Source: Adineta vaga (Eukaryota; Animalia; Rotifera). From it: 64,000 bases of DNA. Under the pieces are notes generated by a model. It ran no database searches and was not told the origin of the DNA. It saw nothing but the letters and a program-made list of their open reading frames with translations. Positions 1 through 64,000 of the stretch are shown here, one piece after another; position 1 is the stretch's first letter; each line of letters starts with the position of its first letter. The position numbers and the translations under genes are program-made. The stretch spans positions 15,748,001-15,812,000 of the forward strand of contig CP075492.1 in the NCBI GenBank assembly GCA_021613535.1, written 5' to 3'.

Positions 1-576
1 TATAAGAGGTTCAACCATCTACACTTTTAGTCTTCAGGAATGATATATATTCTATTTAATATACATCTCATGACTAAAACTTCTTTGGAAAAACAGTGTT
101 TAACCTCGATTTACAACATACATAGCAATTACAAGCTTTGCCAATAAAGATCAATTTTGTCATGCAAAACTAATGTTTGTAACATTTTCTCCTAGATATC
201 TTAAACATTTACATTTGTTTATATACTTTTTTTTCGAATGACTTTGACGGTATGTGGATATTAGTTTGAGTTTGTACAGTTGTCTCCTTTTCTTAAATTC
301 ACCATCCACATCCTCAATCCAATCAAACAAACATTTAAAATTGTCCATACACTCAAGTTTAACGGGATGAATGTTGAGACTACTAGGGACAACTTAAGGT
401 CTATGTTCGCGTGCATGTTTTTGTATCATCAGCATGTTCATTCAATACTGTTGTTATTGACTTTTCATCCATGTATTTTTTGTTTGTATTATTTTAGGGT
501 TATGATGTATTTTGATAATGTTACAGTGCTGTAATGTAGAACATAACAAAACAATATTTTCTATCAAAAACTGTAT

Positions 577-615
577 CAGGTGACTTCTACCCTTTCAGAG
601 TTGTTGTGTTGAAGT
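577..615 (+). promoter_or_regulatory. Conserved upstream element CA(G/A)(G/A)TGACTTTTACCCTTT(C/T)AGAGTTG, representative copy
   Basis: The TGAC core recurs at 581, 2162, 3505, 5227, 10198, 12033, 13304, 21249, 22421, 23617 and 24944 (degenerate near 8589), 309-374 nt upstream of each ATG. Confidence 0.6.
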
Positions 616-894
616 CAATGTATAATCAAATTGCCATGCTTTATTATACAGTAACCAATACTTCATGTATTGAATACACCGTAACTTTTTTCTCATTATA
701 TGTATTCTTCATGACATGTGTAAGTTAAGTACCATCGTAGCAGGGTACTGATAATTGTTTTTCTCAACAGAGACCAACTTTATTCATTACTCTGTTCTCC
801 TATATATATATATAGCCAGACGTTTCCTCATACTTTCATCAGTTGCTTCTCATCGTCTTCTAGTTTCACTTCACATTCCACTACCAATCTCAAT

Positions 895-1137
895 ATGCCT
901 TGTTGTTCATCATCATGTCGTGTCAGCTGTGCCAGCTCATGCTGTGATCCATGCTGTGGCTCTGGTTGTGGTTCATGTTGCGGTTCCGGTTGTGGATCAT
1001 GCTGTGTCGACTCTTGCTGTAGTCCTTGTGTTAAGAAATGTGTCGTCACTAAGACTGTTTGCTACCGACCAGTGGTCAAAGTTGTGAAGAAGACATGCGT
1101 TGTTCGCAAATGCTGTGTCGATCCTTGCTGCTGCTAA
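895..1137 (+). CDS. Cys-rich small protein, copy 1 (80 aa, 25 Cys)
   Basis: Intact ORF, TATA-like element near 800, AATAAA near 1193; differences from the other copies are mostly synonymous. Confidence 0.93.
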   Translation: MPCCSSSCRVSCASSCCDPCCGSGCGSCCGSGCGSCCVDSCCSPCVKKCVVTKTVCYRPVVKVVKKTCVVRKCCVDPCCC

Positions 1138-2507
1138 GATGAACATTCTTTTTTTCTCATATTTCTGTAAACTGACTCACAATAGAATATAAAATAAAAC
1201 CCGGGCAAAAAATATCATTTTCTAGAATATATATGAAGTGAATCATTTATGCAAAGTGTGAAGTACGGACGAGAATAAATTCTGTCCACCCACGCCATCA
1301 AAAAACACGATAACTAATAGAAATACTTCTAAAGAGTGGGTATAATCATTAGAAATCACCATGTCATTTGAGTATATGTTTACTAGCAAACTGGTTCAAT
1401 GTGATAAGCTTATTCGTACGTGAGCATCAATTGATCAAGATTCTCAACATCCAGAAATCTAATTTTGCTAGCTGATTTCTATTCAATGATTAAGAAGATC
1501 GCAGCCCTCGAAAATAGAAGCGCCCTGTTTTGTTTGTCTTCATTCGAGTGATAGAAAAAGTAAATTGTGTGTATGTGTGTGCTGTTTAAAAGACATAATC
1601 TATTCTTTATTCAATTGATCATATGACTAAAACAAAAAAAGAATGATAATTCTACCAAAATTAGTTTTATCACGATGAATTTCTCGCATTTTGCATCTGA
1701 CAAGTGGGTGCTTTGAGTTGCACGAATTATTTGGAATTATAGAAAAAATAGCATTAACTGTTCCCGAATTAATAAGTGAGATTTTAGAGTACAAATTTTC
1801 ATCATAACTACTAATATACCTCACATATCCGGATATTTCATAAAATGAGATAACAACGAATAAATTACCACAATCAATTGATAATGGATATCTTTTCTTG
1901 AAGCAGAATACTGCAAAACTGACGATATTTAAAAGCAATCAAACAAATAAAACATTTATGTGTATTCACCTCTTCACAACTCTCCATTACTGATATGTCT
2001 ATTCACTATTATTGTGGTTATTGTTTTCCATCAGAAAATTACAAATTTTTCCGATACATTTTTTCTGGTATGCTATGGTAATGATCTAATTTGATAATGT
2101 TACATTAGTGTACTATAAAACGTAATAAACAATATTTTCTACAACAAAAAAGTGTATCAGGTGACTTTTACCCTTTTAGAGTTGTCATATTGAAGTTAAC
2201 GTGTATTCAAACTTTGATGTTTTTCACGCTGTCATACAAATCAAAGAAGAGGCAACGATAATAAGCGTGATTTAAAATTAATGTATCATAGTAGTTGATA
2301 TCTAATGCGTTGAATAAAGCGTAACCTTTTTCTCAACATACGTTTCTTCATGACACACCAATAAAGAATTACTTTTGCCAACTGAAAACACATCTCTTCG
2401 CTGCTCTGTTCTTCTTGTATAAATAGGTGGCCGTGTTCTCATAATTTCATCAATCATATCTCTCATCATCCTCTAGTTTCACTTCACATTTCATTACTAC
2501 TATCAAT

Positions 2508-2750
2508 ATGCCTTGTTGTTCATCATCATGTCGTGTTGGCTGTGGCAGCTCATGCTGTGATCCATGTTGTGGCTCTGGTTGTGGTTCATGTTGCGGTTCT
2601 GGTTGTGGATCATGCTGCGTCGATTCTTGCTGTAGCCCTTGTGTTAAGAAATGTGTCGTCACTAAGACTGTCTGCTATCGACCAGTCGTCAGAGTTGTGA
2701 AGAAAACATGCGTTGTTCGCAAATGTTGCGTCGATCCTTGCTGCTGCTAA
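2508..2750 (+). CDS. Cys-rich small protein, copy 2 (80 aa)
   Basis: Intact ORF, TATAAAT upstream, conserved 3'UTR. Confidence 0.93.
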   Translation: MPCCSSSCRVGCGSSCCDPCCGSGCGSCCGSGCGSCCVDSCCSPCVKKCVVTKTVCYRPVVRVVKKTCVVRKCCVDPCCC

Positions 2751-3878
2751 TATGAACAATTTTTTTCTCATTTTTCTGTAAACTAACACACAGTAGAATA
2801 TAAAATAAATCCGGGGAAAATACATTCACGTTGTTTTGTGAAAGGAATAGCATGTCTCTCTCACATTCATCCATACGAGCAAAATTATGAAATATAGCGA
2901 GATGATTTTGTGCAATTCAATTGCATATAACTGGTAATAGCTGAGAAAAACAGCTCTTCATATTCTTGTTTGAAGAATGTTGTGATTTGAAAATACAGCG
3001 TTAGCAACGTGACACAAAAATGGTATTAACTTCTAATTAGAACAGTTTTCTTCAGAATTTGATGCGGGTTGAAACACTATTTTAAAAAACTAAATAACAC
3101 ATGGTTTATGCTACTCGCGAACATAGAAAATGTCAATCTAAAGTTTTCCATCATTTGATTCACGTTTTTTATAAGCTGAAGCTATTCGAAGTAGTAGTAG
3201 TGTAACCAACTTTGAATAGACCGCATTATTTAAGTTACTCTACTATTGTTGCTCATAGATATAACAAACTGCATCCTAGGCTGCCCTCAATTCAGAGATG
3301 AGATTACGACGAGAGTGAAAAGTTTCCGTATTTTCCGTACACATTGTTAATTCTAACTAGTTTCAAATGATTTTTTTCACTTCTGCTTGAGTGAATTTCC
3401 ATCTCGACACGCTAGCACGTTGCAGCTAACTTGAGGTGTAGATTAACGAGTGAAGAAGAAATAGTAACGTACTCCCGTTTATTCAATGCTTTACTTGCAT
3501 CGGGTGACGTTTACCCTTTCAAAATTGTTACGTTGAAGCCAATGCGTAATGAAATCTCGATGTTTTGTCACACTATTGTACAAATCAAAGAAAACGCATT
3601 GCTCATAAGTGCCAGTGAAAATTTATGTGTCATAAAACGGTCAATGTTTGTTGTGTAGGGTAGAGCGTAACATTTTCTCATCATGTGTTTCACCATGACA
3701 TGTGCGTATTAGGCACCTTCATGATACGGCAATAATAAATCATTTTTGTCAATGAAAAACACACCTCTTCGCTGCTCTATTCTTCTTGTATAAATAGGTG
3801 GCCGTGTTCTCATAATTTCATCAATCATATCTCTTATCATCCTCTAGTTTTATTCTACATTATATTACTACTTTCAAT

Positions 3879-4097
3879 ATGCCTTGTTGTTCATCATCTT
3901 GCCGTGTTGGCTGTGGCAGCTCATGCTGTGATCCATGCTGTGGCTCTGGATGTGGTTCATGTTGCGTCGATTCTTGCTGTAGTCCTTGTGTTAAGAAAAC
4001 TGTCGTCACTAAGACAGTCTGCTACCGACCAGTCGTCAGAGTTGTGAAGAAAACATGCGTTGTTCGCAAATGCTGCGTCGATCCTTGCTGCTGCTAA
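3879..4097 (+). CDS. Cys-rich small protein, copy 3 (72 aa, one GSGCGSCC unit)
   Basis: Intact ORF with an in-frame 24-nt shorter repeat region. Confidence 0.93.
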   Translation: MPCCSSSCRVGCGSSCCDPCCGSGCGSCCVDSCCSPCVKKTVVTKTVCYRPVVRVVKKTCVVRKCCVDPCCC

Positions 4098-5589
4098 TAT
4101 GGACAAGTTTTTTTCTCATTTTTCTGTAAACTGACTTTGAGTAGAATATGCAATAAACCCGGGAAAAATATATCAAGATTGATCCTACGGAGAAATAGAC
4201 ATATCATTTTTGTGGGACAAACGTTTTATGATGCTACACAATATCATTCTCTAAAATATATGAATCATAGGATTGATATAATGATTGTTTATTCCTGTAG
4301 GTGAAAATATGGAAGTTGACTGAACTTGATTCTCTTGTAAAGGCGCTCAATCAAGATTTCAAATAAAAGGACCAGTTATAAGTTGGGTGACAGGTAGAAA
4401 GGTGGAATATTTGTCTTTGGATGATTTTTGAATTCGGAAAAAGCAAATGGTTGAGATGTTCATAATATGGAAAAGTTATAATTAAAAGAATATTAAAAGA
4501 TACTCAAACTATGCAAAAGAATACTTTTTTATGTGAACTATTTTTGTGCAATGAAACAATGAATGAAATCTGAACACAATAGTTTATCTTCGTCATCACA
4601 AGGCAGTTATTCAAATCATTTGAAAGAGTACGTTTCTCACTCCAGTGAAATAGTTTAATATTGAAGTTGTTTACATTTAAATAACTTTAATAACTGATAT
4701 CATTGTTGTTACAGATATTCTTATCTTTATATATATTCAGTTTGATTTTGGTCGGCAAACTAGTGGGATAATTCTCCAATCTAACTATCGCATGTTATAT
4801 CTTCTATAAAACACTGGCCATTCCATTGATGAAGGAGGTGATGATCTGAGTATTTATTGCTTAACTACAGATGTACACACCCTCTTCCTCCGTATCTTTA
4901 TATAATCTATGAAAATAGAGATAATGAAAGATCAATTCTAAGATGGGATTCAATTAAATGAGGATGCGCATCACTTTTGAACTAGATTGTTTGGTAACTA
5001 ATGATATAGAGAAATAATCAAAGGGATCAACGTATTACCATTTTCATCTCTTCGTCTACCTCCAGAATTGAAATATTCATACAATGCTATTCTTATATCC
5101 GTATATTTCATATTATTGGCACTGACTTTCTGTGCTGCTTTATGGCATTCACATTCCTGCGATAACGTTCCAACGTAGTACTTTTGACCGTGAGAAGCAA
5201 TATTTTCCATGAAAAAGTGTATGATATGACTTTTACCCTCTAAGCATTCCTGTAGTGAAGTTAATGTGTAATCAAATTTCGATGTTTTCTCACACAAATC
5301 AAAGGTACAGCATCGATAATAAGCATGAGTGAATAGCAATGTGTCATAGTACGCGATGTTTGATGTATTGAGTAAAGCGTAACTTCTTTCTCTCCATACA
5401 TTTTTACATGACATGTGAATGTTAAGTACCATTATCGTAGGGTACTAATAATTATTTTTGTCAATCGAAAACAACCTTCTTCACTGCTCTATCGTTGTAT
5501 ATAAAGAGACAGACATCTTCTCATACTTTCATCAATCACTTCTCATCATCCTCTAGTTTTATTCTACATTCCATTACTACTCTATCAAT

Positions 5590-5832
5590 ATGCCTTGTTG
5601 TTCATCATCATGTCGTGTTAGCTGTGCCAGTTCATGTTGTGATCCATGTTGTGATCCTTGTTGCGGTCCATGTTGTGGCTCTGGTTGTGGATCATGCTGC
5701 GTCGATTCTTGCTGTAGTCCTTGTGTTAAGAAAACTGTCGTCACTAAGACTGTCTGCTATCGACCCGTCGTCAGAGTTGTGAAGAAAACATGTGTTGTTC
5801 GCAAATGTTGCGTCGATCCTTGCTGCTGCTAA
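5590..5832 (+). CDS. Cys-rich small protein, copy 4 (80 aa, [14 protein letters not shown] variant)
   Basis: Intact ORF, TATATAAA upstream. Confidence 0.93.
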
Positions 5833-5947
5833 TATGGACAAGTTTTTTTCTCATTTTTTCTATAAACTGACTTAGAGTAGAATATGCAATAAACCCGGGT
5901 AAAAAATACAAGAGATAATACTTATGTTGCATTTGAATTTATAAATT

Positions 5948-6433
5948 TTAGCTCTGATTCGAGGCTGAATGAGAGTACTGTAAGACAGCACTTAGCTGAG
6001 GCTGATTCGAGTCATTAACAAGCTTAATTACTGATGTATAGTCGTGTTCACCAGTTGTATAATTATCAATAACGTGTCTGCCATAAGGCTGAGTAAGCCA
6101 ATAGGCCTCATCTAGTCGAAGTCCTTTATAGCCAAGTGACTGGAGCCAAGCACTCACTCGTTCATATGAACATTCAGGTTTCAACCAGAAGACCTCATTG
6201 CGTGTTTCTTTGTTCAGAATGATTTGCTTAAATGCTTCCGGAAAGTCAAGATATCTTGTGGGTTGTAAGCGTGATTCAGCCTTATCTTCATCGTTGTTCG
6301 GAAAAATCCAGCTACGTTTGCTGCCAAAAAAGAATAACGCATTGTCTAAAACTTCTTCAGGAATAGATTCGTATTGGCGCACGAGAGCCGAAGCAGAGAT
6401 GAAAACGACACGATGAATCTCACAATTAGTCAT
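5948..6433 (-). CDS. Orphan 161-aa protein of unknown function, convergent with array copy 4
   Basis: Uninterrupted ORF, higher GC than its flanks, globular-like composition, TATAAAA on the minus strand near 6522-6528. Confidence 0.65.
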   Translation of the reverse strand: MTNCEIHRVVFISASALVRQYESIPEEVLDNALFFFGSKRSWIFPNNDEDKAESRLQPTRYLDFPEAFKQIILNKETRNEVFWLKPECSYERVSAWLQSLGYKGLRLDEAYWLTQPYGRHVIDNYTTGEHDYTSVIKLVNDSNQPQLSAVLQYSHSASNQS

Positions 6434-7182
6434 TGTAGAGTTCTAAATCAATAAAACATAAATATAATGATAGTATTGGAATTAGTAATGTCTGTTTTTG
6501 TGCTAAAATCAGTCAGAACACTTTTATATCGACCTAATATGCATTAATCATTATATAACTTATATATATCTACAAGAATGTTTGTTTATTCCCTATAAAT
6601 TCAGTCGCTGTAATTGCTAGCATCATTTAACGTTCCATATTGGATTGGAAATTGAACTATAGCTCTTAAAAAACGAGTCGATTTATAGATGCATATGGTC
6701 AAAACTGTTAACCTCTGGTGTACATCTTCTATAGTTTCCCAACACGCGAATTTTTCAATATACAGATTTTTTATGAGTATTCACCGAAATATAGAAATCA
6801 CAAAGTTAAAAATGAAAAGCTAATCAATCGAAGTTCAATATATTTGAATCTTTTTTTATCGATTCTTTCTTTTACGAGAAGAATTAACTCACCATTTTCT
6901 TGACTTTTCTACAGGTCACCTCTAGATGTGCAAATGAAAAATGAAGAAAATATGAGTAGAGTAGCTCTTTTCTTCTTTCTTTCTTTCTTTTGTTCTTGTT
7001 CGTGCTAAGCAAATAAGCAAACGCATGTTTCATTTCACAACACTTTACTTCACCAATACAGCGGAACTCATGATTATTACGAATGGAGAGTTCCATCACC
7101 TTTTTTTCTTTCGTCAGTCAGACAAAACTTATTTAACGTTGTTTTTATATCTTAAAAAGCGAACATGGTATAGGTGCAACCA

Positions 7183-7690
7183 ATTATATAACGAAGGATG
7201 CCTATCTGTCTGTTCGCTATGCATTCAATTCCTGTTTTGACCAAGATCACCATACTTTTCATGATACTTCCTTGGGCCTAGATAAGGTTGAAAATATTAA
7301 CGGGAGGATCAAAGGGCGGTACCTGGGTGAAATTTCATCCAAATTCTCAATTCACGGTATTAACCTAGATCCGAACTAAGCTCGGGAGGAGGTTAAAATT
7401 ACCAAGAGCGATTAAGGAGGAATTGTTTATTGGGGAAGTTTTACACACACTCGTGACTAACTAGAATTTATCCCCTGCAAAAGCTAGCGTCATCAAACTT
7501 CTCTGAATATTTGCTTTGACCTAAAGAAGGATAGAGAGAGAGAGGGTAACCAAAACCAGTAGGAGGAGGGAAAAAAGAAAGTGAAGAAAGGATCACTAAA
7601 AACAGCGAAGATGAAGAATGAACTGAGTAGAGTTTCATGTATGTTTAAATAAACTGAAATTTCTCCCAATTTTTCGAAGGTATAGCCAGT
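7183..7690 (+). mobile_element. Degenerate non-autonomous Helitron remnant
   Basis: 7200-7340 (tctgtctgttcgctatgcattca...gatcacca...cttcctt...gtgaaatttcatcca) matches the reverse complement of the 5' part of the element at 42085-43014. The ends are approximate. Confidence 0.7.
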
Positions 7691-7699
7691 TTGCTATGA

Positions 7700-8440
7700 T
7701 CTTGAAACTATTTATCTTCTATTGTGTAAGCATCCGTTACAGCATATCGTCGAATACTTTCAACATTTTATTCTCTTATTGAATCAAAATTTAAAAATAT
7801 ATAGTTGATGATCAATCTTGTACTCCTATAATTACTTTTAGTTATGGATATGATTTCGCTAATTAATCATCACTTACTCTTACATTTTTGTGTGTCATTT
7901 AATTCCTTCATGCAATTCCTTTTTATTTATATTTTGATATTTCATCAATTACGCATACATGCATGAGCATAAGTCCTGCACTATAACTACTAATATTTCA
8001 ACAGTTTTTTTTCTCATTTTTTGTGAGATTCCAGCATCAATGAGGATTATATTCGGACTTTTAACTTATCGAAATATTCGTCGAACAACAAGTGGATCGA
8101 CAATTAATAAAAATGACATTTTCACAAATGATTCTTGTTGTAATGTGTTCTACTTCATTAGCTAGTTATCATATATACAATGTAATTACATCTGGAATTG
8201 TCAAAGATCAGGATCGACTACTGAAAGAATATCTTGTATACGCAATTCTTAGTACTGATTCAACATTATATTTTGGTGTATGTTAATGTTTCTTCTACCA
8301 TAATTTCTATGAATCTTTCTTTGATTATTTTTAGCCAAGTTTCTATATTTCTTAATTTTGTTCAAGTCGTTTTCGTCTAAACGTCAAGGAATGATTACTA
8401 AAACGACGACACACAAATGGGATTGTTCCATTCAATTAAA
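7700..8440 (+). pseudogene. Decayed rhodopsin-like GPCR
   Basis: Frameshifted fragments (IIFGLLTYRNIRR, DRQLIKMTFSQ, TM7 plus a short intron) resembling the intact GPCR at 28747-29801. Confidence 0.65.
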
Positions 8441-8957
8441 CAGGATGATTTTAATGAGAACGTAGATGTGAGTTAAGAAGGGACACCAACAGCCAGTTTC
8501 AGTACGTATTCAGTCTTTTGAAGAGTATAGACTGAAGCGGTCGTATTCACATATACCCATCCATTCAATGTTGTTCTATTGTGTCAGACGGGTTTTAACT
8601 CCGCAGAGTTGTAGTGTTGAATTTAATGTGTACGAAGAACCTTTTATATTTTGTCACACTATCAAGCAAATAAAGAAAAACTCGTTCTGAATATGCATGA
8701 GTTTAATTTGATGTCTCATAGTGGTTGATATTTGATGCATCGAACAAAGCGTAACTTTTCTTATCATATGTTTTCTTATGACCTGTGTATGTTAGGTGCC
8801 TTATGATACGGCAATAACAAATCATTTTTGTCAATGAAAAATAAATATTTTCATGTGTCTCTTGTTGTATATAAAGAGACAGACATCTTCTCATACTTTC
8901 ATCAATCACTTCTCATCATCCTCTAGTTTTATTCTACATTCCATTACTACTCTCAAT

Positions 8958-9200
8958 ATGCCTTGTTGTTCATCATCATGTCGTGTTAGCTGTGCCAGTT
9001 CATGTTGTGATCCATGTTGTGATCCTTGTTGCGGTCCATGTTGTGGCTCTGGTTGTGGATCATGCTGCGTCGATTCTTGCTGTAGTCCTTGTGTTAAGAA
9101 AACTGTCGTCACTAAGACTGTCTGCTATCGACCAGTCGTCAGAGTTGTGAAGAAAACATGTGTTGTTCGCAAATGTTGCGTCGATCCTTGCTGTTGCTAA
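8958..9200 (+). CDS. Cys-rich small protein, copy 5 (80 aa; same protein as copy 4)
   Basis: ATG at 8958 by homology; the ORF-track upstream extension runs through the TATA region. Confidence 0.93.
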   Translation: MPCCSSSCRVSCASSCCDPCCDPCCGPCCGSGCGSCCVDSCCSPCVKKTVVTKTVCYRPVVRVVKKTCVVRKCCVDPCCC

Positions 9201-10527
9201 CGTGAACATTTTTTCTTATTTTTCTGTAAACTGACTTTACATCACACGAAATAAAACTCGAACAAAAAGTGTTTAGCTTCATTATATATACAAGTAGACA
9301 TAAGTCTTTTGTGAGTGAGCTAGAGGATGAGTGAATGTATCATTTATTGATAGTTTTTGATAGTGATTGTGTTAAGACTACAAATACCAAAAACGCGTAT
9401 GCATACATGAAAGTACCATTTTTAGTCCTTTTATTTAATTTGTTAAAGTTTTTTGTATGAATATCATTCAACTAGCACAACGAAACACTTGTGAATGATA
9501 ACGTTCAGAGAATATTATTTTAACAAATGAAATTCTCAAATTCTACGGCTACGCAAGTGGATTGAGAAGTACACATTTGCTTAACATCAATATTCTTCTA
9601 TCCATTTTGAACTTTCTATCTGGTTTTTGCGAATATGTAAAGATATAGTATTTTACTGACATGGAATCTTATCTTGAAAGTGTGAATGACGGTAAATGTT
9701 GTTCATCCATATCCTGATACCGCAACCTTTTAGAGATAATATCCCAATTACTATATCCAACATACGATGTATCATTTCTTTCTTGAATACAATAAAGAAT
9801 TATTGGATGTATTTTCTTTACCTTGAACACATCCATATTGACTCTTTTTTTCTTGAAATAATAAGTGTAATTTTTATACGAAGAGTCGTCATCAAAGGGG
9901 AAGACCACAATGTTGTGAAACGGATGATTTCATTCATACAACAAATCCTCCTGGCCATTCTCATGTTCACTAATAAAATTCATAGACAATCAAAAGAGAT
10001 CAACATGTTACCATTTTCACCTCTTCGCATTCCGTCATCATCGAAAATTCATTCAATACTGTTGTTGTATCCGTACATTACCTGTTCTAATCCAACTCTT
10101 GTTGCGTTGCGTTATGACACTCACGTAAATTGATAATGTTACAATATTGTACTATAGAACGTATCATACAATATTTTCAAGCAGAAAATGTAGCAGATGA
10201 CGTGTACCTTTTTAGATTTGTTGCGTTAAAGTTAATGTGTCATCCAATTACCATGCTTTGTCACACAATCATACAAACCAAAGGTATAGCATAACGAATA
10301 AGCATGAGTGAAAAGTTATGTGTCATAAGCACCGATATTTCATGTAACGAATAAAGCGTAATATTTTCTCATTACATGTTTCTCCATGACACATACACAG
10401 TAGACGCCATCGTGAAAGAGCAATAATTATTTGTTCTTGTATATATAGACAGTCGTATCCTCATACTTTCATCAACCACTTCTCATTGTATTCTAGTTTT
10501 ATTCTATAGTACATTATTACGCTCAAT

Positions 10528-10769
10528 ATGCCTTGTTGTTCATCATCATGCCGTGTTAGCTGTGGCAGCTCATGCTGTGATCCATGTTGTGTCCTTGTTG
10601 CGGTCCATGTTGTGGCTCTGGTTGTGGATCATGCTGTGTCGATTCTTGCTGCAGCCCTTGTGTTAAGAAAACTGTCGTCACTAAGACAGTCTGCTACCGG
10701 CCCGTTGTCAAGGTTGTGAAGAAGACATGCGTCGTTCGCAAATGTTGTGTCGATCCTTGCTGCTGCTAA
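10528..10769 (+). pseudogene. Cys-rich small protein, copy 6, with a 1-nt deletion frameshift near 10592 (pseudogene or assembly error)
   Basis: TGTGTCCTTG here versus TGTGATCCTTG in copies 4 and 5; 242 nt instead of 243. Confidence 0.8.
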
Positions 10770-12382
10770 TATGAACATTTTTTTCTGATTTTTTTGTAAA
10801 TTGACTCAGAGTAGAATATAAAATAAACCCGGGCAAAAAATATTTACGTTATTTGTTCAGAAAACCAGATCTAGGTATTTATATTAGTGGCTGTGAACAA
10901 TCGGGTAAGAGGAGAAGATTACACACACACACCCTAGGGATATCAGCAAATAGTTCACATCGACCATTGGATACATTAAATATAACTGTTCGAAAAGTGT
11001 TATTCCTCAAACAAGCAATCTGACAATCGAAAGTGAACAGCCTGCATTTGTACATTAATATTGCATATTATTCATTTTAGTTAATAATAATGTGTTGGAA
11101 TTTTGGACAATTGTTTCTGCAATGATGACCAACAGAAGAAGTACTAATCTGTAAACCATATTTCATGAATGTTGACAGTTTAAGAAATCTGACTTTCTTT
11201 GCTGTTAGCAATCGAAGAAGTTATCAACAAAGAGTGTAACAAAAGATTCGAATATTACGGATAGAGAAAAAGAAAGAAGAAACGATAGATATTATTCAGT
11301 TATGATTTTCATTGTTGAAGTGCCTGTATTTATAACATTCAGACAGGTTGTGAGTGAGTGATCGTGTTAGGACTAAAAAAGTCAATATGCTATAAGCATA
11401 CACACTCAAATGTTTATCGCAAACAATCATACAACTATCACAGAACAAATCACTCGATTGTTTTGCGAATCCTTTGTGAGGATATGGGATTTTTCTCTGT
11501 TTGTCACGACTTGAATATAATGGATTTGGAATAACTAAAAAAATATTTAGTTCAACAGTGATTTTATTTCAATATTGACATGGAAATTTGCTCTAGGAAA
11601 GCATGACTATATTTCAATGAATTTGTTTCTAAACAATACGCCGATGTTCATTTAACTATTTCGAATATAAGACTGAGTCACTTGCTGGACACTTAAAAGA
11701 AATATAAATCGATTTAAAATCACGAATATATTATCTCAAGCAAGGAGGCACCATTGTTATTGCATGTATTTGGACTCGATAAATCCTACTTAATCGTTAT
11801 GCAATTCTCGGCCTTGAGCTTGTGACTATATGAACACATGTTGCTCAATCTAACCAATGCCCTAACCATCATGCTGTTTTCACCTCTGCGTCTCTCTACA
11901 TCAGCGAAATATTACATATTTTTCAGATGCCTTTTGGTGTTACATTTTGGCATTCACGCAATTGGATGATGTTATACTGTTCTACTATAGAACGTAACAT
12001 ACAATATTTTCTATAAAACGAAGTGTCTCAAATGACTTTTACCCTTTCAGAGTTGTTGTGTTCAGATTAGTGTGAAATTAAACCAAAGGTGAGAAATTGC
12101 TAACAAACATGCATGAAAATTTATGTATCATAGTAGTTAATGTTTGATGTATTACATAAACCAGAACAAAATAAAACTTTTTCCTCATCATATATTTTCC
12201 CATCACATGTGTGTGATAGGTATCTTCATAATACGGTAATTATATATTGTTTTATCAACGGAAAACAACCCTTTTCGTTTGTCTGTCGTTGCATATATAT
12301 ATAGAACAAGTGTTCTCATGTTTTTATCAATCACTTCTCATCCTCTTCAAGTTTCACTTCACATCACACTACCAATCTCAAT

Positions 12383-12625
12383 ATGCCTTGTTGTTCATCA
12401 TCATGCCGTGTTAGCTGTGCCAGCTCATGCTGTGATCCATGCTGTGGCTCTGGTTGCGGCTCATGCTGTGGTTCCGGTTGTGGATCATGCTGCGTTGATT
12501 CTTGCTGTAGTCCTTGTGTTAAGAAATGTGTCGTTACTAAGACTGTCTGCTACCGACCAGTGGTCAGAGTTGTGAAGAAAACATGCGTTGTTCGCAAATG
12601 TTGCGTCGACCCCTGCTGCTGCTAA
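12383..12625 (+). CDS. Cys-rich small protein, copy 7 (80 aa)
   Basis: Intact ORF with conserved flanks. Confidence 0.93.
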   Translation: MPCCSSSCRVSCASSCCDPCCGSGCGSCCGSGCGSCCVDSCCSPCVKKCVVTKTVCYRPVVRVVKKTCVVRKCCVDPCCC

Positions 12626-13628
12626 TATGAACATTTTTTTCTGATTTTTTTGTAAATTGACTTTAAATTATATGAAATAAAACCCGGGCAAAAGATATCC
12701 ACCATGTTTATATACGCAAATAGTCAAATCTTTAGTAAAAGGCGACTGTCTCATGATCTTAATGAATATCATCTTCTAATGCGAGGGTGGATGTGCAAGT
12801 TTGAGTAAGAGAAGAACATCACACATTATAATATAGTCACATGTACGAAGCAATCGAAAATGCGTCGGACATTTTAAGGATGAGTGTGTGAATAAATATT
12901 GCTATACTTCACTCACTCACACTTATTATTTTCTACGATGTTTTTCTACTAATTTCATTGGTTGTATGCATGCAATCTATGATTTCAGAAGCAAGGAAAT
13001 AACGTGCATATCTTCATAATCTATAAAATCACAAATAACAAAAGATCAAGTACGGGAAAAGACGTACGATTAAATGTTGTGAAACTGATGATTTCATTTA
13101 AATCAAAGAATTCTTATCATTCGAGTACTCAAAGATAACATTCAGAAGCAATTAACATACCACTGTTTTCATCTCTATATGCGCCTCGTCACCATCAAAA
13201 TATTCATTCAATAAATATCTGACTACAATTTGATGATGTCGAAACGCGTTGTAAGCATTATAGAACGTAACATTCACGAATTTTCACCAGAAAGTGTAGC
13301 AGATGACTTTTACCCTTTTAGAGTTGTTGCGTAAAAATTATTTTGTAATCAAACTACCATGTTTTTGTAACCATCAGACAAATTAAAGGTGAGACGTCGA
13401 TAATATGCATGAATTAAAAGTAATGTGTCATAGATCATATGTTTTCTCATGACATGTTTATCTTAAGTACCGTCAGAATAGGGTAATTATATATCGTTTT
13501 ATCAACAGAAAACAACCCTTTTCGTTTGTCTGTCGTTGCATATATATAGGCAGAAGTATTCTCATATTTTCATCAATCACTTCTCATCCTACTCCAGTTT
13601 TATTCTACATTCCATTACTACTTTCAAT

Positions 13629-13871
13629 ATGCCTTGTTGTTCATCATCATGCCGTGTTAGCTGTGCTAGTTCATGCTGTGATCCATGTTGTGGCTCTGGT
13701 TGTGGTTCATGCTGTGGTTCCGGTTGTGGATCATGCTGCGTCGATTCTTGCTGTAGTCCTTGTGTTAAGAAAACTGTCGTTACTAAGACAGTGTGCTATC
13801 GACCCGTCGTCAAAGTTGTGAAGAAAACATGTGTCGTTCGTAAATGTTGCGTTGACCCTTGCTGCTGCTAA
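13629..13871 (+). CDS. Cys-rich small protein, copy 8 (80 aa)
   Basis: ATG at 13629 by homology; intact. Confidence 0.93.
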   Translation: MPCCSSSCRVSCASSCCDPCCGSGCGSCCGSGCGSCCVDSCCSPCVKKTVVTKTVCYRPVVKVVKKTCVVRKCCVDPCCC

Positions 13872-14649
13872 GATGGATATTCTTTTTTTCTCATTTTTCT
13901 ATAAACTGACTCAGAGTAGAATATAAAATAAACCCGGGGAAATAATATCGATGTTTTTTGGAGAGAAAAGTAAATGTATGAATTTCGTATGGACATACAA
14001 AAAGAAAAGAATATTTCTATTCTTATATGATCTTATGAATGTCTTTGGAAGTCTCAAGATTTCAGAATGATGGTATTAGCTGATCGTTTTGTAGCGAAGG
14101 TCTTATTTTCCGTTCAAGATGAAAGACTTTCATTTTATTTATCGCAAATGCTTGTTTTGCACTCCGAATCTAATCTCAACAAAGTACCTAACCATATAGC
14201 ATCCTCTTAGAGGAAAATTTTAATTTGCTTTTATGAAAAAAGAGATCAAGAACGGGATGAAAAACATAGCATGAGAAAATAGATTGAAATAAAATGAGTA
14301 AATCAATTCTAACTTACTTAATGATAAACAATTGTGATATTTTATTATCGGATAGGATACGTCTCATTATTAACCCATAGGTTTTTTATCAATTCTCATT
14401 TCTCTTCATCATATTCTTATTTTCAGAACTAAAAAACAGAGTTTCTTTCGTTGCAATTCGAATGTTCAATTTCTTCATATTCATTTGGATTCGCAGCTGT
14501 GAAGCATCAGGTAAATACTTTAGCTTATCAGAACTCTTAACCTTGAGATATGATCAATCAATTTAAATCATTTTCTTAATTTATCTAAGAATTTTAGTAT
14601 CATCGCAAAAAGTTTTCGAATGGTCAATCAAATAGAAAAAGAAAATAAT

Positions 14650-15545
14650 AAGAATATAAATGTTAAAAAGTTCAATTTTGAATTCTCATAATTCTTGTCA
14701 TTCGTTTTTCGTGTCTTGTTCGTGCACTTATATTTGCTCGATTAAATGTGTTAGATAGTTTTGTAAATATAGCATATAAAGCTAGTCCTTGTTTTGGCAT
14801 CATAACAGCAAATAAAAGAGCGATCATAAGTGCAATCGGTTGAAGACAAGCAAGTTCCTATCGTTTGTTTTTTAGTTAGAATTTCAAATGAAATAATTGA
14901 AAACTTACAAAATCTTTAGGATACATTACAGCAACTGTTGATTCAGTTGTTGCCGATGATACTGTTGCACCAGCTCGTGTTGTTAACTATTAAAATAATA
15001 ATAATAAATTAATCACGAAAAGGAAAAAGAATATTTTACTAATGTGTTAATACTAGTTGTTGATGTTGGTTTTGTTGTTACTGTTACTGTTGTAACTGGT
15101 GTTGTCGTCGTCGTTGTTGTTGATGAAACTGCTGGATTCCAAATGTTAAATACCCAAAAAGTTGGATCATTGATTGGTGCAGATTCAGGACTTTGAAATA
15201 GTTGTTTTTTAGTATAACTATTCCATTCTCAACTAATGTTATTAAAACACTATCACTTACCACACAATTCCGTTCCACTGGCAACACCTAAAATGAGGAT
15301 GATGATGTTGAAAATGACGATATTCAAACATACCACTATCCATGGTGCAACTGGAAAACGAATGATCATTCAGATAAGGATGAGAGATCTTTTCGGTTGT
15401 CAGTTTTACTAATCTCGATTTGATCGTTCAACAATAATTTCTGGTGAAAGAGTGCAACCACCAGGATTTGGATAGCCATAGAAAAGAAATTGCAGCGGAA
15501 CAGAAGTCATTGGAGTATTTGTTGTAACTGCTGCAGCCTTATAAA
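14650..15545 (-). pseudogene. Decayed single-pass membrane protein gene with a Thr-rich stalk
   Basis: Fragments SVPLQFLFYGYPNPGGCTLSPEII, PAVSSTTTTTTTPVTTVT and a hydrophobic segment IALMIALLFAVMM, separated by short introns, stops and frameshifts. Confidence 0.45.
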
Positions 15546-15704
15546 AATCTTGAGGGTGTGAATGAGTTTTCTTTATTAAAGCCTTCACTCACATTCATTC
15601 TCATCCAACACACAGATCGTCACCATCAACAAAAATACAACATTCAGAAGCGAGAGATTAGATAAATAGATTTGTTAGTTAATATTCGTTCATGTAATAG
15701 AAGA

Positions 15705-18700
15705 TCAAACTATGCGACGTCGAAATGCTTTCCATTTTCGTCGAATCATTGTGTTGAATTCTTTCTTGTATATTTCCGATGTTAATACAAAAATGAAAAA
15801 ATGAAGTACAGGTAGAATAAATGAAACAAAGTAACTAACCAAGAATAACTTATATTCTTTTGCTGATTTCATACAATTAGATAAAAAGGAAATAATTAGA
15901 CGTGGTAATGTTAAGGTAACCAAAAGAATCGAACTAAAAATCAGATTTTTATGACGAAATAATTGTCGTTTTAATTGTAGTTCAAAGTTAACTTGTCTTC
16001 TGGCTGTTGAACGTTGTTTTGCATTTAAAATAATAATACCAATTGTTAAAATAACATTTAGTGAAAAAGGAACAATAAAATGAAAAATATTGATAAATCT
16101 ATTATAGATTTCCAATTTAGATGTAAATTTAACTAAACACCATGTTCTTTGTTCTTCGATATCATCGACAAGATGACGATGAATTGGATCATGAAGAATA
16201 GATGTAGTGATCACAAGAGGAATAATGAATATAAGTGGTTTAGCATATTGTCGACTTTTTCTTTTATCAAAATGAACACCGAGAAACACAACGAGAAATC
16301 GTTCAATCGTCACAAACACATGATACCAATCAGTTGTAGCTAATAGAAATCGAAGAAGAAACTCAACTGGTACACAATTAAACCAAAGAATAGATCGTTG
16401 AGTGATCATTTGCATTTGTGAAAGAATCAAAATCCAGACTTTTGTGTAAAGAAAAATCATGATTAAAATCGATGTTATTGATGATGTAAATAGATAAAGA
16501 CCACAACCTATTTCTCGAGTGGATTTTACTTGAAATGTCAGGTTTGATAGAATGCCACTTATAAAACCAATAGTAACTAATAATGTAGCTAAAATTATAC
16601 TAATTTTAACAGGTAAAGATTGTTGATTAACACTTAAATGAGGATAAATATGATAACCCAAGATTGAATCAAGTGAAAGACCAAAATGTTTCGTTGTCAA
16701 TTGACATTTATCACCATAAAAACATTCTTGACAAACACATATTATTCTTGTTGGACAGTGCGGATGATCTTGAAAACAATGTGCATCATTTTCACAATTA
16801 TTGTAACCTAAACACTTGTAAGTTGTATTGTAATTAAAATGAAAACAATTGGCATATCTTTGTTCTGCACATAGACACATAAATGTATAATTGTCATGAA
16901 AACAGAGAAGATCAGAATATTTTTGACATAAAGTATGATAATATTTTACACGATGTAGAAATTGGTAATTAAAAATGATGTCATCCATCAGTTCTCGAAT
17001 ATGTAGACAACGTCGTAATGAAGAGATTTGTGTAGAAATAACAATTGAAGGTGTATAATTATGTTGAAGAGCAACAAGATAATACATTTGATCAAATTGA
17101 ACAAAAACAAGATGAAAAGGTAACGATATATTAATACTTAAAATCTTTTCATTTAATCGAATTTTTCTGAACATAGTTACTTGAATTGGTTCTGTTCTTA
17201 TACTGGATGCAACATTAATAAAGTGAACTAATGCAGATTGTGGAATTTCGACATTTGAAAATGAGATATCTATTTTCACATCTGTCTTTTCACAATATTT
17301 ACCAAAGAATCCATTTGAACAAATACATATAAATTTAGTTAATGAATATCGTGAATCGAATGGTACACAAATTCCTTTATTCATACATGTATTATTCATT
17401 TGACAGATTGACTTCAGATAACATCGTGGTCCTATTTTATTCAAAGGACAAAGACAGATTGATCGATTTTCTTTCATACCAACACAGATCGAGTCTGGTG
17501 AACAACTACATTTGTATTCAACCGTCAAAATCAATTTCGCACGATTTGAACATTGACAAGACTGGGTATGATCATTCATCAATAATTCTAAATATGTGTT
17601 ACTACATAATACAAGACAATCTTGTTCGGCTGGTATTATCAGTTGGAAACTCATACGATTGACAGGCATAAAAAGTAATTTCACGGGATATATCCAGCTT
17701 GTTAGATAAACTAGATTGACTTTGTCATATGCATCGATATAAATTGTATAATTCTTTGTCATATCTTTCGGTCGATTTTGATAGAGAAGGCGTATATTAT
17801 ATTTGGCATTACAATTAATTATAGGAATATATGTAATTTGTTCATAAGAATGAACAAAACCAGTATGATCAACGAGTCGAATAACAATACCGATTGCATT
17901 AAATTTTTCAAAAGTTGCTTGACGTAATCGAATGGTAAGACTAACAAGTTGATTTTGATATTGACAAAGATGACCATAATAATTCTCTGGACAAAGGCAT
18001 TGTTCGATTTCATGTTCACCAACAAGAATTACAAATCCTTTATTACATAACCATAATCTTGAATCATTAGTATGTCGAACAATAGACACTTTCTCAGTCT
18101 TTAATATGTCGTTGTATATCTGTCTATGATCTCTTGTTGACAATTGAGTTAGAGGAAAATTTTGTGATGATTTATGGGAGAATGGTGTGTTTCCATATAT
18201 ACTATTGTCTTCCATAGAATTAAGATAACGAAACATAGCTAAGTTCGTTTTATTAAATACACCACATGGTAGAGTTGTATCAATAAAATCATGACATTCT
18301 CGACAAGCACACATAGATCGGACACATTTTGTATCATTCCAACAACGATAACGATTTTGAGCATTCTCTGAATGTGGCGATATACAATGAGATCGCTCAT
18401 CTGTTGATCCACGACAATCAATTACTCCATCTTCAATATAATCTATATGTAAACAACCCATCGTATGATTTTTCGGTGATACACAAGGATGATGATTGGT
18501 AGGACATTTCCAAAATATTGAACAATTAAGTTCATCAATTCCTTTTGGACATTGCCATACTTCATTACAGTATGTATTTGAATTGATACATGGCCATAAT
18601 TCACAATGAGTTTCATCGGTTTCATTGTTAACAGGTAACATATTGACGCGTTTATTACAGATCGAGGAAAACGAAAGTTCTGAAATCTTTGTTATAATAT

Positions 18701-20327
18701 CATTTCGATTGAATTCATCTTCTCCGCCAATACATTGTTTTTGTCCATCGTTTACAAGAATAGATAACAAACATTTCCGTTCCGATGTACATGAAAAACG
18801 ATGATGCTTATTATTCAGTTCACACGATTCAACAAAACGCGACTCATCAAATCCATCATAACAATCTGATATTCCATCCATAATTCGACGTTGAGGTATA
18901 CATTTATTTGTTCCAGGACAACGCAACATTGTCGAATCATCACAAGTAGTCTCATTATCAGTTTGAAACAAATAATCACATGACTTAAATATTCGATACA
19001 TGTCTCCGATTGATGAAGAAATCGACTGATTTACATATAAACATGTATGATTGTCAAGTGTAAACATTGGACTCAGATGTGGACAAAGGTTTTTATCATA
19101 ACATATAAAATGCGGATCAGTTCCAAATACTCTAACAGATGTTTGGTTCGAAAAATAACCATATTTTACGTGACCATACCAGACTGAGAAATCAGGTGCA
19201 ATAAATGCCGATGGACATCGTTGACGAGTTTGCATTTTACATTCTTCTATATTATCGCACAAGTTCTTACAATATTGATCAAAATTCTTTAAGAACCACG
19301 AGTCTGACGCACACATCAAAGTTTTAAAACAGCGAAGATAATGTGTATCTGAGAAATTGTACCAATCACTTAGATAGTTATACATTCGATTTCGATTATT
19401 TGAGCATTTATAATGGTTTTGTGCCAGAAGCAAATTAAGACAGGTTCCATCTCCACAACTAAAGCCATTATCAAGTGAACATAGATTATCGTCACATTTA
19501 AATGATGAATCTCTTGTACATAATCTTACCAGATTAAGTTTCACTTCGTCTGATCCGTCCAAACATTCTGGACTATTGATATCAATAAGTTCGTCCAAAA
19601 GAAATTCTTCATCAATACACATGCCATTCCGACATTGATATTCATTTTCTTTACATGTATTCATTTCCAGTTCCAAGCAATATTTTTCATCTTCACCACC
19701 ATTAAGACAATCCACTTTACCATCGCATATTTCACGCCAATCAAGACAAATGAGAGATGGATGAACATCACATTTCATATGCATATAACAAGTAACTGTC
19801 GTATTTTTCTCAAATAAACTAATCCGGTCCTTTCTGAATTGTATAAAATATGAAAATGATTGATTTGAAATGAACCGATATTGACAAAACGGTCCAAACC
19901 ATGGCAAAGTACAATTGTAAAATACATCAGTTGATGAAGATTTGCTCACTTGCAGAAATTCTTCATAACGTTCAGCAACATCAATAGGACTCGACCATTC
20001 CATAAGATTCCAAGGGGTTATATTTCTCGCTTTTAATTCATCAAAAGTTAATCTAGATGATATTACTTTTTCATTGACATGTATTACTTTTTCCTTAATC
20101 GATCGAATACAATATTCAACACTTTGCTCAATTTTATATGATTTTTCCCCGTTCTCGACATTCTTCGTTATGGATGAATAGAAACAATCATGATCGAAAT
20201 CATTTGTCATCAAATCTGTATTATACAGATTGTAGAAAGGTTGTTCTGTGTTTAAATTAGAAACAATCCAGATATTACTGTTGATAACAATAGTATGAAA
20301 TAACAAAATATGCATCATGAATGTCAT
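15705..20327 (-). CDS. Intronless 1540-aa receptor: LDLa repeats + EGF-like domains + C-terminal class A 7TM GPCR
   Basis: LDLa motifs (CDGKVDCLNGGEDE, CYDGFDE), EGF motifs (CLCPENYYGHLC, CICSNGFFGKYC) and seven hydrophobic segments with an ERF motif. Confidence 0.92.
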   Translation of the reverse strand: MTFMMHILLFHTIVINSNIWIVSNLNTEQPFYNLYNTDLMTNDFDHDCFYSSITKNVENGEKSYKIEQSVEYCIRSIKEKVIHVNEKVISSRLTFDELKARNITPWNLMEWSSPIDVAERYEEFLQVSKSSSTDVFYNCTLPWFGPFCQYRFISNQSFSYFIQFRKDRISLFEKNTTVTCYMHMKCDVHPSLICLDWREICDGKVDCLNGGEDEKYCLELEMNTCKENEYQCRNGMCIDEEFLLDELIDINSPECLDGSDEVKLNLVRLCTRDSSFKCDDNLCSLDNGFSCGDGTCLNLLLAQNHYKCSNNRNRMYNYLSDWYNFSDTHYLRCFKTLMCASDSWFLKNFDQYCKNLCDNIEECKMQTRQRCPSAFIAPDFSVWYGHVKYGYFSNQTSVRVFGTDPHFICYDKNLCPHLSPMFTLDNHTCLYVNQSISSSIGDMYRIFKSCDYLFQTDNETTCDDSTMLRCPGTNKCIPQRRIMDGISDCYDGFDESRFVESCELNNKHHRFSCTSERKCLLSILVNDGQKQCIGGEDEFNRNDIITKISELSFSSICNKRVNMLPVNNETDETHCELWPCINSNTYCNEVWQCPKGIDELNCSIFWKCPTNHHPCVSPKNHTMGCLHIDYIEDGVIDCRGSTDERSHCISPHSENAQNRYRCWNDTKCVRSMCACRECHDFIDTTLPCGVFNKTNLAMFRYLNSMEDNSIYGNTPFSHKSSQNFPLTQLSTRDHRQIYNDILKTEKVSIVRHTNDSRLWLCNKGFVILVGEHEIEQCLCPENYYGHLCQYQNQLVSLTIRLRQATFEKFNAIGIVIRLVDHTGFVHSYEQITYIPIINCNAKYNIRLLYQNRPKDMTKNYTIYIDAYDKVNLVYLTSWIYPVKLLFMPVNRMSFQLIIPAEQDCLVLCSNTYLELLMNDHTQSCQCSNRAKLILTVEYKCSCSPDSICVGMKENRSICLCPLNKIGPRCYLKSICQMNNTCMNKGICVPFDSRYSLTKFICICSNGFFGKYCEKTDVKIDISFSNVEIPQSALVHFINVASSIRTEPIQVTMFRKIRLNEKILSINISLPFHLVFVQFDQMYYLVALQHNYTPSIVISTQISSLRRCLHIRELMDDIIFNYQFLHRVKYYHTLCQKYSDLLCFHDNYTFMCLCAEQRYANCFHFNYNTTYKCLGYNNCENDAHCFQDHPHCPTRIICVCQECFYGDKCQLTTKHFGLSLDSILGYHIYPHLSVNQQSLPVKISIILATLLVTIGFISGILSNLTFQVKSTREIGCGLYLFTSSITSILIMIFLYTKVWILILSQMQMITQRSILWFNCVPVEFLLRFLLATTDWYHVFVTIERFLVVFLGVHFDKRKSRQYAKPLIFIIPLVITTSILHDPIHRHLVDDIEEQRTWCLVKFTSKLEIYNRFINIFHFIVPFSLNVILTIGIIILNAKQRSTARRQVNFELQLKRQLFRHKNLIFSSILLVTLTLPRLIISFLSNCMKSAKEYKLFLVSYFVSFILPVLHFFIFVLTSEIYKKEFNTMIRRKWKAFRRRIV

Positions 20328-21557
20328 AAATCTGAAAAAGAACAGTGTATTCAGATCACAGAAGGACTGGATGTAACATCAGAATATCTTAAAAACAAAT
20401 TTAGTCAACACAACAGATTTTTACCTGAAAATTGTTCGCTAGATTAGTTAAAACACGAATGAATTAAACGTTTTTTTGCAATAATAACATAGTATGAAAG
20501 AGAAAAATTTAAATAAGCATTTTGTGCATGACTTATCCACATTATAAGCTTCTAAATCTAACAACAAATGTATCACCTGCCATTACATTTCTCGTTTTTT
20601 TTTCACTTAGAAAAGTATATATTTGTTTCATCATATAATATTCACAGTTTAGAGTTGCTGGCAACACAATTAGTCATGTATTCTCTTTTTTTTCATTGTG
20701 GAATATTGATTTAACAACTTGAATGTGGCTGTGAATATCTACAAGCACAAGAGATACAGTAGCATTTAACAAAGAGAAAGAAAAAGGAAAATAGAAAACG
20801 ACGATATAGGCAAAAGCATGATTAACATATGGAAGTACTAATATCAGTTAAACTTTACAACGTAAAGTTTGTGTTTCTACAAATATTTGAACTATTCACA
20901 GATGATATTTTCCTTTCACGAAAAAAACTACAAATTGTGATAAAAACATTAAATGTAAGCTTTCACCATCATGAACTTAATGATGTGATTGAGATTATCG
21001 TTGTTTTTTATTCTTCACAGATGAAATTCAAAAACATTGGAATAAATAAAATCTATCGGGCTATTCACTTCTACGCATCCGCGCATTATCTAAATGTTCA
21101 CTCAATATTGTACCTATGTATTCATATATTACATATGTTTCTCGATCTCTTTTTGTGTCATGTTAGTGTATTCACACAATTTAATGGTGTAACATTATTG
21201 TAATATAGAAGGTTACACTCAATATATTCCATTAGAAAAAATATCAAATGACTTTTACCCGTTTAGAGTTTTTGTGTCGAAGTAAACGTATAATGAAATT
21301 ACCATGCTTCAACACACAGTCCCCGATATTTCATGTATCAAATAAACCGTAACTTTTTTCTCATCATACGTATTTTTCATGACATATGTAAGTTAAGTAC
21401 CATCATAGTAGGGTACTGATAAATTGTTTTTCGTAACGAAAACCAACTTTCTTCATTGCTCTGTTCTCCTATATATAGACAGACGTTTCCTCATATTTTC
21501 ATCAGTCACTTCTCATCCTCCTCCAGTTCCAATTCACATCACACTACCAATCTCAAT

Positions 21558-21824
21558 ATGCCTTGTTGTTCATCATCATGTCGTGTCAGCTGTGCCAGCT
21601 CATGCTGTGATCCATGCTGTGGCTCTGGTTGTGGTTCATGTTGTGGCTCTGGCTGTGGCTCATGTTGCGGTTCCAGTTGTGGTTCATGTTGCGTTGATTC
21701 ATGCTGTAGTCCTTGTGTTAAGAAAACTGTCGTCACTAAGACAGTGTGCTATCGACCCGTTGTCAGGGTTGTGAAGAAAACATGCGTTGTTCGCAAATGT
21801 TGTGTCGATCCTTGCTGCTGCTAA
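21558..21824 (+). CDS. Cys-rich small protein, copy 9 (88 aa, three GS(G/S)CGSCC units)
   Basis: ATG at 21558 by homology; intact, with an in-frame repeat expansion. Confidence 0.93.
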   Translation: MPCCSSSCRVSCASSCCDPCCGSGCGSCCGSGCGSCCGSSCGSCCVDSCCSPCVKKTVVTKTVCYRPVVRVVKKTCVVRKCCVDPCCC

Positions 21825-22786
21825 GATGAACATTCTTTTTTTCTCATTTTTCTGTAAACTAACTCTCAATAGAATATAAAATAAAACCCGGGCAAAAACT
21901 ATTCAACTTGTTTATATATACAAATAGACATAGGTATTCGTTCAATTTGTTAAAATTGATTGTATGAATCTGATTCGTATAGCAATAAGACAAATATTTG
22001 TCAATGATCAAGTGTGGCAAGTAATATTTCAACAAATGAAATTTTCAAACTCTCTCTACCTAATTCAATCGAGAGACTCACATTTAATTGTTATCAATTT
22101 TCTTCGATGTACTTTGAACCTTTTATTTAAGTTTTGTGAACATACGAAATCATTTTTCGTGGGTGTTGAAAAATCATTAGATATGTTTTCTTTATCTCAT
22201 CGTCAAGATCATTCTTCAACCACAATGATGCAAAACTGATGATTTCATTCTCTATCATCTCTACACGTCTTTCCATACTGTCTTTGTGTCCATATATTGA
22301 ATAATTTTCTTAATACATTTCTGTGTTGCGTTACGGTTTTCCAGTAATTTGTTAATGTTACAACGTTGTACTATAGACCGTAAGATTCAATATTTTCCAC
22401 CAGAAAGTGTATCTAATAGATGACCTTTCCTTTTCAGAATTCTTGTGTTAAAGTTATTGTGTAGTCCAATTTCAATGTTTTGTTACACTATCATATTAGT
22501 GAAAGATATGGTATTGTTAATAGACATCAGGCGAAAGTTGTGCGTTATATACACTGATATTTAATTTATCAAATAAAGCGTAACTTTTTCTCATCAAATT
22601 TCTCCGTGACATTTGTATGTTAAGAACTATTATAACAGTGTAATAATTATTTGTTTTTGTCAAGTGAAAACAACCTTCTCCGTTGCTCTTTTCTCCTATA
22701 TATAGAGAGAGACGTATCCTCACAGTTTCATCAGTCATTTCTCATCGTTCTCTACTTTTACTCTACAGTACACTATCACTATCAAT

Positions 22787-23029
22787 ATGCCTTGTTGTTC
22801 ATCATCATGCCGTGTTAGCTGTGCCAGCTCATGCTGTGATCCATGCTGTGGCTCCGGATGTGGTTCATGTTGCGGTTCCGGTTGTGGTTCATGCTGCGTC
22901 GATTCCTGCTGTAGTCCTTGTGTTAAGAAAACTGTCGTCACTAAGACTGTTTGCTACCGACCAGTGGTCAAAGTTGTGAAGAAGACATGCGTCGTTCGCA
23001 AATGTTGTGTCGATCCTTGCTGCTGCTAA
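22787..23029 (+). CDS. Cys-rich small protein, copy 10 (80 aa; same protein as copy 8)
   Basis: Intact ORF. Confidence 0.93.
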   Translation: MPCCSSSCRVSCASSCCDPCCGSGCGSCCGSGCGSCCVDSCCSPCVKKTVVTKTVCYRPVVKVVKKTCVVRKCCVDPCCC

Positions 23030-23966
23030 GATGAACATTCTTTTTTTCTCATTTTTCTGTAAACTGACTTTACATTATATGAAATAAAACCTGGGCAAAA
23101 ACTATCAATATTGTTTTGTATCGACAAGTAGATATAGAAGTTTTATGAAAGGAACATTTGACGCTATGAAAAAACATCATGTCGTCGCATATATGAGCTA
23201 TAAGTATAAGTAATCTGATCAAGACTCTAATCGCCCAGTCTAATTATATGTTGTTTTTCTTGACAGTCTCTGAGATTGCAAACGAAACGGCCGAGTGTTT
23301 ACTTTTGCGGCTAGAGAACAAGTGTAAATTTGAATGAATCAGAGAGGTCCTTATCCTGATAATCAACTTCATTTTAACCTACACACGACAACATCGTTCA
23401 TTCTTCACATATGACACTCGAGTTGATTGGAATAAACAAAACATATCAGGGTATTCACTTCTGCGCGTCTTTGCATTATCCTCACACGTTCACTCAATGT
23501 TGTTCTTATATCTGCATATTGCATACGTTTCTCGAAGCTTTTTTTTGTTGTGTTATGGCATTCATATAATTTAATAACGTTACAATGTTGTACTACAGAC
23601 CGTAATTTGCATCAAATGACTTTTAACCTCTCAGAATTATTATGTTGAAGTTTCTGTAATTAAATTTCGATGTTTTGTCACACGATTGTACAAAATATCA
23701 GTGAAACATTATGTCATAGTAGCCGATATTTGATGTATTGCAGAAACCGAAACAAAACATATTTCTTTCTTCTCATATGTTTTTTTCTCTATAGTATGTG
23801 CATATTGAGTACCGTCATAACAGTGTAATAATTGTTTATTTGTCAACAAAAAATAATTTTCTTTGCTGCTCTGTCCAGTATATATAGAGAGACGTGTTCT
23901 CATACTTTCATCAATTACTTCTCATCCTCCTCCAGTTTTACTCTACAGTACATTATCACTATCAAT

Positions 23967-24221
23967 ATGCCTTGTTGTTCATCATCATGCCGTGTTAGCT
24001 GTGCCAGCTCATGCTGTGATCCATGCTGTGGCTCTGGTTGCGGCTCATGCTGTGGCCCATGCTGTGGTTCCAGTTGTGGTTCATGTTGCGTTGATTCATG
24101 CTGTAGTCCTTGTGTTAAGAAAACTGTCGTCACTAAGACTGTCTGCTATCGACCTGTCGTCAAAGTTGTGAAGAAAACATGCGTTGTTCGCAAATGTTGC
24201 GTCGATCCTTGCTGCTGCTAA
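23967..24221 (+). CDS. Cys-rich small protein, copy 11 (84 aa, extra CCGP unit)
   Basis: ATG at 23967 by homology; intact. Confidence 0.93.
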   Translation: MPCCSSSCRVSCASSCCDPCCGSGCGSCCGPCCGSSCGSCCVDSCCSPCVKKTVVTKTVCYRPVVKVVKKTCVVRKCCVDPCCC

Positions 24222-25311
24222 AACGAACATATTTTTCTCATTTTTCTGTAAACTGATTTACAATAGAATATAAAATAAAACCCGAGCAAGAGATATTCAC
24301 GTTGTTTTGTGAAAGGAATATAGTTTTTGTATGAATATGAGGATGGGAATGCCGTTTTGTTCGAGACTAGCATGTCTATCTCACATACATATATAAGGGT
24401 AAAGCTATGAAATAGTGAGGTGATTTTGTACAATTCAAATGCATATATCTCTAAACAGCTGAAAAAATTAACTATTTATATCTTTGTCTAAAGAAAGCTG
24501 TGATTCGAAAACATAGCGTGAGCGTCGCGACTTAGAGAGGGTATTTACGTTATCATAAAACTAATGGCTGTAAGCATAAACCAATCGTATCCTAGTTAAC
24601 CTTGCATTGGGACAGAAGATTACAGATAGAAAATAACGTTTTTATATTTTCCGTATACTATATTGATCATAAGCAATTTCAAAAATGACGTTCTACATAT
24701 GAGTGAGATAAAGTTTTCTCGATCCGTTAAAAAGCGATGTGACATAACAGTGTCATCATAAAGTAACTTTGATTTGTCATTTTTTAATGCTACGTATACA
24801 TTTAAATTCGTGATCTAGTATATCTTTTGTTTGCATTTGAAGAAGTTCGGCAAAAGTTCTATTTTTCCTGATTTTGCTAACGTACACTGAAGAGGTAATA
24901 CCCACATACATTCCTTGAGTCAATGTTGGTCTTTTGTGTCAGATGACTTCAACCCTGTCAGAATCGTTGTGTTAAACTTAATGTGTAATCAAATTTGGCT
25001 AATTTTCACACTATCATACAAACTAGAGGAAACTCGTAACTAATAGGCATGGGTGGAACGTTATGTCTGAGTGGCTGACATTTAAAATACCGAATAAAGC
25101 GTAATATTTTCGCATCATATATTTCTTCATGACATCTTCATGTTAAGTGCTACCATAACAGGACAATAATGAATTGCTTTTTTAGCAATGGAAAACAATT
25201 ATTTTCGCTGCTCTTTTCTTGTATATATATAGACAGACGTGTTTTTACAATTTCATCAATCATTTCTCATCGTCTTCTAGTTTTATTCTATAGTACATTA
25301 TTACTATCAAT

Positions 25312-25554
25312 ATGCCTTGTTGTTCATCATCATGTCGTGTTAGCTGTGCCAGCTCATGCTGTGATCCATGTTGTGGCTCTGGTTGTGGCTCATGCTGTGG
25401 TTCCGGTTGTGGTTCATGCTGCGTTGATTCATGCTGTAGTCCTTGTGTTAAGAAATGTGTCGTCACTAAGACTGTCTGCTACCGACCCGTCGTCAGAGTT
25501 GTGAAGAAAACATGCGTTGTTCGCAAATGTTGCGTCGATCCTTGCTGCTGCTAA
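25312..25554 (+). CDS. Cys-rich small protein, copy 12 (80 aa; same protein as copy 7)
   Basis: Intact ORF. Confidence 0.93.
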   Translation: MPCCSSSCRVSCASSCCDPCCGSGCGSCCGSGCGSCCVDSCCSPCVKKCVVTKTVCYRPVVRVVKKTCVVRKCCVDPCCC

Positions 25555-26524
25555 AACGAACATATTTTTTTCATTTTGCTGTAAACTGACTGACAGTAGA
25601 ATATAGAATAAACCCGGGCCAAAAATATCAACATTGTTTTGTACAGAAAAATTCACACAGAGCTTTTGTGAAAGAAAATATCTCTTAATCTCACCAGAGG
25701 ATGTGGGTTAGAAACTAATATGTTACCCACACCCACACCCTTCACGTCATGCTCGAACTAAAGCATTTGCAGGTGTTACACATTTGCTCATTTTTCTCAC
25801 AAATAAAACTAATTTCTAGTTAAGAAACACAATTGTCATGACAGGTATTATTAATCATATAATCATTTAATCAGATACAATGTGTAATACTAAAAATCCA
25901 TGTAAATAAAATGATGGATACTTGTGTGCGTCGTGAATGTCAAAACCGACTAGCTGAATAAACAATAGTGATATGTCGAAAAATAGTTTTTTCTATAGAG
26001 AAAAGAATGATAAATTGCACCATAGGACCAGAAGAAAATTATTTATCATCGAATCAAATACTGAAAAGTAACGGTGCGATTACATATAAAGTTAGTCAAT
26101 GTTTTGCTGACTATTACAGTCAAATAAAGTTGGAATTTATTCGACTATGAATGTATTTCTACATGAAAAGATTGACAGTTAAACTTTCTTACCTTTATCG
26201 AGCAAAAAGAGTTAAAAAAAAACTTCAAGATCTTCCAGTCTTTAATGACGACATGATAGAAGCTATTTGAAATGAGTGAAAATATTCGTAGTTTTGTTTT
26301 CAGAAACGACAATCTTAAAAGTGAGGTGTCAAATAGGCACCGACTAAAACACGCCTCTATCGATTATTATTCATCTTCTTAGTATTTTATTGGTTTAATT
26401 TCATGACTAATAATAACGCTGATGATTCATAAATTGATATAACTACATTTTCATATTCAATAAATTAAGAAAAATCGACCAACATTTGATCCTAGAAATA
26501 TTGTCAATCAAACAGACAAATAAA

Positions 26525-27148
26525 ATGTCATTTCTATCTGATTTACAAGCTCACTCTCGATCAAAACTTCGACCTACGACTACTCGTGTGACGAACTCAT
26601 CAGGTCAAACTCATTATGAATCAAAATCAGAAGATGGAAAATTCGAAATTTTCGATAGATCTATTAATTCTAACGGTACATTTATGGTAATTGATACTTC
26701 ACCAGATGAAAAACTTCATCATGTTATTGATGGTGTTTATATTGGTTCACAAGATTCAGCATGTAATATAGCAGGTATAGACGAATGTAAAATTACACAT
26801 ATACTTAACGTAGCTACTGGAATCAGAAATGTGTTTCCTGAACAATATACATATTTAAATATTGAACTGTTAGATGTACCTGAAACGAATATTCGTAAAG
26901 TATTCGTACAAACAAACCAGTTTATACAGCAAGCCGTGGCCGATAAAGGATGTGTACTAATTCATTGCAACGCTGGTATTTCGCGTAGTGCTACTATTGT
27001 ATTAGCTTATCTACTTGGAATACATCGTATGAAGTATGAAGATGCATATAGATTGTTAAAAACAGCACGTTCGAATATTCGACCAAATGATGGTTTTGTA
27101 CAACAACTCAAAGAATATGCAGCAGAAATAACTCAAGCAAACAGCTAA
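26525..27148 (+). CDS. DUSP19: Atypical dual-specificity phosphatase, DUSP19-like
   Basis: Catalytic HCNAGISRS motif, IRPNDGF, YIGSQD, and an N-terminal SRSKLRPTTTRVT segment similar to the DUSP19 N-terminus. Confidence 0.85.
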   Translation: MSFLSDLQAHSRSKLRPTTTRVTNSSGQTHYESKSEDGKFEIFDRSINSNGTFMVIDTSPDEKLHHVIDGVYIGSQDSACNIAGIDECKITHILNVATGIRNVFPEQYTYLNIELLDVPETNIRKVFVQTNQFIQQAVADKGCVLIHCNAGISRSATIVLAYLLGIHRMKYEDAYRLLKTARSNIRPNDGFVQQLKEYAAEITQANS

Positions 27149-28746
27149 AGAAGATATATTTTCCAAAATAATTAATCTTTAAATATTATTTTTGCAGACG
27201 CATCTTTTAATCATATGTTATGAATGAAAAATTTCTTTGTTTTCTTTCATTCATATTTCATCTTAATGATTTCGCTACAATCAAACTATATTATGGAAAC
27301 AATTATAAAAAGATTACAATGATAATAACGTTCGAAAATTGGAAGCGAGAGAATGTGGTATAAAGTAAAAGTGTCAGTGAAACTTAGTTATGCAAAACTA
27401 TAACCTTATTCTCATAATACTCAAATATTCTGTTATCATGTTATATTAATAACAATTCATTGACAAAACTTTAAAGATGCTTTTGTAAAATCTACATCAT
27501 ACATGAAATAAAAATATAGTTGAATTCTTGTTTTTCTTATCTTAAACGGATCATGATAATCAGATATTCTTCACTCAAAGCAATTTTTGTAGTAATCAAA
27601 AGTTGTATCAGAATAGACATGAGATTCTATTTCAGCTGTGTAAACAAATATATTAGAGGTTTTCTAGTAACTGTTCACGCCCATATATATCTCAATACGT
27701 AAAAGAAAGAAGACGAATGTGCTTGAATATACCAGAATAATAGAATGCATACACATTCAAGTACCATAGGAGAATGAGATTATATATTGATTATACGAAT
27801 ATCGAAGTAAGTCAGACGTTATTTTATACAATGATGTTCACATACGCATTGCAAGGAAGAGAAGAAAAAAGAGTAAATCAGAAATGGTAGTGTCAGGAGT
27901 TGATGCAGAACAAGAAAAAAAGGAAGAAAATTCGAACGGATCACCAAAATAACGTTAGGTATACACCATTATAGTAAGTATACTATGATGCATAGTCAAC
28001 TATTCCAAATCGTTGATGGATGTCTTCTTTCGCTCGAAAAAATTTCCAAAAATAAGTATTCAGCAAAGGAAAATAAATATGATAATCTTTTGACCTGACA
28101 ATGTTTGTATAAGTGATTAACCGTTTGACATTCACACAATCAGGTTGCGTTACATCGTTTGTAAAATTTTCAAATATTCATAATGAACTTTTAATTCAGT
28201 TAGACATGGTATATTTGATTTATTCTCATTCAAAAATTGTTCAAGATAAATGCATATATATTGGCTTCAAACAGACAGAAAAAAAATCAGTCGAATTAAA
28301 ACTGAATTGATGAAAAACTCGTCGAGAATACACGATTTAAGTCAAAATAGACCATTCAACTTTAAGTCAATTCTTTTCACAAAAGAGGTATTATAAAAAG
28401 CTACATGAGTAGATCTTGATGAGTGAAGAAACAGCAGTTAGCATCTTTTCATCTTATGGATAAATTTTTAAAATTAATTCACGTCATTTCATCCATAGGT
28501 CATTGTTTAACAGCGAAAGAGGATAGTTAATATCAATATACTCCTTTTCAAGAAACAGAATTTAGTTGAAATGTAATGACAATACCACACGAATAATACG
28601 CACATCTCTGGATCATAGCTATATTCTTCTTTGTATATATTTTGGTAATCAATGACAAACAGCAATTATAATAACGTATTACAATATTAAAAATGAGATG
28701 TCAGATTATCTGACAAAAACAAAAAATATAAAACTAATCATGTATT

Positions 28747-29801
28747 TCAAGGTGCAGCTTGAACTATTAGAGGAATTCGAATAAAACGTTGGAATCGTCG
28801 ATATAATTGACCGTTTTGACCAAATATAAAACCAATGACTTTGCCGATAATTTGACCGAATTCATTGCGAAATCCATCTCCAGAAAAAATAAATCTAAAC
28901 AAACAGAATCTCATTTTAATGATCAAGAAAAAAACAGCTATCATTATACTAACACATAAAAACTTGTACTACTATTGATATAGCCAAATACTCGCATCAA
29001 TTGTGCAGTTAAACTTTCAACGGCTAGATCGTATGAAGTTTTTTCTGCATTTTCCATAAATGTTACATAAAGTTTTTGAAGAGCAGCTGGTAATGTAAAT
29101 ATAATTGTTAAAATAAATTGAACTAATAACATTTTTACTAATTGTCGATCTTTTCTTCTAAATCGATCAATATTAACATGTACATGTATTTGTTGAATAT
29201 TATGAATAGTTGCTAATCCAACAATAATCATAATTAGAGGTGGTAGAAAACTATATGTAGTTGCGTAAAGAAAATCATAAAATATCCGATAAATTCCTGT
29301 TCGTGCATAACAAGTTGGTTTTGTTTTCGATTGTTCAATAGTAAATAGAAATAATGCATGAGAATACATCAGTAAACATATCAAAGTAGTTATAGAAGTA
29401 CAATATCGGGCATATTTTATATTACTTAAATGACGATAACGAGCATTTCGAGAACTAATACAAAAACGATCGATACCAGCAAATATAATCAAGAATAATG
29501 AGAGTACCATGGATGAATGCATGAGAAAATAACGAAATCGACAAAATGGTAAATTATAAGCAAGAAGATCAATTTGAAAGCCATCAGCAAGATTACGTAC
29601 GATTAAACCAAAGAAAAGAACATTGAGATTTGCAATTGATGAATAAAAGAAATAAATTGAACATGGATTTCTAATAAATGAAGGACGTGTAAAAATAATC
29701 ATATTTAAAATATTTCCAGTCACACCAAGAATAAATACAGGAATTGGCGTATATCGATTAAATTCAATAGCAATATTATTGATTACACTGGCACTAGACA
29801 T
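28747..29801 (-). CDS. Rhodopsin-like orphan GPCR, 2 exons (intron about 28895-28953)
   Basis: TM1 GN, NPCSIY, DRF and DRQLVKML motifs; a GTTAGT...TTTAG intron restores SFYVFIFSGDGFR. Confidence 0.88.
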
Positions 29802-31276
29802 TGTTCAATCGATTGTTCCGAATATTTATAAATCTAAAGATTAATTAAAAATCTGTCTTCTCTAATAAAACTAAAACAATTTTGTATCTCAAATATTTTA
29901 CTAAATCTTATTAGAAACACCATTTCTTACCTGAAATAACCTGTTCGTGACGATGAAAATAATTGATAAATGTTCCTCAACATTGAAGTCCGCGGTAATC
30001 TCTGATCTCTAATCAATTTCAGTATTTATTGTCTGTTTCTTATGTTTTCCTGTTTTTACACCTTTGTCAACAACAGAATTTCATTCAATGTTTATTTCAA
30101 CTTCTCTATCACTTCTATATATAAATAGAAGGAATTAGAGCTCTCTTTTTGTCATCATCGAACAGTACAACATGGATTTGGTCACATTGTTGTTGAAAGA
30201 ATAAGATTTGTTTGAAAATTTTTGTTTCATACAGATAAACTTCTTCACATATACAAATGCTCAACAGAAGTTTTCATTGATGGGAAACTGTGCACATATG
30301 CTGCTATCTCTCGTTCTAGTAAAAATAATAATCAGAAATACAAACAAACGAATAATTCTTTTTAATTAGAACAAATTTTAGCTGACATTTATATAGAACA
30401 AAGAAAATATTTCTGTTGTATTCGACTTTATACATTTTGAAATCTATTTTTTATATTAATGAAATTTTACTAAAGTGCATATCTATTTTTATCACAATAT
30501 CATCATGTAGTTATAATTCATCCATTGACATCACTGTTCATGTCACTTGCAAATGAGAATCCTTTCTAATCTTTTTTCTTTTTGTGATTCATAATAGACA
30601 AGAGAACACATGACTATTTTTCTATATGTCCTCCAGTGATCGCGATCTCGATTTTCCTCCTAGAATATATACTTACCATCGTCATCTGACAAATTATTTT
30701 GTAACCTCACGAAGTTTAACCAAATCAATTTGACGGCAAATGTATAGTCTTTTAGTATATTAGAAAAAAGTCACCACCATCTCAACCTTTTTCCTTCGGT
30801 GTTTTTAGTATGATTATTAAAAGCATTTTTATAAGTTAAAAAGAGAGATTTTCTATGAGCGACAAAGGCAGATAAAAGGTGGGTGTAGGGTGTTGTTATG
30901 TCTTCACACACACACACACTTTCTTCTACTGTTAATCAAATCAACTATAGTCAACAATCAAATATAGAAAAGCATCAAAATTTAGTTATATTTTATACGA
31001 TTAGATGTTTGAAATTCGTGGTTACTTATTCCATCAATATTAACAAAAGACTCTTAGTCGTTTTCCAACTATATTTCAATGACGTATCTAAATATTACAT
31101 TTATACTCATTGTATACTAATGTCTACTCGATAATGACTCATTGTTCTAAACTTAGTAACATACTGTATATTTTTCGCCACGCTTACCTATTCATTTTGG
31201 AGGAGAAAAAACGATATTATGTGTATTTTTACAAGGTTATTGATCACATATTTATATTAATCAAGTACTTTTTTTA

Positions 31277-32292
31277 ATGGCAAAACATTATCATGTGTAT
31301 GCAGTGGGTACTGCATTTGTTGATATAGAAATGGATGTGATCGATGATGATCTTAAAAAAATTGCGATCAGTAAAGGTCTAATGACATATGTAAATGAAG
31401 AACGACAAGAACAATTGCTTTATTGTCTTCGTCATCATTTAGTTCATTCGAACCGAACTAGTAGTGGTTCTACAACCAATACAATTATTGCCATTGCTCA
31501 ATTTGGTGGTCAAACATTTTATTCATGTCAAGTTGGAAATGATGATAATGGTCGATTTTATTTGAAAGATCTTCAAACAGCAGACGTTAATTATCATATT
31601 GAAAATCACAAAGATGAAGGTATTACAGGAACATATTTGGTTATGGTAACACCCGATGCTGAACGTACTCATTGTAGATTTCTTGGTGTTAATGAAATAC
31701 AATCGGAATATGATATTGTACCAGAAGTTATCGCTGCGTCAGATTACGTTTATTTCGAAGCATATATGATCACATCTTTATCTACTTTTGCCGCTGTTAT
31801 TCGTCTATGTGAAATAGCTGAACTTAATAATGTCAAAATAGCAATGAATTTTTCTGATTCAGATATCATCATGACTTTTCACGATCGTTTGTTTGAAATA
31901 TTAAAGAAACCAATTGATTTATTATTTTGTAATCGAAATGAAGCAATTAGTTGGTGTCAAACAGATCGAATTAAAATTGTTATTAATAAATTGAAACGAA
32001 TCGCTCGTACATTTGTAATTACTCGTGGTGCTGAAGGTGCATTAGTCTATGATGGCACTCAACGTACAATATTGCGCCTCACAAAATAGATGTCATTGAT
32101 AATAGAGGAGCAGGTGATATGTTTGCTGGAGCATTTCTGTTTGGTATTACACATGGACAAGATTATCTTACTGCGGGAAATTTAGCAAGTCTTGCAGCTG
32201 CAACAGTTGTTTCAAATTATGGATCACGTTTATCTGCCGAGAAACAAAAACAACTATTAGTACAAAGCAATCATCTTCAACAAAAAACATGA
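31277..32292 (+). CDS. PfkB/adenosine-kinase-family carbohydrate kinase, bacterial type, with a 1-nt frameshift near 32065
   Basis: VGNDDNGRFY, VTPDAERT, LLFCN, ITRGAEGA; the PfkB signature GAGDMFAGAFL continues in another frame to TGA at 32290-32292. Intronless. Confidence 0.85.
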
Positions 32293-32355
32293 TCACATAC
32301 AGAATAGAATGTGATAAGTTCTTTCCAAAAAAAATAAATTCTGATAGTCTATCTC

Positions 32356-32959
32356 TTAAAAGTGTGATGGAGTCTGCGAGTGACGGTAGATAGTCGATTT
32401 CATACGATAGTTAAGATTAAGTTGAATATATCCTTGATCGTATGTAGGAGGTTTTCGTGAAACACCAAGACCATATCCAAAATCTGCGGGTTTCGACAAT
32501 GTCCAATAGCTTCGACAATCTATTGAACGAATTCTAGTTAAAATAATAGACTTTTTCTTCAGTTCGTAAATAAGACGATGTGGTTCATATTGACAGCTGA
32601 ATCCACCCTTAAATTGGATGAGTGGAATGTTCTTGCTTCGAAAAAATTTCACCTATAAAAAAAACAAGATAAATGATTGATGTATTTTCTTAACGAAACT
32701 TACCACTTCTTTTGTCATTGCATAATCATCGACATCATTCAAATGAATTAAAATAGGTCCACTTCGTAAGTTTGCTGGATCCCATGATAGCATTTTTACA
32801 ATATATATACACGATAAAACTGATTACCCTAATGCCACCTGTACGTTTGAGAATAAGATTGTTTTGTCGTCGTTCGTAACTACTTTTGATTTTTGATCGA
32901 TTAAAAACACATGTTTCTCTCGAAAAGAATATTTTGATTTGTTTGACTATAGCCTTCAT
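32356..32959 (-). pseudogene. Unknown two-exon gene, probably disrupted
   Basis: Short GT-AG intron near 32653-32702; the last exon is a 98-aa open frame, and the upstream part has frameshifts or stops. Confidence 0.3.
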
Positions 32960-33311
32960 TTTTTACTCCTGTTTCAAATGCAGTATAGAGAAGAACGTAG
33001 AAGAAAAAAGGAACATACAAGTTTCTTTGACAACGAAAGAACTTTGTATATTCTTACTGATGACTCATAACATCCATAGAACGCAATGCATTTGATGTGA
33101 AACAAGATCAATTTATTTCAATAAATAGTCTATGACATATTAGTATTGATAGTTCGGTACTGTTTGTTTCGTCTAGCTGAATCTTCGATATGATAACGAA
33201 GCATTCTTCCCATTTTAGTATTACCATAAAGATTTAGATCAATAAGTGTCTACAATAAAATATAAATAAGCCGCGTATGACATGTACGAAAAGAGAACGA
33301 TAGTTACTGTC

Positions 33312-35100
33312 TTATCGTTGGGCATTATCCAGAAGTAGTCCTCCAACATTTCCAATTTGGTTATTTCCAAGATCTAGTTCTTTAAGTGTCTATGTATGAA
33401 AAAATGTAGATAACTATGGTATATGAAGCAGATGAAAGAAAAATAGTCATACCGTATTATTCTGTATGGTGTTAGATATAGATTGAATTCCTTGATCACT
33501 AATACCGTTGTACTGGAGATTTATCGTTGTAAGTGTCTGTGTAAAGAAGAATACATAAATATAGTACATAAAATAGAGGAAGAAAACATAACAGCTACCG
33601 TATTGTTTTGTAAGGCATTAGCTAGGAGTTCCATTCCTTCGTCTTTAATTTGAGCGCCATCAAGATTTAATGTAATCAGTGCCTGTGAGAAGAAAAGGAA
33701 ACGAATGATGTATGAATAAGATTTTTTGAAAAATGACAGATACCCTATTATTTTTTAAAACATCAGCTAGATATTTTGCTCCAATAGGTCCCATTTTGTT
33801 ACCTGCGAGATTTAGTTTAGTGCATACCTGTAGAAATAAGTCAAATGAATAGTATATAAAATAAATAAAGCGATAATACTAGTTACAGTGTTATTTTGTA
33901 ATGCACTAGCCAGACTTTGTATTCCTCGCTCTCTAATGCGATTCCAACTGAGATTCAGTGTGATAAGTGTCTATGCAATGAAGTGCATAATATTGATATA
34001 CAGTATGAATAGAAAATATTGTGTACCACGTTATGTTGTAAGACATCGGCTAAATATTGTGCTCCTTCATCTCCGATACGATTAGCTCCAAGATTTAGTG
34101 TAGTGAGTGTCTGTACAAAGGAATGTCGATATTTGAAATAAGATATTAAAAAGAATAATACTCACATTATTATTTCGTAATGCATTAGCTAAATGTCGTG
34201 CTCCTTCGTCTTCGACCATAGTGCCATTAGAATTCAAAGCAGTCAAAGCCTATGAAAAGAAAAGTAGACAAATATGATATACAGAAACCGTAGTACAAAG
34301 AATAACAATTACCGTATTTTCATTTTGTAGAAAACCAGCTAGATATTCAGCTCCAACGGGTCCAATTCTAGTGCCCATAAAAGTTATTGTTCTGAGTGTC
34401 TATATAATAGAATAAGTACAGAAACACGCTATTCTTATCATTGAAATTTTTAACAAAGTTTGGCACGATATTAAATATTGTTAAGTAAGTGTATATAAGA
34501 ATATCAGAGTATTTCAATATCTATGTCCTTATCCTGAAGAGGAATAAGGATCTTACTGTATTATTTTGTAGTGCATTTGTTATATATTTAATTCCTTCTG
34601 CTTCAATACCAGTATTTGAAAGATTCATGTTGATGATCGTCTATGAGAAGATATGTACGATAATGATATTCAAAAGAGATGAAGAGAAAACAAGATTTAC
34701 CGTGATAGTTCGTAAAGTATCAGCCAGTTGCCGTGCTTTGGCATTACCTATCCTTTTCCTTGAAAAATCTAGTATCGTGAATGTCTATGTAAAAGAGTAC
34801 AAATGAATGATATATGGGATAGATTAAGAAGATATGTTAATTCTTCTACCAGTTTAATATCCATCAAACAGATACTATGAAAAAACGGAGTCGATTTGGA
34901 TGCTTTTTATCTTGTTAAAACGTTGTTTTAAATGAAGATAGATTTACCTGATGTTGTAGATAACTATTCAAGATTAGATTCAATTGATGGCAGATATTAC
35001 GCATCGAGAATATAATAGTGAAGGTATCTTGATGATCAAGAATACAATAAACAAGTTCTACTGGTAACGTATGTAAATTTGCTTTCGGTCTGTTCGACAT
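33312..35100 (-). CDS. F-box-like N-terminus + about 10 RNI/NLRC3-type LRRs, one LRR per ~84-nt exon
   Basis: LHTLPVELVYCILD, then exons such as TLTTLNLGANRIGDEGAQYLADVLQHNV and ALITLNLDGAQIKDEGMELLANALQNNT, separated mostly by short introns. Confidence 0.85.
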
Positions 35101-35738
35101 CGATAAGCGAGGTTATATGGTGTGAATTGTAGCGTCCTATCTGTTTAATAGAATAACATGAGTAGTCTTTTCTTTTCTTTCATTTTATACTAGTCGATCA
35201 TAGAACGTGCCATCAATACATCATAGGATAAAGCATCATGTTGATAGTATCTATATGCATCTATGATTCAGCTTAACTATATTTTTTCTTTCGTTCTGTC
35301 ATGATATTTTTGTTGGTTTCTTTCCTATTACTATCTTCTTTGTTTTAATGTAAAGACACATGACTTTTTCCATATATTTTATCTTTATGTAATTATTCCT
35401 TATGTTTGTAAAAAATACTTGTAAGAATGTATTAGATTTTAGAAGAATGTGTATTTGTTATGTAACACACGTTAATATTTTATTTCTTTTTCTTTCTGAA
35501 CAACAGATTTGTTAAGATGTAACAGTGATCAATCTGACTTTTTCTTATATTATTTATTTGTGCTATATGATCAAAATGTGAAGAAATCGGCTTCTGTTCT
35601 TTTTTATTCTTTTAACATTGTTGAGTGATGACGTGTAATTTTTTGACGAACAGAACAGTTGAAACGCTCTATACAGTTGTCGTCATTCGCTTAAAAAAAA
35701 TAAATAAATCAGTTCCCTTTTTTTTATTCGCATTCATC

Positions 35739-36878
35739 ATGCCAAAAGTTAACAGTGAACAAAATATCGATAACGATGATCTTATTTGTCCGATTACCAT
35801 GGAATTGTTTCGTGATCCAGTAATTGCAAATGATGGACGTGTTTATGAACGAGCAGCAATCACACAATGGATTACTGAACATGGTACTAGCCCGTTCACA
35901 AGGGAACCATTACAAGTGAATGAATTGCAACCAGATGACTATTTGAGACAATTGGCGGCGCGTCGTCGAAATTCAGTAGTTTCATACAATGCACAGCATA
36001 GCACGGTTATTTTGCCGCCACTTCGAACTGGTCCACGAAATACTAGACGTATACATCCTGAAGAGACTACCAATGCACCATCAACGGAACCTCTAAATGG
36101 CAAGCATCGTAATTTTCGTATTTGTTTAACTTGCAGCTGTGGATTGATCATTTTGGGAGCTATTATTGCAGGGTTTACTTTAGTGTTTCGATCATCGTCC
36201 TCAAGTATAAATGGAAATGGATCTTCGTATTCAGGTATGTATTTCTAGTAGATGCAGACAGCTGTTGAAAGAAAACTTATAGGGTGAATACTTCAGATAA
36301 AAAGGAATAATCACGAATCTCTTTTTTCTTCTTCTCAATCATAAGCATCAGGGATACTGTATAATGAAGTAATATATACTGAAGACAGTTCAAGATCAGA
36401 GAGACTGATATGTGAACGACGTGGATAAAGTATTGAGGAGATCTGTTTTGTTTTTCTTTTACATATTTAACTAGCATCAATTTCATCCAACATAGTCTTC
36501 AACGTAACAACAAGTTTTTCAGATGCGTTAACAACAATGAGTTCAACATATACGCGACCGACAGGTTGGTCGGCGCCATATTATCTTTATTATTATACTG
36601 TGCACAAAATATTTGTCAACACCACTGGTTATTATGAAATCAGAAGTAGCAGCATTATAGATTTATATGGCTATTTATATCGAGAATCATTCAACGCAAC
36701 TCAACCAACGGTAAATTTACTTATGCAAAATGATGACAGTGGCGGTTCACAACAGTTCCGTATACGAAGTGATCTTTCCTCCTCTGTATATGATTTAGTG
36801 GTCACTACCTACTCAGCCAGGGTGACAGGATCATTTCGTGTCTCAGTAGGTGGTCCTGCAGCAGTAACTATTCAGTAA
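35739..36878 (+). CDS. U-box domain + single TM + C-terminal PPC-like beta domain; 2 exons (intron 36235-36474)
   Basis: LICPITMELFRDPV..DGRVYERAAITQWI..SPFTREPL (U-box), TM GLIILGAIIAGFTLVF, and an in-frame splice to the DLYGYLY...NDDSGG...LVVTTYS domain. Confidence 0.82.
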
Positions 36879-37166
36879 AAATTGTCTATGCTTTTCGTTT
36901 ATTTTTGTTCAAAAAGCTTCCTCTACATTGACTAGGCATCTGGAGGACGTAGGGTGATAGTTGCAATGAATATACAATTAAATTGCAACATAGTCAAAAA
37001 CAGTTCTAATATCATTAAGAATCTTTCAATTTTCTATTCCAATCAACTTTCATTGTCTTCATAATTGTGATCAGTCCAATAGGTAAGTTTTGCCGATCAA
37101 GAAAATGTTTACCATAATAACAGATGAACCATTTCATAACACTATCATTGTATATTCGAAATTTGC

Positions 37167-37310
37167 ATCTTGAGGGTGTGGGTGTCTCTTATTCATTGAT
37201 ACAGACATTGACACCCTCCCGACAAGGCTGGGTGTATCTTGAGGGTGTGGGTGAGTGTGTGAAGTTGTGGGTTTGATTATTACTCTTTCTCTTCCACCCA
37301 CACCCACCCT
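37167..37310. repeat. Short inverted-repeat element with GAGGGTGTGGGTG / CACCCACACCC arms
   Basis: Two direct ATCTTGAGGGTGTGGGTG copies and an inverted CCACCCACACCCACCC; related motifs near 12880, 15547, 25697 and 30878. Confidence 0.55.
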
Positions 37311-37586
37311 ATTTAATATGAAATATTTTTTTCAATACAATAATTTAGAAAGAGTAGATTTATATTTCAATACAATTAATTTATTGTCTCCAAATAATTT
37401 CATTGGTTAACTATGCTGTAACAAACCGTTAAGATATTTATATATATATACTCGAACGACGAATTCATCGTTAGATCGATCATTATTTTACTTCGACTAT
37501 ATTCGTAATTCGTTATATATGTAAGACATGAATGTTTTCCTTTCTTTTCTTATCGTTCTTTGTATTTTAGTTTTCTTTCTTTCACC

Positions 37587-38353
37587 ATGTTAAACGAAGA
37601 ATATTCGCCATCACTAAAAGCAAAAACAAAACGAAGTTCCAAATCTGAAAAAATGAAGAAAAACAAAAAGAAATGTAATTGTCGTTCCGGATGTTCCAAA
37701 CGTTCTTGTTATTGTTATAAATCAAATAATGGATGTGATTCAACATGTGGATGTGGTCCATCATGTCAAAATCTATTCAATCATTTGGATTATTTCTTCG
37801 GTGACGATAGTAATTGTAAACCAAATGCCTGCTTTTCTGATTATCTTGTTAAAACAATTAAAACTGCTGATCAAGTCAAAAAATCAATCGAGAAGCATTA
37901 CATAAAAAGATTATGACTTGTGGAAGGTAATTATACATTTATTCAATATACGATAGGATAAAAACGAATGTTTATGAATTTAGATTTTCGGAATATGATG
38001 ATGATGAAGATTATAAGAAATGGTTACAAAAATGGAAACGAATTGAAGATGTAGATGAGAAATTAGGTCATATTCAAAAATTCTTTCGAATGCTTCTATC
38101 AGATGAATCGACAATGCGATATTATTCATTCTGTAACGAAGATCTTGCAGAAGAAGATTGTGATTGGCATTGTTCGATTTGTAAAACATGTCGCGATTGG
38201 CGAGAATGGCACTGTGATGGTTGTAATAAATGTATGTTTTCATTTTTTTTTATTGAAATAGATTTAAAGATCTGTTTTGTTTTAGGTGCTTATGGAACAT
38301 CTTTTCCATGTCCACGATGTGAAAGAAAAGAACAAATGTTTAGTTTTTGGTAG
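37587..38353 (+). CDS. Cys-rich Zn-binding protein (N-terminal CXC/tesmin-like cluster, C-terminal WHCxxC repeats); 3 exons, frameshift in the A-run near 37880
   Basis: CNCRSGCSKRSCYC...CDSTCGC...CQN and WHCSICKTC...WHCDGCNKC; introns near 37927-37983 and 38232-38285. Confidence 0.65.
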
Positions 38354-39350
38354 AATTTTGGAACATAAAAGAAAACGCTTTGATTTTTAATTTTATTTAT
38401 TGTACAGTTTGTTTTTTATAATCATGTAGATTGAATAGGTGTGTTTATTGATGAAATTGAAAATAAATATTTATCTTTATCCATAGAGAAAAATATCATT
38501 TCTTTTCTCAGAATAAGTTCAATAATCGCTTTTCAAAGTCTTATTGAGAACGAACAGCAGATATGATATCAATGTAAATCTTGAGATTTTTATCTCTCCA
38601 TTAAAAAAAACTATTTCTAGATTCTGTTATTGTCAAAATCATCGCAATATAAAGTGCACTTTGTCAACAAAGAAAATTTGTTCATACTTCATATTTTATT
38701 TTTTGATCGAATCAATAGACTTTCCTTTAGTTATGAATTTCATTTAAGTCGTCTTTCATTGATATGATGTAAAATAAGTAATTTAATACTTAGTGCATAT
38801 TTGGTGATGATGGGTCAACTTTTTGTTACATCTTCTAATCCATCATGAAGTCGAATTAGTAAAATCCAACGAACTGATCAAATTGTATTGCTTGATGCCA
38901 TTATATTGAGATCTTTCAAAAAAAATAACAACCTTTGAATACACTTCGAGTTGAACGAGAGTTATTTCAATATTCCTGATTACAAATTATATTTTGAAAT
39001 AGACTTTATAGGACAAATTTTTCATAGAATAAGATAGTAGAGAGAGTTTAAGTCTTCTATTGACCATTTCACATAAAAGCTACTTATAATTGGATTATTA
39101 CCTATCATCGTTTAAATAATACACAACTCTTCAAAATATTTTGACGATAATAATAATTATAAAAATATATGTTCGATATATTCATCAATGATCTGTCAAC
39201 AGTTTTAGTTCTATGGAAGGTTTTAAAAATCTATATACAATGAAGAGAAATAAATTTTATTTGAAGTAATCAAATATATTTATAGTTTATTTATTTAATG
39301 TAGAAAGAAAACATATTGTTGAACTTCATCCATTGATAAATTCATTCGTT

Positions 39351-39653
39351 CTAATGTTTACTTCTATTAAACATCATAATGAAGAAGAATGTTGAAGTAA
39401 TTAAAAATAAATTTGTATAAAATTGAAAAATAATTCTTCCCGAACAAACTGCACTGGATGATCCAATTAAACAAGTTGTATACGATGCTTTACATGCATC
39501 TGTACATGTTGTACTTGCACATGTTGGAACTTTGATTGTTCCTAAATAGACTAATGAACAACCAGAACCACTACAACATGAACAATCACAACCATAACTA
39601 TTGATATTCGCAATTAAATTTATGAAGATAAGAAAAATTAAGATTGATTTCAT
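39351..39653 (-). CDS. Small secreted or membrane-anchored Cys-rich protein
   Basis: Signal-peptide-like MKSILIFLIFINLIA, a Cys-rich core and a hydrophobic C-terminal tail. Confidence 0.75.
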   Translation of the reverse strand: MKSILIFLIFINLIANINSYGCDCSCCSGSGCSLVYLGTIKVPTCASTTCTDACKASYTTCLIGSSSAVCSGRIIFQFYTNLFLITSTFFFIMMFNRSKH

Positions 39654-39965
39654 TTCTTGCTTCAAAAGTAAAATTCAAGTTTGTTCGGCTCTTCTAACAA
39701 AGCAAATAAATTCTTTAAATCGAAAAGAAAAGAGAAAAGTAAGCATATCAATAAGACTTCGTCCGAATTGATTAGTTTTTTTCTTCGTATTATTGACATA
39801 TCTCATTTCAATCACAAAATTCAACAGAAATGTGCGACCTCTTTTGTTCGTTCTCCTTCACTGGATATGAAAACGGTCTTTCTATTTCCATACAGTTAAA
39901 AAGAAGAATAAAGAATACAACATCATTATTTATTTATTCAGTAAACAAGAAACTATTTTATCGAA

Positions 39966-41755
39966 ATGCAATCGATTATTCTTATCGTCTTCTTAGGTTT
40001 AGTCACTGAACAGACAAATGGATATTTTAATTATGTAATAAAAATATTATTTCTAATTTGCAAAGATTAAATTGTTCTTTTCAAAATCATTTAGTTAAAA
40101 TTTCCATTAGGATCTATTCCAAATCAAATTGGATCAGTTCCATGTCCAGGTTAGATCATTTGATTTTATTTCAAAATAAATATTTTCTTTTCTTTGAATA
40201 GATGGTCAAAGGTAAAGAGAATATATTTTAAATTAAATCAAATATTTGTCTATAGTTCGTGCCCTGATGGTGAAACGTGTTGTCAATTGTCAACTGGTCA
40301 ATATGGTTGTTGTCCGATTCGTGTGTTGTCTTAATTGAATTATTACATTTTTCAATCGTCTTTTTTTTTCTCTAATTAGCCGATGCAGTATGTTGCAGTG
40401 ATCATCTTCATTGTTGTCCAAATGGTTATACATGTGATGTTGAACATGGACGATGTCAAAAAGGATTTGAAAAATCAAATGGTGTTGTATGTCCTGGTGG
40501 TATGAAAAAAGATTTTCTGTTTAATATTAATCTAATTCGTTATTTTATTCTAGGTGAAATGTCTTGTGCTGATGGTTTGAATAATTTTCTTCAATGAAAT
40601 TTAAAAACAAATATTTTTTTTTCTCTATTTAAGATGAAACTTGTTGTGAATTACAATCCGGTGATTATGGTTGTTGTCCATTACGTAAGTTGAAATTTGA
40701 ATTTTTTCAAAGAATCAAATCTTTTATTTTTCTATTTAGCTGATGCTGTTTGTTGCAGTGATCATAGTCATTGCTGTCCACATGGATATACGTGTGATGT
40801 TCAACATAATAAATGTCAAAAAGGAACTTCAATTCCATGGTTTGAGAAAAAAGCAGCTCTTCCAATAAATAAAAGTTTAACGAAGATTACCTTATCAACC
40901 ATTCAATGTCCTGGTGAGTTTGTTCGATTTTATTTTCATTTGAAAAAGTTTGTCTTCGATTTTTCAGATGAAAAATCTTTTTGTCCAGAAGAAACAACTT
41001 GTTGTGAATTAACCGATGGTACTTTTGGTTGTTGTCCATATCAACAAGCATCTTGTTGTTCGGATAAAGTTTGTATTACGAAAAAACAAAATCTTTTAAA
41101 AGAAGTTCATTTTATACGAATATAAATAGGTTCATTGTTGTGGAAATGGATATTCATGTGATGATTCTGGTTCACGATGTATTAAACATTTCGATGAAAT
41201 CGATGCAACTGAAATTCCAAAACAGAAAATGATTTCATTAACTGTTTTTCAAGAACAAACATGTCCAGATGGAATAACGAAATGTTCATCAAATTCAACA
41301 TGTTGTCCAAATAAAGATCAAAATGAAATCACTTATTCGTGTTGTCCTTATGCACGAGTAAGTTCTTTTTAAAAATCTTAATTCAATTAATGAAAACAAG
41401 AGAAATTAAAGGGTATTTGCTGTGGTTCTATTGGTTCAATTTGTTGTCCATTTAAATATGTTTGTGATGAACATCAATTAACATGTCAATTAAATTCAAC
41501 CATCACATTACAAAATGAAGATTTCAATCAATGTGGATCATCAGATGTTGTTTGTCCATCGAATCAAACATGTTGCAAATCAAATAATGATCAATATGCT
41601 TGTTGTACTTTTCCTGATGTAAGATTTTCCTTCTTTCTCATATTTTTTATATCAATAAATTTCTTCTCTAGGGTGTATGTTGTGATGATGGTCAACATTG
41701 TTGTCCAAAGGATACAAAATGTGATTCAAAATCCGGTGGATGCATCAAACAATAA
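39966..41755 (+). CDS. GRN: Progranulin-like protein (about 5 granulin repeats, many short introns)
   Basis: The spliced product has [39 protein letters not shown] granulin motifs and a signal peptide. Confidence 0.9.
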
Positions 41756-42084
41756 GAACTCTTTGAGATATTTTTCTTTTCTATATATAAAAAAACTTCT
41801 TTACTTTTTAACAAATTATTGATTAGAACAAAAATCAATTCTTCTTTTGTTTTTCAAAGAAAAAGGTCGAACTGAATTTGATGATTTGATCATTGATCAA
41901 TAGAAAATGAATTCTGCGTCAAGTAAATGTTCTAAAATTCGTGTTCTAACAACTTGATCTTGCATTGTAAGGTTGTGGTTATAGTTCAGAATGATCTTTA
42001 AAGATTGAAAATATCTGTTAAATAAAAAACATCTTACAAATATTTGAATTCAGCTTAAAACATAATTTTAGTCTTTATATTATA

Positions 42085-43014
42085 CTAGCGGAGATACCCG
42101 CTGCAAAGAGGACACAATTTACGTTTTTCATCTACAACAGTGCTTTTCTCATCAACCAACGGACCTCTCCGTTGGTGTTTACCCGTCGTGTATCAAAAGA
42201 TCATCATACCCTCCTTTCCTGCCCTGCCTTAGCTACTGTAATCCTTCAGGTCGCCACTCAGCGCGAGTTACCTGTCTTTCACACGTCTTTCTCCGTACTG
42301 AAACCCTCCTATATCCCTTTTCACGTCATGCATCAGGTCTTTTTTTCAGAACTTTTCGCATCTCTTCATCAGTTCTTTCCTACTGGACTTCCCTCGCTAT
42401 ACATACGACATACAGCTATGTTCCTTTTAAATCCGCTCCCACTGTCCCGCTGCAACTCTCACCCCTCGGTAGATCTGCCTATCCTCAGACACCCGCTGAA
42501 AGTCATTCTCTAGTTTACAAACTTCACTTCGACTCCATACAGGTAGAGTAGTCATTTCACTCCAGATTCAGTTTATTTCTGAGAACTCAACCCAGGCATT
42601 GCAGTTGTCCATCTTGGATGCAGACACCCACACCCAGGTCTTCAAAGTTCCAGGGAAAAACATGGAACTGGTAGTTTATCGACGCTAGATTAATTCCCAC
42701 TACTTCTCCTTCACCCACCTCTTGGAAGTGGCAACCCCCTCTCGACCTTTCGTGGAACTTAGGGGAGTCTTGTGAAACTTTTAGTGTCGCCAGCTATCAG
42801 TGGGATCGAAAAATTCCTATAAACCATCACCTGGATGAAATTTCACGAACGCGCCCCCCAACCCCACGATGACCATTCTAACCCCATGTCGACCTTTCCT
42901 GGGACCTAAGGAAGCATCGTAGAAAGTTTGGTGATCGTGGCTATTACAGCGACTGAATGCATAGCGAACAGACAGACAGACAGACAGACAAACTTTCTTC
43001 TTTATATATATAGA
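42085..43014 (-). mobile_element. Complete non-autonomous Helitron (930 bp)
   Basis: On the minus strand: 5' A|TCTATATATATAAAG, a (TGTC)n microsatellite, a 3' GCGG-GTATCT-CCGC hairpin and CTAG|T. No TSD; GC-richer than the flanks. Confidence 0.88.
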
Positions 43015-43213
43015 TTGTACTATTAACAATATAATATTTTAAACTATATTTCGATCATGAATTTCTATCTGCATCTGACACATTTTCTCTTAAACTGGCG
43101 AACTCAAACTGAGTCAGTTTGACGTTTAATGCAGTCATTTGTTATGTTCAAGAAAAGTAAGTATTTTGAAGAATAGACGTTTTTCAAATAAGTCACTATT
43201 CTACTTATTTATC

Positions 43214-43620
43214 ATGTCGAGTTCAATCGATAGTTTTATTGCAAATCTAAATTTAGTCACGACTTGGATCAATCGTGTTTGTTCCGTTTTACGAATTTTT
43301 TCTGGAACATGTGGAAATTTCTCTAACATCATTGTATTCACTCAACCGATATCACGTAACTGGTTGACATACTGTACGAATTCGTCGAATGAATAATTAA
43401 TACATCGGTAGCTAAGAAAACAATCGGCTTTACCATTCTCTTCTTTTTTAGCGTTACGACGACTGATAGTACACACAGTTACACTATTCGATCATCAGAA
43501 TACATAATTTTTTTCAACATTATATTTGATATGGTTACCTGCTTTTTACCAATCATATTTATGGATATTTTCAGTACTTTCACATTTATCAACGTTAGTT
43601 GACAGTACAAGAAACGAACG
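43214..43620 (+). pseudogene. GPCR gene remnant
   Basis: TM1-like GTCGNFSNIIVFT followed by stops, and a later CFLPIIFMDIFSTFTFINV fragment. Confidence 0.5.
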
Positions 43621-44869
43621 TTTAATGGTGAATTGAAACGTTGTGTTCGATTGGATCAAAATTGATTTTGACAATAACGAGTTCAGTAAAATGTCTACTA
43701 CCAAGAATTCAGTGAGCTCTGCTCAATAACAATGAAATCGACAGCAATGGTCGATCTTTAAAGGCAACTGAAGGAGTAAATAAAGTTCGTTCTACTCAAC
43801 AACTACTGTGTAAATACTTGAACAAAAGTTTTCATTTGCATCTATTTATGTATATTTGTTGTCGTCGTGTTATAGATAGCAAATCTTTATCACATTAAAT
43901 TATTATATTTTAAACGTCTGAAAAGATTTCAACAAGTGTGGTGAAAGTATGGGTATATGGTTCATAGGATTCGACCATTGGGAGCGTTGAATTAGTATAA
44001 TAGTACATTAAGCTTTTCGAAATATTTTGAGAGAGTAGAGGATAAAATAAACAATACAATACAAATACAAGCAATTGTTCTTTTCCAGGTCGAAATATTC
44101 AACTTGAGGGATCCGCTATGAATTTCATCATATATGATAGTTGAATTCAACTTTTGAGTTTGACATTAATGTAACAGTTGCCAGTAAAACCCCTTCGATA
44201 ATCTTTAATTAAAAAATAGTCATTATTTATGAAATAATTATAAATCAATATTACTTTATTTAATATGTTGGACATTTTTAAAACCTTTTCAGTTATTCTT
44301 TGCACTGTAACAATATTCAATGTAGTATCAGCAGTTTATATATGAGATTTGACAATCGAACATTCGTTTGGATCTTGAAAACGATTAATTAAATACCATT
44401 ATTTTTGTTCAATGAATAAGTAGAAGTTGAAAGTAATGTGGAATATGATTGTTCGCGTCGAACGGTGTACCTATCATATCTCTATGTGTAAACGAATTCT
44501 GAGACAAAAAATGAGTTACAGCAGAATTTATCTATCGTCGGTTAACAGATAAATGAGACTAATGAATAAAGCGAAAAATATCTCTTGGCAATTATTTGCT
44601 GGATTTCTATAAACCAGACGAATTACTAGAAGAGAAGTGTTTAAGAAGATCATCAAAAGGTCGAGGCATGATTATATTATAACCAAGTTATATGGAGAAA
44701 ATCAATGGATAGAATGCTTTTCTATTGACAACGTGTATATATATAATGGTGATGCCTCGAATCTTTTTCATTCTTTGTTATCGGTTTTGTTTTCGTCCGT
44801 ATTTATCATTTTCTATCTCTTTTGTAACCTCAATTTTGTCTGTTAAAACGAATGAACGCACCACCACTA

Positions 44870-46680
44870 CTCACGGGAAAATATTTAAGTCGCTACCGCT
44901 GAAGGACGCGGTTTTTTCATAATGGTTGCGGTTGTGTCTTGAAAGATCGCGGTCCGCAAAATAAACCGCACTTGACCGCGGTGTTTTTTATCGCAATATC
45001 GATTTAGCACCGTAAACTAGAACGAAACCGCAATGTTCACACCGTTGAATATCGCGGTTTCAGAAAAGCTTGATAAGACATAGATTAGTTGCGGTATTCG
45101 AGAATCACCATACATTATGATATTATATTTTGCGAACTTTCTATTACAAACCGTGATCTTCTCATTATGTACGAAGATATCATTGTTCTAAATGATTTCG
45201 TGTTAGTAATATGGTCATATTTTTTATGTGATTTTTGTCATAATGATATATCACAACAGTTTCCATTCATATAATCACAGTTAAACTTAAAAAAAGATAT
45301 TTCTGATTGAAGTTAGATTCAGTTTTTTTCATTGAAAAATGAAATGAGATGAGATAAAAAGACTTGTTCTGAAAGTCAAATTGCGAAGAAATTATTAAAA
45401 AAATTCAAATAGACGTTATAGATTAATCTAATATTATATTGAGTGAAAATAGACATGAATACATCTTAAAGATACTCAGGCAGACAAAATCGATAAAAAA
45501 ACGCGATTCGCGAGAAAAAAACAACGTTCTTATGTTGTTTTTTTTCAACAAAACCTTTATTAACTACGTTATAAAATACACTTTTGTGCGCGTGCAAACG
45601 TTGTTATTGCCTATTTTCTGTCGGGAAGAAAAAACATCGTTTATACGGGGACAAAAGTGTATTTTTTAACACGGTGAATATACGTTTTGTTGGAAAAAAC
45701 CAACATAAGAACGTCGTTTTTTTCTCGCGAATCGCATTTTTTGTCGATTTTGTCTGTCTGGGTATTATAGTCAGATTTCGTTGAGATGATCATTTGTGAC
45801 AATATGTTCATGAGATAGTAAAAGTTCAGAGATAAAAATAGACTCAAATCTGCTTTTTCGACTGGTGGAATCAAGATAAGTCTATACCGAGTAGTATTCT
45901 CATGCGTTCTGACGTACAAACCTACATATAGGCAGAACTGTAATAATATTTCAAATAGTTAGACTTTGTCGTAACACATAATAACGCAGTTCATCAACTA
46001 AAGATACTCATGAATGTATATTTGTCTCCAGAAATGATTTTATTCGAATAGATTGTGTTTATAGTTTAATTATCATGACTATGAGTGATAAATAAGATTT
46101 TATATATATCCCGTATAGAACATCATCAACATGCAAATCTCATAAAATTTAATAAAATTATAAATTAGATATAAATTATTAGGAATTATACGATTCTTAT
46201 AAATCTACTAATAAATGAAACATATCAGTTTAAATGAGAAGATTTTTTAATCACTGATTAGATTAGACTATCATATCTGATATTAGTATGAACATCACCG
46301 GACGGTTAAATGGAATTAGTGGATTGCAATCATTCGATAAGAAGTTCGAATCTAATCAGAAGAAAACAAAATAAAAAATAGATAGTGATATTTAATGAAT
46401 TGACCGAAGTGTTAAAGTATCATCTTAAGATAATGGATAGGTTACAAACATAGAAATGTTAAAGATTACCAGATAGATGTCAGAAATAATATACCATCGA
46501 TATGATGAATTCCTTTTTGACAAAAACCGTTAATAACCACGGTTTGAACATACGGCGGTTTCGGGCGGTGTAGAAAAGCCTAACAAAAGGTCTGACCTTT
46601 TCGGTACAAAATCACCGTTCGAAACCGCAAGTAATAAACCGTTAACTACCGCGGTATTTATTAAAAAAATTTTCCGTGGG
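44870..46680. mobile_element. Non-autonomous TIR element (CMC/EnSpm-like), TA-flanked, with subterminal ACCG/CGGT repeats
   Basis: TA|CTCACGGGAAAAT ... ATTTTCCGTGGG|TA, with many GCGGT/ACCG motifs at both ends and no transposase ORF. Confidence 0.6.
45475..45762. mobile_element. 288-bp MITE with ~125-bp inverted arms and TA target duplication, nested in the element above
   Basis: TA|CTCAGGCAGACAAAATCGA...TCGATTTTGTCTGTCTGGG|TA; the arms pair through GATTCGCGAGAAAAAAA and ACACTTTTGT. Confidence 0.88.
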
Positions 46681-47073
46681 TATAACATTCGTTTTACACC
46701 GTTATTGAAAGAAGTTAAATGTACGAATAAATAATTATAATACGAAAAATGTAGCAGATACTGATGTTGTATCTTTAAAAATAAAGAAAAAAAAGAAGAA
46801 TTGCTTCGACAAAAATAGAAAAGATTCAATTCATTTCTTCAAACTGATCTTTGTAACTTAGATGAATAGTATACTTTCTTAGTCTTGTATAGTTTGAGAA
46901 GCTGTTGAACTGAATATATATTTTTCTTTGAAATAAAAATTTCTTTTCACTCAAATAAGAATTTGTCGCTTGTTTTTTGAGACAGCAGGATTGGTAGAAT
47001 ATCACATCATGATTCATTATAAATGATTCATTATATGAAATTGCTTTTCACTTGCTTTTTTTTTGTCTCATAG

Positions 47074-47700
47074 ATGAAATCTTGGGTAGTTGTTTGTATC
47101 AGTGACACACATCAACAACATCGGCAGCTAACCGATCGTTTAAATACAACTCATTCGGGTGATATTCTTATTCATGCTGGTGATATAACAAACTTTAGTC
47201 GTGGTACTCAACCATTTAATGATTTCGATGAATGGTTAGATGAATTATCTTTTAAATATAAATTTGTTATTGGCGGAAATCACGAAACAATTACAACTCC
47301 AATTTTCCAGCATGGAAAACTTCTTCAAAATGAACAAATTATCATTGATAATTGTCTTCATATCTATGGTGCATCATGGCGCCCCATTGGTGACTCAACA
47401 TGGTCAGACATTCCATTAAACTCACATATTGTTATAACACATAATCCGCCTTATGCATGTAATGATACACATGTTGATTTGGAGTATAGATTAAAATCGA
47501 GATTAGATAAAATAAAACCATTACTTTCAGTTTTTGGTCATATCCATGCTGATTATGGAGTTTATAAACAAGAAAACGGAGTTATATTTGCAAATGCTGC
47601 ATCATCACCGATGTCTCGCTCTCAATCATTAAATGATCCATTAAGATTCAGAATATCTATTGATGAAAATGGAAAAGCAACCATCGAACATCTGATCTAA
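47074..47700 (+). CDS. Calcineurin-like metallophosphoesterase (MPPED/239FB-like)
   Basis: ISDTH, HAGD, GNHE, THNPP and FGHIH motifs. An AG acceptor lies directly before the ATG, so an upstream exon is possible. Confidence 0.88.
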   Translation: MKSWVVVCISDTHQQHRQLTDRLNTTHSGDILIHAGDITNFSRGTQPFNDFDEWLDELSFKYKFVIGGNHETITTPIFQHGKLLQNEQIIIDNCLHIYGASWRPIGDSTWSDIPLNSHIVITHNPPYACNDTHVDLEYRLKSRLDKIKPLLSVFGHIHADYGVYKQENGVIFANAASSPMSRSQSLNDPLRFRISIDENGKATIEHLI

Positions 47701-48680
47701 TTTACTTATAAAAAGGAATAGTTTTCGATAAATACGATCATTCCAATCTCAGATGGCTTTTTAACGTAAACCTGTATCCTAATATGTCAAAAATCTAATA
47801 TTTACTACGCCAAAATTGATATCTACCATATGATCAATCGAGTTGATAGTAACAACATCACTACTGATTCCTGAACATAAAAGTAATTCTTCGACGGTCT
47901 ATATAATAAACTTTTTCATTAAAAAATATTGATCCATACTACCTTATTTGTAATCGATACATATTTAATATCTTATTCATATTGGATATTTTTTAATGTA
48001 CTGATAATGTTTTCTTGATGCTTTGACCAGGAAAAATACTTTAACTACATTCATATTTTTACTTTAAAAATACGGAAGGAAAATCAAAAGTTTAATCAAG
48101 TAGAAAAACAATGAGCAGGAAGAAGACATAAGAACAAACGATTCTTTTGTTCGACGACCAATCAACATAGAAAATAGAAAGCAATATCGAACATGACCGA
48201 TGACCCCGAACAGTATAGATATTAAATGAATTATAAAGGCGAAAAGAATGGATAAAACGAAAAATATCTCGATAATTCGTGTACTGGATTTTCTATAATC
48301 CAGACGTACTATTAGCTGAGAAATGAACAAAAGAATCGTTTTAATTCCGAAATGTATCAATTAAAGACTTTCATTGTCATTCTTTTTTTTTCTCTTCGCT
48401 TAGAAGGTCAAGGTTTACAGTTCATGATTTCCAAAGGAAAACGCTGGAAGTAAATGTAACATAATCGTCGTATTCCGGATGTTTGTAATAATTCACTACC
48501 TATTCTCTGATACTTCCTGTCGGAAACGGTCAGAAAAATTGTTCTTCTACATCATTGACTTCAGGAGATCGATCATATAGTTTCATGAGAAAATGTAATT
48601 TATTGTTCGAAACAAAATACACTGAGAAATAAATTGTAATTGAATAAAAAAACAAACACATCATGACAATAGAAATTTCT

Positions 48681-50878
48681 TTAAACAACAGTCGAATATC
48701 GTTCAAGATTTTCTCGAAAATAAAATTGATCATCTTGTGGTGAATCACAGATATCCTAAAATAATGATTGATTATTCGTAGAGATAAAAATCAACTAAGA
48801 TAAAAATCTTACATTTCTATGATTATGAATAAATTGTTCGTGAAAAAGATATTGATCAATATTTGAATTGATTTCATCTTGATAGTCATGTTGATTCTGA
48901 TCTTGTTGTTTAGCTAAAGATGAAATTGTTTCATCCGTTGTTGAAGATCGTTTTCTTATTCGTTGATGAGTTTTTCGTCGATAATGATTCATTAATGTAA
49001 TGATAATTAAAATTAGACAACAAGCAAGACCAAGTAATATTGATCCATAAAGAAATGAACGTTGAAGAAAGTAATTTTTCAAACTAATTACTCGTATTTG
49101 AAATTTAACAGTTGATCTGCCATATTGATTCATTGTTGTACATGTATAAAAATCATCGTCTGATAATAGAACATTTTTAATTAATAATTTATATTCTATC
49201 AATCGATCATATCGATTTTCACTTATTTCATATTTATCATTTGAATTTATTTTCGATCGTTCATCACGGGACCAAAAAATTTCCTAAAAAAATAAAGTCA
49301 ATAAAAATGTCCTGGAAAATCTACGAAGAAAAACAAACTTCAGTTGGAATATCTTTTGAGATTGAACAAATAAGTAAAACTGATTGTCCAACATAAACTG
49401 AATGAATTCTTGTTTCTTCAAGCATTTCTGGTGGTCCTTTTAAAGCAATTCGAATTGTTTGATTAAATATTCCGAATATGGGATGATAAGCACTACATAT
49501 ATAGAGACCTGTTTGAAGATGATCGATTTTTAAACTTGTTTGATTTGTTGAAAGAATTTTATCATTAACTATCCAAGAAATAATCGATGATGGAAATGAA
49601 TTAACTAAACATTCATATGCAATTGTTTGTCCTTCGTCAATTAAAACAACTGAATAATTTTTCATTTCATTTCCATTTGTATCAACAAACATTGGTTTAT
49701 CTAAAAATTTAAAGAAATCGATTATCTGTTTGTTTTTCTTTCTTGTAAAAACTCAAATCGTTTTCATACAATTAACTTGTAATATGATCGTTTGATTCCG
49801 TTTTCCAACTTGATTCTTTGCTTGACAACTAATTCTATTTCCATGCATATATCGTGTTAATTTAATTTCTAAACGACTTTCATTCGTCATATCTAATAAA
49901 GAACTTCCATTAAACCATTGAATTTGATCAAAATCTGGTCGAGAATAAACATAACAATCGATCTGTATTACTTGATCTTCTGTTTGTTTTCCAATTAGAG
50001 TTAAATTAATTTCAGGTGCAACTAAAATATAATTAAAAAAAACGTAATGAAAAAGATTATCTATCTTATTTTCTATTACAAATTGTTTGAATATACTGTT
50101 GTGTTATCATAGTTTGATTGTTAATGTCAATAGCTGATGATTGTGCTTGACATTGAATTAATTTTCCATGAAATGATCTATTCGGAAGAAATGTTATATT
50201 AGAAATTGAATTTCTTAATGATTGATCAGATATAAGTGCATAATCATTTTTCGATAAATAACTAATCGATTCTGGTAAATGCCAAGATAGTTTGGCTTCG
50301 GGCATTGCATTATTCGCTCGACATACAATAAATGATAGAACATTTTCTATTAAAATAACTGGACTATCGATTGTTAAACTGGTTGGAATTTCTAGAAGGG
50401 AAAAAAGAACTTTTTCTTTTTCTTCTATCAAATGAATAGAACATACGTAAAACAGTTAATTTTGCTTTACGAGACATTGAACCAGCTCGTCGTGGTCCTG
50501 CTCGAATTTGACATTGATACATTCCCATATCTTCTAAGGAGACATTCACGATCTTAAAATGATGTTCACCTATATTCGAATTAATCTTATGATAAAAAAA
50601 AACTTTAATACTTAAGAAGATGAAATACCTTGTTGAGCTTGTCCAATAATTTCATATCGAGGATAAAATGGTAAATCTCGTGTTTTTCCTAATGTACAAA
50701 AGTCATTTTTACACCAGGTAACTTGACTTTCATCAAGAGGTTCTGTTCGACAATGAAGAATTACTGTTGATCCAATAATTGTTTCGACATCTTCAGGTTC
50801 TTGAAGAAATTGATTATGAATCTTTTCACACTGAATTAATTGAGCTAATAGGAAGTAAAATAAGAAGTATAAAAACAT
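48681..50878 (-). CDS. Kirrel/Neph/SYG-1-like Ig-superfamily adhesion protein, multi-exon
   Basis: Signal peptide, about 5 Ig domains (FLQEPED, DMGMYQCQ), a TM segment, and a spliced last exon ending YSTVV (class I PDZ-binding motif). Confidence 0.8.
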
Positions 50879-53607
50879 TGAATGTCGTCATCAATCTGAA
50901 ACGGAAAGTGTGAATTGAACAACAATAACATGAAGAGAAGAAAAAAAAAGAGTCGTATCCCATCACAATGTCAATTAGTCAAAAGCTTGTCGAAGACGAT
51001 AGACTAGAGTGTCTAGCGAATGATCAATATGTTAATTGTCTTCTCTCATTTATATTTCTACTCGACAAGACAATGTTCAGAAAAAAAAGAAACGAGAAGA
51101 AGAAAGACTAAAGAACAACTGGGATGTGTCAAATATCTAATGAACTCAATTCATTTTAACTAGATTCATTCGTATTAACAAAAAAAAGAGAAGAGAGTGA
51201 GAGAGAGAGAGAACAAAAATGAAGAAATCTTTTTACATCATAGTTCATCGAAGAAAATCAATGAAAACGTTTTTTTTTGTGCTTTTCTTACTGGAATAAT
51301 TAATCCTTGATAAAGAGAAAATGTCATTTGTTTGATCTCTTTTGAAGAATATATTTGTTCAAATGGAACCAATAGGTAGTTCCTTTTCTTTGTTATTCTT
51401 ATTAAGTTGGACACATGACCACCGCAGGGTTAACGGACAACAATCAATCTTTCTTTCCTCTCTCGCTCTCGTACTTACTTACTTACTCTATTTCGATTGA
51501 ATAAAAAAGGCCAATAAGACTATTTGGTGAAATTTGAAAATACATCGAGATGTGTTCATCTTACCGTATCGTTTCATATATACTCATCACTTATCGACAA
51601 TGAATATATCAATCTTCTTCTTCTTCTTCTTTTTTTACTTTCTTCTTTACATTTTATGTAAGCATAGATACACTTCAATAAGAAAAGAGAGATATGTAAT
51701 GACATAGACGGAATAATGAGGTCTATTCTGTAAAAGAGAATGTATCCTTGAAGAAGGTTGTCATTTCGCCTGAAGCTAAGATTCATTTTATGATGATTGT
51801 CTTTAAAGTATAGAGATGATGATGATGATGATGTAAAATACTCAAGAGGCTTTTTATCTTGTGGTGAGAAAAAAAGAAACATTAATCATCTGACTGTTCA
51901 TGAAGAAAAGAAAAACAGAAGTTTGTTATGACTGGAATAAAACGCTAATGATCCTAATCAACTAAATGATGAGAGAAGAAGAAAAAATTTATTCTATTCA
52001 AATTCGTTTTTCTTGTAAATAAACAACGAAAAAAAGAAAAGAAAAGAAACGAATCTGTTTTATTGAAGAGAATTATTTGATATGGTTGAATATTCTCTTT
52101 CATCTATTCAGAAAAAGAAAGAAAAAGAAATATGTTGACTTTTGCCCGTTCGTCACCGTATGTTATGCACTTTTTTCTCTCTCTCTCTCTCTTTCGCTTT
52201 CGGACAAAGAGAGAAATCGTCATATACCTCTTTACAATATTTTGTTACATGTTTATGTACATCATCTTATGAATAGAAACGTATGAATAAAATGAACAAA
52301 AAGAAAAACTCGATCTTGATCGAAAAAAATTAGAAATCGATTTTAAACTTCATCGATAATGGAAATGTAATATTTTAAAGACATACTATTAGTCATAATT
52401 AGAAAAACTATAGAAAGATATATCAAATTTGGTTTTTTGGAATCGGACGCAATAGCTAGAAATATTAGTTTTTGAGCACATCCCGTTTTCTAAGATTGAC
52501 CATAGCAGGAAAAATCGATTTTTTTCGATAAATTTAATAGGAAAAGATTACGAACCTTTTAAGCACAACAATGATATAACTAAATGTACTTTGCTAATGG
52601 GACTATGCAATTCATTCTGAATGATATTTACGATCTCATTCAAGATTTTCTGCCCATATTTTTATAAGGAACTGTCATATGGCGCCATCTGAATGAAAAT
52701 CAGAAAGCATTTTTTGTTAGTAAATAGTATCGAAATTCAATATTTATTAATTAGCTCACCACAAATCAGCACCATATCCACGTGCTTTTCACCTTTTTAT
52801 TGCATTGAAATTAAACGTACCAAGAATTGTTCCTTCAGACAATGAAATAATGGATAAAGTCTCTAATTTATTTTGAATAATTATATTCTTTGATACAAAT
52901 GTCAATGATGACGACTATACCAGTTTACGATGTACTGTACAAATTAATTATAGATATTCCCCCAAATTAATAACTTATGGCATTATCATTTATATGTCAT
53001 TGTTCCACAAACGGTATTAACTTTTGAATCATATGTTGGTATTTCATAGATACACCCGCTCAAATATGCTATTTCTTATATTTCTCTCTCGCAAAATGAT
53101 GAATATGTGTGGTGAGATGAAAAATTTTGAAACGCGTTGACATGTTCGTTTTGTTTTAAGATTAAGCAAGTTAATTAAGAAGATTGAAAAGCAAATATTT
53201 TGCTTAATAAATAGCTAGAGATATCTTACAATAATTCTGAACCATATCAAAAGAATGACAATAACAATCTTTTTTTCATATCCTATCTCTCCTATAATCA
53301 AGAAGATATTGAATCATCTCAACAATGTTATCAATTTTATGCGAGAATAAAATTTTAAAAACGGTATTTTGATTTGTTTCTAAACATACCAAGGACTTTT
53401 TTGTAGTACATTATTGAAATCAAATTATGTCTTGGCTCGATTGATTCAGTTGGTCAATGCAATTTCATATGGTTAACAATGTTCTTTGATGTATAGAGAG
53501 ACGAAGAAAGAAAAGACACGCTTAACTCATCTTTTTATTTCGTTTGGTTCATTAAAAATTAAAAGAAAAGAAAAACTCACGGAATCTTACGACCTCTTTT
53601 TGTTTCT

Positions 53608-54648
53608 TCAAAACGAACGTGAAAATGGATGTTGAGCAAGCCAACTTGTTTGTGGACGTTGATGTGGATCCATTTGAAGTGTATGTCGAAGAATATCAAC
53701 AATATTTCGATCTTTACATGATGAAATACCATGAGGTGGACGATAACATCGATTATGATGATCATATGCAGGATCATGACCATAATTTATCCAATATAAT
53801 ATCGCACCAACAGACCAAATGTCAGCTTTATTGGTATAGCGAGGTACAGCATCGTGTGGAACAAGACGAACTTCAGGAGCAGTAAAACCGTACGTGCCTG
53901 TGGGTCCCACTCTGGAAACGATCTAATCAGACTCTTTTTCCGTATTAAATAAAGAAGAAAGTTTACCCTCGACTATTGGCTTTTTGTGCAATACCTAGAT
54001 CAACTAATTTCAATCGATTACCAAAAAAAACAAGATTTGACGGTTTTAAATCCAAATGAACCTATAAAAAAAAAGAATTTTTTAAATAAAAATGAAAGAA
54101 GAAAATCGAAATGAAAACAAACAATTGAATGTTTATGAATTGTAATTAGAATATTGACAATTTGTTTCCATAAAATCTTCTGTTGATCAATTGATATCGT
54201 TGTTTTATTATAAAGAGTTTTTTCTAGATCTTGATCACCTCGTTCCATAACAATAAAAGCTAAACCAGTTGGATGAAAATCAAAATCAAACATTTTCACA
54301 ACATGTCTTGATTCCGTTGATAATTTTGTTGATTGTCGAACTTCATTCAAAAATGAATCAACTAAATATGGTAATGATGATGAACTTTCAGCTAAACTAA
54401 CCACTTTTATCGCAACATTGACTCCTTTCAATAGAAAAGAAAAGGAAAAACAAATATTCATTGCATTGAATTTCTTTTTTGTATGAATAGAACAAACCAT
54501 CACTGTATCGTGTTGCTGGATATACTCTTCCAAATGCACCACTTCCTAATTGATGTTTTCCAAATGTATATTTATCTTTATTGATTTGTATCAATTTTTT
54601 ATGTAAATTCACACTCGTGATTCTCCAAGATTCATTGCGATTTGACAT
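53608..54648 (-). CDS. Ser/Thr protein kinase, multi-exon
   Basis: LGSGAFGRV, VAIK, HLDLKPSN, DLG, APE and ADIWSVG motifs. Confidence 0.9.
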
Positions 54649-55049
54649 GAAATCGAGTTATATAGTGTTGATTTTCTCTCAAGTGCGTATTATGATACAA
54701 GTAAAAAAAAACAAAACAAAAAATGATATATTTTGTATTTATATTGGTTAATTATTGATGAAGAACGGAGAAACATGATTTGATAAAAAATCATTCGTTG
54801 ATCAGCTAAAAGGTACGTATATGTCAGGTCTTTATCAGTAAAGCATTTAATTATAGGTAGATATGAAATGTGTTAGTATGATGATTCATCATTTTTGTCG
54901 ACATCTGCTGACAAGTATTGAATATTGAACGACAAAAAAAAGAAAGATAGAGAAAGAAAAGCGTTAATGTCCATTTAACGCATGAATGATGTTGACCTGT
55001 TTCATTTTTGTCATCTTTCATTTGAACAAACATAACGAAAGAAGAAAGA

Positions 55050-55897
55050 ATGAATTTTGTTCGTGTATCTGGTAAAATTGGTCTGACAAGTCTTTGGATA
55101 TCTTTAATATCCTATTTTTTATCCTTCATTCTTTATGTTATTGCATTTTCATTATCTGATTGGATTATTTATACAACTGTTCCAGTTAAAGTTGGAATAT
55201 GGCGTTTATGTGATATACAGGTTTGATATCTAAATTGGTTTTTTTCGATTGTATCATCTTTTTATTTTTGTACAAATCGATAGGTTGCTGGTTATGATCG
55301 TTGTGCTGATTGGAGTTCTCGTACTTATCCAACTAATACAACAAATGCAGCATTTATGGGTCCACCAGATTTTATTCGAACAAGTCAATCATTAGAAGTT
55401 GTTGCACTTGTTTTTTATGTTATCGCCGGAATTTTACTTCTTATTGGTCTATGTCAACGATCAATGGGAATATTGTTTTTTGCAGCATCAATGTCAATGA
55501 TTATTACAGGTTTGTTTAAAAAAAAGAAAATTATTAATCCAATCAGTGCTTTTGTTTTAGTTATATTTGCATCGGCAACTGTGGGCTTATTTGCTGGTCA
55601 AGGTAAAACTGCCTATGGTGGTTATTTATCATTCGCATGGTGGATGGCACTTATTGCATTAATTATCTCATTATTTAGTGCAATTTTCTTACTGATTCTT
55701 TCATTTTATATTTTACCATTACCTATGGTTAATGAAAATAAAATGTAAATTTGATTACTATTGAGAGAACAAAAATCTTTTTAATTTGTTTTTATTAATT
55801 TAGACTCGATCCAAATAGCAAAATGTATTATACATCACCACCGTATTCAACAAATATTTATACTCCACAAGATATCAATGCGGATTATATGCACTGA
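55050..55897 (+). CDS. Claudin/PMP22-like tetraspan protein, multi-exon
   Basis: W...GIWRLC...C first-loop motif, four hydrophobic segments, YLSFAWW. Confidence 0.75.
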
Positions 55898-58219
55898 GAA
55901 ACCAAGTTAATCGATTAACATTCATTAATTAAACTTTAATTGTTAACAAAATTGTTTTTTTTTGAAGGAAAATAAATAAATGAAATCTTTTTAGAATAGA
56001 ATTATTTACTGCATTTCTTCTTCATTATTTTGAAAGAATTATTTCAGAATAGAGCAAACAGTTATTGGACACGTATTTCATTTGTGAAGTCACTGATAGA
56101 TTGATTTTCATATACGATATAAGATATATGCACAAACGATCGTTGTTGTTGGGAAACAAAGAAATACTATTAAATTCGAGGAAACAATCTGTTTGTTATT
56201 TAATACCAGTTTTATTGTATAAAAATAGCTATGTAAATTCAATTCTAATATTGATTATATCAGATAAGGAAAGAATATTTATTCTATTTGACGAAATGTG
56301 ATCATCCAAAGAGAGTATCTCCACTAATTAGTTGTAAATAGAAATAACTAGAAAAGAAAACGTCCTGATAATATGTAGATTTTTGATCGAAACCAACGAT
56401 TTTAAAATGATTCTCAGATGCATACAATTACAATAGTTGTTGAATATTTAAATATTTATTTCAATAGAGACATTTGTTTCAGACGATTAACAATCAAATC
56501 TGTAAAAATGTTAATTCCGAATTTTTCTTAAATACTGTTTGATATTAATCTGATAATATTATTGTAGAATGATACAGTTTTTAGAAGTATAATATCAGAC
56601 AATAAATAGATTCGATAAAGTTATGAATATTCATTCCTGTAACGTCATCTTCTTTTTTTCCAAAGCAAACATGCAGCAGCAGTATGTTATGAGTCATTTT
56701 ATTTCGTTCTTTGTTTACCTCGACTAGACGTTCTAGTTCTACAAGTAATAGTTCTACGACACTAGTGACTATCTTCTTATATATGAATTACCTCGATTCT
56801 CTCATTGTTCGACCAAGAAAAAAGAAATACGTGCATCATATATAAGAGATAAACACGTCCGACTATTTCATTTACTATTTGATTTGTCGATCTTGCGTAT
56901 CAATTATCGAATGTAAGGAAAACAACTGATAAACTGTTGTAATTTTCTCCACAACTTTTCGAATCGAATTTTGGTTTATTAAGATTTTCTTGTCAGTTGT
57001 TTATTTTTATCGATTTTTGATATATTGTAATCACTATTCAATCAGCATAATGGCTGCACAACCTATTGATCTCACTTACTATCAAACGTTGCATCTAAAT
57101 CAACAACGAACGATAGTAAGTGATACTATACGGACAAGAGTGACACATCAAAACAGATACAATACAAGAGCTTTAAGTTTTTTTTAAACTTTTCTCTATC
57201 TAAAAGCATAATAGTTATGGTCGATGATTTATAGATGTAGACGAATTGAAGAAAAGAAAGAATATGATTGTAAGATTATTTTCTTATGAATTAGAATTTA
57301 CTAAGTTCAATTGTTAAAAAAAATAACTAGAGACATGTTTCTCATTTTGAATTAAAACAAATCATTTGCTTCTAAGTTGTTTTTGTTTAAAAATCAGTAA
57401 ATTTATATTCTATTATACAGACGGATGGAGGAGAAAAAACACGTCATATCGACATGTAACATTTGACCTTTCATTCATCTTTCTTCTCTAATGAATAAGT
57501 TCAGTCCTTTTTTCTTTTAACGTTTGACGAACGTTGTTGAGATATATATGTATATAATAACTGCGAAAAATAACAATCGTGCGAAGGTTGTTTTTGTTTG
57601 CTGAATATTGGTTGAATTATGGCGATTACATATCATGTACATAGCTAAGTTCACGCTTGTTTCTCACTTTTACTTTTTTTTACTTGTTTCAGAAACACGA
57701 TTTAGCATTTCAAATTATGCAAATAATTTTCCAAATGGATATGATGTTGGATAATGCTCCTGGTCGAATGAAACATAAAATGACAGCTGATCAGATACAA
57801 TCATATAATAACTTGGATACGAGAAAATCAATGTTGATGGAAGAATTGAAGATCTTAATGTTAAATGATCGCGATATATAATACACGATCGAACAATAAC
57901 TATGATATTCATTTTCTGTTCATATGTCTTCAATACATGTTTCTTATTTATGCTTTCTCTGTTGATTTATTATTACATTAAAATTTCGCACTTGGAATCA
58001 GAATCTTTGTTTTTAATTTGAAAATCAATATGCTTCGATTTGAAATAATTGACAATTATTTCCTAGATAAATTAATTTTCTATCTTCAAGGTGTGAGTGA
58101 AGAAGAGACAATCATAGTCTCATTCTCGAAACGATACACATGCATTTTATTTAGAGTGATATGGAAACACATGAATAAAAGTCATATCAAGTATAGAACG
58201 AGTATTTATGTAAATAAGA

Positions 58220-59400
58220 TCAAATAATATAAAATTTCTGTACGCGATGATTTGCCGAATCAACAACAAAGAGATTACCTTGCCGATCGAATGCTAAGCC
58301 TTTAGGGTGGCCCAATTGATTTAGTTGCTTTCCATATCCATTACCACCAGCCACAACTTTACTTTCTCCAGATCCTTTTGACCAAAACATTATTCTATTA
58401 TTTCCATAATCACTTACATACACATTACCCCAATGATCGGCAAATATTCCATCGGGATAATACATTTGTGTAAGATTACTTCCTATACCATATCCACCAG
58501 CACTAACAATCCCTATTGTTGTGTCTTTCAATCATTTCATTACCCGATGATTGTAATAATCAGATGTATGTAATGAAGAATTTTGATCGACAGAGATAAA
58601 AGTAGGTGAATTGAATTGGTTCAGTTGATTTCCTATTTTATTTCCACCAGCTACAATTATTCCATTTCTATCGCCAATCTTGCATCATCTTACTTCATTC
58701 TTGTCTACATCAGAAACGTAAAGATTTCCATTATTATCAATTGCTAAACCGTGACAATAGATATTAGAAATGAGTATTTGTCGATCTGTTTGATTTTGAC
58801 GTGACCATCGGACCACACGTCTGTTTCCTTGATCACATATAATGAGTGAATCGATCTTTTTATCCACACATACATCAGTTGGTTCTTTCAATTGATCAAG
58901 TCGATCTCCATCTCTATTTCTACCTGCAACAATTTTCCCTTCGTTTGTACCATATTTCCATGCAACGATACGATCGTTTCCATAATCAGCAATATAAATA
59001 GTTTGCAGATCGTCATCAATATAAATACCACTAGGATAATACAATTGATTTAACTGTCTTCCAGATCCATTTCCACCCTCAATAATCGTTGCATTCTGTA
59101 TCCATTTAGGATTCGCATTGTCTAGATTATAGAAAAAGAAAATTTCATTTTCAGATTAAAATCAACTTACTTATAAACATAGGTCTTGTTGTTGTTATGG
59201 TTGTTTTCATTGTTATTGTGGTTGATGATTCTTGTATCTAAGTGCTTGTTGTTTCTGTTGTCTTACTTTTGTTTGTCAAAACAAAGGCTAGTATTATAGC
59301 CACAGTTATAACTATTAACAGAACAACAACAACAACACCAAAAATTATTCGCTTATGCATCTTTTTTCTTTATATAGATGATGCACCTAAAATAATACTT
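58220..59400 (-). pseudogene. NHL-repeat protein with TM and Thr-rich stalk, disrupted
   Basis: YYPSGIYID, IADYGNDRI and VVDSANHRVQ repeats; in-frame TGA at 58685 and frameshifts. Confidence 0.8.
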
Positions 59401-60382
59401 TTTTATATCATATATATATATATATATATTTTTCTTTTTCTCTCTATCTTTGACAGCTCATAACCTGGTACTGTAAGGACCAATTGGTCAACATGTTACT
59501 TGCACAATAAAATAAAAAAAAAAATAATACTTTTTTAAACAAAAATAGTTACATAGAAATTTGATCGAAACGTTCGGCCTGTCTTTTATAATCACAGAAA
59601 GGAAAGAAAGTTTCAATTATGAAAGAAGTAATAGAAAACATTCGTATCTATCTAGATTTTTTAACCTATGATTGAAATAAGTAAGCTCAGTAAACATTTA
59701 CATTTCAATATGATCTTATATTTATTGAGTAAATCAATCTCATTTATGCAACATATAAGTAAACCTGTGTCATATATTTACTTTCGAATCTTAAATTGTA
59801 TATGAAGATCAGGATGACGGTATTCATTTTAACTCAACAAAACCTAAGTGATGTCAATATGCAACGTAAAAGATAGATTTATATGAAGCACGCCATGAGA
59901 ACATAATGGATAGAAACGTATTAGACAAAAATAGGACATACAGTTTCACACGTAAAATTGTTTCTATCTGAGTGAATTAGTTCTTGACTACAATATATTT
60001 TAAAATCTTCCTTTAAAATTAGATAATGATAACAACACCCTCATCATCTCAACAACTCTATAATATCGAATTGTTTGGTTCTTACTCATTGATTAACATA
60101 TATTTATCAAATAGAAATACTTTGTTTCCAAGTTATCTTGATCTGTTCGTCACTCATACTGTCAAGACACAGATGACGTACATTTCTTTCCTCTATATGA
60201 GGAAACTATTTTAAATCTATTGATCTAAGAAATCTTTGACGTCAACTACCTGTCTTAATGATAAATAATAGAAAGACGTGCTTTTGACCGTTCTCATATC
60301 TATATAATTCTATGATTCTATACATTTAGTTTTAATTTTTTTTTCTAGAAAAATCAAGTCAGATTAAACTATTTGAAATATA

Positions 60383-63300
60383 ATGCCAGTCCATATCTCT
60401 ATTCATTCTTTAAGAATATCTTTCAAAAATCATTTGTTAAAATTAAATCTTTTTCAAAGCGGTATCGAAGATCAATCAATTATACGAAATGAACGACGAA
60501 CTACACGTCTCTATCTAGTTCTTCTTTTTGTTTCAATTCTCATCATCGGATTCTATTACACTTTCATTCCATATACACACACATATTTTATTAAATCTCC
60601 TTCTTTTCTCGATTATTCTAGTCTACCAAAACAATTCTCATTACAATGTCCTTGTTCAACAATTTCAATAAAATACATAGCATTTCTTCATATTAAACCT
60701 TCATTTCATTCATTATGTCAAAATAATTTTCTAACTGATGAACTTACTGAACGATTATATTTCCTCTATAAACAAACAACAAACAAATCTATTTCAATTG
60801 ATATTCATCGAATTGCTGTTTTTCAATTTCGAACTCTCCGAAGATTATGTCAATTAACACGAAAAATACTCGATGATAATCTCAAAGCATTTCTTTAAAC
60901 TGATTTTGTTCAGACACAACTTATATCATATGAAGATCTTGAAAAACAAATGACATTATTAACAGAAGATTTCATTGATTCAACACCAAAATCGTTCTTA
61001 CGTACTTTGAATTTTATTCAAAATCTTACACAACAAAATTTACTCATGACCGGCGCTTCAATAACAAGTGTTCTACCAAGAACTCAACATCTTATGATAT
61101 TACAAGAAAATATTCCATATGATGGAATGAAATACATATTTACAGATAATTCATCTTGTATTTGTTCAAGTTCATCAGCAAATACTTGTATAGGTTTAGC
61201 AACATACAAAGGTATACCTATATCTGGTTTCTATACCGGTTGTTATATGTTCAATGCACTTCTTCATTCAACATTGGATATTTTCTTTAATCAAACACTC
61301 TTGAACATTGTTACGCAGTCAAGAAATGAATTTCAAATATTAAATTCATCATTTTCAAATAGAATTACAGTTCAATCATTACTTCAACAAATGTTTGTTA
61401 CTCATTGGTTCAATAAAACATCTTTCGAAGATTATTTCAAACAATGTGCACCGATATCCTGTCAATATCGAATTGTTCAACGATATGATTTCTTATTTAT
61501 TCTAACAACAATGATTGGTTTAATTGGTGGTTTATCTACAGCATTAAGAATTATAACATCATTTCTTGTGGTAACACTTTGGCCAATCATTTGGAAATTT
61601 ATTCAACAAAAGAAAACTCGTCATGTTATCCAAACAAATGTCGAGATAAGTAAATTTTTTTCTATTAATTTTGATACAATTTATCTTTTTTCTACCTAGT
61701 ACCAATTCGTATACGAATTAAACAATTCTTTCGATTAGTAAAACAAAAATGGATTGAATTAAATTTATTTACAAGTATTCCACCATCACACGATGAATTT
61801 GTTCTTTGACGACAACGTTATAAAACACGATTGTATATTGTTCTTCTAATCATTGCAATTTTTATTTTAATAATTTCTACATCAATCAAAGCTCAAACAA
61901 TTCATATCACAATTAAATCACCATCATCAAAAGATTTTCTTCATCTTTATGAACAATATCCACGAACATTACATTGTCCTTGTAGTCATACAACATTCAA
62001 TCAAGAATTGGTATTTTCTATGGAACCAGAATATCATCAAGTCTGTTCAAGTCAATTCATTTCTTCAGATTGGATTAAAATCAAATTTATTAAATCTTCG
62101 AAAATAAGATTAATAACATATGATATACGTTATCAATGGGAATTTTATTTTCAACTTCTTTCAACCTTATGTCAAATGGCTAATCAAACAATTGAAGATT
62201 CACTTCAATCATTCTATCGAACGAAATGTATTAGTAACGAACTCTTTACTCCTCAATCTTTTCAAACACAAATCGATTTATTAATCGAAGAATTCAAACG
62301 AACATTACCAGAATCCTATCAACGAACAATTCAACTTATTAGAACTAATTTTGAAATTAATCAATTTATTACACCAATGAATTCATACTTCACTAGTAGT
62401 GAGTATGATGAGAAAATCCGATCAATTCAGATGTCTCATTTTATATATATAAGTTTAGATAACGAGATTTGTCAAACGTCAGATGACATTTATCCCAATA
62501 GTTGCTATTGTTTTTCTGAAGCATCTTATGAATGTTATCAATACATAAAATTAAAAGACATTCATTCGACTTTTATTATTCCAGAAATGTATCAAACTTG
62601 GTTTCCTCTTCAAGCATTTCTTATGTCAACATTAGAATGTTTTTATAATCAAACATGTCTTTCTCATATTGTACAATATATGAATTTATCACAATCATCT
62701 ACTAATTTAACTATACTTAATTCTTCATTATTAAAATCAAATAAAGAACAATATGATCGACTAGAAATCTTAGTCAATAATCTTTTTCTTCAATCATATT
62801 TTAATTAATGTTATCCAAGAATATGTCAATATTCGTATGAAAGTCGTGTCAATCTGATTTATATTATAACCACAACAATTGGAGGAATTCATATTGTTTT
62901 ACGTTTATTTTTACCATTTATTCTAAAATTATTTATGAAATTCGGAAAGTATTTAGCTGAACGTCAACGAAATAATTTGCTTAGAAACAATGAAATACGT
63001 AAGAAAAAAGTTTTCTTACGACTTTTCGATCATCTTTATAAAATTTTCGTTTATGGTAAACAACGATTAATAACATTAAATCTTTATCTCACAATTCCAT
63101 TGACTATTAATCGAAAAATTCTTCGTCGAAATCGTCGTTCAACTCGAATATATTTAATTTTATTATTTACCGCTTTTTCTTTTCTCATTGTTTATACATT
63201 ATTAAAACAAGAAACAAACATAGTTATTATTGAATCTCCATCACTTGTCAAATATCGACAATTATTAACTCAAAATTCTTTAACACTTCAATGTCCTTGT

Positions 63301-64000
63301 AGAAATATTGCCATTAAATATTCAAAATTCATAACTCAAATTCAACCTGAATATCATGAAGTTTGTTCAAGTATTTTCATTTCTCTTCGTTGGATTGAAA
63401 GTATAAGTAAATCATATTTTTTTGCTGGGACAACAATTGAATTCGGTATAATTACAAATGAACTTACCAAACAATTCAGAACATTGTCAACACTTTGTCA
63501 AATATCTGAAAAAATGTTAAATACATCGTTATCAATCTTTCATCAATCAGATTTTCTTAGTGCATATGTCATATCTGAACATGAATTTTCCACTCGAATT
63601 GAACTATTAATTGAACAATTCAAAAGCAAAGTATTCAGTCAATTTACCGAAACATTTCAATTAATTCAATTAATTAATCATGCAAATGAATTCGCAACAG
63701 TATATTTTACAAATTGGTTATTTGTACCAAAATATCAAGATGTTTTTCAACCATTCAAAGATATACCAATACATGCTTTAACTGAACCACGAATATATAG
63801 TACTGAAAATAAATGTTCATGTGGTATTCAATCAAATTGTTCGAAATTATCGGATTCGAAATTTTCAGCGTGAAATAATTCATTTTATGAAACACTTCCT
63901 GGTTTTCGTGTTGGATGTTGGGCTTTTGATTCGTTTCTTCAATCAGATCTAACGTGTCTTTATAATAAAACATGTGTCAGTTTGATGCAAGCATCATTTT
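60383..64000 (+). pseudogene. Uncharacterised membrane-protein gene with 3 tandem TM / Cys-rich ectodomain / TM modules; several in-frame stops; runs off the window
   Basis: Each module begins with (R)..TR(L/I)Y + TM + SPS...L.CPC...P.(F/Y)H..C. Stops at 60896, 61807, 62806 and 63871; one intron near 61650-61699. Confidence 0.75.

Follow-up and report, generated by a model that had tools for sequence, protein, structure and literature searches.

Which kind of protein is encoded by a run of short, extremely cysteine-rich reading frames in the genome of the rotifer Adineta vaga, and what may it do in the cell? The frames lie within a window of 64,000 nucleotides of contig CP075492.1, the whole stretch of DNA analysed here, where 12 copies of a gene for a small Cys-rich protein are found, all on the plus strand, intronless and leaderless (Table 1). 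The initial annotation had described 12 co-oriented intronless copies with about 30% Cys; this is confirmed, with the correction that 11 of them are intact, coding for 72 to 88 aa with 29-31% Cys, and one, copy 6, carries a 1-nt deletion. Comparison of the copies by tblastn gave E-values between 1e-44 and 1e-62, so far below the best background value (5e-4) that chance resemblance is ruled out. The frame of copy 6 shows no further damage downstream of the deletion, which may reflect either a recent pseudogene or an assembly error; a DNA run showed no inserted base at the site, a result that is not decisive. The array is interrupted by a single ORF of 1540 aa on the minus strand (15705-20327), LDLa/EGF/7TM-like, and also contains a 161-aa ORF. 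In the public annotation, all four copies checked (9, 10, 11 and 12) are uncalled.

Table 1. Features of the array, with positions counted from the first nucleotide of the window
Feature	Position	Strand	Remarks
Upstream part of duplicated unit (copy 1 as example)	483..894	+	about 400-700 nt common to copies
Copy 1	895..1137	+	80 aa, intact
Val/Thr/Lys core coding stretch, copy 1	1021..1116	+	residues 43-74, predicted two beta strands
3' element (copy 1 as example)	1190..1210	+	AATAAA, then CCCGGG
Copy 2	2508..2750	+	80 aa, intact
Copy 3	3879..4097	+	72 aa, intact, shorter by two 4-residue units
Copy 4	5590..5832	+	80 aa, CCDP/CCGP type, near-identical to copy 5 (dS 0.04)
Copy 5	8958..9200	+	80 aa, intact
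Copy 6	10528..10769	+	242 nt, frameshift: one base missing after 10591
Copy 7	12383..12625	+	80 aa, intact
Copy 8	13629..13871	+	80 aa, intact
Copy 9	21558..21824	+	88 aa; flanks most like those of copy 1
Copy 10	22787..23029	+	80 aa
Copy 11	23967..24221	+	84 aa
Copy 12	25312..25554	+	80 aa

The sequences flanking the coding regions are also shared. A TATA box is located 88-94 nt before the ATG in 12/12 copies; the motif CATGAC, at about -180, and an element similar to TGACTTTTACCC, between -310 and -375, are each present in 8/12. AATAAA is found in all copies, 50-56 nt past the stop codon, followed in most by CCCGGG, a sequence which occurs at eight sites in the 64-kb window, all of them at this 3' position. 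No enrichment of HSE, SKN-1, AP-1 or MRE motifs was observed in the promoters of the A. vaga copies, and ARE-like matches, present in five of the 12, are scattered in position. A signal-peptide exon upstream of the ATG was considered and rejected, because a 2-nt indel separates the near-identical copies 4 and 5 in the 5' stretch, and the AG located 31 nt upstream is missing from copy 10 and from A. ricciae; the earlier description of the protein as leaderless is thus borne out.

The encoded protein is composed of two parts, a variable Cys/Gly/Ser/Pro arm and a near-invariant Val/Thr/Lys core. Within the 27 residues of the core, 13 are Val or Thr, 9 Lys or Arg and only 3 Cys, and its net charge is +7. 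Cysteines account for 25 of the 80 residues of the protein, and the single Tyr is the sole aromatic residue. The A. vaga protein contains 9 CC and 8 CxxxC motifs and no CxC, a Cys periodicity similar to that of KAPs. The length of the arm changes by steps of 4 residues (72, 80, 84 and 88 aa), that of the core is constant, and the number and spacing of the cysteines differ among copies and between species; A. ricciae has an extra CCDP unit relative to L001. A single CGP motif is found in each of copies 4, 5, 6 and 11, as well as in A. ricciae; the other copies have none. A Met-Pro start with nearby Cys and a C-terminal CCC are invariant in both Adineta species. Two AlphaFold runs both predicted a beta hairpin in the core (pLDDT about 70-80), leaving the remainder unstructured; mean pLDDT was 46-51, and the positions of the hairpin turn differ by two residues between the models. 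The Val-rich, beta-forming core originally proposed is therefore supported at the level of structure prediction.

Among the 71 gap-free codons which could be compared, 37 are variable, and the amino acid is altered at only 5 of them. Mean dS among copies is 0.30 and mean dN 0.016 (dN/dS about 0.05), in agreement with the purifying selection that had been suspected from invariant proteins and differing codons. Between A. vaga and A. ricciae, a 21-codon core shows 9.1 synonymous and 2.3 non-synonymous codon differences per pair. The nearest copy changes from segment to segment, and incompatibility is seen in 185 of the 351 informative pairs of sites, as produced by mosaic exchange; the clustering of compatible sites (permutation p 0.07) is suggestive at most. 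Such exchange resembles the concerted evolution of KRTAPs (PMC2528016).

At fourfold sites the copies carry 27-33% C and 4% G, against 3-10% C in neighbouring genes, and this asymmetry is better fitted by translational selection than by GC-biased conversion. Two putative RNA runs yielded six short contigs, with a depth of 2.6-20, and none came from a third. One contig runs past the TATA box, on its upstream side, by about 50 nt. Because of the low depth, the contig reaching past the TATA box and the empty third run, carry-over of DNA from a multi-copy gene could account for these contigs. A need for high dosage had been put forward for the array: the preference for C-ending codons suggests, from the sequence, a high output, whereas the putative-RNA signal is low at most, and high dosage is thus something that we infer. 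Tandem amplification, TATA promoters and C-ending codons point to intense synthesis over a short period, probably in embryos or juveniles, the signal of which would be diluted in bulk cultures.

In Adineta ricciae two tandem copies were found, of 99 aa each and with 2 CxC motifs, in which the AATAAA/CCCGGG 3' element is retained; the copy number is thus at least 12 in A. vaga versus 2 at the A. ricciae locus examined. The A. ricciae copies have been entered as SET-domain chimeras (CAF1652130.1, CAF1427949.1 and CAF1648369.1). A true fusion was rejected, as the genomic ORF ends with three Cys and a stop codon, beyond which lie AATAAA and the conserved 3' element; in the chimeric gene model, the splice leaves the ORF within its last codons. 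About 0.5-0.7 kb upstream of the pair lies an intermediate filament-like ORF, whose match to Pfam Filament (E 2.5e-9) falls slightly short of the cut-off; this observation is circumstantial.

Apart from A. ricciae, homologs were located only in one metagenome contig. Protein and HMMER searches and JGI scans revealed none outside Adineta, a weak negative, since databases miss these ORFs; in the JGI metagenome scans, 304 pattern matches were unconfirmed and 31 exact matches to the core pattern all proved, upon translation, to be due to chance. No family was found in Pfam (up to E 10) or NCBIfam for the whole protein, its parts or its homologs, nor any Pfam match for the core alone. Spliced genes entered the searches as single open frames. 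Planctomycete YTV-repeat wall proteins, which we take to resemble the core motif, were rejected, there being no YTV Pfam match for the core and no signal peptide. A first-pass word-index search gave no match, and P0001, an 825-aa repeat protein, was discarded as a compositional false match. A PDB sequence search returned only two matches (E 1.7-3), corresponding to Cys-bias noise; fold searches by Foldseek PDB, VIA-wide and Atlas stayed at E >5, Z <=2.1 and TM <0.5, a single hairpin being uninformative. Among Atlas clusters, those that come closest (0.76-0.80, below 0.9) are similar to SCYGR, KRTAP3 and SPRR, and serve as leads only. Literature search yielded no description of this Cys-rich family and nothing on the chemistry of the lamina. 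The initial statement that no named family was recognised is in line with these results, and the family is apparently unnamed, of a known functional kind and limited to Adineta.

Which functional kind is best judged against known systems. Like KRTAP and SCYGR proteins, to which the nearest Atlas clusters belong (0.78-0.80), those of A. vaga are small, leaderless, about 30% Cys and built of short CC-containing repeats in variable number, and their intronless genes form tandem clusters subject to gene conversion (PMC2528016). KRTAPs are, however, unique to mammals (PMC2528016), and the A. vaga host is a rotifer; no Pfam keratin-matrix or Keratin_B2 match was found, the repeat step is of 4 residues, a conserved basic Val/Thr/Lys beta core, unlike KRTAP repeats, is present, and any partner keratin would be putative. 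The Drosophila Mst(3)CGP proteins (Mst84Da-d and Mst87F), which are needed for an intracellular structure (PMC10645079), are likewise small, with Cys-Gly-Pro repeats and clustered genes, but homology is not detectable, CGP is minor in the A. vaga family, the beta core is additional and the host has no known males. A further comparison regards proteins built of a core plus arms. Sauropsid corneous beta-proteins and silkmoth chorion proteins combine a conserved Val-rich beta core with variable Cys/Gly-rich arms, and are encoded by tandem arrays, which is also the organization described here; no sequence or fold match was found, however, and the A. vaga core is strongly Lys-rich. Silkmoth high-cysteine chorion proteins are secreted and have signal peptides.

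On these grounds, we give somewhat better than even chances to a lineage-specific family of intracellular, disulfide-cross-linked structural or matrix proteins, analogous and not homologous to KRTAP or Mst(3)CGP proteins. Small cytoplasmic proteins would harden some intracellular structure by means of disulfide cross-links: the basic core would form extended beta strands, pairing within or between chains or binding a partner that is acidic, for instance intermediate filaments, and the flexible Cys/Gly/Ser/Pro arm, together with the terminal Cys clusters, would establish intermolecular disulfides, as in keratin-associated proteins. As to the site, the intracytoplasmic lamina of the integument is general to rotifers and has been described as made of disulfide-linked keratin-like protein. 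It is a plausible location, one candidate among others; the placement initially proposed there is not directly supported. Homologs were found only in Adineta although the lamina is rotifer-wide, a weak negative given the gaps in the databases, and the sharp gap in copy number between two Adineta species would be odd for a body-wall component common to both. We regard as doubtful the more ambitious proposal that these proteins arose independently in invertebrates as the counterpart of KRTAPs and are a main component of the disulfide matrix of the rotifer lamina, overlooked because their ORFs are skipped or mis-spliced in annotation.

Alternatively, the protein may buffer metals or thiol redox state in the manner of an atypical metallothionein, being produced on demand when metal or oxidative stress occurs, with the gene amplified for dosage. 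It would then bind Cd, Cu or Zn through the Cys-rich arm and tail, the basic core acting as a spacer. Metallothioneins are comparable in size and Cys fraction, rich in Ser, Gly and Lys, cytoplasmic and often arranged in tandem; the single aromatic residue, the predicted disorder of the Cys regions and the 2 CxC of A. ricciae agree with this, and tandem amplification with a low bulk signal is compatible with an inducible gene. CxC is, however, absent from the A. vaga copies, no Pfam metallothionein match was obtained even at E 10, and the best-conserved part is the Cys-poor Val/Thr/Lys core with its Tyr, the Cys number and spacing being variable; by inference, 4-residue arm steps beside a core of constant length fit a fixed metal cluster less well than a matrix protein. 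An MRE is present in only 1/12 A. vaga promoters (500 nt each), and MRE-like matches within 1 kb of the A. ricciae copies number none for one and two for the other; C. elegans metallothionein promoters reportedly have no MREs (PMC4101491), so that their absence is weak evidence. The metallothionein role, the main alternative, is made less probable by these data and appears unlikely.

Less probable still is an S-acylated scaffold on the cytoplasmic side of the plasma membrane, which might coexist with a structural role. The N-terminal CC and C-terminal CCC would be palmitoylated, and the basic beta core would bind acidic lipids or a cortical partner; the invariant ends and the charge are suited to this, and GAP-43 offers a precedent in its N-terminal di-Cys acylation motif. 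On the other hand, 25 cysteines far exceed the need of an anchor, no CaaX box is present at the C-terminus and no match to CYSTM or any other acylated-protein family was found. Very improbable, in our judgement, is a structural protein of the sperm tail or male germline, analogous to Mst(3)CGP, kept for rare cryptic sex and near-silent in asexual cultures. The CCGP/CCDP repeats, the small leaderless protein and the tandem cluster do recall Mst84D/Mst87F, whose clustered genes with Cys-Gly-Pro repeats are male-specific (PMC10645079), and the signal in bulk runs is low. Yet rarely expressed, redundant copies are unlikely to hold such a low dN/dS together with a strong codon bias, and no sequence match with the fly family was found. 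Moreover, bdelloids are not known to have males.

Whichever role applies, these genes reveal an annotation gap, formed by the four uncalled copies in A. vaga and false SET fusions in A. ricciae, so that family counts taken from these gene sets would miss or misassign members. A chelator would represent an unusual metallothionein architecture. If the family is structural, small Cys-rich matrix proteins encoded by tandem, converting arrays would have arisen independently once more, here within the cells of an invertebrate, and the genes would be candidates for a part in the rotifer lamina or in some other hard structure; should the proposal of a KRTAP counterpart in the lamina prove true, the layer of the body wall by which rotifers and their kin are defined could be approached at the level of genes.

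Translation and tblastn of the window located 12 intronless copies of the Cys-rich gene between 895 and 25554, all in the same orientation; 11 of them are intact, and encode proteins of 72, 80, 84 or 88 aa with 29-31% Cys. The 12-copy array of the initial annotation (co-oriented and intronless, 72-88 aa, about 30% Cys) is thus retained, except that copy 6 is frameshifted by one base missing after 10591, the rest being undamaged. No extra base turned up at this site in a deep DNA-like run from the same organism, which is compatible with a true deletion or with an assembly error. Copies are spaced by 1.2-1.9 kb, apart from two larger gaps, which contain a 161-aa ORF and a 1540-aa LDLa/EGF/7TM-like ORF, respectively. 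Through a phosphatase gene nearby, the window was assigned to record CP075492.1 of Adineta vaga assembly GCA_021613535.1. Annotations were compared over public sequence of this record identical to window 16525-37148, where none of the four copies checked (9-12) is called; none of eight copy sequences is present in a collection of 15 billion proteins.

The duplicated unit extends from about 400-700 nt upstream through about 80 nt downstream of the coding part. In all copies, a TATA box precedes the ATG by 88-94 nt and an AATAAA lies 50-56 nt past the stop; all eight CCCGGG sites of the 64-kb window directly follow the AATAAA of a copy. This 3' element also follows the genes of Adineta ricciae, with which the TATA region and start context are shared as well. 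An upstream exon, coding for a signal peptide, is disfavoured on two grounds: copies 4 and 5 differ by a 2-nt indel in their 5' stretch, and an acceptor AG is absent upstream of copy 10 and in A. ricciae. The protein is hence leaderless, as initially proposed.

Purifying selection, also proposed there, is supported by comparison of the copies: in the 71 codons free of gaps, dS averages 0.30 and dN 0.016, a ratio of about 0.05, and the amino acid varies at only 5 positions. The nearest neighbour of a copy differs between upstream, coding and 3' segments, and over half of the informative site pairs are incompatible with a single tree, which points to sequence exchange by conversion or unequal crossing-over; spatial clustering of compatible sites gave a p-value of 0.07. 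Fourfold sites of the copies contain 27% C and 4% G, while C is 3-10% in six neighbouring ORFs. This bias recurs in the A. ricciae gene and is interpreted as translational selection, to which GC-biased conversion, known from mammalian keratin-associated proteins (KRTAPs) (PMC2528016), may add.

In a HMMER search of 1.84 billion representatives, a single true homolog was found; it lies on a metagenome contig of 789 nt and has a 17-residue core equal to that of copy 1 despite 8 nucleotide differences. The core of this homolog, used as a query, retrieved A. ricciae proteins annotated as SET-domain proteins. The corresponding DNA contains two tandem single-exon ORFs of 99 aa, 2 kb apart, which differ at 6 of 300 nt and both close with three Cys codons before the stop, and the SET-domain fusion was rejected as a gene-model artefact; the first copy at locus L035 is also mis-modelled, as a 206-aa spliced product. 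No homologs in other genera were found in the protein databases searched, which largely lack these ORFs, and the family is apparently limited to Adineta. The loci of the two species share no neighbours, except a similar giant EGF-type ORF.

Features of the A. vaga window and of the A. ricciae loci (L034-L036)
Feature	Location	Strand	Accession
CCCGGG palindrome after AATAAA	window 1200, 4158, 5894, 10828, 12683, 13933, 21887, 25613
CCCGGG palindrome, A. ricciae copies	L035 7487, 9465
Chimeric models joining Cys-rich gene with neighbouring SET-domain gene	L034-L036		CAF1652130.1, CAF1427949.1, CAF1648369.1
161-aa ORF between copies 4 and 5	window 5948-6433	-
Pieces of an apparently multi-exon gene between copy 8 and giant ORF, including a mucin-like, Thr-rich stretch	window ~14675-15590	-
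Giant 1540-aa single open frame inside array: LDL-receptor class A and EGF repeats, C-terminal multi-pass GPCR-like part	window 15705-20327	-
Paralog of giant ORF (27% identity), 5 kb from A. ricciae pair	L035 14650-19473
Gene model with leucine-rich repeats and intermediate-filament(-like) coil segment, just upstream of A. ricciae pair	L035 5023-6594	+
Ordinary downstream genes: dual-specificity phosphatase, rhodopsin-family GPCR, PfkB kinase, U-box protein, metallophosphoesterase	window 26525-47700
Granulin-like Cys-rich exons	window near 41000-41450
Inverted repeat/palindrome, ~300 nt, 81% self-complementary (blastn)	window 45472-45765
Shared 94-nt element in opposite orientations (78% identity), perhaps the relic of a small transposon	window 7199-7291, 42889-42982

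The giant ORF is annotated as 1578 aa. The 161-aa ORF matched neither Pfam nor NCBIfam families and has no identical entry in the databases, and single frames of the mucin-like pieces revealed no clear family. In the acanthocephalan Pomphorhynchus laevis, cysteine is the commonest tRNA gene class, with 57 copies on one contig (PMC7310846), a possible sign, as a lead only, that this relative of the rotifers synthesises large amounts of Cys-rich protein.

Part of the words of copy 1 is present in eight putative RNA runs, mostly in small shares, and next to none in four sister runs. Reads on copies 5-8 from two putative RNA runs produced six short contigs, all on the Cys-rich genes (depth 2.6-20); a third produced none. 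Since one contig extends past the TATA box, by about 50 nt on its upstream side, and trace genomic DNA would assemble multi-copy coding DNA first, the contigs may stem from carried-over DNA; any expression is low at best in the sampled putative RNA runs.

The protein (net charge +7) consists of Cys/Gly/Ser/Pro repeats (residues 1-45), where units of four residues are gained or lost, a core rich in Val/Thr/Lys with three Cys (46-72), and a tail with 5 Cys in 8 residues. AlphaFold predicted two beta strands in the core for both species, at a pLDDT of about 70-80. Outside the core no structure was predicted with confidence, and the models average a pLDDT of 46-51; the turn is shifted by two residues between the two models, so that support is limited to a beta propensity of the core. 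Family and fold searches of the protein and its homologs gave no match, in agreement with the initial failure to recognise a named family. The nearest entries of the Atlas protein-cluster collection were SCYGR-, KRTAP3- and SPRR-like, at scores of 0.76-0.80, a range also reached by shuffled proteins.

The composition fits a metallothionein-like buffer, but CxC motifs are missing in A. vaga, the Cys count is variable, the conserved core is Cys-poor and the A. vaga promoters show no enrichment of metal-response elements; such a role is rather unlikely, and the family does not belong to the metallothioneins. An S-acylated cortical scaffold seems improbable, and a male-germline protein similar to the Mst(3)CGP sperm-tail proteins of Drosophila (PMC10645079) more improbable still. 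We lean slightly towards a disulfide-cross-linked intracellular matrix component. The properties of the genes are observed, those of the product (assembly, oxidation, stage and site) inferred: the beta core would align chains or bind an acidic filament, the Cys arms would lock the network by disulfides, and synthesis would occur in a short developmental burst.

The rotifer intracytoplasmic lamina is disulfide-linked and keratin-like. It is an electron-dense layer inside the syncytial epidermis (PMC13403294); a role of the family in building it is doubtful. The Adineta genes constitute a real, unnamed family under selection, which does not belong to the KRTAPs but probably works in a KRTAP-like mode.
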